Of a stretch of DNA of 53,787 nt, positions 1-53,787 are shown in pieces; positions within the stretch are counted from its first letter, which is position 1, and the number at the start of each line of letters is the position of its first letter. The stretch lies in the NCBI GenBank assembly GCA_964540825.1, contig CAZINT010000002.1:194993-248779 (forward strand). The letters run 5' to 3'. This stretch comes from an uncultured Gammaproteobacteria bacterium (GTDB lineage: Bacteria > Patescibacteriota > Patescibacteriia > Magasanikbacterales > GWA2-37-8). Both the position numbers and the translations under genes were made by a program. The notes below the pieces were generated by a model, which saw nothing but the letters and a program-made list of their open reading frames with translations, was not told the DNA's origin and searched no databases.

Positions 1-1289
1 GAATTAGTTGTTTCAAATAAAAAAAACAACTGAATAGCATACCCAATGAGTGTCGCTCCGATAATACTCGCTGCGCCCACCGAAAGGTTTGGCCGCACGG
101 TTGCTGCAGCAGCCTGGCGATATACCGGTTTGTTTCTATTTTTCAATAAAAGCCATAAACCAGCTATAAAAAGAGAACAATAACTTATAAAACCAATACC
201 TCCTGCACTATTGGCAATTTCCAAAAACCAATTGTGCGGCTTGTCCCAAACAGTTTCTGAGAAAGAATACTTTAAAAAGACCGGATTATAGTATTTGCTA
301 TACAGCGCTTCAAAGGTATTTAACCCCCAGCCAAACGCCGGGCGCTCCACAAAACCCTGGCCAGCAATTTTCCAAGCCATGAGACGAGTTTTACCTGTTC
401 CCTCCATAAAGCTGGTGGTGTCAAAGAAACGGCTGATGAGCGGAATATGGTCATGAACCCAAACAGTACGTGCGCTCAGGAGTAAGCCGATTCCAACAAC
501 AAGAATGCCGCACAATACTGCGAAACCAATTTTTTTATCTTTCTTGTTTGGGAGAAAAAAAATCATGAATAGAATGCCGGCAAAAACCCCTCCTGCTAAA
601 CCAACCACACTGCCGCGCGAGGCGGTAAGAACTAAAGCTCCTCCCATAATGACTGCCGCTCCAGCGGCCAACCCAGACTTCCAGGCAGTTTTAAAATTAC
701 CCGACCACAGGGTGTAGGCAGCAAGAACTGCGGATCCAAGCACCGGAAGCAGATAGAGCGACAAATAAGCTGGATTGCCAAGGATCCCCTGCAAACGATC
801 ATCTGAGGCTAACCCCCAGCTGCTCGGTAAACTATTTTGAAAAAAACCACTGAGCGCTATAACAAACCCTACCCCCACAACTATCATCAAACTGCGTTGC
901 CATTCCTTAAAATTCCAAAAATAGCGCATTAAAAAATACCAGGCGCCCAAATGCAGCCATAAAAGTGCTCCGTTTTCACGAGCCTGATTACCCCAAAAAC
1001 TCAAGGAGGGATCAACCCCAAAAATACTTGTAACAATCAAAATACACAAAAAAACCAAAAGTACTCGGTCAAGCCAATTCCATGTTTTCCATCCTTCAAA
1101 GCGATTATGTACCGTCCTCTTTCCGAGCGCCAGGCTGACCAAAAAGATGCCCAGCACAAGATCAATTATCAACTGAAATATCATCGTTTTTCCAAAATGA
1201 GGCGCAAAAAAAGTGAAAGGCGTAAAGAGAACCGGAACAAAAAGAGGTAGATAGAGAGCATTTTTGAAAAAAGCAGTGAGGCGATTCAT
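1..1289 (-). CDS. O-antigen ligase/polymerase-like (Wzy_C-type) polytopic membrane protein; its 3' end runs off the left edge
   Basis: The ORF is open at the window edge, so it is absent from the ORF track. Manual minus-strand translation from the ATG (complement of 1287-1289) gives 429 uninterrupted codons starting MNRLTAFFKNALYLPLF. It has many hydrophobic segments and a Wzy_C-like stretch: LTASRGSVVGL...GTGKTRLMAWKIAGQGFVERPAFGWGLNTFEALY...DKPHNWFLEIANSAGGIG. Confidence 0.75.
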   Translation of the reverse strand, partial: MNRLTAFFKNALYLPLFVPVLFTPFTFFAPHFGKTMIFQLIIDLVLGIFLVSLALGKRTVHNRFEGWKTWNWLDRVLLVFLCILIVTSIFGVDPSLSFWGNQARENGALLWLHLGAWYFLMRYFWNFKEWQRSLMIVVGVGFVIALSGFFQNSLPSSWGLASDDRLQGILGNPAYLSLYLLPVLGSAVLAAYTLWSGNFKTAWKSGLAAGAAVIMGGALVLTASRGSVVGLAGGVFAGILFMIFFLPNKKDKKIGFAVLCGILVVGIGLLLSARTVWVHDHIPLISRFFDTTSFMEGTGKTRLMAWKIAGQGFVERPAFGWGLNTFEALYSKYYNPVFLKYSFSETVWDKPHNWFLEIANSAGGIGFISYCSLFIAGLWLLLKNRNKPVYRQAAAATVRPNLSVGAASIIGATLIGYAIQLFFLFETTN

Positions 1290-1343
1290 GGTATTTAAAC
1301 AAAAAAACAAGCTTTACTTAGTTCCAGAATACCAAATTAACCT

Positions 1344-1385
1344 TAAAAAAACAATCCCCCGGGCCTTGCGGCCCGGGGGAATTGT
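1344..1385 (-). terminator. Rho-independent terminator after the 1231-aa surface protein gene
   Basis: GC-rich hairpin acaatcccccgggcc-ttgc-ggcccgggggaattgt, followed on the minus strand by a T-run (plus-strand A-run 1344-1350). Confidence 0.8.
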
Positions 1386-1414
1386 TGACGGTGTTCTTGT
1401 ACCGTTAAACTCGA

Positions 1415-4400
1415 TTAGTAGGTGAAGGTCTTGTACTGCAATGGCAAGTCAAGGCCCATGGCGGTGATAGTGTTAGAAACACCATCAGACCAGACGATAC
1501 CACCCTGAGGGATGCGAATCGAGAGGGACTTGGACTGTGCTGCATCGCTGGTATCCAAGGTTACGAAGAACGTCTTCGAAGAACCAGATGAAATGCTTAC
1601 ATCAGTGAAGTTGTCAGCACCTGTTGTTTCGAACCGAGTTTGGCCGAAAGTCTGGGTAGAGAGGAAGTTCGTTGTAGCCAAGGCTGTCGTAGTGAGAGAG
1701 TCTTTGTAGACAGTCAAAGTACGAGCAGCGTTAACTCCTGCTGCCTGCGAGATTGTCGAAGACAAGTCGAAGTTAATAGATTTGATAGTTGCTGTGTAGT
1801 TACCAGCATTAGCTAAGTTTGTAACAACAAACTTGGCAACGGTCTGAGAAGCAGAACCGGATGATGCACCTTGTGGAGCATCAGATGCCCAAGCTGTGGT
1901 TAATTTAGCGCGGTAGAACGTACTTGTAGCAGCATAAGCAACATCGGTTGTAACACCGGTGAAGGATACACCACTGCTGAGAACAGCAGGGAGTACAACG
2001 GTACCGGAAGAGGCACCAGTTGCAGTAACGCTATATGTAGCTCCAGTATACTGTTCTAAGATAGCGAGGTTTGAAACCTGGCCAGTTGTGGAGAAACCAC
2101 TGTCATCGTATGAAACAACGTCAGCAACAACCTGAACAACTTTAGAAGCGCCTTTCGGTACTACCAAGTTAAGATTGCTGAAGACAGCGTGTACGAATGA
2201 ACCAGAAGCATCTGTCGTGTCGAAGGACGAAACGGTTGTACCAATCTGCTGACCGTTATCGTTATCGATAAGTTTGATGTTGCGGAGTGTACCGGTAGCA
2301 CCAGAACTTGCACGATTACTTACAACTAACTGAGTGATGTTAATCGGTTCAGTTGAGCTGGAAGTGATATTGAATTTACCAAGAAGCTGACCAGTTGCGC
2401 CCATCAAGTAGTTGGTAGTAACTGGAGTATCGGAGTCTGTAGCAACGGTGAAGTTGCCAGCAGTTGAAATGTAGTTGTTCTGGAGCGAAACTGCGCCAGA
2501 GAAACTTGCACTTGTACCGGTCTTAATACCACTAGCAGTCACAGCACTAACTTTGAAGAGAGGGCTGGCAGTCGTGTAAACAGCTTTGAGATCAGCATAG
2601 ATACCAACAGCATACTGGGCACCGTTCACAATGCGAACAGCTGGAGTGATGTTGAAGGTGTAGGTGTTAGCGGTTGTACATGGAGCTGGGTTTGGATTGG
2701 CGTAGGTCTGGCCAAGCTGTTTACCAGTTGAATCCTTGAGAGTCAAATTCTGCATGTAGTCACCAATACAATTAGTTGCTGTTTCAGTCAAAGTGATCTG
2801 AGAAACATCAACGTCTTCTCCGGCACCAGCGGTTACGATGAAGGAACCAACTTTAGCCTGAGTAGCATTTACCGTGCCGTTTGGATTGGTAGCGGTCTTG
2901 TTACCAAATGAAGCGTCAGCGGTAACAGTAACTGTACCTGATTTTACTGTTAAAGTGTTAGCATTCTGCTTAACAGTAGAGAGAGAACTCAAGGAAACAA
3001 CGCCCTGAGCGTTACTCGAACCTGCGTCGAAACCAACAACGATAGTGTCGTTAGCAGCGATAGTTGCATCAGTTGTATCAGCCACAATGGTGATAGTACT
3101 AGAAGAGCCAGCTGGAATAATAAAGCTGCTGCCAAAAGTACCAAATCCAGTGTTAGCAACACCATTACCGGTTAAGGAAGTGATAGTTGTACCAACCTGG
3201 GAACCGTTCACAAGCAAACGAACGTTTGCAAGTTTGTCGGTTTGAGTGCTCAAAGTACTTGAAACACTGAGGCTGTTAATTTTAACAGCTTCACCATTTG
3301 CTTTAAAGTACCATTTACCGAGGGTTACATTAGTAGCGCCATCAGCAATGTTACCAGTTGGAGAGTCTGAAGCAAGAGTCTGAGTCAACGAACCAGTGTT
3401 TACACTGTAGTTAACTGCAGTACCAGCATTGTTTGGTTCAATGATATTGAAGCTGTCAGTACCATTGGCTTTCAAGAAGACATTGTATCCACGATCGTAG
3501 ACAACAAAGTCAGAGCTGTTCTGAATAGTAGCGCGGAAGGTACGGTTGGTACCAGCAACTACATCAGTCTTGAGGCTCAAAGTCTTGGTTTGTCCTTTGG
3601 TAATAACATATGGAGCAGCAGACCAGTCAAAGACGACTGTTTTGTCTGAACTCATGTCAGCAACAGTGCTGCCGAGCTGAGTTGCACCATCCCAGAGTGA
3701 GAAATTCTTAAGGTCACCAACGTTGACAGAGCCAACAATTGTGAAAACCAAACGGCGAATTTCTGTATCTTGGGAAGTGTTCTGTGCCTGGAGTCTCCAG
3801 ATTTCGTATCCAGTTGTACCAGGGTCTACTGTAGCGTTAGCTGCAGGAGTAACACTGGACAGTACAAGTTTACCAAGATCCGATACGGAAGCTGTGGTGA
3901 ACATGTTACTCATTAATGGGAAGCTTCCGCTAACAGTACCAGAGGTAGTGATAACCGAAGAAGCAGCCTGGATAGAGAATCCGATGGTCTTACCTGCAGA
4001 AACTGCAGTCTTAAGATCCATCTTCAACCATACTGGCTTGACAGTACCGCGGCTTACGGTGAAAAGACCGGAAGAGTTGGTAAAGGTAACCAAACCATTA
4101 GAGATGCTTGGATTAGAACCTACTTTCATGCCCATGTCATCGTAGAGGTAGACATTGCTGATATCAGTATCAGCAGAAATGCCTGTTCTCTTGAATTGGA
4201 CAGAAGTAACTTTTACATCGCCATCGTTGCCGGCAGCGAAGTTCAATTTCATAACTGGGATCATACCCTGAGCACCATTGGTAGCATCAGATACGATCGT
4301 TGTGGCAAATGGGTTGTCGCTAGCCAAAGAAACCGAGAGGCTTCCGTTAGCTGGAGTTGGGTTGCCAACAACACCACCACTCTGAGTCTTGTCCGTGAGG

Positions 4401-5110
4401 GCTTTGACTTCAGCGGTGATTTGAGATCCTACAGTTAAACCAGCAACAGCATCGTTCGACACAGCGCGAACGAACTGAGTCTGGAAACCGTTAGCAGTCA
4501 TACCGGTTGAGGTAACTTCACTTAAAGTACCGTCGGTGTTGACATACCAGGTTTTGCCGCCGTTTGAGACGAGCATACCAGGATGTACTTTAGCAGTCGT
4601 TACGTCAGCTCCGCGCTGAGTGTAATGTGGCCAGAAAGCATCGTCTACAACCATAACTTTGTAGTTAGAGCCATAGAGAGCTTTAGCTGCATCAGCAGTA
4701 ATTTTTGCCAAAGTGTTGCCCGGTTCAACTACATAGAGCTGGTCGGAAGATGGGCGCTTCACAACGTACGAACCTGGGTGGTAGTTAACTGCACCTGGGT
4801 AAGTACTAGGTACGGATAAAGAGTCGAAACAAGCCTGTGTAACGGAAACATATCCGCCATAGGTTGGTCTCCAGCTCTTGAATACATCACCATTTGGGAA
4901 ATAAAGGACTTTGAGGTCGTTGTTAACAGCGTAGATAGCCGGCTTTCCGGTTACCTTAAGCATGTCACCTGCATTCAAAGCTGGGCACACACTGTCAGCA
5001 GAAGCTGCAAGTGGTAAAAGTGCGGCGTTGAGACCGGAGAAAACTACGGTCACAGCAAGAGAAACGACGACGTTCAAAATCTTGGTTCCAAGTTTTTTTA
5101 CATCGTTCAT
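1415..5110 (-). CDS. Large secreted cell-surface (S-layer/adhesin-like) protein, 1231 aa
   Basis: N-terminal signal peptide (KKLGTKILNVVVSLAVTVVFSGLNAALLPLAASA). The protein is T/S/V/N/G-rich. It has at least 5-6 divergent tandem modules of roughly 150 aa, each opening with a similar strand (SLSVSLASDNP, SLTQTLASDSP, TVTADASFGN, FTVATDSDTP, LTTAWASDAP). No enzyme motif was seen. Confidence 0.7.
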   Translation of the reverse strand: MNDVKKLGTKILNVVVSLAVTVVFSGLNAALLPLAASADSVCPALNAGDMLKVTGKPAIYAVNNDLKVLYFPNGDVFKSWRPTYGGYVSVTQACFDSLSVPSTYPGAVNYHPGSYVVKRPSSDQLYVVEPGNTLAKITADAAKALYGSNYKVMVVDDAFWPHYTQRGADVTTAKVHPGMLVSNGGKTWYVNTDGTLSEVTSTGMTANGFQTQFVRAVSNDAVAGLTVGSQITAEVKALTDKTQSGGVVGNPTPANGSLSVSLASDNPFATTIVSDATNGAQGMIPVMKLNFAAGNDGDVKVTSVQFKRTGISADTDISNVYLYDDMGMKVGSNPSISNGLVTFTNSSGLFTVSRGTVKPVWLKMDLKTAVSAGKTIGFSIQAASSVITTSGTVSGSFPLMSNMFTTASVSDLGKLVLSSVTPAANATVDPGTTGYEIWRLQAQNTSQDTEIRRLVFTIVGSVNVGDLKNFSLWDGATQLGSTVADMSSDKTVVFDWSAAPYVITKGQTKTLSLKTDVVAGTNRTFRATIQNSSDFVVYDRGYNVFLKANGTDSFNIIEPNNAGTAVNYSVNTGSLTQTLASDSPTGNIADGATNVTLGKWYFKANGEAVKINSLSVSSTLSTQTDKLANVRLLVNGSQVGTTITSLTGNGVANTGFGTFGSSFIIPAGSSSTITIVADTTDATIAANDTIVVGFDAGSSNAQGVVSLSSLSTVKQNANTLTVKSGTVTVTADASFGNKTATNPNGTVNATQAKVGSFIVTAGAGEDVDVSQITLTETATNCIGDYMQNLTLKDSTGKQLGQTYANPNPAPCTTANTYTFNITPAVRIVNGAQYAVGIYADLKAVYTTASPLFKVSAVTASGIKTGTSASFSGAVSLQNNYISTAGNFTVATDSDTPVTTNYLMGATGQLLGKFNITSSSTEPINITQLVVSNRASSGATGTLRNIKLIDNDNGQQIGTTVSSFDTTDASGSFVHAVFSNLNLVVPKGASKVVQVVADVVSYDDSGFSTTGQVSNLAILEQYTGATYSVTATGASSGTVVLPAVLSSGVSFTGVTTDVAYAATSTFYRAKLTTAWASDAPQGASSGSASQTVAKFVVTNLANAGNYTATIKSINFDLSSTISQAAGVNAARTLTVYKDSLTTTALATTNFLSTQTFGQTRFETTGADNFTDVSISSGSSKTFFVTLDTSDAAQSKSLSIRIPQGGIVWSDGVSNTITAMGLDLPLQYKTFTY

Positions 5111-5339
5111 AATAAATAATTTAATTCCTTACCCATCTACGCGCTGCCGAAGCAGCGTCAAATGGACTAAGGTTCTCCCGATACAAGTATCTTTATGATA
5201 TCTATAGAGCGGGAATACAATGATCAGGCAAACCCGTATGGGCTTTCGACCTTAGACTGATCTTTTTTAAAACCTATTCTCTCCCCCACCCTTTCAGCCA
5301 GGCAATCCTGACAGAAAGTAGGAGAAGAAAATAGTTGTT

Positions 5340-6704
5340 TTATTTAAGGGAGGTGCTTGTCGTTGCAGCAGCAGGCGTGCTCGTCGTTTTAAGCACTGTT
5401 GACGTAGTACCAGACACCATAACAACGATCGGTTTTTGATCTGGAGTAGTTGATACTACTACCATGAGCGTACCTGTTGGTGCAAGCAGTGACGCATCAT
5501 TTTGGTCTTTAATGACCTGAACTATGGGCAATACTGTTTTTACTTTAGCCAGCGTAGTGTCAGAAATTTTTTCAGCCTCTTTGCTTGCTTCGGTAACCTG
5601 TTTGATCGCTTCAACCGCTTTTGAAAGATCACCCGTTGCAATGAGCGCTTTTGCTTCAGTAACAGTTTTATCAACCTGTTCAGAAACAGCATTAGTTTTG
5701 GTGGCAGCATCTTTTGTTTCAGCAGCCACAGTGGTAATAGTTGTGTTGAATGCTTGAGTTGAGGTAGCCAGAGCGCCGGCAGATTTACTATTTACACCTG
5801 TGGTCAAATCCTTGACTTCAGTCTTTACCACTTCCACAATATTTTTAACCCCATCGACATGCACTTTTGACCCGTCGACATCACTTGCAGCAGTATCAAG
5901 CGCTGTTGTAATAATACTGCTGACATCTTCTTTAGATATACTATGATCGTCGGCTAAATGTTTGGCAACCACGACTTCTACTGTTTTAACTCCCGTATCT
6001 TTAACCAAGTCCTTAGCTACACTTATTTGTTGGCTGAGGTCGCTATCCGCGGTTGTTGTGCTGGTTTGTAAATTATCTTTTACCACTTGCAGCGCATCTT
6101 TAATACTATCAGTATTTTCTTTAATCGTTGTGACTACCTGAGAGGAAAGCGTTTGATCAGATGCGTTCTTAATAGTATCTAAATTTTTATTAACATTTTG
6201 CAACTCATCCTTGAGGTCTGAAACCGTTTCAGCGATATGAAACTTTTTAGCCGGATCGTTTACAATTTGCTTGACTTCTTCTGCTCGGCGGCTGGCCAGC
6301 AGGAGGCTGAGCGCCGCCTGATCATTGCTGGTTCCGACGAGCGCAACTTGTGTTTTATGAACTGCTTCAAATGCACGCTTAACAGGATAGAGAACTTGAT
6401 CGCCGGGGAGCGCATCGTTTGAAGCGTTAGCGCTAAAGGCATAGCTGCTTGTAGCGACCACTGCAACCAGGACAACAAGGGCAACTGGACGAACAAAATT
6501 ATAAACAAAACTACGAGGGAAAAAGATTGCCATGCCTGACCAAACACGTTCGAGGCGTGCCGCCGCAGTTTGTTCGGTAGCGATTGGTACAGTATTTTTT
6601 ATTTGCGACAAAAGAAGGGTGCGATTATTTTTCACCCAAGCTTCACGCGGATTGATGTCCGCATGCTTAATGTTTTTAAGTTGTCGTACCAAATCACTTT
6701 CCAT
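5340..6704 (-). CDS. Membrane-anchored DUF5667-like protein, a possible anti-sigma partner
   Basis: 454 aa. A short cytoplasmic N-terminus is followed by one TM segment (FVRPVALVVLVAVVATSSYAF). Next comes the LYPVKRAFE motif typical of DUF5667 as I remember it, then a long D/K/T/V-rich helical region. The gene starts 7 nt after the sigma-factor stop. Confidence 0.6.
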   Translation of the reverse strand: MESDLVRQLKNIKHADINPREAWVKNNRTLLLSQIKNTVPIATEQTAAARLERVWSGMAIFFPRSFVYNFVRPVALVVLVAVVATSSYAFSANASNDALPGDQVLYPVKRAFEAVHKTQVALVGTSNDQAALSLLLASRRAEEVKQIVNDPAKKFHIAETVSDLKDELQNVNKNLDTIKNASDQTLSSQVVTTIKENTDSIKDALQVVKDNLQTSTTTADSDLSQQISVAKDLVKDTGVKTVEVVVAKHLADDHSISKEDVSSIITTALDTAASDVDGSKVHVDGVKNIVEVVKTEVKDLTTGVNSKSAGALATSTQAFNTTITTVAAETKDAATKTNAVSEQVDKTVTEAKALIATGDLSKAVEAIKQVTEASKEAEKISDTTLAKVKTVLPIVQVIKDQNDASLLAPTGTLMVVVSTTPDQKPIVVMVSGTTSTVLKTTSTPAAATTSTSLK

Positions 6705-6710
6705 ACTTTT

Positions 6711-7247
6711 TTATTGTTTGGCAATTTCTTTTAACTTCTTAAGTGCGCGGTGCAGAGTTACTCGAACTGCAACCCGACCCTTGCTCATAATTTCTGCAAT
6801 TTCATCGAGCTCAAGTTCGTCTACAAATTTGAGGATAATAATTTCTTGATATTCTTGCTTTAACTTTTTTAAGGCTTGAACTAAATTTTCATTTTCAATT
6901 TTTGTCTCTAATTTTTCGTACCAGGCTCCCCCATCGGTTACATCCATTTCTTCGCTCATGAGCTGAGGCTCTTTTGCCCGGCTTCTATAGAGGTCAATAA
7001 TTGCTGTTCTTGCTACCCGATACAAAAGTCCGCTAAAACTTTTTACTTCTTTGTTTTCTCGCAGGTAGTTCCAGGTTTTCAAAAAAACATCAGCGGTTAC
7101 GTCTTCAGCTTCTTCGCGCGAGCTAACTTTAAAATAAACAAAACGGTAGATTTGCTTTACGTAGGCATCGTAAAGTTTGCCAAAGCTTTCAGTGTCGTTT
7201 TTGGCTTGTATACGATACAATAGTAGCTTCTCTGATATCTTGTTCAT
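6711..7247 (-). CDS. RNA polymerase sigma factor, ECF (sigma-70 group 4) type
   Basis: 178 aa. Region 2: FGKLYDAYVKQIYRFVYFKVSSREEAEDVTADVFLKTW. Region 4: LKQEYQEIIILKFVDELELDEIAEIMSKGRVAVRVTLHRALKKLK. Confidence 0.85.
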   Translation of the reverse strand: MNKISEKLLLYRIQAKNDTESFGKLYDAYVKQIYRFVYFKVSSREEAEDVTADVFLKTWNYLRENKEVKSFSGLLYRVARTAIIDLYRSRAKEPQLMSEEMDVTDGGAWYEKLETKIENENLVQALKKLKQEYQEIIILKFVDELELDEIAEIMSKGRVAVRVTLHRALKKLKEIAKQ

Positions 7248-7313
7248 TAATGAAGACGTAAAAAATAAAAAAATGTTACACTTCGAAACATTCTTATACT
7301 ATACACTCTTTAA

Positions 7314-7340
7314 AGCGTCGCTAGTAGACGCTGTTTTTTT
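7314..7340 (+). terminator. Orphan terminator-like hairpin in the sigma/HTH divergent intergenic region
   Basis: agcgtc-gctagta-gacgct followed by gttttttt on the plus strand. There is no obvious upstream plus-strand gene, so its function is unassigned. Confidence 0.4.
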
Positions 7341-7470
7341 ATATGATAAAAGCATGGTATTACGAACTCAATACTAGCAAAAAAATACCCAAAAGTCAAA
7401 TTGCACAGGCTCAAATTTTGGCTACGTACCAAGGCCTCAAGGCATTTTACTCCTACCGAAACTTTAATAA

Positions 7471-7506
7471 ATCGCATTTGTATATGCTACTGTATACAAA
7501 TGCGAT
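7471..7506. promoter_or_regulatory. Operator-like inverted repeat 1 (ATTTGTATA-N8-TATACAAAT core, 14-bp arms)
   Basis: atcgcatttgtata-tgctactg-tatacaaatgcgat; the arms are perfect. Confidence 0.6.
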
Positions 7507-7542
7507 TTATAATCAAATGCCTTCGTTAAGATACTTTTTACG

Positions 7543-7572
7543 TTATTTGTATACACTAGTGTATACAAATAA
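7543..7572. promoter_or_regulatory. Operator-like inverted repeat 2 (ATTTGTATA-N8-TATACAAAT core)
   Basis: ttatttgtatacactagtgtatacaaataa is a perfect 30-bp palindrome. Confidence 0.6.
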
Positions 7573-7606
7573 TAACCAAAATGGTGAATCTTTGAACTAT
7601 AAGTCA

Positions 7607-7635
7607 TTGACAAAAGAATCGTTTTATGGTACTAT
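7607..7635 (+). promoter_or_regulatory. Sigma-70-type promoter of the HTH gene
   Basis: TTGACA (7607-7612), 17 nt spacer, TACTAT (7630-7635), about 30 nt upstream of the ATG at 7665. Confidence 0.6.
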
Positions 7636-7658
7636 TTGTCTAGACTAATATAGACAAA
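7634..7658. promoter_or_regulatory. Operator-like inverted repeat 3 (ATTTGTCTA-N8-TAGACAAA), overlapping the -10/+1 of the HTH promoter
   Basis: atttgtcta-gactaata-tagacaaa. It has the same half-site spacing as repeats 1 and 2, with one base changed per arm. Confidence 0.55.
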
Positions 7659-7664
7659 CATATT

Positions 7665-8015
7665 ATGAATCCCCCGGCTAAGCCCTTGGAATCTAAAGAA
7701 ATGATCCGTGTTTCTATTTCCGAAGCCGCCCGTTTGTTTGGGGTAAACACCCAAACCATCCGTCGAGCGATTAAAGCCCAAGAAATTACCTACGTAGTGG
7801 TTGGCGGTCGGTATAAACTGAATTTTGAAAATCTGGTAAAGTGGTCACAGCGACATATTACCATTCAAAACAAACTGGCAAAAAAAGGTATTGGACAGTT
7901 TGTGGATAGATGGAAAATTAAGAACCCCCTCTTCTCGCCTAATCCAAAATCAGTAGCTAAAACAGCTCAGGAAAATACGGAAGTTACTACGCCTCCCCCG
8001 CCCGAAACAGCTTAA
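7665..8015 (+). CDS. Small helix-turn-helix DNA-binding protein (excisionase/MerR-like HTH_17 type)
   Basis: 116 aa. The stretch ISEAARLFGVNTQTIRRAIKAQEITYVVVGGRYKLNFENLVKW matches the HTH_17 pattern. The C-terminal tail is basic and Pro-rich. Confidence 0.7.
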   Translation: MNPPAKPLESKEMIRVSISEAARLFGVNTQTIRRAIKAQEITYVVVGGRYKLNFENLVKWSQRHITIQNKLAKKGIGQFVDRWKIKNPLFSPNPKSVAKTAQENTEVTTPPPPETA

Positions 8016-8035
8016 CATATTCTTGTAAAAACCAA

Positions 8036-8068
8036 ACAAAAAACCTTCGGCATGTGAAGGTTTTTTGT
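8036..8068 (+). terminator. Rho-independent terminator after the HTH gene
   Basis: aaccttc-ggcatgt-gaaggtt followed by a T-run. Confidence 0.75.
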
Positions 8069-8098
8069 TTGACAAAATGAAGTTTTTAAGACTATACT
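8069..8098 (+). promoter_or_regulatory. Promoter of the 580-aa gene
   Basis: TTGACA (8069-8074), 18 nt spacer, TATACT (8093-8098). Confidence 0.5.
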
Positions 8099-8142
8099 AG
8101 AGCTAACTTTTATCTGCTTTAAGCAGACAAGCACGCCAAAAT

Positions 8143-9885
8143 ATGTTTAAATTTATTTATAAATTTTTTCATAAACATTACCACCGTCATTATCATGGAG
8201 TATATAAAAATCCCAAAAAACTTTTTATTTTTGACTTGTTTCTTTTATCAACTGCGATAGTCATGCTTGGGGCAAGCCTTTTTTTCTTTTTTTGGAAACC
8301 CGGGATAACAGATTTGATTGATTTAAAAATTAGTCTTGGGGATACACGCATTAAAAGCGGCGAACCCGTACATCTCAGCGTCCACTACACCAACCGCAGT
8401 ACATTTGCTTTAACGCATCCAAGCCTGGCAGTACATTTACCCGACGGCTTTATCATTGATCGCGCCAAGACTCCTGAAAATATTTTTTCGGCTGATTCTA
8501 TCCTTACGCTCGAAGATATAAAACCCGGAGCAAAAGGTCAGGCAGATATTTATGGAACACTCTTTGCCGAACCTAAAAGTGACGAGCGTATTCTTGCCAC
8601 ACTCTCCTATCAGACCGAAAAGAGCAGTGCTACCGAACAAAAATTTGCTTCATTTTTTGTTACCCTACCGGCAAGTGTTCTCGAAGATACACTGACAATC
8701 GCTACCACCACATTTGCCGGGCAAGCGCTGCCATTCACCTACACTCTTAAAAATACCGGCGCTTCGCCAGTAGATGGCATTAGTCTTGAAGATACATGGA
8801 CACCAGCTCTCCTTAGTGACGCCGCTAATAAAAGCATAACGCTCGCGCCATCAGAAACAAAAACTGTTACCGGTACATTAAAGGCGCCTGGAGCAGCCGG
8901 CGACTATACGGTAGTGATTCGCTCAAAAATAATTGCCAACAATCAGCCGATCATTCAATCAATCCAGCAAAAAACTATATCTGTTTTTGTACCAAGCGTT
9001 TCTTCTGAAATTAAACTGCTGCAACAAGTACCCTATATTGAACCGAACCAGACATTACCTGCTGAGATCAGCTGGAAAAACACCTCATCACTTACCTTGA
9101 GCCAGCTGCGTATAAAAATAACACCCACACCAGGAATTATTGACATCAGCAAGACAGCTCGCGAAAATCAACTCAAAATCGAAAACGGATCATTGATTAT
9201 CGACAGCTCACGCCGAACCGCCTTAGCAACAGCAGCCCCGGGCGCCGGCGACACCACGACGATTACCTTTTATTTACTACCGACCTTTACAGCATCGGGT
9301 AATGCACCTCGCCTGAGCATTATTCCAAGCGTTGAGGGCGGAACAGCAGGTTTTAACGGCCAACAATTTTCTGCCCCGGGAGCAAGCGTTTCTTTGCCGC
9401 TCGCAACTGATCTCACACTCACTACTGAAACCAGATACTACACTCCCGAGGGAGATCAGCTTGGCCGCGGCCCGCTTCCACCAGAGGTCGGCCAGAGTAC
9501 GAAATACTGGATTTTTGTCGAACTATTCAACACCATCAACTCTGTAGAAAAAAATAACCTTATCATTACGCTTTCACCAGGTGTTACTTTTACCGGCAAA
9601 CAAAGTGTAACCCTTGGCTCGCCACTGAGCGCGAGCGGTCAAAACCTTACGTGGTCTCTACATGAGATTCCACCAAACACCAAAACAGGTTGGTATTTTG
9701 AAGTTGAAACCACACCGACCGAAGCAATGATTGGCAAAAGCATCTCTTTAATTAGAAATATTTCGTTCTCGGGCAGCGATACCGTGGTCAGTAAAGATTT
9801 CAATCTCAGTAGCGGCGCTATAACCAATGCTCTTCGAGCCAACGATCGCGGATCAAAATCAGGATCAAAAGTAATACAGCCCTAA
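8143..9885 (+). CDS. Hypothetical N-terminally membrane-anchored extracellular protein, beta-rich with probable Ig/CARDB-like repeats
   Basis: 580 aa. The N-terminus is His/Lys-rich and is followed by a TM segment (LFIFDLFLLSTAIVMLGASLFFFFW). After that come repeated beta-strand-like T/S-rich segments. No catalytic motif was recognised. Confidence 0.55.
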   Translation: MFKFIYKFFHKHYHRHYHGVYKNPKKLFIFDLFLLSTAIVMLGASLFFFFWKPGITDLIDLKISLGDTRIKSGEPVHLSVHYTNRSTFALTHPSLAVHLPDGFIIDRAKTPENIFSADSILTLEDIKPGAKGQADIYGTLFAEPKSDERILATLSYQTEKSSATEQKFASFFVTLPASVLEDTLTIATTTFAGQALPFTYTLKNTGASPVDGISLEDTWTPALLSDAANKSITLAPSETKTVTGTLKAPGAAGDYTVVIRSKIIANNQPIIQSIQQKTISVFVPSVSSEIKLLQQVPYIEPNQTLPAEISWKNTSSLTLSQLRIKITPTPGIIDISKTARENQLKIENGSLIIDSSRRTALATAAPGAGDTTTITFYLLPTFTASGNAPRLSIIPSVEGGTAGFNGQQFSAPGASVSLPLATDLTLTTETRYYTPEGDQLGRGPLPPEVGQSTKYWIFVELFNTINSVEKNNLIITLSPGVTFTGKQSVTLGSPLSASGQNLTWSLHEIPPNTKTGWYFEVETTPTEAMIGKSISLIRNISFSGSDTVVSKDFNLSSGAITNALRANDRGSKSGSKVIQP

Positions 9886-9896
9886 AGCAAACAACT

Positions 9897-9931
9897 AAAA
9901 AACCGCATAGGTATAACCTATGCGGTTTTTT
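9897..9931. terminator. Bidirectional-looking terminator
   Basis: aaaaaaccgcatagg-tata-acctatgcggtttttt, with an A-run before and a T-run after. Confidence 0.8.
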
Positions 9932-9940
9932 AATCACACG

Positions 9941-10000
9941 CTCCAGTAGAAGCTTATACTACTTTTATCACAAAGTAGTATAAGCTTGGGTCTACTGGAG
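9941..10000. repeat. 60-nt near-perfect hairpin (10 + 15 bp stem with a 4-nt bulge)
   Basis: ctccagtaga/agcttatactacttt - tatcac - aaagtagtataagct/tggg/tctactggag. It lies between the host terminator and the 3' end of the islet A ORF. No T-run follows it. Confidence 0.7.
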
Positions 10001-10055
10001 AGTTGACCCGAGCTGTTGATCAGAGCCTCCTGCCACTTCGGAAGTGGCAACAGGT

Positions 10056-10451
10056 CTAGCGGCGAGCGCGGCGGCGGGTACGCGGGAGGGGCGGAGCCGT
10101 CTTCGGCGCGCAGGCCCGGACGGAGAACGCCCCACCGTCCTGCCATTTCGAAGCGACCTCGAGACCGGTGACCTTGAGCTCCGCCTCACGGATAGCAACC
10201 TCGAGCTGCCTTACACGGGCTTTCTCAGCCGAGAGCTCCGTGGCGGCCGCCTCGAGACGCTGCCCGGCCTCACGGACCTGCTTCACCATCGGCACGTACA
10301 CCTGGGTGAAGCCCAGCAGCAGGAGCACGAGAGAGCCGCTGATGCCCAGCGCAATGACGCCAGGCAAAGAGGTCGCCGCCTGACACTCCGGCTGCGAATT
10401 TTTCGGACCATCGAACCAGCTGGCATCCTCTGCGGTTGTTGACTCGGACAT
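10056..10451 (-). CDS. Islet A: small high-GC protein with one TM helix and a coiled-coil segment (hypothetical)
   Basis: I place the start at the internal ATG (complement of 10449-10451), preceded by aaGGAGGttctc. The 131-aa product begins MSESTTAEDASWFDG. It has a TM segment (LPGVIALGISGSLVLLLLGF) and then a heptad-like stretch, AGQRLEAAATELSAEKARVRQLEVAIREAELKV. Third codon positions are GC-rich in this frame. Confidence 0.6.
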   Translation of the reverse strand: MSESTTAEDASWFDGPKNSQPECQAATSLPGVIALGISGSLVLLLLGFTQVYVPMVKQVREAGQRLEAAATELSAEKARVRQLEVAIREAELKVTGLEVASKWQDGGAFSVRACAPKTAPPLPRTRRRARR

Positions 10452-10576
10452 GAGAACCTCCTTCCCCTCTTTAAGGGGGTTGCAGTGGCACACCTTATGG
10501 GCAAGGTGCAAATCATTAAAAATTCACAAGTAAAATTCTTAATGAAAAGCACCTTATTCTAAAAGAACAACGAACA

Positions 10577-10605
10577 AATCTAGCATGATTAAGGTGCGCT
10601 GTCAA
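10577..10605 (-). promoter_or_regulatory. Putative promoter for the islet A gene
   Basis: The minus strand reads TTGACA (complement of 10600-10605), 17 nt spacer, TAGATT (complement of 10577-10582). It lies immediately after the metK terminator and leaves a leader of roughly 120 nt. Confidence 0.5.
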
Positions 10606-10616
10606 GGCTTTTGTGC

Positions 10617-10649
10617 AAAAAACCATCCTCTTAAAAAGAGGATGGTTTT
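10617..10649 (-). terminator. metK terminator
   Basis: aaaaccatcctc-ttaaaaa-gaggatggtttt, with a T-run on the minus strand. Confidence 0.8.
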
Positions 10650-10657
10650 AAAAAAAC

Positions 10658-11806
10658 TTATTTCTTAACTAAGCTCTGCAGCGCCTTGATTTTATCTACC
10701 TTTTCCCAGGGAAATTCCGGGTAGCCGAAATGGCCGTAGGTAGCTGTTGGGCGATAGATAGGGCGCAGGAGTTGCAAGTGTTCAACTATTTTTCCCGGGC
10801 GGAAATCAAACACACGTGTAAGTATGTCGACCAATTTTTCATCACTCACCGTTCCTGTGCCAAAAGTATTAACACTAATGCTGGTCGGTTCGGCTTTTCC
10901 AATACAATACGAAACTTGCACTTCAACTCGCTCAGCGAGTTTCGCCGCGACGATATTTTTAGCTACATACCGGGCCATATATGCGCCCGACCGATCAACT
11001 TTGGAAGCGTCTTTTCCAGAAAAACATCCCCCGCCATGGCGCCCCATACCACCATACGTATCTACGATAACTTTTCGCCCCGTGAGGCCGGCATCGCCGT
11101 GCGGACCGCCCGTTACAAACCGGCCGGTCATATTAATATAAAATTCAGTTTGAGCATCCAGATACTTGGCGCATACAGGTTTAATAACATGCGTAATAAT
11201 ATCTTTTCGTAATCGCGCGAGAGAAACTTTTTCATCATGCTGCACCGACACCACAACATTTTTTAGACGTACCGGTTTGTTATTAACATATTCAACCGCT
11301 ACCTGCGTTTTACCATCGGGACGAAGATATTTTATGATATTTTTCTTGCGAACTTCCGCTAAGCGGCGCGCTAAGGCATGCGCCAAACTGATCGGAAGTG
11401 GCATAAGCTCCGGTGTTTCATTGCTGGCGTAACCGAACATGAGCCCTTGATCCCCTGCGCCTTGCTTTTCAGCACTTCCCCGCGTTACACCCTGATCGAT
11501 ATCAGGCGACTGCTCATGAAGTGTCGACATGATTCCACTATACGCCGCATCGATGCCAAAACAGGACTCGGTATACCCAATATCACGAAGAACGGCGCGG
11601 GCAATTTTTTGGACATCAATTTTAGCGGTTGTCTTAATTTCGCCGCCAATAACTACAAGGCCAGTGGTCGTAAAACATTCAATTCCGGCGTGCGAATTTT
11701 TATCCTGCCGCAGCAGCTCGTCCAAAATTGCATCAGAAATTTGATCACAAATTTTATCAGGGTGGCCTTCGGTTACCGACTCGGAAGTAAAAATAAAATG
11801 AGACAT
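10658..11806 (-). CDS. metK: S-adenosylmethionine synthetase
   Basis: 382 aa from the internal ATG (complement of 11804-11806): [25 protein letters not shown]. It also carries [18 protein letters not shown] and the C-terminal [19 protein letters not shown] motif. The 37-codon upstream extension in the ORF track is not MetK-like. Confidence 0.95.
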
Positions 11807-11810
11807 ACAA

Positions 11811-11845
11811 GTACAAAAAAATAAAACAAGGGCTGTTTTATTTTT
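11811..11845 (-). terminator. Intrinsic terminator inside the metK leader (candidate attenuator)
   Basis: The minus strand reads aaaataaaaca-gccct-tgttttatttt followed by ttt. The stem is a perfect 11 bp. The T-run ends about 10 nt upstream of the metK ATG, so there is no room for a promoter after it. Confidence 0.6.
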
Positions 11846-11981
11846 AGCAAAAGATAGAAGTGGCCGAATGGCCAGAGGAAGTTGTTGAACAATAATTGTT
11901 TGATCGACCACTCGCAAACAATATAATCAGCCAACAACTAACACCATCGTAACGCTAAAAGGCAACAGCATACTTTGCTTG

Positions 11982-12010
11982 AGCATACACCTAAGCACCT
12001 GAAAATGCAA
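11982..12010 (-). promoter_or_regulatory. Putative metK promoter
   Basis: The minus strand reads TTGCAT (complement of 12005-12010), 17 nt spacer, TATGCT (complement of 11982-11987). Confidence 0.5.
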
Positions 12011-12022
12011 GGGTTTCCACGA

Positions 12023-13192
12023 TTAAAAATTCTGAATAAGACTAAGTGCAATTCCTGAAATTGTCAGGAGTATAACCATGAGCGTTAAGAACCAGGCCGG
12101 ATAACGACTTACCGGGCGCTCCCCAAAAATACCCTTTCGCTTAGCTCGCCAGTATACAAGAATCATGATAAAAATTTCAAAAGCTATAAACAAAGCCCCA
12201 ACAACATTTAAAATACTAATAAAATTTCTTAGGCCCGCAATAAAAAGAACTATGGGCACCATAAAAACAAGTCCGCTGCTTATAATAGGACTTATATGAT
12301 TATCCCATAGCAAACTTTCTTTGAGGGCAATACCAAGACCGACAAAACTTGTGGCCATCGCGAACACGGCAAATACATTACTCATAATCATCACCCCCTG
12401 GCCAAAACGAGCGGCTAAAGCAATCGTAGCAACAGGGGTTGTCGCGTTGCCAAGCACCCCGAGCACCCCTGCCGCGAAGAGCATGTATACAATAACGGGA
12501 ATACAACTTCCAATGATGACTGCTCGACGTAACTTTTTAGGATCGTGTTCAAGCAACGCTTTAGCCTCAATGACTGCCGGGCTACCATGGAGCGCAAATA
12601 AAATAATACCGTACGGAAATAAAAGTTGGGCAGTATTGGTATAGAGCCAATTACCAATCTCGACCGAACGAAACAAAAATAATGAAAGTCCGGCAATAAT
12701 CAGAATCACTAAAAAGCTTAAAAATTTTTGCATTTTTTTAGCTGCGCTGAGGCCGCGCCAGATAACTAAGCTGCCTACAAACCAAAAACCAATGCTCCAC
12801 CAAAAAGGTTTGCCGCCGATAAGCGCACCCAGCACATCACCTTCACCAACAATATACGCCAGGAGGGCTCCATAACTACTCAGAACAATGGTAAGCGATA
12901 ACAAATTACCTGCCCATGAACCAATGTATTTTCCGGCCAGTCCGGCGAGCTGAAATCGCTCCGGTGTATTTTCCGCCGTTTCGCTGATCATGAGATTCAG
13001 GCAGAGCATCAAAATACCAAACCCAACCAAATACAGGAGGCCGATTTTCAGACCAACCTGCATAATCGCATACGGAATACCAAGCACACCAGCCCCAATC
13101 GTCATGCCGGTAATTAAAAAAACTCCTTCGGCGACCGAACCTCTAACTTTTACATTATTTTTTTGAAGAGAAAAATTTTTCACGAAGTACAA
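12023..13192 (-). CDS. Amino acid permease (aromatic amino acid/HAAAP-like, about 11 TM)
   Basis: 389 aa. The stretch GMTIGAGVLGIPYAIMQVGLKIG is typical of Trp/Tyr-permease-family transporters, and the protein is hydrophobic throughout. The start is uncertain: TTG at 13192 or GTG at 13183. Confidence 0.7.
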   Translation of the reverse strand: MYFVKNFSLQKNNVKVRGSVAEGVFLITGMTIGAGVLGIPYAIMQVGLKIGLLYLVGFGILMLCLNLMISETAENTPERFQLAGLAGKYIGSWAGNLLSLTIVLSSYGALLAYIVGEGDVLGALIGGKPFWWSIGFWFVGSLVIWRGLSAAKKMQKFLSFLVILIIAGLSLFLFRSVEIGNWLYTNTAQLLFPYGIILFALHGSPAVIEAKALLEHDPKKLRRAVIIGSCIPVIVYMLFAAGVLGVLGNATTPVATIALAARFGQGVMIMSNVFAVFAMATSFVGLGIALKESLLWDNHISPIISSGLVFMVPIVLFIAGLRNFISILNVVGALFIAFEIFIMILVYWRAKRKGIFGERPVSRYPAWFLTLMVILLTISGIALSLIQNF

Positions 13193-13244
13193 TAAATATA
13201 TACCTAGTATAACTTATTTTTACTTTTTATTACAGATTGTTTTA

Positions 13245-13281
13245 TTAAAAAATAGAACGGCGGCCGGTGAACGGCCGCCGT
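13245..13281 (-). terminator. GC-rich terminator of the islet B gene
   Basis: acggcggccg-gtgaa-cggccgccgt, followed on the minus strand by tctatttttt. Confidence 0.7.
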
Positions 13282-13302
13282 AAGGGCGCGAAGTGATGTT
13301 GC

Positions 13303-13887
13303 TCAGGCTGCAGCAGCCGAGCTGGGGATGATGGGCGTATAGCCCGGGTTCCTCCAAGCCACCAAGTTGCCGTAGCTGCTGGCGCGAACAACCTGCGCCT
13401 GCCCGAGCTCAAGCTCGATGTTGTAGCAGACAGCGTGCACGCGCGCTCCGGCTTCACGCGCGTATGTCTCCCACGTGAAGCCATTGGACGTCGTCGTCGA
13501 TGCGTCAAGGAACGAGAACAGTGCACCAGGCTCTGCGACCAGCAGGAGGGACGTCAGTCGGTTGGCGTGAGCGATGCCTCGCACCTGGCTCATGAACTTC
13601 CGGGCCCTCTTCCCCTCGCCAGCGCTCGGAAGACGCGGATAGCGTTGAGAGGTAAAGCCGACCGGGGCGATGCACATGCCCTCCGTCAGGGCTGCTGCGT
13701 CAGGCCGCGCCGTAGCCGATGCCAGGCAGAGGCCCGGCAGGACCAACTGCCGATCCTGGTTGAAGTAACTCCGCAGCCGCTGACCAACCACCTTCGTGTG
13801 GGCTAGCCGCTGCTCCCGGGCGATGCTCCGCGGGAGCGTCGTAAAACAGAGCAGCTGGATCTTCGAGACAGGGGGTAAAGTAGCCAT
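13303..13887 (-). CDS. Islet B: high-GC hypothetical protein, 194 aa
   Basis: The ATG is preceded by aAGGAGttgttc; the ORF-track start is a TTG two codons upstream. The product begins MATLPPVSKIQLLCFTTLPRS. I recognise no signal peptide and no family motif. Third codon positions are GC-rich. Confidence 0.55.
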   Translation of the reverse strand: MATLPPVSKIQLLCFTTLPRSIAREQRLAHTKVVGQRLRSYFNQDRQLVLPGLCLASATARPDAAALTEGMCIAPVGFTSQRYPRLPSAGEGKRARKFMSQVRGIAHANRLTSLLLVAEPGALFSFLDASTTTSNGFTWETYAREAGARVHAVCYNIELELGQAQVVRASSYGNLVAWRNPGYTPIIPSSAAAA

Positions 13888-14052
13888 GAACAACTCCTTG
13901 GCAAAACGATGTACATCCGGGGAACAGAAGGCGCTTAAAAATACATACTATATACTTTCAAGCACCTTCTATTCGCCACACAAAGAACGATTTATTTGGT
14001 GAATAAGTTCGGTACCACTTTTTTACCCCTTCGTCAAGGGTATAAACAAAAA

Positions 14053-14077
14053 AACCGCTTGAATAAGCGATTCTTTA
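14053..14077 (-). terminator. Weak terminator after tRNA-Val(UAC)
   Basis: 5-bp stem cgctt-gaat-aagcg, followed by a 7-nt T-run on the minus strand. Confidence 0.45.
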
Positions 14078-14081
14078 AGTG

Positions 14082-14155
14082 TGGGCACTGAAGGATTCGA
14101 ACCCTCGACCCTCTCGGTGTAAACGAGATGCTCTAACCAACTGAGCTAAGTGCCC
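14082..14155 (-). tRNA. tRNA-Val(UAC): tRNA-Val, anticodon UAC
   Basis: The reverse complement is gggcacttagctcagttggttagagcatctcgtttacaccgagagggtcgagggttcgaatccttcagtgccca. It has the cloverleaf arms, the anticodon loop tttacac, and the T-loop ggttcgaatcc. Confidence 0.9.
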
Positions 14156-14175
14156 TGGAGTTTTTTAACTCTCAC

Positions 14176-14204
14176 ACTATACAAAACCTGCCAAAAAAAG
14201 TCAA
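14176..14204 (-). promoter_or_regulatory. Promoter of tRNA-Val(UAC)
   Basis: The minus strand reads TTGACT, 17 nt spacer, TATAGT. Confidence 0.55.
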
Positions 14205-14216
14205 TACACACCCACC

Positions 14217-15206
14217 CTATTTATTCAGACTTTTAGCATACTCAGCAAACTCGCCTCTTCCTTGCACTACCTGCAAGTACCACCACTCTGCTCCCCACAA
14301 ATAAATACGCGAATATCCAACCCGATTTGCAAAAGCAACATTTTTCTTAAGGCGTTCAATACTCATGCTTTTATCCTGCTCTTCAAATGAAACTTCGGTA
14401 ATTGGTTTGTCGGGCAACCACGGCTCAGCCTGGAGCTCAATAACAAAAGCGGTTGCGGGTGATCGCCCCGCAAGCCATGTCCGGACGCGATACCAGCTCG
14501 GGGGGAACCAGTCGTAATGTAAATATCCCGTGTATTTATTCCAGACAACTTTATACAGTGTCGTACCAAAATAATCCCCAATGCGGGCGGTTGTTTGCCA
14601 ACTGTTTATTTCACCGCTATCAGTAACAAGTGTTCCATGCGCCGGATCGAGCTTTTTTACCAACGCCAATTCCGCTTTCAGATCGGTAAGTGAAAATGGC
14701 GGGCAATTGCCAAAATCCAAGAGCGGCTCATTCTCCACCTGCCAAATTTCAAGCGCCGGATGATTTTTATAACGCTCAACAACTGTGGTTATATACTGAT
14801 TCCTGGCAGCAGCATACTCGGATTCTGAGAGTGTATCTGTCCAGACTGGCAAATGACACTCAGGCCAATGCGGTGTTTTCTGCCCGACTGCCAGGATAAC
14901 TTTAACTCCCCCTTTGGCAGACTGATTCATCAGCGCATCAAGTTCAGTAAAATTAAATTTTCCTTTTACCGGCTCAACCGTATCCCACTCGGCAGCAAGG
15001 CGAACGTCTTTAAATCCCCACTCATCAATGATGGTACTAAAAGTTTTTTGCGGATCAATTCCCAAATAGCGGGCATACTCCGGACTAAATGTAACACCGT
15101 AGCGCACCGGACTCGGAGGCGCAAAACTCAGCACCTGCATACCAACAACAAGGCTTGCGATGAGGATAGCGGCAACAATCAATTTTACATATGTTGAACG
15201 TTTCAC
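14217..15206 (-). CDS. Secreted/anchored clan GH-A TIM-barrel glycoside hydrolase (GH5/GH42-like)
   Basis: 329 aa with an N-terminal TM/signal segment. DVRLAAEWDTVEPVKGKFNFTELDALM and WQVENEP (the NEP acid/base motif) resemble clan GH-A enzymes. The start codon is GTG. Confidence 0.6.
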   Translation of the reverse strand: MKRSTYVKLIVAAILIASLVVGMQVLSFAPPSPVRYGVTFSPEYARYLGIDPQKTFSTIIDEWGFKDVRLAAEWDTVEPVKGKFNFTELDALMNQSAKGGVKVILAVGQKTPHWPECHLPVWTDTLSESEYAAARNQYITTVVERYKNHPALEIWQVENEPLLDFGNCPPFSLTDLKAELALVKKLDPAHGTLVTDSGEINSWQTTARIGDYFGTTLYKVVWNKYTGYLHYDWFPPSWYRVRTWLAGRSPATAFVIELQAEPWLPDKPITEVSFEEQDKSMSIERLKKNVAFANRVGYSRIYLWGAEWWYLQVVQGRGEFAEYAKSLNK

Positions 15207-15215
15207 AACAGCGTA

Positions 15216-16121
15216 TTAACGAATGATTAAAATGAGCCCAAGCGCAATAACTACAACTCCAATAACTTCCTGAATAATTTCTCGACCCTGATACTCTTCT
15301 TTAAAAAGAGCCGGCCTCATCTTTGACAGAAGCGCGACCAATCCGATCAGAAGCGCAAACTGAGCGCCCGCCAAAGCATTAACAATCGTAACACTCCCTA
15401 TCGCTGTCGCATACTGCAGCAGCACCACACCAAAAAAACCAACTACTTTTTCAACCACCACAATACTTGTTTGGCCAAGTGATTTTGCCGGCAAAGAACT
15501 TTTTTCAGTAGTAAAAATATTTTTGCGAATTGACGGCAGCGCAAGAAGCGCAATACCGACTAACCCGCTAAAACCACGCGTGTAGACAAAGCCGGTCAGA
15601 AAACCGTGCATATCGTAGGTATATTTTGCACTCACGTGCGAGACGGCAAAAAAGAAACCAGCGAGCACACCCCAAAAAATACCGCGGTGAAAACCCTGGT
15701 GCAATCGACTCTTTTCAAAAGCAATAATGAGTGAGCCGAGAATTAAAACTCCAATCCCTAATAATTCTTGGGTGGTAATGACTTCGCTCAGAAAAAAATA
15801 ACTCAGTATCGAAACAAAAAATGGAATAACTGCTCCAAGCAGGGGTCCAATATGACTGATCTCGCTTTCTTGTATTGCGGTATACATTGCAGCCAGCGCG
15901 GCAGCGAACATTAATCCGGAACAGAGTGCTACCCCATAATCAGTTACACCAATAAGCCGCTCAGTACCAAACGGCAGCAGTAAAAAAACCGGCAGCGCCG
16001 TAATTGTTGAATAAAATAAAAACAACATCGGCTTGACCGTTGTTTTTTCGAGAATAAATTTATTGAGCACCGAGTCAATTGCTTGAAAACCGTACCCGAT
16101 GAGCGCAAAAATGATGGACAT
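15216..16121 (-). CDS. EamA/DMT-family transporter
   Basis: 301 aa, about 10 TM segments in two similar halves, as expected for the drug/metabolite transporter superfamily. Confidence 0.7.
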   Translation of the reverse strand: MSIIFALIGYGFQAIDSVLNKFILEKTTVKPMLFLFYSTITALPVFLLLPFGTERLIGVTDYGVALCSGLMFAAALAAMYTAIQESEISHIGPLLGAVIPFFVSILSYFFLSEVITTQELLGIGVLILGSLIIAFEKSRLHQGFHRGIFWGVLAGFFFAVSHVSAKYTYDMHGFLTGFVYTRGFSGLVGIALLALPSIRKNIFTTEKSSLPAKSLGQTSIVVVEKVVGFFGVVLLQYATAIGSVTIVNALAGAQFALLIGLVALLSKMRPALFKEEYQGREIIQEVIGVVVIALGLILIIR

Positions 16122-16202
16122 GACTGAAGTATACCAAAGACTGCATTCAAAGAGAAGTTCATTCGGCTGTGGGCAAAAAAATATTTTGCATACGGCTGAA
16201 CG

Positions 16203-16259
16203 ATCGTCTAGAGCGGCGCCTGCATCCCGAAGGACACTTGCGACACCGCTCTAGACGAT
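16203..16259 (-). terminator. 14-bp inverted repeat 3' of the islet C gene (terminator-like)
   Basis: atcgtctagagcgg - 29 nt - ccgctctagacgat, 13 nt after the stop at 16272. Confidence 0.5.
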
Positions 16260-16271
16260 ACACCACACTTT

Positions 16272-16616
16272 TTACGCCGCCACCTGATCAGGCATCAGCA
16301 GATGGTTCTTCTTACAGAACTCCTCCGCCATGGCCCACCCCATGTCATGTACGATCCGCTCGATCATCTCCCGCACCATCTCCGGTGGAACATTCGGATC
16401 GGGATCTGCGGTCACCCGTTCGAACTCGTCGACCGGGTCGATCGACTGAAGCCGCTGTGGCGTCTCACCCACCGAATCGTCAGTGAACTCTTCGAAACAG
16501 AGGTCGCACGAAGCGGTGTGAGGACCGAACTCACAGACGTGCCGCTTCGGATCAGCACCAACCGGCAGGAACGGGCAGGAGCTGGCGTGGGCAAGGGCCT
16601 TTTCTTTTGCCTTCAT
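16272..16616 (-). CDS. Islet C: small Cys/His-rich high-GC protein, 114 aa (hypothetical, possible metal-binding)
   Basis: The internal ATG (complement of 16614-16616) is preceded by cAGGAGttatgtatc. The product begins MKAKEKALAHASSCPFLPVGADPKRHVCEFGPHTASCDLC, placing Cys at positions 14, 28, 37 and 40 with His at 26 and 33. The C-terminus is acidic. Confidence 0.55.
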   Translation of the reverse strand: MKAKEKALAHASSCPFLPVGADPKRHVCEFGPHTASCDLCFEEFTDDSVGETPQRLQSIDPVDEFERVTADPDPNVPPEMVREMIERIVHDMGWAMAEEFCKKNHLLMPDQVAA

Positions 16617-17028
16617 GATACATAACTCCTGAGCTGTGGAATGTAATGAGGGTAGCGTACTTGCGCACCCTCTCAACTCAATCCACACGTCTGGACTCGG
16701 TCGAAAGGGCGCACAGTTGTAAAGAACTACTCCTAAATAAAATCACCCGCTGCCATGGGCTCGGGTGATTAGGAAAAGCTTTTTTATTTTCTTACTTCAA
16801 GCTTTCGGTATAATCACCCGTTGTCCAAAGATCGCATACAAAAATGCGGGTCATTGGATTGACCTTGGAAAGGTTCTGGCAATTAAAGCTTAAAGTTTGG
16901 TACATATTTTTTTAACTTTTCTAACGTACCAACAGTTTTAATAGGCGTCAAGACAGTTATCCACAGACGATTTGCAGCTGGTAGTACACCAAGAAAATCG
17001 TTATACTATGTATATAGTAATTATTTCT

Positions 17029-17997
17029 ATGTCTGAAAAAATGGGTTCGTGGGCAAAATTGGTAGCAGGAGCCGCGCTCTTCGCTGGCAGTGAACTGCCG
17101 GTACATGCCGAGGAGCCAGAGCAAAAAGCGCCCCTCGCCACACTCGACACTACGGAACCTCTTTCGCTTAAAGAATCTGCCCCGCACGAAGAAAAGCCAG
17201 CCCCACTGACTCCTGAGGAAATTGCCAAAAAAATTATTCAAGATGCTGAAGCGCGCGGTTATATTACTCGCGGAGAACTTACCGGGCGTCTTGTTATTGA
17301 AAAAGGGGGTATTATGGTGGGTTCAAGCGCACCTCCTTTGACTGAAAAACAAAAAATTGCCATCGCCCCACTTCTCAAATTTCAACGCGAAACATGTCTT
17401 ATGATACCGCAAGGCACTATTGAAAGTATGGATGCAGTGGCAAAAAAAATAACTATCAAAACTTTTACCGGACAAATCATAAACTACGAACCAGAAGATC
17501 AGACACTTTTTCGTTACTTCAAACTTGGTGAAAAAATTGGGTATAAAATTTTGTATCGTGGCAGCAAAAGTCTACCTGTTGAGTATATCTGCCAACTTCC
17601 ATTCGTAATCTACACCACCCCTGACGGTAAAACAAAATCAGAAGCGCAATTTAAAAAAGAAAACCAGCCGGCAAAAGCAGTTGCGCAAACCAACGTAAAA
17701 ATCAAAGGAGCGCAAACACCGCAAGCGCCAGATACCCAAGTTTACATTCTTCTGCCTCAAAAAACGAAAGCTCACACCGCTCAGGACGACGAAATGCAAT
17801 CAGCCCTGTGGATGCTCGCTCGTATCGATAACTCAGACCCGACCATTCCCCCGCTTAGACTTTCAGATGCCCTGATCGCCAGCAAAGAACCAAGCAAAGC
17901 CCGACGCGACCCTGGAACACATAAAAATAAACCACTTCCACCTCTGCGCGGCCCCTATGATTGGAAAGCAAAGCCTGGTCCAAAAATCAAAAAATAG
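17029..17997 (+). CDS. Hypothetical secreted protein
   Basis: I chose the start at MSEKMGSWAKLVAGAALFAGSELPVHA, which looks like a signal peptide. The ORF track begins 19 codons upstream. The rest of the protein is K/E/P-rich and matches no family I recognise. Confidence 0.55.
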   Translation: MSEKMGSWAKLVAGAALFAGSELPVHAEEPEQKAPLATLDTTEPLSLKESAPHEEKPAPLTPEEIAKKIIQDAEARGYITRGELTGRLVIEKGGIMVGSSAPPLTEKQKIAIAPLLKFQRETCLMIPQGTIESMDAVAKKITIKTFTGQIINYEPEDQTLFRYFKLGEKIGYKILYRGSKSLPVEYICQLPFVIYTTPDGKTKSEAQFKKENQPAKAVAQTNVKIKGAQTPQAPDTQVYILLPQKTKAHTAQDDEMQSALWMLARIDNSDPTIPPLRLSDALIASKEPSKARRDPGTHKNKPLPPLRGPYDWKAKPGPKIKK

Positions 17998-18008
17998 GCT
18001 TTCCCTAC

Positions 18009-18039
18009 AAACCCTTCTGAAGTACCAGAAGGGTTTTTT
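18009..18039 (+). terminator. Rho-independent terminator
   Basis: aaacccttctg-aagtac-cagaagggttt followed by a T-run. Confidence 0.8.
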
Positions 18040-18118
18040 AATACTCAGACACCCTCTATATATCCAAAAGTACGCCATAAATAGAGTAATTTTGGCTAAA
18101 AATAGGCACTCCTAGCTC

Positions 18119-18147
18119 TTGACAAAACCACTAAAATATGCTATACT
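18119..18147 (+). promoter_or_regulatory. Promoter of the GT4 gene
   Basis: TTGACA (18119-18124), 17 nt spacer, TATACT (18142-18147). Confidence 0.65.
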
Positions 18148-18179
18148 TCTACGTTACTTAAAGTTACCTTACTACAGGT

Positions 18180-19340
18180 ATGCGTATTATCATGATCGGA
18201 CAAAAAGGACTTCCGACGAAATATGGCGGTATTGAACGCCACGTTGAGGAGTTAGCCGTTCGTTTGACCAAACAGGGTCATGATGTTTTGGCATACGTAC
18301 GCAGCTGGTATACCCCTAAAACCCTTACTTCTTTTGAAGGTATTACCTTGGTGCATACTCCGACACTTCACAGCAAGCATTTGGATGCGATTGTGCATAC
18401 TTTTATTTCGAGTATTCATGCTTCCTTCCAAAAAGCGGATGTAATCCACTATCACGGCGTTGGTCCGTCCCTCTTAAGTTTTATTCCCCGCATTCTCAGT
18501 CCTAAGACCAAAGTTATTTCCACCTTTCACTGTCTGGATCGCTACCACCAGAAGTGGGGTTTCTTGGCACGCCTCATGCTTCGCCTCGGTGAAAAGGCTG
18601 CTTGTGTTTTTCCACATGAAACAATTGCTGTCTCTAAAACAATTCAGAACTACTGTCTGAATGAATATCAAAAAAATACCACATTCATTCCGAACGGTGT
18701 AACCCTACCCGAACAGGTTGGTGCGAGCACGCTTACTCAATGGAATCTTGAGCCGCAAAAATATGTGCTGATGGTATCGCGCCTGGTGAAGCATAAGGGT
18801 GCGCATTATCTTATTGAAGCCTGGCAGTTCTTGAAAAAGAAATATCCCGCGCTCGTTGCCGACCAGAAACTGGTGATTGTTGGCGGCAGTGCTTTTACCG
18901 ATAGTTATGTCGAAGGCTTGAAAAAGAATGCCGCAACAGACCAGAGTATCATCTTTACGGACTGGCAGCACGGCCAGGCTCTTGAAGAATTGTATGGTAA
19001 CGCCACACTGCTCGTACACCCTTCCGAGAATGAAGGTCTACCACTCACCGTCCTCCAGGCTATGGCTCATGGCCGCCCGGTGCTTGTCTCTGACATTCCG
19101 GAACATCAAGAAATTATTGCGAACGCCGATTTTCATTTCCGCAACGCGAGTATTCCGTCCTTAATCGAAAAATTGGTCAGTCTCCTCGGCAACCAAAAAC
19201 AGCTTGCCGAAATCGGGCTTTACAACAAAACAATTGTAACTGCAAACTACCAATGGGATCAGATTGGTCTTGATACGGTGGCCGTCTATGGCACTAACCC
19301 TACTGCTACGTTTAAAACTGTCCGAGCGATTGAAGCGTAA
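18180..19340 (+). CDS. Glycosyltransferase family 4 (GT-B fold)
   Basis: 386 aa. The N-terminus is MRIIMIGQKGLPTKYGGIERHVEELAVRLTKQGHDV. The C-terminal EX7E-type region is HPSENEGLPLTVLQAMAHGRPVLVSD. Confidence 0.85.
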   Translation: MRIIMIGQKGLPTKYGGIERHVEELAVRLTKQGHDVLAYVRSWYTPKTLTSFEGITLVHTPTLHSKHLDAIVHTFISSIHASFQKADVIHYHGVGPSLLSFIPRILSPKTKVISTFHCLDRYHQKWGFLARLMLRLGEKAACVFPHETIAVSKTIQNYCLNEYQKNTTFIPNGVTLPEQVGASTLTQWNLEPQKYVLMVSRLVKHKGAHYLIEAWQFLKKKYPALVADQKLVIVGGSAFTDSYVEGLKKNAATDQSIIFTDWQHGQALEELYGNATLLVHPSENEGLPLTVLQAMAHGRPVLVSDIPEHQEIIANADFHFRNASIPSLIEKLVSLLGNQKQLAEIGLYNKTIVTANYQWDQIGLDTVAVYGTNPTATFKTVRAIEA

Positions 19341-19354
19341 CAACCCGTTTTAGC

Positions 19355-19389
19355 CAGACAACCCTCCAAGAGGGTTGTCTGATGCTTTT
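19355..19389 (+). terminator. Terminator after the GT4 gene
   Basis: cagacaaccct-ccaag-agggttgtctg followed by atgctttt. Confidence 0.7.
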
Positions 19390-19439
19390 AGGCCTTGAGT
19401 GAGGTTTGAAAGGATCCATTACCTGAGAGGAGGAATCAG

Positions 19440-19883
19440 ATGCTTGTTCCCACCACCCGCATCGCCGGGATCACCGTCCTTTTTGTCCGCGGTCTCGACG
19501 GTATCTCTGCCGGCATGGCCGCAATGATTGGCGACAGTGCCTGGACCCGGGAATGCGGCAAAGCAATCGCCGCGCTGCCGGATGTGAAACGGCCCGTGTC
19601 CTGCTATCTCGGTGGCGGCGAGGATCTCGTCGGTCTGCGCTCTGGCGTCACACGCGCCCTCGAGAATGCCGAGACCTTCAAGGTAAATGCCATCGTCATG
19701 CCGATACCTCGGGATCCTACCCAGTGGGTGCGCGACACCTTCGCGTACATTGTTGAGGCAATCCGGCAGCACGCCGATCGCTTCCAGCGCGAGGGCCACG
19801 TAGGCCTCATCACCATCGTGTTCCCGACCAGCACCCACCCAAAGACGCTCAGCGATCTCGCCTTCCTCGCGAATCCGCGCTGA
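19440..19883 (+). CDS. Islet D: high-GC hypothetical protein, 147 aa
   Basis: GAGAGGAGGaatcag precedes the ATG. In my read-through about 80% of third codon positions in this frame are G or C. No family was recognised. The antisense 158-aa ORF lacks any start signal. Confidence 0.6.
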   Translation: MLVPTTRIAGITVLFVRGLDGISAGMAAMIGDSAWTRECGKAIAALPDVKRPVSCYLGGGEDLVGLRSGVTRALENAETFKVNAIVMPIPRDPTQWVRDTFAYIVEAIRQHADRFQREGHVGLITIVFPTSTHPKTLSDLAFLANPR

Positions 19884-19894
19884 GAAATCAACCA

Positions 19895-19928
19895 CGTCGT
19901 CGGCTGCGCATCCGTGCAGCCGACGACG
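19895..19928 (+). terminator. GC-rich hairpin 3' of the islet D gene
   Basis: cgtcgtcggctgc-gcatccgt-gcagccgacgacg, a 13-bp stem, 12 nt after the stop codon. Confidence 0.6.
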
Positions 19929-19931
19929 ACC

Positions 19932-19967
19932 AAAAAAATATCCCGATACTCTATCGGGATATTTTTT
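19932..19967. terminator. Bidirectional A/T-flanked terminator between convergent genes
   Basis: aaaaaatatcccgata-ctc-tatcgggatatttttt. Confidence 0.8.
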
Positions 19968-19973
19968 AAGTAA

Positions 19974-21194
19974 TTATTTTTTAATCACTTCCGCGTACAC
20001 GCTTTCTAACTTTTTAAAATAATCGTCCGGTGCGTGATTGGCAGCAATTAATTTTCTTCCGCGTTCAACCATTGCGTTTGCTTCTGTGTCTGAAAGTGCC
20101 ATAGCTTTTCTAATCACTCGTGCCAAATCATCGCCGTCCTCAGGCTTGGCCAAAAAGCCTGTTTGTCCGTCAATAATCATCTCCGGCGTCCCCCCGCGAT
20201 TAACCCCAACCACAATGCGTCCATAACTTAAGGCTTCGAGAATAGTCAGTGAACAATTTTCATAAAAAAGCGACGGCACAACAATCACGCGAGCGCTCGC
20301 CATAACTTTTTGCCACGCCGCATTTTCTACCCAGTGCAGACGCTCTACGTGCGTGAGGCTACACTGGGTAATGTAGCGATCTACCCACACATCGTCAGGC
20401 CCGCTCCCGGCCACTGTAATTGGCAGATCACGTAGTTGCGACGCTGCTTGTAAAAAAAGCCGTATCCCCTTTTCATAATGCATGCGCCCCAGGTACACAA
20501 CGCGATTTCCCAGCGGCAATGGTTCGGGACGGACTTCAAATGGATTCAAGACAACACGCATTTTCTTTTTCGGAAACCCATACTCAACCATCTTATCCAT
20601 CATAAACTGGCTGGGGCAGATGAACATATCAAGGTGTTCCCAAATTCCCTTCAGATGATAATAATATGCTTCGAGCGTACCGGCAATACTTGGCAAAAGT
20701 CGATTGTCGATACATTTATACCGCACGCAATTATACATTTTTTTCTTGAACAAATCTTCACGGAGCTGCCCGCCATACAGCATGCTGTGATTGGGACACA
20801 TCGGAAAAACATCGTGCACCGTAAGGACGGTAGGAATTTTTAGTTTATGAAGCGTTGTAAAAGTACTTGCCGAAAGGTGGTGATAAATATTATGAAGATG
20901 CGCGACTTCCGGGTCAGTTGCAAGTGCCAATGCTTTTAATTTTTTAACGATTTCGGGGGCAATAAAAAGATGGCGAAATGTGGTGAGCGCCGAGGCAGCG
21001 TCCTGCTTGCCAAGAAGCTCTGGAATTTCGGGCGCAAAATAACCGCTATATTCACTGGGCACATTCTTGGGGTGTTGCATCGAAAACTCAATCACCTCAT
21101 GCCCGCGTTTTCGAAGACCATTAATCGTATCAAAAAAAACTACCTCGGCACCGCCGCGACGATAGAAAAATTTGTTAGCCTGCAAAATACGCAT
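19974..21194 (-). CDS. Glycosyltransferase family 4
   Basis: 406 aa. The N-terminus is MRILQANKFFYRRGGAEVVFFDT. The EX7E-like region is VPSLFYENCSLTILEALSYGRIVVGVNRGGTPEMI. Confidence 0.85.
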   Translation of the reverse strand: MRILQANKFFYRRGGAEVVFFDTINGLRKRGHEVIEFSMQHPKNVPSEYSGYFAPEIPELLGKQDAASALTTFRHLFIAPEIVKKLKALALATDPEVAHLHNIYHHLSASTFTTLHKLKIPTVLTVHDVFPMCPNHSMLYGGQLREDLFKKKMYNCVRYKCIDNRLLPSIAGTLEAYYYHLKGIWEHLDMFICPSQFMMDKMVEYGFPKKKMRVVLNPFEVRPEPLPLGNRVVYLGRMHYEKGIRLFLQAASQLRDLPITVAGSGPDDVWVDRYITQCSLTHVERLHWVENAAWQKVMASARVIVVPSLFYENCSLTILEALSYGRIVVGVNRGGTPEMIIDGQTGFLAKPEDGDDLARVIRKAMALSDTEANAMVERGRKLIAANHAPDDYFKKLESVYAEVIKK

Positions 21195-21200
21195 ACAAAA

Positions 21201-21932
21201 TTATTTTTTAGCGATCACCACGATGTTTTTGCCTTTATGGCTATCCACTTCTTTGCCCGCAGTCGCGTAGTACATTTTTTCAATCGTAAATCCGGCCTTT
21301 TCAATAAGCTCGGTAAGTTCCGGAAGTTGAAAATCATGGTAATAGCGATCAGCCAGAACTTCACCATCGCCATCTTTCCACGGAATTAAATAGTCATACG
21401 GATTAAGCTCAGTCCATTTCGCTTTTTGTTTCTCTGCCCAGTCGCTGGTTAAATTCCAAACCGTAAGGAGGAGCTGTCCCCCTGGCGCGAGTTCTGAAAA
21501 AATTTGCTTAAGCAAAGAAAAACGAGACAGTGAGTCCGGCAAATGGTGGAATGAAGCAATGAGGTACGCGACATCAAACGAACTTTCCGGAAATTTCTTT
21601 TCTTCCTCGGCAGTTGAAAAAAACCGCACTTGTCCGTCGTCGATTAAGTACGCAAAGGTTTTTTGAGCAATTTTTAATAATTCCTCACTCTGATCAACCC
21701 CTGAATAATCGAGCCGCGCAGTGCCGCTGAGCGTTGGGTCAATCTCTGAAAGCGTTTGATCAAGCAAATACAAGAGCCGGCCGTTACCGCACCCCCAGTC
21801 CAAAATACGTTGACCAGGCTTAATAAATGGTTTAAACTCTACTAGATCCGACCCGGCCTCAAAACGGGTGCCAGCAAAAGCCTCGGCAATCGCATCATAG
21901 TCCTCCTTGGTTTTTTGGATTAAATCTACCAT
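21201..21932 (-). CDS. Class I SAM-dependent methyltransferase with Trm9/ALKBH8-MTase-like landmarks
   Basis: 243 aa from the ATG (complement of 21930-21932). Landmarks: YDAIAEAFAGTR, ILDWGCGNGRLL, SFDVAYLIASFHHL, PGGQLLLTVWN, IPW, RYYHDFQLPELTELIEKAGF. Confidence 0.7.
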   Translation of the reverse strand: MVDLIQKTKEDYDAIAEAFAGTRFEAGSDLVEFKPFIKPGQRILDWGCGNGRLLYLLDQTLSEIDPTLSGTARLDYSGVDQSEELLKIAQKTFAYLIDDGQVRFFSTAEEEKKFPESSFDVAYLIASFHHLPDSLSRFSLLKQIFSELAPGGQLLLTVWNLTSDWAEKQKAKWTELNPYDYLIPWKDGDGEVLADRYYHDFQLPELTELIEKAGFTIEKMYYATAGKEVDSHKGKNIVVIAKK

Positions 21933-21942
21933 AGCTATTCCT

Positions 21943-23586
21943 GTGTCATTGACTGAAAAAATAATTTTAGCCGCTCTTGAAAATCCTCCCAAAACTGAGG
22001 AAGGTTTTAATGTTCTGAAGCGCAGTTTAATGGCCGGTGAAAATCCCGAAATCAACCTTCCCGATAAGACTGAACTACTGGTAGCATATCATGATTTAGT
22101 CAAAAATAACAAGATTTTACCAAACGATCACTTGGAGCGAATGCTGATGCGCCGAGCGGTACGCAGCCTCTCGGGAGTCGCGGTGATCACGTCACTCATC
22201 AAGCCCTACCCTTGCCCCGGCCAATGCGTGTACTGCCCGTTTGATGAGCGCATGCCAAAGAGTTATCTTTCTGAAGAACCTGCCGCCATGCGCGCGCTCA
22301 TGCTCGAATTCAACCCCTACGAACAGATGGCCCGCCGTATCGAAGCCCTGCAAAATAACGGACACCCGGCTGATAAGATTGAATTCATCGTGAAAGGCGG
22401 AACATGGAATTCATATACACTCCAATATCAGTATTGGTTTATTTTGAAATCTTTTGAAGCGTGTAATACGCTCGGTCAAGAGAATGCTGTCATTTCAACA
22501 CTCACCGAAAATTCACCACTACCAGAAATTAAGGCCGAACTGGCCCGGCAGCAAACAATCAATGAAACTGCCAAACACCGCATTATCGGGCTCACCCTTG
22601 AAACACGGCCGGACTGTATTAATTATCACACGATCTGGCAGATGCGTGAAATGGGCTGTACACGCATCGAACTTGGAATTCAACATACTGACGACGATAT
22701 TTTGGCGTTAACAAAACGAGGTCATGGCAGCAAAGAAGCCATGCGATCAATGGAACTCTTGCGCAACTACGGATTTAAAGTTGATGCCCACCTCATGCCG
22801 CAACTCCCCGGCGCCACACCGGAGGCAGATTTACAAATGCTGCAAACTATTTTTTCGGATCCTGGATATAAGCCGGACATGATTAAAATTTATCCGTGTA
22901 CCGTGGTAAAAAATTCCGAACTGTATGATTGGTTTTTACAGGGAAAATATAAAGCCTACTCCGTAGAAGAACTCATTGATATTCTCGTCAAGTTCAAACC
23001 AACGATCCCCTATTACGCCCGTATCTCGCGCTTGATTCGCGATATCCCCGGCCAATACATTGAAGAAGGCAACACCGTAACCAACTTACGCCAAGTCGTG
23101 CAACTGCGCCTCAAAAAATTAGGCACGCCTTGCCGCTGTTTACGCTGCCGCGAAGTTGGGCACGTTGACCTGACTAAAATCCCCGACCTCACCCCGCATT
23201 TATTTGTGGACGAATATGCTACGCATGGTGGCACTGAATATTTCCTGAGTTTCGAAGACAAAGATCGCACCGTCATATTTGCGTTCTGTCGTTTGCGTAT
23301 TGTGGATTTTGCATCGAGCGAATTACCCAAAGAAGCGATTCGCTACCCGGCGTATATCCGTGAACTCCATACCTATGGCAAACTCTTAAATATCGGCGTT
23401 AAAGATGAAAATCAAAGTCAGCACAAAGGACTTGGTAAAAAATTATTGGAAAAAGCGGAAGCAATTGTGATTGAAAAAGGTGTCGATAAACTGGCTGTTA
23501 TCTCCGGTGTGGGCGTGCGTGATTATTACCGCAAATGGGGATACGAACTCGAAAATACGTACATGGTAAAAAATTTGAAAAAATAA
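21943..23586 (+). CDS. elp3: Elp3-family radical-SAM/GNAT enzyme (tRNA U34 cm5-type modification)
   Basis: Radical-SAM motif: SGVAVITSLIKPYPCPGQCVYCP. C-terminal GNAT: AYIRELHTYGKLL...QHKGLGKKLLEKAEAIV...GVGVRDYYRKWGYE...YMVKNL. The start is uncertain: GTG 21943, TTG 21949 or TTG 21907. Confidence 0.85.
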   Translation: MSLTEKIILAALENPPKTEEGFNVLKRSLMAGENPEINLPDKTELLVAYHDLVKNNKILPNDHLERMLMRRAVRSLSGVAVITSLIKPYPCPGQCVYCPFDERMPKSYLSEEPAAMRALMLEFNPYEQMARRIEALQNNGHPADKIEFIVKGGTWNSYTLQYQYWFILKSFEACNTLGQENAVISTLTENSPLPEIKAELARQQTINETAKHRIIGLTLETRPDCINYHTIWQMREMGCTRIELGIQHTDDDILALTKRGHGSKEAMRSMELLRNYGFKVDAHLMPQLPGATPEADLQMLQTIFSDPGYKPDMIKIYPCTVVKNSELYDWFLQGKYKAYSVEELIDILVKFKPTIPYYARISRLIRDIPGQYIEEGNTVTNLRQVVQLRLKKLGTPCRCLRCREVGHVDLTKIPDLTPHLFVDEYATHGGTEYFLSFEDKDRTVIFAFCRLRIVDFASSELPKEAIRYPAYIRELHTYGKLLNIGVKDENQSQHKGLGKKLLEKAEAIVIEKGVDKLAVISGVGVRDYYRKWGYELENTYMVKNLKK

Positions 23587-23589
23587 AAA

Positions 23590-23620
23590 CAGTCCTCCTC
23601 CTAAGGACTGCTGTTATTTT
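23590..23620 (+). terminator. Terminator after elp3
   Basis: cagtcct-cctccta-aggactg followed by ctgttatttt. Confidence 0.6.
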
Positions 23621-23740
23621 AAAGCATTCTCTGCTTTGGTAACAATGATTGCTGACAAAGTAGAAACGAAGACAGACGCGCCGCATACTTTGCCTTCCCC
23701 TGGTGGGAAGAAGTAGCGGCTGCTGTCTTCGGTGATGCGC

Positions 23741-24139
23741 CTAGTGGCGCCGGGGGTGGTAGCAGACCATCGTAGTCACGATCCCCATGAAGTACGACTC
23801 GAAGGTCCAGTAGCCGGCATCGCTGTTGGTCACCGCCTTCGACATGAAAGCGAGCGTTGGCCCCATATCACTCACGATTTTGCAGCCGCCGCGGGTGTAG
23901 CGGATGTCCATCACGAAGTGGTAAGCAGCCACCTCCTTGGGAGCAGACTCGGGATAGCACCAGCGCCAGCCGTCCACCCACCCGATACGTTCCTGCTCGC
24001 TGGCGCAGGAACCTGTGTCACCCGGGTCGGGCAGCGCAGAGGGCGGCGGTTCGTCGGTTGCCGGGAAATCCGCCTCCGTGCAGGATGCAGAGCCCAGTAG
24101 CAGGGCCGACAGTGTCACACAGGACAAATACCTTGTCAT
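23741..24139 (-). CDS. Islet E1: small high-GC secreted protein/lipoprotein, 132 aa
   Basis: The internal ATG (complement of 24137-24139) is preceded by aAAGGAGctctgc. The signal is MTRYLSCVTLSALLLGSASC, a non-canonical lipobox. A Pro-rich linker follows, and the mature part contains further Cys residues. Confidence 0.6.
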   Translation of the reverse strand: MTRYLSCVTLSALLLGSASCTEADFPATDEPPPSALPDPGDTGSCASEQERIGWVDGWRWCYPESAPKEVAAYHFVMDIRYTRGGCKIVSDMGPTLAFMSKAVTNSDAGYWTFESYFMGIVTTMVCYHPRRH

Positions 24140-24206
24140 GCAGAGCTCCTTTTTGAGGTCATGATTCTTACCCACCATCCTCACGCACATGCTTGAAGAA
24201 TGAAGC

Positions 24207-24235
24207 ATTCTGTCACAAAAAACTATTTCTGTCAA
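24207..24235 (-). promoter_or_regulatory. Putative promoter of E1
   Basis: The minus strand reads TTGACA (complement of 24230-24235), 17 nt spacer, CAGAAT. It sits back to back with the E2 promoter. Confidence 0.45.
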
Positions 24236-24245
24236 CGTATTTAGT

Positions 24246-24274
24246 TTGACAAATCGCTTTTAAAGAGATTAAAC
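24246..24274 (+). promoter_or_regulatory. Putative promoter of E2
   Basis: TTGACA (24246-24251), 17 nt spacer, TTAAAC. Confidence 0.45.
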
Positions 24275-24298
24275 TGCGGAGTATGAGGGGTGCGATCG

Positions 24299-24670
24299 AT
24301 GTCAAAATTACTGGTTATTAGTTCAGGGGCAATGATCGAACAGCGTGAAAACTTCGCGATGCAGCTTCGTAAGCGCGGCTACCACACAATTACCACGCAG
24401 CAAGAAGCCCCAGGTGTTCTGATGAGGCCTACCGACCTCATTATCCTTATGACCGCAACCTACGAGGAGACGGAGAATCTTCTCAAGAAAAGCAGCCACC
24501 ATGCCAAACCGATCTTGATCTGGTGTGAAGGTGCGTTTCCGGCGCGCGACGCCGAACTTCTTACCCGTCAGTATGTTCAGATCAAAGGCATACTCAGCGG
24601 CGAGCGCTTTCCTAAAACCGAGGAAGATTTACTCGTCAGTCTCAGACGGGCTATGCACTTTCTTTTCTGA
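24299..24670 (+). CDS. Islet E2: stand-alone CheY-like pseudo-receiver, 123 aa
   Basis: The ATG at 24299 lies 8 nt after GAGGGG. The beta-alpha pattern is KLLVISSG / TDLIILMT / KPILIWCEG. The usual N-terminal DD pair is absent. It is paralogous to 25526-25921. Confidence 0.55.
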   Translation: MSKLLVISSGAMIEQRENFAMQLRKRGYHTITTQQEAPGVLMRPTDLIILMTATYEETENLLKKSSHHAKPILIWCEGAFPARDAELLTRQYVQIKGILSGERFPKTEEDLLVSLRRAMHFLF

Positions 24671-24804
24671 CGTCACACCCCTCGGGCCGAGCTTTCGGCC
24701 ACCTAAAAAAGAATATTTTTTTCTGAAGTATTATTTTTTAGGAACATCATCACGCTAGGACCACCAATAGTAAAAAAGTACTACCCTGATAAAAAAATGA
24801 GACT

Positions 24805-24836
24805 AAAAAACCAGCCATCCCAATGGCTGATTTTTT
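24805..24836 (+). terminator. A/T-flanked terminator downstream of E2
   Basis: aaaaaaccagccat-cccaa-tggctgatttttt. Confidence 0.6.
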
Positions 24837-24884
24837 GCTTCACCCTTAGCGCAATGCGTTATTGCAGTAATGGTGAAATGAGGT

Positions 24885-24918
24885 GGAGGGGTGCATGCTT
24901 ATATGGCAGCACCCCTCC
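24885..24918 (-). terminator. GC-rich hairpin 3' of E3
   Basis: ggaggggtgc - 14 nt - gcacccctcc, 8 nt from the stop at 24926. Confidence 0.55.
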
Positions 24919-24925
24919 ATACCTC

Positions 24926-25333
24926 TTAGTCAACAGGCAGCCAGTTGCTCGCCAAGGAGGCGTTGCGGGCTCCTGTGCCGGCGAGCTGGCAGCAATAGAC
25001 CTGGCCATGAGGAAGGTCGACAGAAACCGACCCAGACGACCGGGGAGGATCCGTCGAGTTAACGGCTGGCACGACCACAGCCCCTCCATTCTTATCGCTA
25101 TCCTTCACACAGCGAACATCGCCCCGGACCAGCTGATCGTTGCCGATACCCCAGTGAAGCGTTTGCGAGCCGCGGGGCGAACCGAGCTCGCGGGTGAGCG
25201 TGACGGCAGCGACCTGCCAACGATCAGGAACACAAGCGGGCGAAGAAACTGTACTATCCGCCACCTCCCCACCACAACCAACCACAGCCAAAATGCCTAC
25301 CCCAAAACACCGGTTGAATAGCGTCTTGCTCAT
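24926..25333 (-). CDS. Islet E3: small high-GC lipoprotein, 135 aa
   Basis: The internal ATG is preceded by GGAGGGAgtgtatcgt. The signal MSKTLFNRCFGVGILAVVGC contains a VVGC lipobox. The mature part has several Cys residues. Confidence 0.6.
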   Translation of the reverse strand: MSKTLFNRCFGVGILAVVGCGGEVADSTVSSPACVPDRWQVAAVTLTRELGSPRGSQTLHWGIGNDQLVRGDVRCVKDSDKNGGAVVVPAVNSTDPPRSSGSVSVDLPHGQVYCCQLAGTGARNASLASNWLPVD

Positions 25334-25470
25334 ACGATACACTCCCTCCATTGCTCTTGATCGCCTGATGCATCCGACTCAAATTATTTGAGCCGAAAAA
25401 TAACGCTGCCATATTTTAATCATTTTGTCAAGATAATTTATGCTCAGATCAATGCAAAAATGGCTTAATC

Positions 25471-25499
25471 TTGACATATTATTTTTCAAAGAGTAGATC
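25471..25499 (+). promoter_or_regulatory. Putative promoter of E4
   Basis: TTGACA (25471-25476), 17 nt spacer, TAGATC. The -10 lies inside the 10-bp palindrome gtagatctac. Confidence 0.45.
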
Positions 25500-25525
25500 T
25501 ACGTAGACAAACTTTTGGAGCAAAA

Positions 25526-25921
25526 ATGGAACACATACTCCTCGTGATTGATCAACGAGTCGATCGCCTGAGCGCCACGGTAGAAGCTTTGCGCAGGGCG
25601 GGAATCAACGCCAGCGGCGAACCTACCCTGCCAGCTCAAAAACCTCAGGGAGTTAATGTAGGCATTCTGTGCCTTGCCACTATTGTTGGGATGGAGATCT
25701 TGCTCGAACAGATGCGAGCGTGGGGCTGTAAAGTCATTATCTGGTGCGATCGTCTGCCGCCTGACAAAAGGCTTCGCGGCTTGGTCATCGCCAGCATTTT
25801 CAACAAGAACCAAGGTCTTGTTATTGATGTCTTGGGACCGATCCCCACGTCTTCTCAGGGTGTGCTGAGCGCCTACCAAGAGGCACTGCTGAACCTCGAT
25901 CTTCCTGACGAATCAAGCTGA
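25526..25921 (+). CDS. Islet E4: stand-alone CheY-like pseudo-receiver, 131 aa
   Basis: tGGAGcaaaa precedes the ATG. The pattern is HILLVIDQ / VGILCLAT / CKVIIWCDR. It aligns with E2 over its whole length, by eye. Confidence 0.55.
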   Translation: MEHILLVIDQRVDRLSATVEALRRAGINASGEPTLPAQKPQGVNVGILCLATIVGMEILLEQMRAWGCKVIIWCDRLPPDKRLRGLVIASIFNKNQGLVIDVLGPIPTSSQGVLSAYQEALLNLDLPDESS

Positions 25922-25951
25922 GTTGCGCCTGGAGCCCGACTCAGCTCCAGA

Positions 25952-25983
25952 AAAAAGAACTTTTGAAAAAGAGTTCTTTTTTT
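25952..25983 (+). terminator. Terminator after E4
   Basis: aagaact-tttgaaaaag-agttctt followed by a T-run. It is preceded by a short hairpin, ctggagc...gctccag. Confidence 0.7.
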
Positions 25984-26134
25984 ATGAGAACAATTGCCTT
26001 AAAGGCAAGGAAATGATACTCTAAGTATGTTTTAAAGACTCACTGAAACACACTCCCAACACTATGATTTACGAATCTTTAGAATTTAAGTAACAAGGGG
26101 GACGTAAACTTGTTTTTTATTTTCTAAAATTTCT

Positions 26135-27370
26135 ATGACTCCTTCTTTACAAGATTTTGACCATGACATTTACGAAGCAATACAAAACGAACACCGGCGC
26201 GAATCTGAAGGGCTTGAACTTATCCCTTCAGAAAACTTTGTTTCGCGCGCAGTTCTTGATGCGCTCGGCTCTATTCTAACCAACAAATATTCCGAAGGTT
26301 ATATTGGCAAACGCTACTATGGCGGATGCGAATATATTGATGTTGTGGAAGGCTTGGCAATTGAACGTGCCAAACAGCTGTTTGGCGCTGAGCACGTCAA
26401 TGTGCAGCCCTTATCTGGTGCCCCTGCCAATATTGCCGTCTATTTTGCACTACTCAAACCTGGCGACACCGTGCTTGGAATGGATTTGTCTCACGGCGGC
26501 CACCTCACGCACGGCCACCCGGTTACAGCTATGGCTCAAATTTTTAATTTCGTACGTTACAAGACAACCCCTGACGGTCGCATCGACCTTGATAACTTGC
26601 GCGCAATGGCCCTTGAACACAAACCAAAAATTATTTTGGTTGGCTACTCGGCGTATTCGCGCGAAATTGATTACGAAAATATTAAAAAGATTGCGGACGA
26701 AGTGGGAGCTATTACTATGGCCGACATTGCCCACATTGCCGGGCTCATTGCCGGAGGCGTGATGAACAACCCCGTGCCCTTGTTTGATGTGGTCACCACC
26801 ACAACCCACAAAACCCTTCGCGGACCTCGCGGCGGTATGATCATGTGTAAAGCTAAATTTGCCGCTGCCATTGATAAATCAATTTTCCCGGGGTTACAAG
26901 GCGGGCCACACGAAAACAATATTGCGGCAAAAGCAATAGCCTTCAAAGAAGCGCTCCTGCCTGAATTTAAAGCATATGCAGCGCAGATTAAAAAGAATGC
27001 CAAAATTTTGGAAGAAGAATTTAAAAAGATGGATTATACAATTTGTTTTGGAGGTACCGATAATCACCTGCTCTTGATTGACGTAACCCCCAAAGGTCTA
27101 TCAGGCAAAGAAGCGCAGATCGCGCTCGATAAAGCCGGCATTACTCTTAACAAAAACATGATTCCCGATGATACACGCTCGCCATTTGACCCGTCAGGAA
27201 TTCGTCTTGGTACACCCGCGCTCACTACCCGCGGTATGAAGGAAAATGAGATGCGCAAAGTCGCCGCTTGGGTTGATGAAGCAATTCGCAACTTTACGAA
27301 CGAAGAAAAATTAGCCGAAATTAGAACTGAAGTAAAAGCCCTAGCCGCCCAGTTTCCGCTCCCTGCCTAA
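26135..27370 (+). CDS. glyA: Serine hydroxymethyltransferase
   Basis: 411 aa. Motifs: [22 protein letters not shown], and the PLP-Lys motif [14 protein letters not shown]. Confidence 0.95.
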
Positions 27371-27380
27371 AAGTAAACAC

Positions 27381-27413
27381 AAAAAAACAGACTCAGTCAC
27401 GAGTCTGTTTTTA
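27381..27413. terminator. Bidirectional terminator between glyA and pyk
   Basis: aaaaaaacagactc-agtcac-gagtctgttttt. Confidence 0.8.
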
Positions 27414-27424
27414 TTTACTGAGCA

Positions 27425-28837
27425 TTAAGCTTGCACCGTTATGGTGTGTGGCGCTTCTAGCGCAGAGGGAACAATCGCGACGGCGGCTTTCTCTTCTCCT
27501 GTTATACCTATCATTTTCGCAAGCGACGCTTCAAGCTCAGCTGCGTCTGTTTTTTGGCCTGTAACAATCGGGGTTACACCCCAGTACCACACCAAGCTTC
27601 GCGCTACAAATATAGTTGGCACAGCTGCTAGGACAGGAATTTCAATCCGCAGTTTGCTAATGGAACCAACGAGCGAGAGTGCCGCTTGACCAATGCTAAT
27701 CGCTCGAATACGCTCAGTACTCATTACTAACTGAAGAAGCCTCGCTAGAACCGGGTCAAGTGTTGCTGTCTTTTTTGGCGAGATAACGATATCATCGTAT
27801 GAGGACTGTTCGGTTGCAACAATAATATCGGTCATTGTCGCCACTGTTTCGACCGGAAAATCTCCGACAGCTGTTTCGTTGGTAAGCAGAAGCGCGTCAG
27901 CATGATCAATAACGCTATTGGCGACATCGGTGTATTCGGCGCGCGTGGGGCGGCGACTGTGCTGCATTGAATCGAGGAGCTGCGTGGCGATCATAGCCGG
28001 TTTGCCGGCCAAGCGAGCCGTGCGAACAATATTTTTTTGAGTCACAGCGAGCATCGCACCCGGCATCTCAAGCCCGAGATCCCCTCGCGCCACCATAACT
28101 CCATCAGCGACTTTGATAATTTCGTCCAGATTATTAACCGCTTCGGGGCGTTCAATTTTTGCAATAACCGTAATAGAAATTTTAGGGTCAATGGACTGAT
28201 CGTTTTTTGCTTGTGCAATAACATGACGCAATTGTTCAATATCTGCCCCCGTTTTAACAAACGATAATGAAATACAATCAACGCCCATACTGACACCAAA
28301 AGCAACATCCAGAATATCTTTTTCGCTCAGTGCGGGTATGGCCGCAAGCGTACTGTCTGGAAAATTTAACCCTTTATGCGACACTACTACTCCGCCTTGA
28401 AGTACTTTCGCTTCAATAGTTGAGCCATGCAGTGCAGTAATAATTGCTTCAATGCGACCATCATCAATAAGTATGTGCTGGCCAACAGCAACATGTTTTT
28501 CTAGCCCGGGGAACGTAACTGGGATACGAGATGCGGTGTATTCAGCGCCAGCGGTATCAAAAAATACCGTTTCGTTTTCGGTAAGCACAATTCCCTGTTC
28601 GGGCAATGTGCCGAGTCGTATCTTTGGCCCTTGCAGATCCTGCATAATCGCCATCGGTTTGCCGGTTTTTTGTTCCACCTTACGCAGCGCAGTGATTAAT
28701 TTAGCATGTTCTTCATGGGTTCCATGAGAAAAATTAAGCCGGGCAAAATCCATGCCGGCTTCAACCATTTTGAGGAGTGTCTTTTCGTCGCTACAAGCTG
28801 GACCAATCGTAGCGCCAATTTTAGTTCGTTTCTGCAT
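27425..28837 (-). CDS. pyk: Pyruvate kinase
   Basis: 470 aa. Motifs: RTKIGATIGPAC, ARLNFSHG, MVARGDLGLEMP, ATQLLDSM. Confidence 0.9.
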   Translation of the reverse strand: MQKRTKIGATIGPACSDEKTLLKMVEAGMDFARLNFSHGTHEEHAKLITALRKVEQKTGKPMAIMQDLQGPKIRLGTLPEQGIVLTENETVFFDTAGAEYTASRIPVTFPGLEKHVAVGQHILIDDGRIEAIITALHGSTIEAKVLQGGVVVSHKGLNFPDSTLAAIPALSEKDILDVAFGVSMGVDCISLSFVKTGADIEQLRHVIAQAKNDQSIDPKISITVIAKIERPEAVNNLDEIIKVADGVMVARGDLGLEMPGAMLAVTQKNIVRTARLAGKPAMIATQLLDSMQHSRRPTRAEYTDVANSVIDHADALLLTNETAVGDFPVETVATMTDIIVATEQSSYDDIVISPKKTATLDPVLARLLQLVMSTERIRAISIGQAALSLVGSISKLRIEIPVLAAVPTIFVARSLVWYWGVTPIVTGQKTDAAELEASLAKMIGITGEEKAAVAIVPSALEAPHTITVQA

Positions 28838-28840
28838 ACA

Positions 28841-29281
28841 TTATTTTAAGAAAGTCTTGAGCTGTTCTTTCTGTGCGGTATCGAGCGGCAAGAACTGGAG
28901 AGCATTCTGAAGTGAACTCGTGGGAGTAATTTCCCCAAATTTTGCCTGACGGGCAAAAGAATTGTAGTAGTTGAAAAACGGTCTAAAAAAAGGAGATAAG
29001 AATAATAATGAACCACCCAGCAAAACAAAGAAGATAATGATTTTGAACCAGCTGCCGAGCGTACTCCAAAAGAGTTTGCTGTTGATGCGCCGATTTTGTT
29101 CATAAATAATCTGCGACCATTTCAAATTTTTTTCGAGAAGATCGCGCAAAGCCGCCGGACTGGTATCTTTAAGAGATTTTTCATGGGTTGCCGCAAGCGG
29201 CTGCGTGGCTACGGCAGATTCGCTGTCGCTTTTTGAAGCGGCTGACTCAGCCGGCATTGGTTCTTGCTTATGTTTAAACAT
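28841..29281 (-). CDS. Hypothetical small membrane protein
   Basis: 146 aa. The N-terminus is hydrophilic and there is one long hydrophobic segment (FKIIIFFVLLGGSLLFLSPFF). It is tightly packed between nrdR and pyk. Confidence 0.5.
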   Translation of the reverse strand: MFKHKQEPMPAESAASKSDSESAVATQPLAATHEKSLKDTSPAALRDLLEKNLKWSQIIYEQNRRINSKLFWSTLGSWFKIIIFFVLLGGSLLFLSPFFRPFFNYYNSFARQAKFGEITPTSSLQNALQFLPLDTAQKEQLKTFLK

Positions 29282-29286
29282 ACAGC

Positions 29287-29754
29287 TTAAATACCTTTTT
29301 GTTTTTTAATAGCTAATTTTTTAAGTTCACGTTCGAATGTTTGGACGTCTTTGAAATCACGATACACGCTTGCAAACCGAATATAGGCTACCATATCAAA
29401 CGTTCGCAAATGCTTCATAACAAGCTCGCCCACTTCTTTGCTGGCTATCTCACGGCTTTTCTTTTTCTGAATGTCGCGCTCAATTGAATGAATCAACCGG
29501 TGAAAATTTTCTTTGGTGAAAGCGCGTTTGGTAAGCGAGCGATAAATACCGCTTTCCATCTTGTCGCGCATATAGCTTTCGCGTCTCCCATCTTCTTTGA
29601 CAACAATAATGTCTAAGAGTTCAGTTTCTTCGATGGTTGAAAAACGAAAATGACACCGATCGCATTCACGTCGACGGCGAACCGATAATCCGTCTTCAGT
29701 GGGCCTGGTATCTACAACACTGGTTTCTTTATTGTTGCAGACCGGACAATGCAT
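29287..29754 (-). CDS. nrdR: Transcriptional repressor NrdR
   Basis: 155 aa. Zinc ribbon MHCPVCNNKETSVVDTRPTEDGLSVRRRRECDRCHFRFSTIE, followed by an ATP-cone. Confidence 0.9.
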   Translation of the reverse strand: MHCPVCNNKETSVVDTRPTEDGLSVRRRRECDRCHFRFSTIEETELLDIIVVKEDGRRESYMRDKMESGIYRSLTKRAFTKENFHRLIHSIERDIQKKKSREIASKEVGELVMKHLRTFDMVAYIRFASVYRDFKDVQTFERELKKLAIKKQKGI

Positions 29755-29836
29755 ACGTATTTTATAAACAGAATAAGCAGTAAGCCGGGACTAAGCGAGC
29801 ACCCGCTGCTTATAGCCCATTGCTTGCCGTACGGGT

Positions 29837-31060
29837 TTATACCCCCATTTTCTTTCTGATAAAAGCAGGAATTTCGAGCTTATCATCTTCTGATTCCTTA
29901 TTTTTTTCTTCCTTAGTTGAAGTTAGCGGACCCGGGGTTGAAAGCGGTGAGAATACAGGATTTGGTTTTTGAGTAAATTGTTTAAACTTTTTTTCTTCTT
30001 CATCATTTTCACGCTGTGTCTTGCGCAGGAAGTTGCTTGGAATATATTTACCGCCAGCAAAAAGAGAATTGGAAGACTCTTCTTCTTTTACTACCTGGTG
30101 AGATCGTCGATCATCAAAACCGGTAGCAACTACTGTTACGCGCATGGCGCCCGACATGCTTTCGTCAATAATAGCCCCGAAAATAACTTTAGCGTCGTCA
30201 GCAGCTGAATTGGTGATGATTTTAGCCGCTTCACTGACTTCGGCCATGGTAAGATCAGATCCGCCGCTAATAGTGAACAAAATACCGTGCGCTCCGTCGA
30301 TTGAAAGCTCAAGGAGAGGGCTTGAGATCGCCTGCTTGGCCGCTTCGATGGCGCGATTTTCGCCACTGGCCGTACCAATGCCCATAAGCGCCGATCCAGT
30401 GTCACGCATAATAGTTTTAACGTCTGCAAAGTCAACATTAATAAGACCAGGAACCGTAATAAGCTCAGAAATTCCCTGTACGCCATGCTGCAAGACTTCG
30501 TCAGCGATTTTGAAGGCATCAAGGAGCGTCGTTTTTTTATCGATCACCTGCAAAATTCGATCGTTAGGAATAGTAATAATGGCGTCAACATTTTTAGAAA
30601 GCTGTTCCCAGCCCTTTTGAGCAATGTCGTTGCGCTGCGGTCCTTCAAAATTAAAGGGCTTGGTTACAACAGCCACGGTGAGTGCGCCCAGTTCCTTGGC
30701 AACTTCTGCGACAACTGGTGCAGCACCGGTACCCGTACCGCCGCCAAGACCACAGGTAATGAAAACCATGTCGCTGTCTTTGAGCATATCGCGAATTTCG
30801 TTGATCGATTCTTCCGCAGCTTTGCGGCCAACTTCGGGATCCATACCGGCACCGAGTCCGCGCGTAACGCTTTTTCCGATATGTAATTTATAGGGAGCAG
30901 GGTTATGATGGAGCGCCTGAACATCAGTATTAAGAGCAATAAAATCAATACCACGATTTTTACCGTTCATCATGCGTGTCAAAACAGATCCGCCGGAGCC
31001 GCCTACACCCACAACTTTAATTTTGGCAATAGTTTCAATATCAGGTTTTACTTGCGGCAT
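29837..31060 (-). CDS. ftsZ: Cell division GTPase FtsZ
   Basis: 407 aa. Motifs: GVGGSGGSVLTRM, the tubulin signature GLGGGTGTGAAPVVAEVAKE, and the C-terminal peptide LEIPAFIRKK. Confidence 0.95.
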   Translation of the reverse strand: MPQVKPDIETIAKIKVVGVGGSGGSVLTRMMNGKNRGIDFIALNTDVQALHHNPAPYKLHIGKSVTRGLGAGMDPEVGRKAAEESINEIRDMLKDSDMVFITCGLGGGTGTGAAPVVAEVAKELGALTVAVVTKPFNFEGPQRNDIAQKGWEQLSKNVDAIITIPNDRILQVIDKKTTLLDAFKIADEVLQHGVQGISELITVPGLINVDFADVKTIMRDTGSALMGIGTASGENRAIEAAKQAISSPLLELSIDGAHGILFTISGGSDLTMAEVSEAAKIITNSAADDAKVIFGAIIDESMSGAMRVTVVATGFDDRRSHQVVKEEESSNSLFAGGKYIPSNFLRKTQRENDEEEKKFKQFTQKPNPVFSPLSTPGPLTSTKEEKNKESEDDKLEIPAFIRKKMGV

Positions 31061-31161
31061 AGTGGTAAGAATTTAGATGTGATTATTCAGGAAAAAACCA
31101 GTGAATACATTATGTATTCATGCTTGCTTTAAATAAAATAAGCGAAGATTTCCTCGCTAGT

Positions 31162-31190
31162 ATAGTATATTGTAGGCACCTAGGTGTCAA
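31162..31190 (-). promoter_or_regulatory. Putative ftsZ promoter
   Basis: The minus strand reads TTGACA (complement of 31185-31190), 17 nt spacer, TACTAT. Confidence 0.55.
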
Positions 31191-31222
31191 GATAATTTTA
31201 AGGCCGAAAACAAGCCTTTAAA

Positions 31223-32503
31223 TTAAGGTATTAAGGCTTTCATCCATTTTTTGAGCTGGCTTGAAACCTGATTGACCCGCTTGATGCTGCCGCCAAACGA
31301 TCCGCCCCCTTCGTAGTTCGCCCCGCCACTTCCAAACTTCATCGTGCTTCCCCACTTGAGAAGGCCAACCACGGTTGCAAAACCAAGATCATTTACCTTG
31401 TCAGTAATACTCATCATACTCAGCGGGAAACCGAGCGTGGCTGGCAGCCGTAAAGTCTTTTTTGCCAGTTCAACAAGCCCGGGTAGTTTTGCTCCGCCCC
31501 CGGTAAAAATTACACCGGCTGGCAATAAACCCGTGCGCTGGACCTTATTAAGCTCCTGATTAATTTTGCGGAAAATTTCCTCGACGCGGGCCTGAATGAT
31601 CTCAGTCAGGTACTGTTTTTTGACTATTTCGTGATCAGGCGCACCAACTTCATAGAGATCAATTTCATCCCGCTTGCCGGTTGATTCGGTGAGGCAATCG
31701 CCATACGCGAGTTTAACAGCTTCAGCAATATCAATCGAGGTACGGAGTCCGATCGCAATGTCATTGGTAATATGTTCAGAACCGATCGGCAGTACTGTAG
31801 TATGTACAATATCCCCTTCCTCAAAAACCGCAAGGCTGGTGGTCGACGCCCCAATGTTAACTACAATAACACCAAGTTCTTTTTGACGCGGAGTAGCTAC
31901 TGCTTCAGCAGTCGCTAAAATTGACAAAACCAAGTCTTCTATTTCAAGACCGGTGCGATAAACGGCTTTAGTAAAATTTTTAATCTGCCCTGATGAACCT
32001 AAAATTATCTGTGTATCAACCTCAAGGCGAATACCAGTCATCCCGATTGGGTCTTTAATCCCCCCCTGCCCATCAATACTGAACATTTTGGGCAAAACAT
32101 GCAGCACTTCGTAGTTAAGCGGCGTGGCAATAGTACGCGACGCATCAATTGCGCGCAGAACATCTTCTTCACTAATTTCATTGTCCGCTTTAGAGACAGC
32201 GACCACCCCTTTACTTGTTTGAGACAAAATATGAGAACCCGAAATTCCAAGCCAAGCGGTTTCTATCGGAACTCCAGCCATACGTTCGGTTTTTTCAAGG
32301 CAAGCCGAAATTGACGAAACCACATCCTCAATGCTGTTAATAACTCCTTTATGGATACCTTGGCTGGGCGTTTCGGCAGCAGCTAAAATCTGTAATTCGG
32401 GCGCATCATCAGGCCCTCGGCTCCCAAAAGTAGCCACGGCCATTCGGGTCGTTGCCGACCCAACATCAAGTCCAACAATATAATTATCCATTCCTTTTTT
32501 CAT
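31223..32503 (-). CDS. ftsA: Cell division protein FtsA
   Basis: 426 aa with an actin-like ATPase pattern: VGLDVGSATTRMAV, VVNIGASTTSLAVF, GVIFTGGGAKLPGL. Confidence 0.9.
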   Translation of the reverse strand: MKKGMDNYIVGLDVGSATTRMAVATFGSRGPDDAPELQILAAAETPSQGIHKGVINSIEDVVSSISACLEKTERMAGVPIETAWLGISGSHILSQTSKGVVAVSKADNEISEEDVLRAIDASRTIATPLNYEVLHVLPKMFSIDGQGGIKDPIGMTGIRLEVDTQIILGSSGQIKNFTKAVYRTGLEIEDLVLSILATAEAVATPRQKELGVIVVNIGASTTSLAVFEEGDIVHTTVLPIGSEHITNDIAIGLRTSIDIAEAVKLAYGDCLTESTGKRDEIDLYEVGAPDHEIVKKQYLTEIIQARVEEIFRKINQELNKVQRTGLLPAGVIFTGGGAKLPGLVELAKKTLRLPATLGFPLSMMSITDKVNDLGFATVVGLLKWGSTMKFGSGGANYEGGGSFGGSIKRVNQVSSQLKKWMKALIP

Positions 32504-32542
32504 AGATGCAGTTCAATTTACGTTACAGACGGGTAGTATACA

Positions 32543-32908
32543 CTATTTTAACAAAGTAAGAAAGTGTGGAACAAATATAATAAGACCAATGCTTCCAGCA
32601 AGCAGTGTAGTGACTAAAACAGCTGCAGCCATTGTTTCTTTAATGAGTTGTACATAGTGGTTAAGGCGGGGTTTGAGAAGGTCAGCACAGTATTCAAAGG
32701 CAGTGTTTAAAAGCTCCATAATAAGTACCAGCCCGATAAGCAGCACAATAATCACAACTTCATACCCTCGGAGTTTAAATAGCCAGGCAGCAATAAGGAC
32801 TATGCAGCTGACAAAAACCTGTATCCGAAAATTTTGCTCTGAGCGATAGACTGAGGACAGGCCGCGCAGCGCTTCGGTAATACTTTGTATCAGACGACGA
32901 AAATCCAT
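32543..32908 (-). CDS. dgkA: Diacylglycerol/undecaprenol kinase (DAGK_prokar family)
   Basis: 121 aa from the internal ATG (MDFRRLIQSI). It has three TM segments plus ELLNTAFEYCADLL...IKETMAAAVL. The start lies 5 nt after the ybeY stop. Confidence 0.8.
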   Translation of the reverse strand: MDFRRLIQSITEALRGLSSVYRSEQNFRIQVFVSCIVLIAAWLFKLRGYEVVIIVLLIGLVLIMELLNTAFEYCADLLKPRLNHYVQLIKETMAAAVLVTTLLAGSIGLIIFVPHFLTLLK

Positions 32909-32912
32909 ACGC

Positions 32913-33350
32913 TTATTTTTTAGCAGCAGTAATTGCAGCCACCATTTTTTCCTGCAAAGCAAACATTTTTGCAGCCTCGGCCTCTTTACTATGGTCATGA
33001 CCCGTTAAATGCAACAAGCCGTGGGAAAGCATCCGAGAAAACTCCATTTTTGGAGTTACTCCAAAACGCTTTGCTTGCTGTACGATATACGGATAGGCCA
33101 GATATAATTGCCCAAGCGATTGAGCTGGAACTGAAGCGTCTTCCTGCCAAGAAAAAGATAAAACATCCGTTGGTTTATTAAGACCCCGATACCGACGATT
33201 AAGATCCTGGATAATTTTATTGCTGACAATATTGATTTCAACTGCGGTTTTAATTTTCTTTTCAAAACGCTGCGCAATAGCGACCATCCGCTTAATTTCT
33301 GGTTCAGAAAAAGGACATTTGACGAGTATATTCACATCAACACTAATCAT
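32913..33350 (-). CDS. ybeY: rRNA maturation endoribonuclease YbeY
   Basis: 145 aa with the zinc motif HGLLHLTGHDH. Confidence 0.9.
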   Translation of the reverse strand: MISVDVNILVKCPFSEPEIKRMVAIAQRFEKKIKTAVEINIVSNKIIQDLNRRYRGLNKPTDVLSFSWQEDASVPAQSLGQLYLAYPYIVQQAKRFGVTPKMEFSRMLSHGLLHLTGHDHSKEAEAAKMFALQEKMVAAITAAKK

Positions 33351-33359
33351 ACAGGAAAC

Positions 33360-34523
33360 TTAAGGATTTTGAGTGGTGGTAGAAGCAGCCGGAGCACTGA
33401 TAACGCCAGGTATCGAAGAAGTCGTTTCAGTAGTAAACGTAGGGGTAATTAGGCTTTGGGGTGCGGCTGACTCTCCGGGCACGAAGCTTCGGGCAAGCAC
33501 TTTGAGTACAGTGCGATAATTTATGATATTTGAATCAGTCGTGTGGTAAAGCAGCACATACACATGATTAGCGGTTGGGAAATAATACGCGAGCCAATCT
33601 TCACGACGATAGCCCTTGGCGCCAAAATAGGTTTCAAAATTTTGTATATCGCTATATTTTTGATCAGGAGCATGCACTGCAAACCATTCAGCGAAGTCCT
33701 GAGTTACTTCTTTGTCAAACACGCGTACTTCAATATTTTCTCCGGTAAGCGTGCTAAATAAAACATCACGGTATGTCCCGTCAACATCCCCTACCGCCCA
33801 ACTGTTTGGATAATACAAGGTGTAGCCAAAATTAGGATTAGTATATTGTTTTACCAAGCCGGAATCAAGTAATTTTTGAGGTTCTTTGCCCGCTGGATTA
33901 TAGAGATAAAAAAGTTCATGACTATCTGAATACGTATCATTGTCTGTATCAGGGACATTAAGATCAGTAGTAAATAGTTCTTCTTCGCGATCGGTTATGC
34001 CATCTTTATCCGTATCGCCACTGTCTCCGAGAAGGGTGGAAGAAAAAGTAAGCGGCTGATCTGCGAGTGATACCGGAGTTGTTATGACCGGCTCGGTTGA
34101 CGAGGGGGCGACAAGGGGTGTTGTCGTAGGCGTTTCAACCACTACTGTATCTGGCGGAACTATTGTTGTTACAATTGGCGCACTCGGGGCATCATCTTTT
34201 GAGCCTACAACATAATAGAGCGTCACGCCGCCGCCAACCAGAAGAAAAAGTCCGAGACCTGCCAAAGCCAAAAACTTTGGATTGGCCAGTAAATTTGCTG
34301 GGTGCAGCGCTTGCCCGCTCCCGGGGGCTGTTTGCTTATCAAGGAGTCTTTTATCAGCACCGGACACCACCTCGCCTCGATTTAGTTCGATTTCACGAGT
34401 AACGTCCTTAAAAGTCACAACTGGATTTGTGCCGCCATAAAAATCTGTCGGTATAACATGTATAGCGGCAACTACAGGCTCGTTGGTTGTTTCGGTAACA
34501 GGAGCTTTCTTATGGCCAAACAT
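33360..34523 (-). CDS. Membrane-anchored extracellular protein with thrombospondin-type-3-like Ca-binding repeats plus a C-terminal globular domain
   Basis: 387 aa. TM segment: FLALAGLGLFLLVGGGVTLYYVV. Repeats: DTDKDGITDREEELFTTDLNVPDTDNDTYSDSHE. Confidence 0.6.
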   Translation of the reverse strand: MFGHKKAPVTETTNEPVVAAIHVIPTDFYGGTNPVVTFKDVTREIELNRGEVVSGADKRLLDKQTAPGSGQALHPANLLANPKFLALAGLGLFLLVGGGVTLYYVVGSKDDAPSAPIVTTIVPPDTVVVETPTTTPLVAPSSTEPVITTPVSLADQPLTFSSTLLGDSGDTDKDGITDREEELFTTDLNVPDTDNDTYSDSHELFYLYNPAGKEPQKLLDSGLVKQYTNPNFGYTLYYPNSWAVGDVDGTYRDVLFSTLTGENIEVRVFDKEVTQDFAEWFAVHAPDQKYSDIQNFETYFGAKGYRREDWLAYYFPTANHVYVLLYHTTDSNIINYRTVLKVLARSFVPGESAAPQSLITPTFTTETTSSIPGVISAPAASTTTQNP

Positions 34524-34552
34524 AATAAATCACCAAACGAATGAGCTAAAAA

Positions 34553-35365
34553 TTAGCGTAATGAAGTAGTAGCGACTACAGTTGTAGTTGCAGGTAACGT
34601 ACGAGTCATTTTGCCGGGTCCAAGCGGGTTATACCCATTTCGAACTTCGTCCCCGTCGACATACCCGTCTCCATCGGTATCTGGGTTTAACGGATTTGTT
34701 TTCCACACTAACACTTCTTCTCCATCGCTGAGCCCGTCTTTATCAGTATCAGCAACCTTAGGATCAGTACCCAGCTGCTGCTCTTGAGTATCCGGCAAAC
34801 TATCCCGGTCAGTATCCACGGACTCGCCAAAAAGCACAGTATCATTTTTAATCTCATTGGAAACACCGCTGGTAGCCTCAGTAGGGGCGGGAGTTGTTAC
34901 TACGGGCGTTGTTGGTGGAGGGGTGGTAACAGGCGTCGTTACCGGTGTTTGAACCGGAGTAGTAGGCACCGATTGTTTGAAAAAATGTGAGTATACCCAC
35001 CACCCACCGATGGCTAAGGCAACAATAATCAAGCCGGTCAAAACAAATAAAATAATTCTGCCGATTACCGGCTCCTTAGCAGGGTATCCAAGCGGCGGAG
35101 TTCCACCGGGTTGATTCGCGCCGTAGCTAAAAGAAGAAGGCGAACCGGAATCTCTACTCGGACTTGGCACATCAGTTTTTCGTTTTAAAACTCCGGCCGA
35201 TAAAGCATCGGCGCCACCGACCATGCTAGCGGCGGCGGCTTTTGGCGTCTCGACAAGCGAGGCATTTTCTTCCTCTGGCGCATCAACACCTGAAAACATG
35301 TCTACAGGTTCCATGGGTAAATTTTGTGGAGGCTGACCACCAGCAGCATTTGGTTCGTCGAACAT
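34553..35365 (-). CDS. Membrane-anchored protein with a P/T-rich linker and thrombospondin-type-3-like repeats
   Basis: 270 aa. TM segment: IILFVLTGLIIVALAIGGWWVY. Linker: TTPVQTPVTTPVTTPPPTTPVVTTPAP. Repeats: DTDRDSLPD, DTDKDGLSDGEE, DTDGDGYVDGDEVRNGYNPLGPGK. Confidence 0.65.
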   Translation of the reverse strand: MFDEPNAAGGQPPQNLPMEPVDMFSGVDAPEEENASLVETPKAAAASMVGGADALSAGVLKRKTDVPSPSRDSGSPSSFSYGANQPGGTPPLGYPAKEPVIGRIILFVLTGLIIVALAIGGWWVYSHFFKQSVPTTPVQTPVTTPVTTPPPTTPVVTTPAPTEATSGVSNEIKNDTVLFGESVDTDRDSLPDTQEQQLGTDPKVADTDKDGLSDGEEVLVWKTNPLNPDTDGDGYVDGDEVRNGYNPLGPGKMTRTLPATTTVVATTSLR

Positions 35366-35400
35366 AGGTACTAATTTAGTAAGAATTGGTAAAAGCTAGT

Positions 35401-35874
35401 TTAGGGATTAGCAATAAGTTTTCCTGGACCATTAGGATTATACCCATTCCTAACCTCTTCTCCATCAGGGTGACCATCACTGTCTGTGTCAGCCTTTAAG
35501 GGGTCAGTATGAAAAATGGTTATTTCGTCTTTGTCGAGGAGGCCATCGGCATCAGTATCAGAAGACGTCGGACTCGTGCTATACGTTTTTTCTTCCACAT
35601 CTGACAAACCATCGAGATCCTGGTCAGTCTTTGTGAGTGTTTCGACTTGAGCCTGAAAAGCGTTAAGCTCAGGTGAAGGGGTCGTGGTTGTTATAACAAC
35701 TGGGGTCGGAACTTTATCGCCCGTGCTTGTTGGCACGTCAGTAGTGTTTGTAACCGGTTTTGGTACGGCAGTAGTCATCTTTTTATTCCGGCTATACAAC
35801 CAGCCTCCAAGAGCGGCAAGAATAAGCACTAGTAGTATACCACTAATCAGAAATAATTTCTTGCGGTTTTCCAT
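35401..35874 (-). CDS. Membrane-anchored protein with thrombospondin-type-3-like repeats
   Basis: 157 aa. TM segment: LFLISGILLVLILAALGGWLY. Repeats: DQDLDGLSDVEE, DTDADGLLDKDE, DTDSDGHPDGEEVRNGYNPNGPGK. Confidence 0.65.
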   Translation of the reverse strand: MENRKKLFLISGILLVLILAALGGWLYSRNKKMTTAVPKPVTNTTDVPTSTGDKVPTPVVITTTTPSPELNAFQAQVETLTKTDQDLDGLSDVEEKTYSTSPTSSDTDADGLLDKDEITIFHTDPLKADTDSDGHPDGEEVRNGYNPNGPGKLIANP

Positions 35875-35885
35875 AGGCCGAGGAA

Positions 35886-38800
35886 TTAAAAGAATTTACT
35901 TTCGGTAACAATTTTATTGACCGGAATAATGCGGCTGCTTACCGGATCTGCATTAGGAACAGCCGCCCGTTTAACATTAAATACGTACCAATAACTTGCG
36001 TTTGAATTATCGGACGCTGCAGCACTATTCATATAGAAAGTCATCGCAGGGGTAGCAAAATGATTTGTTTCTGTATCATTTTCAGGGAAATAGACGTCAA
36101 CACGAAGCTTGGCAGTATTGCGATATTTAGCAATGCCCTCGCCGCCGGTACGAACATAAAATGCATACTGATCATTATTCATTTCAGAATAAACGGTGGT
36201 TCCATTGTAGGGGCGGGCTTCAGTATTAACAAAGAAGGCTTCCTCATTGGTGCTGTTTGGCGTTGAACCAAAGCCATGGTAGCCAATACCATTGATTCGC
36301 GGAGCATTGTAATAAGTACTGCCACTCGACAATTTACCTGCGAATGTTGCACCTTCGGTTTTACCTTTGCCAGCGAGCGGCACAGTAAAGCCGCCGTAAA
36401 AACCAGCATCTTTTACCCAACTGACAACAACACGGATATCGTTTGGCCGAATCTGATTATTAATTACTGGCGAGAGGACTAAGTCATACTGTTCAGGAGA
36501 GATCGCGGCAAAAACCGGAAAATCAAAACGGTGCGTCGTATCGCCGTTGATGCGAAGCGTGTAGCGAGGGTCACCCGTTGAGCACAGCGGATAACTATTT
36601 AATTTAACTTGGTTACCGGTAGCAGTTGCATCAGCAGCAGGGTCCTTAAGAACGTAATTCTTGTCAGACTCCCCGGGCCAAGCTGTATGAGCAACTAATT
36701 TTTTAGGTGCGGTATCAAGACCAATGTATACATCGAGCGACGAAGGCTTGTTACCGCTGAGCGCGCCATACGAGACATTTCCTACCATGAAGCTGGTTAC
36801 AGTTCCAGGATCCCCAAGCAAGGGATTGGCGCCTCCGGGATTCAAGACATTGAGCAGTCCGCCAGCAATACCAACGCCTTTAGCGTAGTCGACACCGCAC
36901 TTTACACAATTATTAGTGGCTACCGAGCACGTAGCAGCGCAGGTTGGCGCGGCAATCTGCTTCTTTTGAGTATAATCGTCTTGGGGTTGTTCAGTGCAGG
37001 ATAAGAATTTGTATCCGCCATGAGCTGCATTAAAAGTAGAATCAGTTGATGAAGAGCTGTTTAAAACATAAACAGTTTTGTTTGGATCGTTAGCATCCAT
37101 ATCACAAGCTTCTGATCCTCCCTGCACCACCCCATCACCGCAATAGGTTTTGGCTTGAACGTCAATAATATTTTTGCAATCGTTAGAGCAATAGGCGCAC
37201 GTTTTGCCATAACTTGGGTTGCAGCTCAGGCCATTAGCGGCCCCATTATCACACGCTTCGCCGGCGTCTACCTTACCATCCCCGCAACCTGGGGCAGCTG
37301 TAGTGGCAACCGTGCCACCAGCCGCACAAAACCATGGGCTTTGTGCTTCTGAGGCAACTTCGGCCGGGGTGAGAACACGAGCGTATACCTTGACCTCATC
37401 TAAGCCGCCATTTCCGCCCAAATAAATTGGATAATTCTGATCAGCAGCCATGCCAAGTGTACCAGCATCACTCATACTGACTGATCCGTCGGCAAGTGGT
37501 TTGCCGTCAACATAAAACCTGATGGCGTGGACGCTGCTATTCCCAACCGTAACTGCAACATGGTGCCATTCGCCTGCCGCAAGACCAACCGGCAATACTC
37601 CCTCGGCTTTTCCAAAACGACCCGGCGAAGAGAATCCTAATTTCAGAATTTTATCAGTATTATAATACGAGAAATTATAATCCTTTTCGCTTTCCATAGC
37701 ATTGAGGCCATTTTGCTTAAGCAAAATATTTTTCCAACCTTCGTTAGTGCCAGGAGTCAATTTAATCCATGCTTCAAGGGTAACATTGGCGACATCAAAC
37801 GCTTTATAATGTGGGACCGTAATAAAGTTACCATCCGCAAAAACAAAGGCACCGTTATTTTTACCATTTTGGGTGTAAGCTGGACATTCGTTCTTATCGC
37901 TATCACAAACGCCATTATTTATACCAGCGCTATCTGAAAAAGTTACTTTGGCGTCTTTTACGGCTGCGTCATCAAATCTCCACCAAGCAACAGCAGCGGG
38001 ATCAGTCCATTTGCACGATGCGCTGCAGGCACGTTTTCCGCTCTGATCATCAAGGGTACAGGCACTGGAAGCCCCGTCACATTCTTCGCCCCAATCACTC
38101 TGAACGATCCCATCACCGCAGTATGGGCCAGTTGCCTGACAATCCCAGTTACAGGAAGCACTCTTGGTTTGGGCGTATTTTATTTTAGCTTCAGTAATTA
38201 ATTTACAAATTCCACTATACGAAGTCTGTACACCATTGACCACGTTACAGTCGCCCGAGACGGAACAAGGCTGACCGGTTCTGGCACCGCCGACACAAAG
38301 TCCAGGCTTATTATCCATCATCGCTCGAATATCACACACCTCATATTTTGCTTCAACAACTCCATCCCCACAAAAACCGAGGTCATCCTTGGTTGGAAGC
38401 GTGCACTTATTGGTACAATGATTATAACGGCCATTGAGCTTGCCATCATCACATTTTTCTCCTACTTCTACCACGCCATTGCCGCATTTGCTGAGGAATG
38501 AACAGTCAACAAATGCCGTATCAGCTGCTTTCCAGCGGCATGAACTGTCACACACATCAACTTTAATTTTGCCATTTTGCTCAGCACCGCAGGCTCCGTA
38601 GCGAGTCTGTCCGGCAGGATCGCATTGTTCGCCGCGAGTAGTATTAACCACGCCGTCACCACAAACGCCAGTATTAAGGGTGGCAATTTCCTGATCTTGG
38701 TTACAAATTCCACTTGCGTTATCGGTAATAAATTTAGTCGGATCAATAAAATCAGCCATGAACATGCTCTGATTGGCGATAGTCAGACCGGTAGTTTCAA

Positions 38801-41800
38801 ATTTTGCTCGCACGGTATAATTTGCGCCCGCTGCGGCAGCACTATAGCGATAGGCATACGAGGCCGGCGGGCAAGCAAAACTAAAGCGGCGGTCTATTGT
38901 ACTCCAGGCTGTGATTGGATCATGCAGCACACAGGTTTCAGTGCCGCCACAATCAGCGTTGACAGTACAGAATTTATTGGTACTTACCGAACAGGTTCCC
39001 GCAGCAGCAAGGCGATTGATTGGGTCAACCGGAGCACTTTGCCCCAGCGTATTTCCAAGCGTTGCCCAGGAAGGCCAGGTGCTTACGGTCTGACCTGTCA
39101 AATAACTCCCCTCTTGCATGCTTGGGTATTTCTTGTCATGCGCTGAAGCATAGCTTGCAAGCGCAACTTGGAAGGCATTAAGTCCATGTAACCGGTCGTA
39201 ATTTCGCTTGAGTTTGTCAACACTGTTGGAACAAACCTGCCCTTGATTACAATCAAGATCGCTTTGACATTGAATTTCAAAGCCAGGGTTATTACTACTG
39301 GTTCCGCAATAGCCGTAATTAGAAATATTAGAATTAAATTTAAGATTGGTCAGAAGCTGCTCAAAGACCTTGCGCGTAGTCGCATCGGCATTTGCGTTGA
39401 TACTAAAAAGATAAATAGTGCTGTAAATATTTTTGGTAACCGCTGAATAGTTGAGCGCATCAACATAAATATTATTTCCATCTGTAATAGCACTATACCC
39501 ATCAACTGTAACACGCTGCGTATTGCCGATAAAACCTTGTCCGCCATTTGCCTTACTCAGCGAATACCAATCTGACGGACTGAGATGTTTAGGGTTAGCA
39601 AAAACCTGTATACCAATAGCGTCGGCATTTTTATCATTGGTAAAGAAGAATTTCTTAAGCGCACCGGTCGCTGAAATTGCCGTACCACTGGTTTGAACTG
39701 TAGGACGCAAATACGGAAGATCATCGCTTGTACCACTCGCCCCATTATCCGCGCAGTAGTAGGTGCCGAAATTAAAATACCCATCCATTACTGCTGATGA
39801 AGCTGGAATAGTTGAATTATTAAAGATATTTTGGGTCAGATCGAACCCGTCATTATTACCCGCTGTATCTTGATAGGGAAAAATAGTATACGGACCCTGA
39901 TTATTAACAAAAATATCTTTTGGCGGCCAAGGATTTTCACACAAGAAAACAATTTCATGTGAACTGCCGGTAGCAACCCCGCCCGTGGCACTGGTGTACT
40001 TGTTGGTGGTGATGTTTGCTTCAGCACGCAGATCTATTTCACCATTGCGGTTTTGGGCAGTGATGACATTGAGCGCGCCATTGCCGGCCTGAAGCGAGAC
40101 GTACGGATTATCTTGCGGTCCCCAGCGATATTGCCAGTCATAAAATCCGGTGATCGGCTGTACTTTTGCCCCAGCGGAAGTATAGGCAGATGCTTCGAGC
40201 GTTGTAGTCGCATTTGCTGCCGAGAACGACCACTCTGGTGGATAGACGTTTACTTTGCTAATTTCACAAATTTTATCCGTTGTTGAGAAATGCCAACTAA
40301 TATTTTTGGTGGCCAGTTTGCCAATACTAACTCCGTTGACATCTTTAACACCTTCTTTAAGAATAACCGCATAATCAGTCATAAAGGCAAGCGGAGTATT
40401 GATTTGAATACTGATACGCGAAGTCGAAGTGGGGGCACCGGCCACCGGCGCAACATGCGCAACACCAACATCCTGTCCAACACACCAATTGCTAACGGGC
40501 GTCGTTACAGCAGCAGCGTCAGAACCAAGAAATACATTTTTGAGAACTGCACCAACGCGTACCAAAACATTCTTATACCATGGGAGGGCGATATGACTTT
40601 CAGTGCGAGCAATGAGGTCTGTAACATCTTGCTGACCTGCTGCACAAGCTGCACTACTTCCGCGAGCGACCAAAACATTACCCGTTAAAGTGTTTTCATC
40701 GATTTTACTATCAAATACTGCTTCAAGGTACGTGTTTGGGCAGACCGCAGCAGCATTATTAGCAGGATAGGTACTCAAGAGCCCTGGTTTTCGATAACAA
40801 CAGGTATTTTGTCCGACAGAGTAATCACTGCCAAAGGTTCGCTTACAATCAAGGTCCGTCTGATAGCCGCACGCGACACTAAAGACACCGCTTCCGCTAA
40901 CGGAACGATTATTTTGATTTGTAGTTGCTTTTACCAAAGTTCTTTGGGCAGCAGGCTCGCCTTGCGGAATACCTAAACCTACACCTGTTGCCAGTGTCCA
41001 CGGATCAATGAGACCGCTATGAGTAATTACTAACCCGGTTTCACAAACGGCGTCTTCGCCCGTGCCTACCGTTCCGTCTCCGCACGATGATGGGGCGGTA
41101 TAGAGTAGTGACGAACCGGTATGCCGACCGTTGGCATCACACCCCTCGGTACCAGGCACACATTCGGTAGAAGTTTTCTTGAGACAATATTGAGTACAAG
41201 CACTGCTATTCCAACCCGTATTTGGATCGTCACAACCGGTGTCTTCGTCTGGGGTAAGGACTTTATCACCACATTGACTAAAGCTTTGGCCGCAGGCAGC
41301 TTGAAATTCAGTGTTCGAAAAACCGCCCCGGGTAAGTGTGTTTGCAGCACACCACGCTTTAGAAAGACGAGAGCCCGTATGCAAACACGCCTGCGAACAA
41401 CTGAGCTGTGAAAGCGGATTTGAAACAGCTTTCATAATACCGGTATCACAGTCTTCGCCGCTTCCCACAGTGCCATTGCCGCAAATAGAAGCAGACGTAT
41501 CAGAAGCATTGACGGTAGTTTTAGAACCCAAATGACGGCAGCTGAGACTACATCCGGTGGCCGTCTTCGGATCCTTAGGATCACAAGCTTCGCCTAAATT
41601 TTGTTCAACAATACCATTGCCGCAGGTTGCTGCAGTATTTCCGGCAAATAAACAATTTAATGTACAGCCTTTGGCACTGTCCGGCCCGTCACAATCTTCG
41701 CCTGCTTCAACTTTGCCATTGCCGCACACCGGTAAAAGATTTGCTTGGGTTGCAGGAACATCACTGCCTTTGCGAATACAGCTTGGGGTACACGAAGGAT

Positions 41801-44800
41801 TACTTCCTCTAGTACTAAACGATGTAACACTGGCTACTTTTGTGTCAGCTGAACTCCAGTTCCAACTTACTGACCACGGATTGATTTTTTGACCTTGCGT
41901 GCTACAGGCGTCCGGTGCGGCATAGGGCTGTACGGTATACACTGTTTTTTCAGCAATAGATTTTCCAGAAAACTCCGGCGGGTTAACTACAGCACGGTCA
42001 ACTTGACACTGCTCTTTTTTGGTTTTGAAACGCCAGGTAAATTCTTGATTAAATGGCCTGCTTGATGTTTGAGGATCATTAAGTTTTGCTGCTGACCAGA
42101 GCTGATTGGTTGCGGCCGCAGGGTCTGTGGGGGCAGTCGAAACAACGACTTTATACAGTGTATTTGGCTCAAGAAGCTGCGAACCGCTCAGCGAGTTGGC
42201 AATTTTAAGTACGGAGTAATTGCTGGTTGGGTCGAGCGTAATATCGTTGAGGTTTACGACCGATTGTGTGCTCAAACAATTTTCATCAGTACATTTTAAA
42301 AGCTGAACACTGCCGCCTTGGATAGTACCTGGCAAATTGCGAAGTGACATCGTGGTATTAAAACGCACAGCAACTTCAGCGTTGGTACATGCTTCTTGGC
42401 AACGCGGCCAGTAGTCAACGACACTTGGGTCGCTCAGGTCGATGGTAAGCGGACTTTTGCCAGCGTAGGACGCAGTGCCGGTACTTGCAACTGCCACGAT
42501 GCTAACCGCATCATCTGGATTAGCGAGACCAACTGCCACAGTATTAGCTAAAGCAGAGACCTGCGAAACCGGCGCATTTAGAGATCCATACATCGCAGCA
42601 TACTCAGTATTTTCGCTGTTCCACTGCCAATTAAAACCGCTCACATCCATCATGACGCAATGTTGGTTACTCAGTCCATTACCGCGATAGTACAAATCTG
42701 TAGCGCTGCCCACGGTAGTCCGTAATTTAATCGGAGCTTCGAGCACCTTTGTCCAATAACTATACGGTGTTACAACTACCGCTTTAAGCGCGCAGTTTTT
42801 GGTATCGGTTTTAAAAACATAACAATATGCCGAACCAGCAATTTGGCACGGACGATCCGCTGCTAAGGCGAGTGCAGTACTGCTCGCACTGCCTGCCGAT
42901 CGGATACCGGTGGTAAGCGCTACCTGGTACCAGGCATTGTCTTCCCAAGAACGATTTGTCGGACCAAGTTGCAGATAAGTATGCGCCCCGCCTCCATTGT
43001 CGGTCATAGCCGCCTTGACACTATAACTATCCGAAGTTAAATCAACCCGAACTGGATTCAAACAATTATTTTTATCATCAACGCCCGAACATTTGTTAAC
43101 AATGACTGTATCTTTAGTAACCGTTTTTTGATCAAGCTGCGCGGTCAGTTCTACGGTAGCGAGCGCGGTACGACAAACATTATGACTGTCACCATTGGCA
43201 CTTTGGTCCCACTGAATACTTGGCGATGGGGAAGGTAAATTTTTGCCCTGATCTGTCCCGGCGTCACAGCGTTCGACAACGCGCGGAACAATTGGTATGG
43301 CCGCAGAACTAAAACGCCAAACATACCCGCTACTGCGAGTTCCTTGAGAACATAATTCCCCCGCCGGTTTACACGAACCCGCATCAGCGCCCGCGCTGCA
43401 GCAGGTGTAACCTGCAACCGGGCACGTGTTATTACTCTGGACACAATTTGCGACGGTAAAATTTATCGGGTTACTTACTTTACTATCTTCACCGCGAACT
43501 ACGACAATCGGACCAGTTTGCGCGCCTGTTGGAGGACGCAGGCTAATTGAACCATTACTAGCAGAGACAATATCCGTTTTAGCCACCAGCGCACGGCTGC
43601 TCATATCGGCTGCGTTTGCAGCCGCTTTCCAGAAATAAATATTTGGCTGCGCACCAAAATATTCGCCCGACAGAGTAAGCACCTGGCCTTGCGCAAATGG
43701 AACATTGCCTGAAACAGGCGAAATTTTACAGATACCCGGATTTGGCGTACCTGCTACCAAAGCAAACGTAGTATTAGAATCAACAGGACTTACCGCGTCA
43801 TCAGCTGTTTTAACTTGAACCAAATAACTTGTCCCCACAGATCCTTTGTCCAGAGGGAATTTGACAATAATTTGATCGTCGCGCCATACAGCTGTCTGAC
43901 AGCTGCCTGGAAAATCAAAACCGCCTAACGTGGCTTCACTCTCAGGTGTTGCTTTAAACCACACCGCCCCCAAACGACTCCCAAAATTACGGCCGGAAAT
44001 CGTAATATATTCGCCACGGGCACCGGAAGCAGTACTGAGCGCGTTAATAAAGGGCGCAGTTTCACTGGCTCCTTCTTGAACTGAAAAGGTTATACCATTA
44101 CTTTGTTGCCCATTGCTGGTTACCTTGACCACAACATCTCCTTGTTCAAGGTTAGGTACTGTTGTCTTGATAAGCGCATCAACCCAGTCATTAGGACGAG
44201 TAACCGCCGGGGTAGTTCCAAAAGTAACTTGGTTAGCAGTAGTTGAAAGTAAGCCAAAATTTTTACCAATAATAGCAATGGCTGAACCGCTTTTACCGCG
44301 AGTTGGATTGAGCGCACAGATGCTCGGATGGACTTCACCATTTACCGTAAAGTCACCAACAAGCGGCCCCCAGGCATCACGTGTTGTATCAAATAATGAA
44401 GTATTGGCAGTGGCGGCAGTTTTAAGCGTCGCCGAACCTGAAAATACAGCTACGGGGCCGGGAACCGCACTTTGCGGTACTTCAACAATAATTTGTGACG
44501 ATGACCAGCTGCCAAAACTTGACCCCCCGCAGCTAACGGCCTTAGCTTCCACCCAGTCAGCTTCTTTAGTAATGCTGGGGTTAGCAACGGCAGCAAAATA
44601 AACATGACCGCTCGAACCTAGATATTTTCCTGAAATAGTAACAAATGTACCGGGCGCACCAGAATTCGGTGATAACCCGGTGATGGTTGCACGCTGAACA
44701 CAAACACCTGCTCCGCCTCCTGCCGGCACTTGGCAAAAACCACTGCCGCAATCCGCATTTACTGAGCAACTTTCCCCAGCACAGCTGCCACACTCTCCTC

Positions 44801-46013
44801 CACAAGCTGGAGGACCCGCCTGCTTTTCACCCAGGTCAGCCTCGAGCTGACTGTTAAAACAATGATTAGGCTTGAGATTCAGGGCAACACTTTTGGTATC
44901 TTGTCCACCGCTCCAGTCAGTACCAAGCGCCTGAAGTGTATAGGCACCCGCATCAAGACCATTTGTTGGCCAGCTAAGTTCAACCGAACCAGTTTTCTGA
45001 CAACCGTTGATAGTTTTACTTCCCAGAGCTGTTTCACCTTGGTACAAAGAAACATTTTGTACCCCATTGTCATCAGTATACGAAACAGTAACAGGAAGTG
45101 TTGCCCCGGCCTGAAAGCTGGCGTTTGCCAAAGGTTGGGTGATAGTAATTTGAGGCGGCAAACGGTCAACACCCTCGCCAGTCGTAAAGGTAACCGGGCC
45201 ACAACCCCCTTTTATACTGCAGTTAAGACTTTGTGTACCATCAGCACTTTTGATGGCCGAAGGATTTTGAAAAGTAATGGTATAGGCAGTTTTAGCAAGG
45301 AGACAATCCTGACCGGTGCTTGGCGCACAATCACCCTGAGGCACAAAAAATACCACGGCCTTTTTGCTGCCATATTCCCATTTTCCTGAAACTGCTGCAC
45401 CGCCTGCTGCCGAGACGACTACATTCCCTGACAAGGTAGCTACATCAACTTCTTTGCTAAACACGATGGAAGGATGAACATTCCGAATACAAAGATTGCC
45501 ATTAGGCGGGAGACTCGAAACATAAAAAGCATTACCCGACGTATTAAAACCTGTTCCTCCGGAACCTGAAGTATCGGGGCAATTTGGTCCGGTACAGCTT
45601 TGACCACTGTCTACGCCAGTAGACGCCGAAACTAAACGACTAATTACAAAACTGGTAATGGCGTACGAAGATAGGATGATAAGAAGACCAATACCGCCAT
45701 TAACCAAGATTTTTTTAGCACTACCAACTTTTTCATCGTCGCCTCCAGCAGTCATGTACGAAAAGCCGCCGTACAAAACAATAAGTAAAGCAATAATTCC
45801 AAGGAGCCCGAGCACCGTCCGGATAATGCGCGCAACAACCAAACGAACATCGGTGGCCGCAAGACCGGTGGTTGCTGCAACATCCCCATTAAGACCAACG
45901 TCAAGTGCCGGTGTTGCGGCATTCACAACCCAGAGCGCCATGAGGGAGCCGAAAGTAACTACCAAAGTAAAACAAACTGTAAATAGTATTTTTTTGAGCG
46001 CCTGCCTTTGCAC
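35886..46013 (-). CDS. Giant (3375 aa) multidomain surface protein: VirB2/TrbC-like pilin N-terminus, Ig-like/IPT-TIG repeats, CGxG-type Cys-rich repeats, a pilin-head-like module and a LamG domain
   Basis: A single uninterrupted ORF with a GTG start. N-terminus: signal peptide, then TVLGLLGIIALLIVLYGGFSYMTAGGDDEKVGSAKKILVNGGIGLLIILSSYAITSFV. Four IPT/TIG-like units are present (e.g. ITGLSPNSGAPGTFVTISGKYLG). There are more than 10 repeats of the type CG(N/D)G.V..GE.CD. The LamG-like segment runs WWRFDD...LEAWIKL...WHHVAVTV...FYVDGKPL...LDEVKVYARVLTPAEV. Confidence 0.85.
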   Translation of the reverse strand: MQRQALKKILFTVCFTLVVTFGSLMALWVVNAATPALDVGLNGDVAATTGLAATDVRLVVARIIRTVLGLLGIIALLIVLYGGFSYMTAGGDDEKVGSAKKILVNGGIGLLIILSSYAITSFVISRLVSASTGVDSGQSCTGPNCPDTSGSGGTGFNTSGNAFYVSSLPPNGNLCIRNVHPSIVFSKEVDVATLSGNVVVSAAGGAAVSGKWEYGSKKAVVFFVPQGDCAPSTGQDCLLAKTAYTITFQNPSAIKSADGTQSLNCSIKGGCGPVTFTTGEGVDRLPPQITITQPLANASFQAGATLPVTVSYTDDNGVQNVSLYQGETALGSKTINGCQKTGSVELSWPTNGLDAGAYTLQALGTDWSGGQDTKSVALNLKPNHCFNSQLEADLGEKQAGPPACGGECGSCAGESCSVNADCGSGFCQVPAGGGAGVCVQRATITGLSPNSGAPGTFVTISGKYLGSSGHVYFAAVANPSITKEADWVEAKAVSCGGSSFGSWSSSQIIVEVPQSAVPGPVAVFSGSATLKTAATANTSLFDTTRDAWGPLVGDFTVNGEVHPSICALNPTRGKSGSAIAIIGKNFGLLSTTANQVTFGTTPAVTRPNDWVDALIKTTVPNLEQGDVVVKVTSNGQQSNGITFSVQEGASETAPFINALSTASGARGEYITISGRNFGSRLGAVWFKATPESEATLGGFDFPGSCQTAVWRDDQIIVKFPLDKGSVGTSYLVQVKTADDAVSPVDSNTTFALVAGTPNPGICKISPVSGNVPFAQGQVLTLSGEYFGAQPNIYFWKAAANAADMSSRALVAKTDIVSASNGSISLRPPTGAQTGPIVVVRGEDSKVSNPINFTVANCVQSNNTCPVAGYTCCSAGADAGSCKPAGELCSQGTRSSGYVWRFSSAAIPIVPRVVERCDAGTDQGKNLPSPSPSIQWDQSANGDSHNVCRTALATVELTAQLDQKTVTKDTVIVNKCSGVDDKNNCLNPVRVDLTSDSYSVKAAMTDNGGGAHTYLQLGPTNRSWEDNAWYQVALTTGIRSAGSASSTALALAADRPCQIAGSAYCYVFKTDTKNCALKAVVVTPYSYWTKVLEAPIKLRTTVGSATDLYYRGNGLSNQHCVMMDVSGFNWQWNSENTEYAAMYGSLNAPVSQVSALANTVAVGLANPDDAVSIVAVASTGTASYAGKSPLTIDLSDPSVVDYWPRCQEACTNAEVAVRFNTTMSLRNLPGTIQGGSVQLLKCTDENCLSTQSVVNLNDITLDPTSNYSVLKIANSLSGSQLLEPNTLYKVVVSTAPTDPAAATNQLWSAAKLNDPQTSSRPFNQEFTWRFKTKKEQCQVDRAVVNPPEFSGKSIAEKTVYTVQPYAAPDACSTQGQKINPWSVSWNWSSADTKVASVTSFSTRGSNPSCTPSCIRKGSDVPATQANLLPVCGNGKVEAGEDCDGPDSAKGCTLNCLFAGNTAATCGNGIVEQNLGEACDPKDPKTATGCSLSCRHLGSKTTVNASDTSASICGNGTVGSGEDCDTGIMKAVSNPLSQLSCSQACLHTGSRLSKAWCAANTLTRGGFSNTEFQAACGQSFSQCGDKVLTPDEDTGCDDPNTGWNSSACTQYCLKKTSTECVPGTEGCDANGRHTGSSLLYTAPSSCGDGTVGTGEDAVCETGLVITHSGLIDPWTLATGVGLGIPQGEPAAQRTLVKATTNQNNRSVSGSGVFSVACGYQTDLDCKRTFGSDYSVGQNTCCYRKPGLLSTYPANNAAAVCPNTYLEAVFDSKIDENTLTGNVLVARGSSAACAAGQQDVTDLIARTESHIALPWYKNVLVRVGAVLKNVFLGSDAAAVTTPVSNWCVGQDVGVAHVAPVAGAPTSTSRISIQINTPLAFMTDYAVILKEGVKDVNGVSIGKLATKNISWHFSTTDKICEISKVNVYPPEWSFSAANATTTLEASAYTSAGAKVQPITGFYDWQYRWGPQDNPYVSLQAGNGALNVITAQNRNGEIDLRAEANITTNKYTSATGGVATGSSHEIVFLCENPWPPKDIFVNNQGPYTIFPYQDTAGNNDGFDLTQNIFNNSTIPASSAVMDGYFNFGTYYCADNGASGTSDDLPYLRPTVQTSGTAISATGALKKFFFTNDKNADAIGIQVFANPKHLSPSDWYSLSKANGGQGFIGNTQRVTVDGYSAITDGNNIYVDALNYSAVTKNIYSTIYLFSINANADATTRKVFEQLLTNLKFNSNISNYGYCGTSSNNPGFEIQCQSDLDCNQGQVCSNSVDKLKRNYDRLHGLNAFQVALASYASAHDKKYPSMQEGSYLTGQTVSTWPSWATLGNTLGQSAPVDPINRLAAAGTCSVSTNKFCTVNADCGGTETCVLHDPITAWSTIDRRFSFACPPASYAYRYSAAAAGANYTVRAKFETTGLTIANQSMFMADFIDPTKFITDNASGICNQDQEIATLNTGVCGDGVVNTTRGEQCDPAGQTRYGACGAEQNGKIKVDVCDSSCRWKAADTAFVDCSFLSKCGNGVVEVGEKCDDGKLNGRYNHCTNKCTLPTKDDLGFCGDGVVEAKYEVCDIRAMMDNKPGLCVGGARTGQPCSVSGDCNVVNGVQTSYSGICKLITEAKIKYAQTKSASCNWDCQATGPYCGDGIVQSDWGEECDGASSACTLDDQSGKRACSASCKWTDPAAVAWWRFDDAAVKDAKVTFSDSAGINNGVCDSDKNECPAYTQNGKNNGAFVFADGNFITVPHYKAFDVANVTLEAWIKLTPGTNEGWKNILLKQNGLNAMESEKDYNFSYYNTDKILKLGFSSPGRFGKAEGVLPVGLAAGEWHHVAVTVGNSSVHAIRFYVDGKPLADGSVSMSDAGTLGMAADQNYPIYLGGNGGLDEVKVYARVLTPAEVASEAQSPWFCAAGGTVATTAAPGCGDGKVDAGEACDNGAANGLSCNPSYGKTCAYCSNDCKNIIDVQAKTYCGDGVVQGGSEACDMDANDPNKTVYVLNSSSSTDSTFNAAHGGYKFLSCTEQPQDDYTQKKQIAAPTCAATCSVATNNCVKCGVDYAKGVGIAGGLLNVLNPGGANPLLGDPGTVTSFMVGNVSYGALSGNKPSSLDVYIGLDTAPKKLVAHTAWPGESDKNYVLKDPAADATATGNQVKLNSYPLCSTGDPRYTLRINGDTTHRFDFPVFAAISPEQYDLVLSPVINNQIRPNDIRVVVSWVKDAGFYGGFTVPLAGKGKTEGATFAGKLSSGSTYYNAPRINGIGYHGFGSTPNSTNEEAFFVNTEARPYNGTTVYSEMNNDQYAFYVRTGGEGIAKYRNTAKLRVDVYFPENDTETNHFATPAMTFYMNSAAASDNSNASYWYVFNVKRAAVPNADPVSSRIIPVNKIVTESKFF
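38004..38666 (-). repeat. Cys-rich repeat cluster 2 (aa about 2450-2670)
   Basis: CGDGVVNTTRGEQCD, CGNGVVEVGEKCDDGKLNG, CGDGVVEAKYEVCD, CGDGIVQSDWGEECDG. Confidence 0.6.
41034..41726 (-). repeat. Cys-rich repeat cluster 1 (aa about 1430-1660), CGNG/CGDG...GE(D/A)CD type
   Basis: CGNGKVEAGEDCDG, CGNGIVEQNLGEACD, CGNGTVGSGEDCD, CGDKVLTPDEDTGCD, CGDGTVGTGEDAVCE. These resemble the Myxococcus-type cysteine-rich repeat as I remember it. Confidence 0.6.
43434..44693 (-). repeat. Four IPT/TIG-like domains within the giant protein (aa about 441-860)
   Basis: Recurrent I(T/C/N)(G/A/K)(L/I)(S/N)P..G..G..(V/I).I.G.(N/Y)(F/L)G motifs at aa 442, 565, 656 and 761. Confidence 0.6.
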
Positions 46014-46039
46014 AAAACTTTGATTTTAAATAAATAGAA

Positions 46040-48061
46040 CTACGGAGTTGCCTTTAAATATTGTATACACTGGGCCTGATTGGCAACATTTGGAACCACA
46101 ACACCGTTACAACAGAACGCTCCGCCGCTAACTGCGTCTACTGGACAGCAATTTTTTCCGTCTGCGCTGCAAAGGGATGATTCTTGCAAACGTTTATTTA
46201 CTTCGCTTGCTCCGCCTGGACCTTTCCCTGGAAAAAAACAATTATAGTGGACATCCTGAATCGCTGATGTCAGAACCGGGTAAAAATTAGCACCTTCTTT
46301 AGCTGGGAACGGGCAGTGGGTCAGCGTGGTAAGTGTCGTGTTATTTGCATTAAAATTCAATCGTGGTGTACGGCACAGCGGTTCACTATTAGGAAGCGAC
46401 TGCTGCAAATCAATACCGTACATCGGTTCGACTTGCATACGCTTGCTAAACAGCATGGTTACATCATCCTTGGGGGCTACAAACTCAGCATTTAATCCCG
46501 GCGTAACCTGTATAAGGTACGGAGCAGTATTATCAATCTCATCTTTAATGGTGAAAGCCCACGAATAGTTATCTGGTTTATTTTGATCAGTAAAAATTTC
46601 ACCTGTAGTAGGTGCTGCGTCAACTTTATTATTTTGGTTAGCATCAAGAGCATTACCCGAAACATCCATTGCCCCCGAGAAAGGAATTGATTCAAATGAC
46701 GATGCACTAAAGGTGCGGCCGGCTTTTACCAGCACGGAATAGGCGTCTTGTTTACAAGTTGGATCAGTAACTTTATCGCAAACCGGCAGACAATAGATGG
46801 CCTGACCACACGCATTACGACCACATTCTTTGGTAGAGGTAAATTCAAGCGTGCGGTATCCGTTTGTCAGGTTGAATGTTCCTACCGGAACACTGCTTTT
46901 ATTGCTTTTTAAGAAAATCGTATTGCCATCAAGCGCATAAGTGACTGCTCCGTCACGGAACGTACCCTGAATAGCCGTCGGATCCATGGCTTTGTTAAAA
47001 TCAATTTGAATAACACTATTCTTTGTCTCAACACTGCTATCTGCCGGAAAAACACTCTTTACAATTGGCGGCGTGGTATCAAGCTCAGTACTACACGTAA
47101 ACTCCCACTCATAATAATTTTTGCCGAGACTGCTTACTTGAAAAGCCGAAGGGTTATTATTAGCAGCATCATCGAGCAAAACAGCTGGACCCAAGTGAAC
47201 TTTGTAGGTAATTTTGTCCTGGCTTGAACCGAGATAGTCATAAGGCCTGATGACTATAGTATACGCTTTATCATTCTGGTACGTGGCGAGAACTGCCGCA
47301 CCTGTAATTGCTGCACCAGTATCGGCGCGGGTAATAGCAATATGATCAGCGTCCAGCGTGAGCGCGTCACAATCTGTTTTCCAATTCATGTTAACACCAA
47401 TATTAATGCAGTCGCCAAAAACCTCTTTACCAGCAGCGTCTTTGCTTTGATTGGTGTTTTTAACAAAACTATCGACTTTGATGGCTTTGCGGAACGTAAT
47501 AATGATTTTAGAATTTCGCGCTACACTTACCTGGTCGCGCGTTGGGTAATGATCTTTAATAATACCCCCAAGCGCTCCGCTGCCAGTAAAGTTTTGTGTA
47601 CCCGTGCCGTTTACCCCGCCAAGGTCTCCCCCGCCCGAACCCTGACCAACACCAATGGCGCGCAGGACAAAAGTAACAATAGCGTAAGCACTAAGAATAA
47701 TGATAAGACCGATAACCGCGTTGCGCAAAATAGTTTTAGCTTGAGCGACCTGTTCATCGTTGCCTCCGGCAGTCATGTACAAATAACCGCCGTACAAAAC
47801 AAGCCCGAGCAAAATAATTCCCAAAAGCCCCAGCGCAACCTTAATAATTGTAGCGATAATCTGGCGAATATCAGTTGCCGCAAGGCCGGATGGCTGCTGC
47901 ACAACTGCGATGCCCGTATCAATTGGCGCTTCAGGCTGAGCAGTAGTTTGGGCGAGCGCTGGAGTTAGTTTTAAAAACGAAAAAACTGCCACTAACAGTA
48001 CCCCCAGGACCGTGGCAGTTTTTCGAAGTGTCATGTTATTTTGTTTAATCCATTGAAGCAT
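46040..48061 (-). CDS. 673-aa surface protein with a VirB2/TrbC-like pilin N-terminus, Ig-like domains and a Cys-rich C-terminus
   Basis: The N-terminus is paralogous to that of the giant protein: GLAATDIRQIIATIIKVALGLLGIILLGLVLYGGYLYMTAGGNDEQVAQAKTILRNAVIGLIIILSAYAIVTFV. The start may instead be the M at codon 10. Confidence 0.75.
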   Translation of the reverse strand: MLQWIKQNNMTLRKTATVLGVLLVAVFSFLKLTPALAQTTAQPEAPIDTGIAVVQQPSGLAATDIRQIIATIIKVALGLLGIILLGLVLYGGYLYMTAGGNDEQVAQAKTILRNAVIGLIIILSAYAIVTFVLRAIGVGQGSGGGDLGGVNGTGTQNFTGSGALGGIIKDHYPTRDQVSVARNSKIIITFRKAIKVDSFVKNTNQSKDAAGKEVFGDCINIGVNMNWKTDCDALTLDADHIAITRADTGAAITGAAVLATYQNDKAYTIVIRPYDYLGSSQDKITYKVHLGPAVLLDDAANNNPSAFQVSSLGKNYYEWEFTCSTELDTTPPIVKSVFPADSSVETKNSVIQIDFNKAMDPTAIQGTFRDGAVTYALDGNTIFLKSNKSSVPVGTFNLTNGYRTLEFTSTKECGRNACGQAIYCLPVCDKVTDPTCKQDAYSVLVKAGRTFSASSFESIPFSGAMDVSGNALDANQNNKVDAAPTTGEIFTDQNKPDNYSWAFTIKDEIDNTAPYLIQVTPGLNAEFVAPKDDVTMLFSKRMQVEPMYGIDLQQSLPNSEPLCRTPRLNFNANNTTLTTLTHCPFPAKEGANFYPVLTSAIQDVHYNCFFPGKGPGGASEVNKRLQESSLCSADGKNCCPVDAVSGGAFCCNGVVVPNVANQAQCIQYLKATP

Positions 48062-48096
48062 GGGACAATGGAAAAAGGTATCCCCCTAAATAAAAT

Positions 48097-48339
48097 TTAC
48101 CGTTTGAAGTTTCTTCCAAGTTCTTCTGGAAGACGTCCAATTTTTTTGAGATATTCGATCTTACCGGCTACGCCCAATTTGTGCAGAGCACTCTTGCGAC
48201 GCATATTTTTACTTTTTCCGCCGTCGTAAAATTGAATCTTCTTGACCTGTAAAATTTTACCGGATTGCTGCCAACGTTTTTTAACGCGACGCATGAAGGC
48301 CTCAAAGGACTCGGTTTTCTTTCGTTTGATTTCGGCCAC
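48097..48339 (-). CDS. rpsU: 30S ribosomal protein S21
   Basis: The protein is basic: FEAFMRRVKKRWQQSGKILQVKKIQFY...KSKNMRRKSA. I place the start at the second GTG, 8 nt after aaGGGAGG. The ORF-track start overlaps the SD. Confidence 0.85.
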   Translation of the reverse strand: MAEIKRKKTESFEAFMRRVKKRWQQSGKILQVKKIQFYDGGKSKNMRRKSALHKLGVAGKIEYLKKIGRLPEELGRNFKR

Positions 48340-48443
48340 AAAGTTCACCTCCCTTTCTAAGGAGTTACGTAATTAATATGCATAGTATACCCCACCCAAG
48401 AATATGCGTCAACAGCCTATTTTAGGCCTTTTTTAGCCTTAAT

Positions 48444-49832
48444 TTAGACCAGCCCCAACTTCTTTTTGAGTGCCGGCTCAACTTTTTTCTGATCAACAAT
48501 TTCTTGCACACCCGATTCCATATCGCGGATGATAATTGTCTTGTCCTGAACTTCTTTTTGACCCAAGATCAAAACATAGGCAACACCCTGGCCATTGGCT
48601 GCTTCAAGCTGCGTTTTGAGCGATGTCTTAAAGAAGTTGTACGCGATACGAAGCCCGCTTCCTTTAAGTTCATTAATAATCTTGAGACCGCGACGTTTTG
48701 CTTCTTCACCAAGCTGGGCAAAAAAGACATGCGGCTTCTTCTCGGTAAACTTCGGTGATTGGTTTTGACCCTGTTGCTTGATAACTGAAATGGCGCGCTC
48801 AAGACCTAAAGCAAAACCAGCGGCTGGCGCAGGCTTTCCACCGAGCTCTTCAACCAAAAGGTCATAGCGTCCGCCAGCGCCGAGCGCACTTTGACTGCTG
48901 GCATTTTCGGCATCTGTCGCAAAAATTTCAAACACAGTGTGGGTGTAATAGTCGAGCCCGCGAACCAAAAACGGTGTCAAAACATAAGGAACACCGACTT
49001 CATCAAGATATTCTAATACCTTCATGAAATAATTTTTGGAGTCTTCGGTAAGCCAGTCGATAATCTGAGGCGCTTCTTCTTTGACCGGCTGGCACTGCTC
49101 TTCTTTACAGTCAAGAAGGCGGAGCGGGTTTTTGGTCAAACGCAGACGACAATCTTCACAAAGATAACTGCGTTTGGTGCGGTAATAATTAACAAGTTCA
49201 GTCTTATAGCGATTGCGCTCGTCGACCGTACCAATACTATTTACGCGCACTTCAACAGGGATTCCAAGGTCTTTATAAAAGTTATACGCAACCAAAATAA
49301 GTTCAGCATCAATTGCCGGATCTTTAACACCGATTGTTTCATAACCAAGCTGATTGAACTGGCGATAGCGTCCTTGCTGCGGACGATCGTGGCGGAACAT
49401 AGGACCCATGTACCAGAGCTTGATAGGCTGCGCTTGATTCCAGAGCCCGTTACTCGTGTACGCGCGGGCTACCGAAGCTGTTGCCTCAGGGCGAAGGGCG
49501 ACTTTAGTACCATCACGATCTTCAAAGACATACATTTCTTTATCAACCACATCTGTTCCCCGACCGATCGAACGCACAAAAAGACTTGCCTCTTCAAGAA
49601 TAGGCGTTTCAATACGACCAAATTGGAAGTACTCAGCCAATTCTTCAGCTTCGTGCTGGAAGGCTAACCAGTATTTTTCTTCTTTTGGAAGACTGTCATG
49701 CATACCCCGCACAACCGTAAAAGCTTTCTTATTTTTTTCACCAGCAGTGGCGACTGGAGCAGGAGCTTCTTTTTTAACGACAGGTCGTTTTTCAAACATT
49801 TTACCGGGTTTAGATTTTTTAACTTTTTGCAT
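48444..49832 (-). CDS. hisS: Histidine--tRNA ligase
   Basis: Class II motifs: VRGMHDSLP, ALRPEATASVARAY, GPMFRHDRPQQGRYRQFNQLGYE, GGRYD. It has a Lys-rich N-terminal extension of about 40 aa. I chose the ATG at 49832 over the TTG at 49859. Confidence 0.9.
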   Translation of the reverse strand: MQKVKKSKPGKMFEKRPVVKKEAPAPVATAGEKNKKAFTVVRGMHDSLPKEEKYWLAFQHEAEELAEYFQFGRIETPILEEASLFVRSIGRGTDVVDKEMYVFEDRDGTKVALRPEATASVARAYTSNGLWNQAQPIKLWYMGPMFRHDRPQQGRYRQFNQLGYETIGVKDPAIDAELILVAYNFYKDLGIPVEVRVNSIGTVDERNRYKTELVNYYRTKRSYLCEDCRLRLTKNPLRLLDCKEEQCQPVKEEAPQIIDWLTEDSKNYFMKVLEYLDEVGVPYVLTPFLVRGLDYYTHTVFEIFATDAENASSQSALGAGGRYDLLVEELGGKPAPAAGFALGLERAISVIKQQGQNQSPKFTEKKPHVFFAQLGEEAKRRGLKIINELKGSGLRIAYNFFKTSLKTQLEAANGQGVAYVLILGQKEVQDKTIIIRDMESGVQEIVDQKKVEPALKKKLGLV

Positions 49833-49859
49833 AGCACGTTCAATTAAGTGTTCGGTCAA

Positions 49860-50453
49860 CTAAAAATTAGTATAGGTAGGGGTGGTAAACGTCTGCACGC
49901 GATCAAATGGCCAGCCACGGAGCCAGGCCCGGCCGACCATGCTCGAGCGAGCAATTGGGCCAAACCGGCGTGAGTCGTAACTATTAGGACGGTTATCACC
50001 AAGGACAAAGTACTGGTCAGCATTTAAAACAATATTTTGTTCACCAGTAGTTGCCAGGTCTTTGGGCAGATATGTTTCGTTGAGCGTAATTCCTTCGGGG
50101 TGTGCTTCGTTATAAATTGTAACATGGCCTTCGGCAACCTTGACGCGTTCACCCGGTAGACCAATAATGCGCTTCAAAAAAAATTCTTTTTGATCCTCCG
50201 GCGGACGAAATACGATAACATCCCCTCGAACAGGATCATGCAAGCGATAACTAAGTTCATCAATAATCAGATATTCCTTTTCATAAAAGGTCGGCTCCAT
50301 GGAAGCTCCTTTGACGTAAAATGGCTTGAATAAAAAATAGCGCACCAGGAAAATGGTGATGCCAGCCAACGCGACGACCTTGACAAGCTCAAGAAAAAAA
50401 AGGCCCGCACTGGTAACAGCCGATGAAAAACGACTTTGTGGTTGGTCTGACAT
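49860..50453 (-). CDS. lepB: Signal peptidase I
   Basis: 197 aa from the internal ATG (MSDQPQ). It has a TM anchor, the catalytic GASMEPTF motif, and GDNRPNSYDSRRFG. Confidence 0.9.
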   Translation of the reverse strand: MSDQPQSRFSSAVTSAGLFFLELVKVVALAGITIFLVRYFLFKPFYVKGASMEPTFYEKEYLIIDELSYRLHDPVRGDVIVFRPPEDQKEFFLKRIIGLPGERVKVAEGHVTIYNEAHPEGITLNETYLPKDLATTGEQNIVLNADQYFVLGDNRPNSYDSRRFGPIARSSMVGRAWLRGWPFDRVQTFTTPTYTNF

Positions 50454-50530
50454 AGGCAGGAAAATAATAGTAGCAACCTTTACTCTACACTGTTTTTTGA
50501 TTTTTAGCAAACAACCTGGTCTTAAATAAA

Positions 50531-50554
50531 AAGACAGAAGCATGCTTCTGTCTT
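50531..50554 (-). terminator. Hairpin after the tRNA pair
   Basis: aagacagaagc-at-gcttctgtctt, with flanking A and T runs. Confidence 0.55.
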
Positions 50555-50560
50555 TTACTG

Positions 50561-50634
50561 TGGGCGTGCCTGGAATCGAACCGGGGACCTCGTCATTATC
50601 AGTGACGCGCTCTAACCATCTGAGCTACACGCCC
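50561..50634 (-). tRNA. tRNA-Ile(GAU): tRNA-Ile, anticodon GAU
   Basis: The reverse complement is gggcgtgtagctcagatggttagagcgcgtcactgataatgacgaggtccccggttcgattccaggcacgccca. The anticodon loop is ctgataa. Confidence 0.9.
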
Positions 50635-50648
50635 GTAAGTGGGCCACG

Positions 50649-50722
50649 TGGGCAATACAGGATTCGAACCTGTGACCTTTACAATGTCAATGTAACGCTC
50701 TAACCAACTGAGCTAATTGCCC
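50649..50722 (-). tRNA. tRNA-Val(GAC): tRNA-Val, anticodon GAC
   Basis: The reverse complement is gggcaattagctcagttggttagagcgttacattgacattgtaaaggtcacaggttcgaatcctgtattgccca. The anticodon loop is ttgacat. Confidence 0.9.
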
Positions 50723-50824
50723 AAAATTCTACCGTATTTTTTTAACAAAGGCAAGTATAGCAAATGGATTAAAAAAAGCAAGTGATTCTATCCGCTTGCT
50801 CTAAGGGGTTTGGTGGGGAGGACT

Positions 50825-50858
50825 GGACACCGGCAGCAGGGGTTTGCTGCCGGTGTCC
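50825..50858 (-). terminator. GC-rich hairpin 3' of the islet F1 gene
   Basis: ggacaccggcagc-aggggttt-gctgccggtgtcc, a 13-bp stem, 28 nt from the stop at 50886. Confidence 0.6.
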
Positions 50859-50885
50859 GAGGAGGAAAGGAGGGATGGGTGACGC

Positions 50886-52046
50886 TCAGCCGTTGACCGC
50901 CGTCGCTGCAGTCGAGCTGCGGCGCAGACGCTTGAGCTGCGCGATGATGCGACCAGCGAAATCAGGAAGGTATGGAATCATCACCGCGAGCAGCACCACG
51001 AGCGAACCCGCGATGACCTTCCACTCAGGCCAATTGAGGCCGAAGTAGAGGATCACCGGGATAGGCCCGATGAGTGAGGCGACGATGCCCTGACCCTTGG
51101 TCATGACCATGCGCGCCTTCATGGAGGCGGGCTGATCTTCGCCTGGCAGACGATAGTCAGACACCATGATCATGACGGCGAAATAGCTCATGAGACCGAA
51201 CGGAATGCCCGAGAGGAAAACCCAAGGCGCGAAGTAGAGGTACTGGGCCTGACCCCAAGCATACGCATAGAGCGCCGCGAAGCCAGAACAGATGACGCCG
51301 ACACAAAGCATGCAGGCCAGCTGTTCGAGGGCGAACCACCACTTTTCAGCGATGGCGCTGAAGACCTTGGCCTCATCGGTGGTGAGCCGCAGCTCTTCGA
51401 TGAGACGATTGATCAGCACTCGATAGCGACCGGCCAGATATTGACGCCGAGCGTAGGAGCCGGCGTAGATGAAGGCGCAGACGAGCACGGTGAGCATGCC
51501 CATACGGCTCGAATGCTTACTAAGGTCGAGCTTACCCCAAACGATCAAGCCGATCCCAATGATGGCAACACGCAGCGCCCAGGTGTCGAGCTGGCGCTTC
51601 GTAGGATCGGGCGCTTTCTTGAGCCCAGCCTTGACGAGAATGTTGTCGACCAAGGCCGAGAACTGCAGCGCAAGGCCCTTGAGGAGGCCCGAACCAGCCG
51701 TGACCGCCCAACCGGTGTTGGTGTACACAGCATTGGACGAGCCGACCACGACGCCGGTGTGCAGCCCACTCTCTACGATGAGGTGTGCTGGCATAACAGC
51801 GTTGATCTGGCGGATCTCGCTGCGGTGCCGCCGAAAGTAGCGAACCACAATTCCCGCAGCGATGATTCCGGCAGACAAACTAGCGCTGATACTGGTGTTC
51901 AGGAAGACGGTCGCCTGCTGAACACCGGCAACTTTCTTCCAGTACTCGATGAGGGCCATGAAGGCCCCATAGAAGAAGAGGCCTGCCCCGAAAAGGAACC
52001 AGACCTTCGCCACGTTGAGACCGTTCTTGAGCTCAAACTTGGTCAT
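50886..52046 (-). CDS. Islet F1: high-GC polytopic membrane protein, 386 aa (hypothetical)
   Basis: The internal ATG (complement of 52044-52046) is preceded by cGGGAGcgtgac. The product begins MTKFELKNGLNVAKVWFLFGAGLFFYGAF and has about 9-10 hydrophobic segments. The 612-aa ORF-track version runs through the promoter region and antisense into the HAD gene. Confidence 0.6.
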   Translation of the reverse strand: MTKFELKNGLNVAKVWFLFGAGLFFYGAFMALIEYWKKVAGVQQATVFLNTSISASLSAGIIAAGIVVRYFRRHRSEIRQINAVMPAHLIVESGLHTGVVVGSSNAVYTNTGWAVTAGSGLLKGLALQFSALVDNILVKAGLKKAPDPTKRQLDTWALRVAIIGIGLIVWGKLDLSKHSSRMGMLTVLVCAFIYAGSYARRQYLAGRYRVLINRLIEELRLTTDEAKVFSAIAEKWWFALEQLACMLCVGVICSGFAALYAYAWGQAQYLYFAPWVFLSGIPFGLMSYFAVMIMVSDYRLPGEDQPASMKARMVMTKGQGIVASLIGPIPVILYFGLNWPEWKVIAGSLVVLLAVMIPYLPDFAGRIIAQLKRLRRSSTAATAVNG

Positions 52047-52116
52047 GTCACGCTCCCGTTTTTGTGTTCTTTTAGACCCAAACCGCTCGGGCCAACAATT
52101 CTGCAAAAATAAAAAA

Positions 52117-52182
52117 GTTCTTTCACAATCGCAATAATCTTCGCAAAAAATTGGCTCGATAGTTGGGCGGTTGTGAAAGAAC
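52117..52182. promoter_or_regulatory. 12-bp perfect inverted repeat in the F1/F2 divergent intergenic region
   Basis: gttctttcacaa (52117-52128) - 42 nt - ttgtgaaagaac (52171-52182). Confidence 0.5.
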
Positions 52183-52231
52183 CGTTCAATTGCCCCCACC
52201 CTACCATATTTTTCGAAAAAAATCAAGGGTG

Positions 52232-52259
52232 TTGACAAATGGGGAAAAACTGTTATCGT
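52232..52259 (+). promoter_or_regulatory. Putative promoter of the HAD gene
   Basis: TTGACA (52232-52237), 16 nt spacer, TATCGT. Confidence 0.45.
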
Positions 52260-52295
52260 GCGCATAAGAAAATAATCGTTCATTGAGGGCAAAAA

Positions 52296-53177
52296 ATGAA
52301 GGAAACAACACAAAAAACCATCTTGTTCAGCGACTTCGATGGCACGCTCGAAACCGACCTTCACACCGACCCGGCTACGCTCGACCCGTTTAGCCTGGAG
52401 TTTGGACGTCTTTTTAGCGCTCTTACCGAAGGTAAAATGAGCGTTGAAAGCGTCCATGCTTACATGCTCGAAGGCTATGGACGAATTCGGCGAGCACCTC
52501 AGTTGTACGGCTGGGTGCGCGGCGCCGAGGAAATGGTTGTGGCTTCGGCGTCTGACGCCTATCTTAGAGCGGCGGTCATGGGCGCCGAGATGCTCGACCG
52601 GCTTAATTTGCTGCGCAACCCAACCGATCGCGGTGACGCTTTGCACCAGGTGTACAAAGCTGCCTACCCCTTCGCACAATGCGCACTGCGCCCCGAAGCA
52701 CCCGGTGCCCTCAACAGGCTGCACCAGGCAGGCGTATTCGTCGAGGTGGTCACGAACGCAGACCCAAAAAAAGTGCGCGACAAAATCGCTGCTGCGAATC
52801 AGGGTCTCGGACCGCTTTCACTGGACTGGATCCTGCACCATGTGCACGGGTTCGCCAACAAGAGCGTTGTCACCCAGCACCCTCTGATCGCGCCTGAGAC
52901 GATCAAAAATCCCCACCTTAGCCGGCCTATCTACACCCGCCGAGGACACCTCTTTGAGCTGCTTGAGAGTCTTTGCTCCGAGGAGGACGATCTGTATTTC
53001 CTCGGCGACAACGCCGACATGGACCTGCACGGCCCCGGTGTCAGGTATCCGAACGCCAAGCTCATCCTCGTTGCGAACGATGATACCCCAAACTATGATC
53101 TTCGCTACTTCGCGACTACCCGGAACTGCTTTGTCATCCGGTCGCTGGCGGAGCTGCCTCGCATTCTCGGTGTCTGA
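52296..53177 (+). CDS. Islet F2: high-GC HAD-superfamily hydrolase-like protein, 293 aa
   Basis: Motif I: ILFSDFDGTLE (DxDxT). Motif II-like: VEVVTNA. Motif IV-like: LGDNADMD. A large insert between motifs I and II could be a cap domain. tGAGGGcaaaaa precedes the ATG. Confidence 0.65.
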   Translation: MKETTQKTILFSDFDGTLETDLHTDPATLDPFSLEFGRLFSALTEGKMSVESVHAYMLEGYGRIRRAPQLYGWVRGAEEMVVASASDAYLRAAVMGAEMLDRLNLLRNPTDRGDALHQVYKAAYPFAQCALRPEAPGALNRLHQAGVFVEVVTNADPKKVRDKIAAANQGLGPLSLDWILHHVHGFANKSVVTQHPLIAPETIKNPHLSRPIYTRRGHLFELLESLCSEEDDLYFLGDNADMDLHGPGVRYPNAKLILVANDDTPNYDLRYFATTRNCFVIRSLAELPRILGV

Positions 53178-53321
53178 CCCTCTTGCCTCTCCACGGGACG
53201 CGCAGCCCTCCGGCTGCCGCCCCTTCTCCCCTGCTTCTAAATTAGTTGGAACTAGAGGAAATGTTAGGGGTTTGACAAATAAATCTAGAAAAGTATTAAG
53301 AAATACACTATACTATAAGCA

Positions 53322-53350
53322 TTGACAAAAGTGTCAAAATGTGCTATATT
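53322..53350 (+). promoter_or_regulatory. Promoter of the small K/E-rich ORF
   Basis: TTGACA (53322-53327), 17 nt spacer, TATATT (53345-53350). Confidence 0.6.
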
Positions 53351-53378
53351 CATTCGTTAATTTATTTAATTTATTTTT

Positions 53379-53597
53379 ATGGGTGAAGGTATGAGCTATC
53401 AACCAGAAATGAAGCAACAAATTCCTCTAAGCCCTGAGGTAGAGGCTTTATTAAATGAGAAGACAAAGGACTATGTCGCAGGCAAGCCCGAAATCAAAAA
53501 GGAGACATTGAGACCGGAAATTAAAGAGGTTAAAGATGGAAAAAGCTTTCGTGAATTATCAGGTGACACAAAAGTTCCTCAACAAGATTTAAACTAA
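53379..53597 (+). CDS. Small K/E-rich hypothetical protein (72 aa, or 68 aa from the ATG at 53391)
   Basis: The composition is backbone-like and AT-rich. It has a good promoter and terminator. No family was recognised. Confidence 0.45.
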   Translation: MGEGMSYQPEMKQQIPLSPEVEALLNEKTKDYVAGKPEIKKETLRPEIKEVKDGKSFRELSGDTKVPQQDLN

Positions 53598-53607
53598 AAC
53601 CCGCAAC

Positions 53608-53638
53608 AAAAAACACTCGCTTACGCGAGTGTTTTTTT
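53608..53638. terminator. Bidirectional terminator between the small ORF and the 16S 3' end
   Basis: aaaaaacactcgc-ttac-gcgagtgttttttt. Confidence 0.8.
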
Positions 53639-53743
53639 ATTTGACTACACAAAGGTGATAAAAACCGGTCTACCTCCCCTACGTAGCTTTTGACTATGTA
53701 GAGTTCGACAGAAATTCACAGTCTTTCGACTGAGTATCTCCAG

Positions 53744-53787
53744 AAAGGAGGTGATCCATGAGCAGCTTCCGCTACCCATGCCTTGTT
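53744..53787 (-). rRNA. rrs: 3' terminal 44 nt of a 16S rRNA gene; the rest lies beyond the right edge
   Basis: The plus strand reads AAAGGAGGTGATCCATGAGCAGCTTCCGCTACCCATGCCTTGTT. This is colinear with the reverse complement of the E. coli 16S 3' end (TAAGGAGGTGATCCAACCGCAGGTTCCCCTACGGTTACCTTGTT). The anti-SD is identical, and helix 45 is divergent at the paired positions. Confidence 0.85.

Follow-up and report, generated by a model that had tools for sequence, protein, structure and literature searches.

Probably long-resident GC-rich genes in fixed gaps between housekeeping genes of a CPR chromosome

Introduction

Why are single genes in the mid-GC chromosome of an ultra-small CPR bacterium much richer in G and C than the housekeeping genes around them, and did they arrive recently or have they been kept so? 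The locus raising this question, referred to as the window, is the whole stretch of 53,787 nt analysed here, with an overall GC content of 46.5%. A first-pass annotation described six sharply bounded high-GC islets (A-F) in it and took them for piecemeal imports from a donor of high GC content, for which the host of an episymbiotic cell was the obvious candidate; its fallback was a dispersed set of accessory genes not described before. In bacteria, ORFans and acquired genes reportedly have, as a rule, a higher AT content than the rest of the genome, whereas the islets of the window are GC-richer.

Results

The GC step coincides with single genes

Windowed GC content and per-gene GC3 were recomputed, and the sharply bounded islets are real. 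Merging 100-bp windows with a GC content of at least 0.58 delimited islets at 9974-10472 (63.7%), 13238-13909 (62.4%), 16187-16641 (57.8%), 19412-19959 (60.9%), 23651-24153 (60.8%), 24871-25305 (60.5%), 50774-52012 (59.3%), and 52328-53278 (58.4%). The high-GC cores given by the first-pass annotation agree with these islets within about 30 bp, and its four spot counts (28/60, 27/60, 40/60, and 48/60) are exact. The GC content of 67-80% that it gave for the islets holds in single 60-bp lines only, typical islet GC being 58-67%. Likewise, GC-rich genes are present at E and F, but neither islet is continuous: AT-rich promoter gaps (35-43% GC) divide the E genes, and the F genes as well. By the same criterion, the window has 0.149 islets per kb versus a median of 0 for 75 loci, each 8 kb or longer and mostly from unrelated bacteria.

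Ten monocistronic genes occupy the six places, with a GC content of 51-67% and a GC3 of 0.575-0.789. Backbone GC in 400-bp windows has a mean of 0.454 ± 0.035 and a maximum of 0.545; the islet coding sequences lie 3.4-6.0 sd over this mean, with the exceptions of E2 (1.5 sd) and E4 (2.3 sd), whose GC is just 51-54%. At third codon positions, all ten are above the maximum of the 28 backbone genes (0.409 ± 0.034, maximum 0.475), and hence the composition is bimodal. The shift is seen in all codon families, C- and G-ending alike, as well as at the first and second positions, and the two-fold pyrimidine boxes strongly prefer C-ending codons (TTC 0.79, ATC 0.74, CAC 0.81). Other membrane or secreted genes of the backbone have a normal GC3.

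The high-GC zone consists of the coding sequence and the 50-80 nt of the 3' hairpin. In the 5' leaders and promoters, GC is 35-42%, as in backbone spacers, and the step starts at the start codon in 10/10 genes. Each of the ten has an SD sequence, a start codon, which is ATG (GTG or ATG in E2), and a terminator. The islet terminators are GC-rich hairpins, whereas those of the backbone are AT-rich. Long open frames exist on both strands of the islets. The SD sequences, starts, and 3' hairpins reported earlier were recovered, as were the TTGACA-type promoters of A, E1, and E2.

Genes and signals of the islets

The islet A gene (10056-10451, minus strand; GC 66.7%, GC3 0.78, with a frame-specific order of GC3>GC1>GC2) encodes 131 residues comprising an N-terminal transmembrane helix (residues 25-43), a coiled coil, and a basic tail. 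GGAGG lies 6 nt 5' of its ATG, and a promoter-like site (10577-10605, minus strand) reads TTGACA-17-TAGATT with an extended TG; the leader has 38% GC. The 3' region (9938-10054, minus strand) contains a hairpin at 10026-10054 and a composite 29-bp hairpin at 9938-10003, and is the most diverged stretch (11%) with respect to strain L085. The gene is also found on independent contigs, namely L081 (100% identical) and L085 (97% at the amino acid level). The islet B gene (13303-13887, minus strand; GC 64.1%, GC3 0.76) encodes a soluble orphan of 194 residues. Its terminator (13257-13281, minus strand) has a 10-bp stem with nine G-C pairs followed by a T-run, and GC drops there from 63.5% to 13.8% inside 60 bp. 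The islet C gene (16272-16616, minus strand; GC3 0.71) encodes an acidic protein of 114 residues, whose conserved H-x3-C...C-x2-C motif probably binds zinc; the 3' hairpin (16203-16259, minus strand) has perfect 14-bp arms. The islet D gene (19440-19883, plus strand; GC3 0.75) encodes 147 residues predicted to adopt an alternating β/α fold, and the family profile matches the macro domain weakly (E 0.008). A 13-bp hairpin with ten G-C pairs (19895-19928, plus strand) follows, and 3' of it is an AT-rich bidirectional terminator (19933-19967) common to D and a glycosyltransferase gene.

Islet E has four genes. E1 (23741-24139, minus strand; 132 residues, GC3 0.79) has a signal peptide and a lipobox-like Cys, and its promoter (24207-24235) reads TTGACA-17-CAGAAT. 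E2 (24290-24670, plus strand; GC3 0.575) starts with GTG at 24290 or ATG at 24299, encodes an α/β protein of 123-126 residues with an 'IWC' motif, and has a TTGACA-type promoter (24246-24275). E3 (24926-25333, minus strand; GC 60%, GC3 0.625) encodes a 135-residue lipoprotein with the lipobox VVGC. E4 (25526-25921, plus strand; 131 residues, GC3 0.576) belongs to the same family as E2, its paralogue, the two being connected via the relative's protein L096_E (E 5e-7).

Islet F is a divergent pair. F1 (50886-52046, minus strand; GC3 0.755) encodes a polytopic membrane protein of 386 residues with at least seven transmembrane helices; the mechanically called ORF of 612 residues reaches beyond the true start. 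Its dN/dS versus strain L086 is 0.10, and its 3' hairpin (50825-50858, minus strand) has perfect 14-bp arms. F2 (52296-53177, plus strand; GC3 0.667) encodes a HAD-superfamily-like protein of 293 residues, in which the motifs DxDxT, VVTNA, and GDNADMD are kept in all alleles compared; the Pfam HAD match is weak and under the gathering cut-off. Other strains have alleles of 42-45% identity in this place, with conserved flanks on either side. Between F1 and F2, a promoter/operator block (52197-52240, plus strand) combines TTGACA with the palindrome TTTTTCGAAAAA. This block is nearly invariant among the window, L086, L089, and L091, in which the flanking coding sequences are 25-45% identical as protein. 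As noted earlier, tRNA genes adjoin B and F.

Relatives carry GC-rich genes in the same slots

The order of the backbone genes is kept in three sister species and in a fourth, more distant relative. The sister genomes (L094, L096, and L099) are collinear with the window from FtsA to MetK, and their slots hold small genes with a GC3 of 0.56-0.81 versus 0.33-0.51 for their backbone. For eight of the ten genes (B, C, D, E1, E2, E4, F1, and F2), relatives carry recognisable homologues with 25-71% amino acid identity and a raised GC3 of 0.57-0.91; six to seven of B, C, D, E1, E2, E4, and F2 have them in the same slot or gene pair. Specifically, B has an orthologue in its slot in L094 (36% identical, E 1e-32), and D in L096 (52%, E 4e-52); in L099 and L001, the D slot holds no gene (59 and 58 bp, respectively). 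In the C slot, L096_C is 31% identical to the window protein, and L094_C (25%) and L099_C119 (31%) enter the family through L096_C (38% and 27%, respectively). The L094 orthologues of E1 and E2 are 69% and 60% identical, and E4 has orthologues in L096_E (50%) and L099_Ea (35%). A 71% identical, equally GC-rich relative of F1 is located at a different locus in nzgw350, so some movement does occur. F1 relatives have a GC3 of 0.78-0.91: the value is 0.91 in nzgw350, where the backbone is at about 0.52, and 0.83 in L091, where the neighbouring gene has 0.35. In nzgw350, NNC is 0.90 for the F1 homologue versus a backbone-like 0.31 for the ribosomal protein S16 gene. No homologue of A was found in the sister species, and none of E3 in the relatives compared; these two genes are compatible with a recent gain from an unspecified source.

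Only protein comparisons detect the homology, and Cys/His and catalytic motifs are conserved. Backbone dS between window and relatives ranges from 0.8 to >4, at or near saturation. Fourfold-site identity is near the saturation expectation for B, E2, E4, F2, and F1 (window versus L090), and D and E1 are short of full saturation (0.49-0.53 versus 0.35 expected). GC4 stays at 0.56-0.89 in B, E2, F1, and F2, and is 0.46-0.47 in the E4 relatives. GC3 is conserved by family (0.72-0.76 in the D family, 0.57-0.69 in the E2/E4 family), and backbone GC3 across the compared genomes varies from about 0.25 to 0.52.

Turnover and mobility

In some genomes there are slots without a gene, and A, B, and D are each absent from certain relatives. 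Signs of recombination are anecdotal: a single allele swap, a single incongruent family, and two genes of low dS. In other strains, F2 is swapped for 42-53% identical alleles between flanks that are 82-91% identical; D is nearer to L096 than to L094, though L094 is the closer relative; and dS of A and B is 0-0.02 versus 0.15 for the flanking metK and 0.07 for the permease. As the first-pass annotation had stated, the window contains no integrase, transposase, terminal inverted repeats, or flanking direct repeats. The islets have no common recombination-site motif, attC-like repeat, or enriched k-mer.

Database searches

An exhaustive search of 1.84 billion representative proteins found only four relatives of F1, and both of those with traced contigs lie in CPR-like contexts. 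Word-indexed searches matched B only to its own 99% cluster among 5.8 billion clusters, and F2 only to its own kin. The absence of donor homologues thus refers to F1, exhaustively, and to B and F2 by word index, the A, C, D, and E families being inadequately covered in the large protein databases. Exact look-up of nine genes (E2 from its 24299 start) in a 15-billion-protein collection, which includes assemblies of the same sequencing runs, gave 90%-identity clusters of one to three sequences each; their members come from the source assembly and Logan run assemblies, and the traced ones sit on window-like contigs. Every traced contig with F1, F2, or another slot-family member has low-GC CPR neighbours. 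Searches of phages and plasmids by tblastn (A-E) and of IMG/VR (families F1, E2/E4, and D) gave nothing beyond a few scattered matches with E>0.01, and those of Pfam, NCBIfam, PHROG, and PADLOC (all ten genes) only such matches and the weak sub-threshold Pfam matches of F1 and F2. Rfam gave no match at the gathering threshold for the window, and none at E<=1 for A-E.

Discussion

The GC-rich genes are best read as long-standing residents of fixed gaps between housekeeping genes. The first-pass annotation was right to describe them as autonomous, natively promoted orphan accessory genes, and with same-slot homologues in relatives, its fallback of a dispersed accessory gene set comes close to the evidence. 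Since the islets are old rather than recent imports, some force keeps their GC high. With moderate confidence, we favour the reading that they are accessory cassettes restricted to one lineage and resembling morons, each gene having its own high-GC equilibrium, and that the force is most plausibly recombination-linked GC-biased fixation. A clade of CPR/Patescibacteria related to Ca. Magasanikiibacteriota would host them as old accessory genes. Each cassette is self-contained, with its own sigma-70-type promoter, SD sequence, one ORF, and its own GC-rich hairpin, and occupies one of a small number of fixed slots. Slot genes, which mostly encode envelope or small soluble proteins, duplicate (E1/E2 to E3/E4) and undergo loss or replacement (A, B, D, and F2 alleles). 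High GC would represent a gene-specific compositional steady state, not an unameliorated donor signature, because copies with largely to fully saturated silent divergence stay GC-rich over the whole range of backbone GC3. The persistence of GC suggests that a G/C-favouring force therefore acts on the ORFs and 3' hairpins, not on the promoters.

Recent piecemeal import from a high-GC donor, with native promoters taking over, would account for the compositional jump, a codon usage resembling that of a 60-65% GC genome, the tRNA genes beside B and F, the lack of A, B, and D in some relatives, and the lack of any relative of A and E3. For B, C, D, E1, E2, E4, F1, and F2, it nevertheless already conflicts with the data, and we regard it as very unlikely as a whole: seven of the ten genes have homologues in the same slot or gene pair that combine a raised GC3 with largely to fully saturated silent divergence, and the eighth, F1, has its relative elsewhere. 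The import reading thereby fails a test that the first-pass annotation itself had set for it. Where the search was adequate, no homologue came from outside CPR-like contexts, and no protein of at least 90% identity was present beyond the source and Logan assemblies. A step at the start codon in all ten genes is unlike ten independent illegitimate insertions, and neither integrase nor repeats accompany them. Recurrent replacement of cassettes from an unsampled GC-rich reservoir, such as a CPR plasmid or phage or GC-rich CPR lineages, with no time to ameliorate, would fit the F2 swaps, the displaced F1, the incongruent D family, an islet GC3 of about 0.7-0.9 regardless of backbone GC, and hairpin terminators differing from those of the backbone. 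We consider this explanation unlikely, as no reservoir was seen: traced slot families have low-GC CPR neighbours, viral and plasmid matches are missing for the families searched, no shared recombination site was found, and homologous replacement requires backbone-like flanks in the reservoir.

The metagenomic source, and an F region found only in short contigs in per-run assemblies, would fit chimeric assembly or binning of high-GC reads from other organisms into a CPR contig. Its probability is practically negligible: the junctions are identical in independent per-run assemblies of two runs; the 96.7% identical strain L085 from a third run has the same layout; the Logan contigs L081, L087, L088, L092, and L093 are 100% or 99.995% identical across the borders where compared, L092/L093 holding the exact F1 and F2 proteins; four other genomes, obtained in different studies, have high GC at these slots; and a native-looking promoter abuts every islet. 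GC-rich structured non-coding RNAs, as in the high-GC intergenic regions of AT-rich genomes, would explain the intergenic positions and the open frames on both strands, the ORFs then being incidental. This is barely plausible given the Rfam result, the frame-specific codon periodicity, protein-level homology with conserved motifs, the dN/dS of F1, and a D antisense ORF that is not conserved in L096.

Phage morons are among the closest known systems. In HK97/HK022-type phages, they are extra genes between genes that are adjacent in relatives, with their own promoter and terminator and a deviant GC (PMC3594210; Cumby, Davidson & Maxwell 2012). The window cassettes are likewise inserted units with a promoter and terminator of their own and a GC unlike that of their neighbours. 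However, their backbone is a cellular chromosome (FtsA, FtsZ, MetK, SHMT, HisRS, LepB, and tRNAs) without PHROG matches, and they hold the same places in different species and remain GC-rich when divergence is saturated, whereas the GC deviation of morons is taken as a sign of recent transfer. Horizontally acquired islets or islands share deviant composition, orphan cargo, patchy slots, and proximity to tRNA genes in two cases, but the window lacks integrases, IS elements, direct repeats, and donor homologues, and most of its genes have same-slot orthologues in relatives. Integron cassettes also have one ORF per compact unit, in most cases an orphan, with an imperfect inverted repeat after it; those of the window, however, are dispersed instead of arrayed, have their own promoters, lack intI, and share no attC-like core in their 3' hairpins.

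Of the possible forces, GC-biased fixation linked to recombination is the most plausible, albeit unproven. It would be gBGC-like and coupled to homologous recombination, or to the replacement of alleles, at an unusually high frequency in the slots. To our knowledge, no bacterial gBGC effect this large (20-45 GC3 points over about 400 bp) has been described, and we therefore infer the force by exclusion. Conversion bias, moreover, should not end at a start codon, so that constraint on promoters is needed to explain the edge. Recombining bacterial genes do have a higher GC3 irrespective of codon optimality (PMC4450053), and the window resembles them in this enrichment of GC-ending codons and in its signs of recombination (Lassalle et al. 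2015, PMC4450053). It differs in that the effect amounts to 17-38 GC3 points, up to about 45 in relatives, and is confined to sharp-edged units of 0.35-1.2 kb. The force ranked second would be selection on the coding mRNA of old resident genes, through translation kinetics, stability, resistance to A/U-directed RNases, or nonsense robustness. A step that tracks the ORF and 3' hairpin but not the transcribed AT-rich leader, the preference for C-ending codons, and a GC3 conserved by family all point to it. We hold it to be rather improbable, as G-ending codons rise like C-ending ones along with GC1 and GC2, which looks like a general DNA-level bias, the sole ribosomal protein gene visible in a relative (a small sample) does not use such codons, and other membrane or secreted genes have a normal GC3.

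The islet products probably work at the interface with a host or with phages, in an arms race. The islet genes evolve several-fold faster than the backbone. A non-islet orphan gene at 16972-17997 evolves equally fast (dN 0.41) yet has a normal GC, so that speed alone does not raise GC.

GC-rich islets and their backbone

The window has an overall GC content of 46.5%. Its backbone, the surrounding genes of normal composition, averages 0.454 ± 0.035 GC in 400-bp windows with a ceiling of 0.545. Merging of 100-bp windows with a GC of at least 0.58 gives eight segments, located at 9974-10472 (islet A), 13238-13909 (B), 16187-16641 (C), 19412-19959 (D), 23651-24153 and 24871-25305 (E), and 50774-52012 and 52328-53278 (F). 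They coincide with the six islets of the first-pass annotation, whose four 60-bp spot counts were all reproduced exactly; the presence of GC-rich gene islets in a mid-GC backbone is confirmed. The 67-80% GC assigned to the islets at that stage holds as high GC but not as a figure, with whole islets being 58-67% GC. Likewise, E and F do contain GC-rich genes, but as separate genes with AT-rich spacers between them rather than as single blocks.

The islets hold ten genes: A (10056-10451, minus strand), B (13303-13887, minus), C (16272-16616, minus), D (19440-19883, plus), E1 (23741-24139, minus), E2 (24290-24670, plus), E3 (24926-25333, minus), E4 (25526-25921, plus), F1 (50886-52046, minus), and F2 (52296-53177, plus). 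The GC of their coding sequences lies 3.4-6.0 sd above the backbone windows, except for E2 (1.5 sd) and E4 (2.3 sd), in which the enrichment is only moderate. By gene, GC3 is 0.575-0.789 (n=10), versus 0.409 ± 0.034 in the backbone (n=28, maximum 0.475). The codon shift involves every codon family, C- and G-ending codons alike, and is hence independent of codon optimality; GC1 and GC2 are raised too, and third positions are poor in A and in T alike. With the same GC criterion, the median islet density over 75 loci (8 kb or longer, mostly from unrelated bacteria) is zero.

Each islet gene is an autonomous coding cassette

Each islet gene is monocistronic and has the same order of elements, namely an AT-rich leader or promoter, a purine-rich SD 6-10 nt ahead of the start codon, one ORF, and a GC-rich hairpin approximately 10-60 nt past the stop codon. 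The leader and promoter regions are 35-42% GC, similar to the backbone spacers (28-42%), and scoring identified TTGACA-type consensus promoters at A, E1, and E2. The cassettes carry their own promoter and terminator as predicted from consensus matches only. The GC step is abrupt and tracks the ORF together with its hairpin; where B ends at its 3' side, GC falls from 63.5% to 13.8% within 60 bp. No common core was found among the 3' hairpins, and 18.6 kb of islet sequence from seven genomes yielded neither an enriched 8-mer nor a motif resembling an uptake sequence. Downstream of A, the stretch 9938-10055 contains two hairpins, one of them a composite of 29 bp. The stretch at 9974-10055 is the most diverged (11%) from strain variant L085, which is 96.7% identical overall.

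The repeat search and Pfam bear out the earlier statement that no integrase, transposase, terminal inverted repeat, or direct repeat brackets any islet. As also stated, tRNA genes adjoin B and F; no other islet has such a neighbour. The reading of the islets as a transposon or integron was rejected for want of bracketing repeats, a shared hairpin core, or an enriched motif.

The GC order in the called frame is GC3>GC1>GC2 for eight of the ten genes, while GC1 is slightly above GC3 in E3 and E4. The long antisense ORFs are mirror images of the called-frame codon pattern; dual coding was rejected, the antisense ORF of D not being retained in sister species L096. A structured non-coding RNA was also rejected, as an Rfam scan of the window finds the three tRNAs and nothing else. 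Relatives of the islets are detectable at the protein level only and retain family motifs, including H-x3-C...C-x2-C in C, 'IWC' in E2/E4, and the HAD motifs in F2. The dN/dS of F1 against a strain variant is 0.10. A chimeric assembly, against which a check of the borders had been proposed, is contradicted by contigs of independent per-run assemblies (L081, L087, L088), in which the borders recur with 100% or 99.995% identity. Two further contigs (L092, L093) encode the exact F1 and F2 proteins, and L085, from another run, has the same B-permease-metK-A layout as the window.

The islets occupy fixed slots in sister species

Among the collected genomes, the closest MetK is that of the Ca. Magasanikiibacteriota MAG nzgw350 (72%), followed by other Patescibacteria, and nzgw350 is collinear with 1415-23586 of the window. 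Protein clusters containing the glycosyltransferase pointed to three sister species, L094 (GCA_964510495.1), L096 (JGI 3300045379), and L099 (GCA_964634875.1); a metagenome scan with the same protein returned three short contigs that end before the islets. The sister species have 21-kb loci whose gene order from FtsA through MetK is that of the window. Their backbone proteins are 56-99% identical to those of the window with a dS of 0.8 to over 4, at or near saturation. The pyruvate kinase (27425-28837) is unusually divergent for a housekeeping gene, being 59-74% identical to the three sister copies, and has 470 residues in the window versus 353-362 in two of the sister species.

In all four species, the shared gaps hold small genes with a GC3 of 0.56-0.81, versus 0.33-0.51 for the backbones. 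These slots, fixed gaps between conserved housekeeping genes, are SHMT/NUDIX to ELP3, GT2 to GT1, GT1 to EamA, GH to permease, and the gap after MetK. Pieces acquired from a host or another high-GC donor would be absent from this locus in sister genomes. This was not borne out, as B, C, D, E1, E2, E4, and F2 have homologues in the same slots or gene pair, and absence from the sister-genome locus holds for A and E3 only. Specifically, the same-slot homologue of B is in L094 (36% identity) and that of C in L096 (31%), through which C-family members in L094 (38%) and L099 (27%) are linked. D matches L096 (52%) and an L094 member (25%), E1 and E2 match L094 (69% and 60%, respectively), and E4 matches L096 (50%) and L099 (35%). 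For A and E3, no relative was detected in related loci, cross-frame (tblastx) search included. Some slots are empty: the A slot is a gap of 57-70 bp in L096 and compared contig L002, the B slot one of 123-302 bp in L096 and L020, and the D slot, empty in L099 and nzgw350, one of 58-59 bp (L001 and L099). The gene in the E slot of L096 connects E2 and E4 as paralogues, while E1 and E3 have no detectable similarity. Because of this connection, the E region is probably a diverged duplication of a pair comprising a lipoprotein gene and an E2/E4-family gene.

The islet genes evolve fast: their dN is 0.21-0.71, and the median for the backbone is about 0.09. In conserved codons, identity at fourfold sites is near the saturation expectation in B, E2, E4, F2, and F1 (the last for window versus nzgw350), and the sites are only partly saturated in D and E1. 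GC4 is still 0.56-0.89 in B, E2, F1, and F2, and goes down to 0.46-0.47 in E4 relatives. The islets stay GC-rich across a divergence that leaves their silent sites little or no memory of the starting composition. They are real, protein-coding, autonomous, position-conserved, fast-evolving, and lineage-restricted.

Two observations concern the slots of other contigs. The JGI contig L098 is 100% identical over 1-1992 to L096 in the ELP3-MT-GT2 region. Its context changes at L096 7404, precisely on the border of the E slot, to TP_methylase and other genes; this switch reflects a structural variant or else a chimeric assembly. In the Parcubacteria contig L020 (backbone GC3 0.19-0.30), a 105-residue gene with two TM segments and a GC3 of 0.72 directly follows metK at 11200-11700. 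It has its own SD and a promoter-like site; the phenomenon recurs here in a different CPR class.

The F locus

Exhaustive searching of 1.84 billion representative proteins with HMMER recovered four relatives of F1 and no more; the two that were traced are both in CPR-like contexts. The relative in nzgw350 is 71% identical and sits at a different locus adjoining ELP3, with a GC3 of 0.91 versus 0.52 for its backbone. The second, in contig L091, is 26% identical and divergently paired with an F2 homologue (33% identity, GC3 0.65). This pair is followed by a gene for an acidic protein (GC3 0.35), which is also found behind the F2 allele of L089. Between the window and strain variant L086, F1 is 94% identical (dS 0.29) and F2 just 42%, despite 82-91% nucleotide identity of the F2 promoter and 3' flank. 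A 44-nt promoter/operator block between F1 and F2 (52197-52240; …TTTTTCGAAAAAAATCAAGGGTGTTGACAAAT) is almost invariant in all four versions, on contigs comprising the window, L086, L089, L091, L092, and L093. The proteins flanking it are only 25-45% identical, so that conservation is much stronger in the non-coding DNA than in the coding sequences beside it.

HAD motifs I (DxDxT), II (T/S), III (K), and IV (GDxxxD) are present in F2 and conserved in its closest alleles, and motif I is also found in the distant L091 copy. The Pfam HAD score of F2 is sub-threshold (23.6, cut-off 26.4), and its AlphaFold2 model is poor (pLDDT 39). In nzgw350, no gene is called over 2.3 kb (L090 5374-7692) between an HD-domain gene and a 565-residue orphan.

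Search for a donor or vehicle

All ten islet genes are in a collection of 15 billion proteins (E2 from the start at 24299). Their 90% clusters have 1-3 members, which come from the source assembly and Logan run assemblies, and the traced members sit on window-like contigs. Large-collection searches with F2 and B return their own kin only. The word-indexed search misses relatives of about 35% identity, such as the F2 homologues of L086 and L091, and the adequate large-database homologue searches are those with F1, F2, and B. Islets A-E had no tblastn match in phages or plasmids, nor did the F1, E2/E4, and D families match anything in IMG/VR. Closer homologues in a donor lineage than in the recipient's relatives were not found for F1, F2, and B or through the 90% clusters. 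The piecemeal import from a high-GC donor or host favoured in the first-pass annotation is unsupported, and is contradicted for eight of the ten genes; its fallback, a dispersed accessory gene set, is essentially right.

Among known kinds of elements, the phage moron is the closest anatomical match. Morons are additional genes set between conserved neighbours; they bring a promoter and a terminator of their own and deviate in GC (PMC3594210). A, B, and D likewise sit between genes that are adjacent in related genomes. Membership fails because the window backbone is a cellular chromosome (FtsA/FtsZ, MetK, SHMT, PK, HisRS, LepB), and because the GC deviation is persistent instead of a sign of recent transfer. 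The cassettes share with acquired genomic islets a base composition deviating from the genome, but they have no mobility signatures, and the defining tests of that class came out negative. Different from integron cassettes, they have neither intI nor a shared attC-like hairpin core, and are dispersed without forming an array. No TR/VR repeat pair of a DGR target was found in or near the islets by the repeat search, and DGR-like adenine-specific mutagenesis was rejected on the depletion of A and T alike at third positions.

Protein families

Pfam gives no match above threshold for any islet ORF. Scans of all ten proteins against Pfam, NCBIfam, PHROG, and PADLOC give only weak, sub-threshold matches, none below an E value of 0.01 in PHROG. 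Sequence and profile comparison of the islet proteins and their relatives with these databases and the PDB assigns no family; the exceptions are HAD (F2, sub-threshold), a macro domain (D, weak), and a claudin-like match (F1, weak). The D-family profile, built from D and its relatives, weakly matches the macro domain of macroH2A.2 (E value 0.008), and an ADP-ribose-binding fold is possible for D as a lead only; its AlphaFold2 model (pLDDT 53) has no fold match in the PDB and, like that of F2, is of too low quality to use. As many slot proteins are predicted lipoproteins, TM proteins, or secreted proteins, the sequences suggest that they may be interface proteins under an arms race.

Maintenance of high GC

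What stands out is that, in a CPR clade, orphan cassettes which keep their positions have a high-GC equilibrium that is stable and specific to the gene. We know of no described GC effect of this size and sharpness. As composition at silent sites reflects how mutation and fixation balance out, we infer that the islet ORFs experience a G/C-favouring force, which would act neither on the backbone nor on the islets' own promoters. A single ancient import cannot explain the persistent GC. In our calculation with the standard exponential amelioration model, a GC3 of even 0.95 would fall to about 0.57 after approximately one substitution per silent site against a background of 0.41. Recurrent reseeding of the slots from a GC-rich reservoir is possible, but no such reservoir is visible. 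The main alternative is that selection on coding mRNA holds GC high. It fits the ORF-limited boundary of the GC step, but fits less well with the general shift towards both G and C, and translational optimality is weakened by the backbone-like codon use of the S16 gene in nzgw350. We favour GC-biased fixation, which would be coupled to frequent recombination at the slots, because the F2 allele has been swapped between conserved flanks, the D family is incongruent with the backbone relationships, and A and B have anomalously low dS relative to flanking genes. Recombination is linked to GC3 in bacteria generally (PMC4450053).

Sister-species strain pairs are 99.9-100% identical. Between the window and L085, divergence over 9638-14135 is a mosaic, with 5.5% in metK, 2.1% in the permease, 1.5% in A, 0.3% in B, and 0% in the B-tRNA spacer, which suggests putative recent recombination tracts. 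A secreted orphan of normal GC (16972-17997; counterparts at L094 13196-14062 and L096 13316-14188) adjoins the C slot. It has a GC3 of 0.37-0.43, an identity of 47-55%, and a dN of 0.41; being as fast as the islet genes yet normal in GC, it indicates that rapid evolution alone is not tied to high GC.

It is conceivable, though we hold it doubtful, that these CPR bacteria have a new, locally acting GC-biased process that is confined to monocistronic accessory cassettes and whose equilibrium outlasts silent-site saturation. Such a process might consist of recombination or conversion hotspots or of targeted diversification, and would keep scattered, fast-evolving host- or phage-interface genes 17-45 GC3 points above the rest of the genome. 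The islet of L020, from a Parcubacteria genome of 36% GC, hints that it could reach other CPR classes.

Consequences for genome interpretation

Deviant GC is routinely taken as evidence of recent horizontal transfer, and island and HGT pipelines for CPR genomes depend on it. For at least eight of the ten genes here this reading is wrong, the deviation being a stable trait of resident genes; such pipelines would therefore infer too much transfer in episymbionts, and perhaps too many 'host-derived' genes. If the force is recombination-linked, GC-biased fixation would be unusually strong and sharply localised for bacteria; if it is mRNA selection, envelope and interface proteins would have a distinct expression regime in organisms that are not yet cultivable. 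Either way, the slots mark that part of the clade's surface and small-protein repertoire which changes fastest, and are most likely where host-specificity determinants reside. The question of mechanism can be tested with existing metagenomes.

Outside the islets, the region at 34553-48061 looks like a cell-surface or pilus-associated gene block. A 3375-residue ORF (35886-46013, minus strand) lies there, with two small TSP3-repeat proteins on one side (at 34553-35365 and 35401-35874) and, on the other, a 673-residue protein with T4SS-pilin and Big_5 domains (46040-48061).
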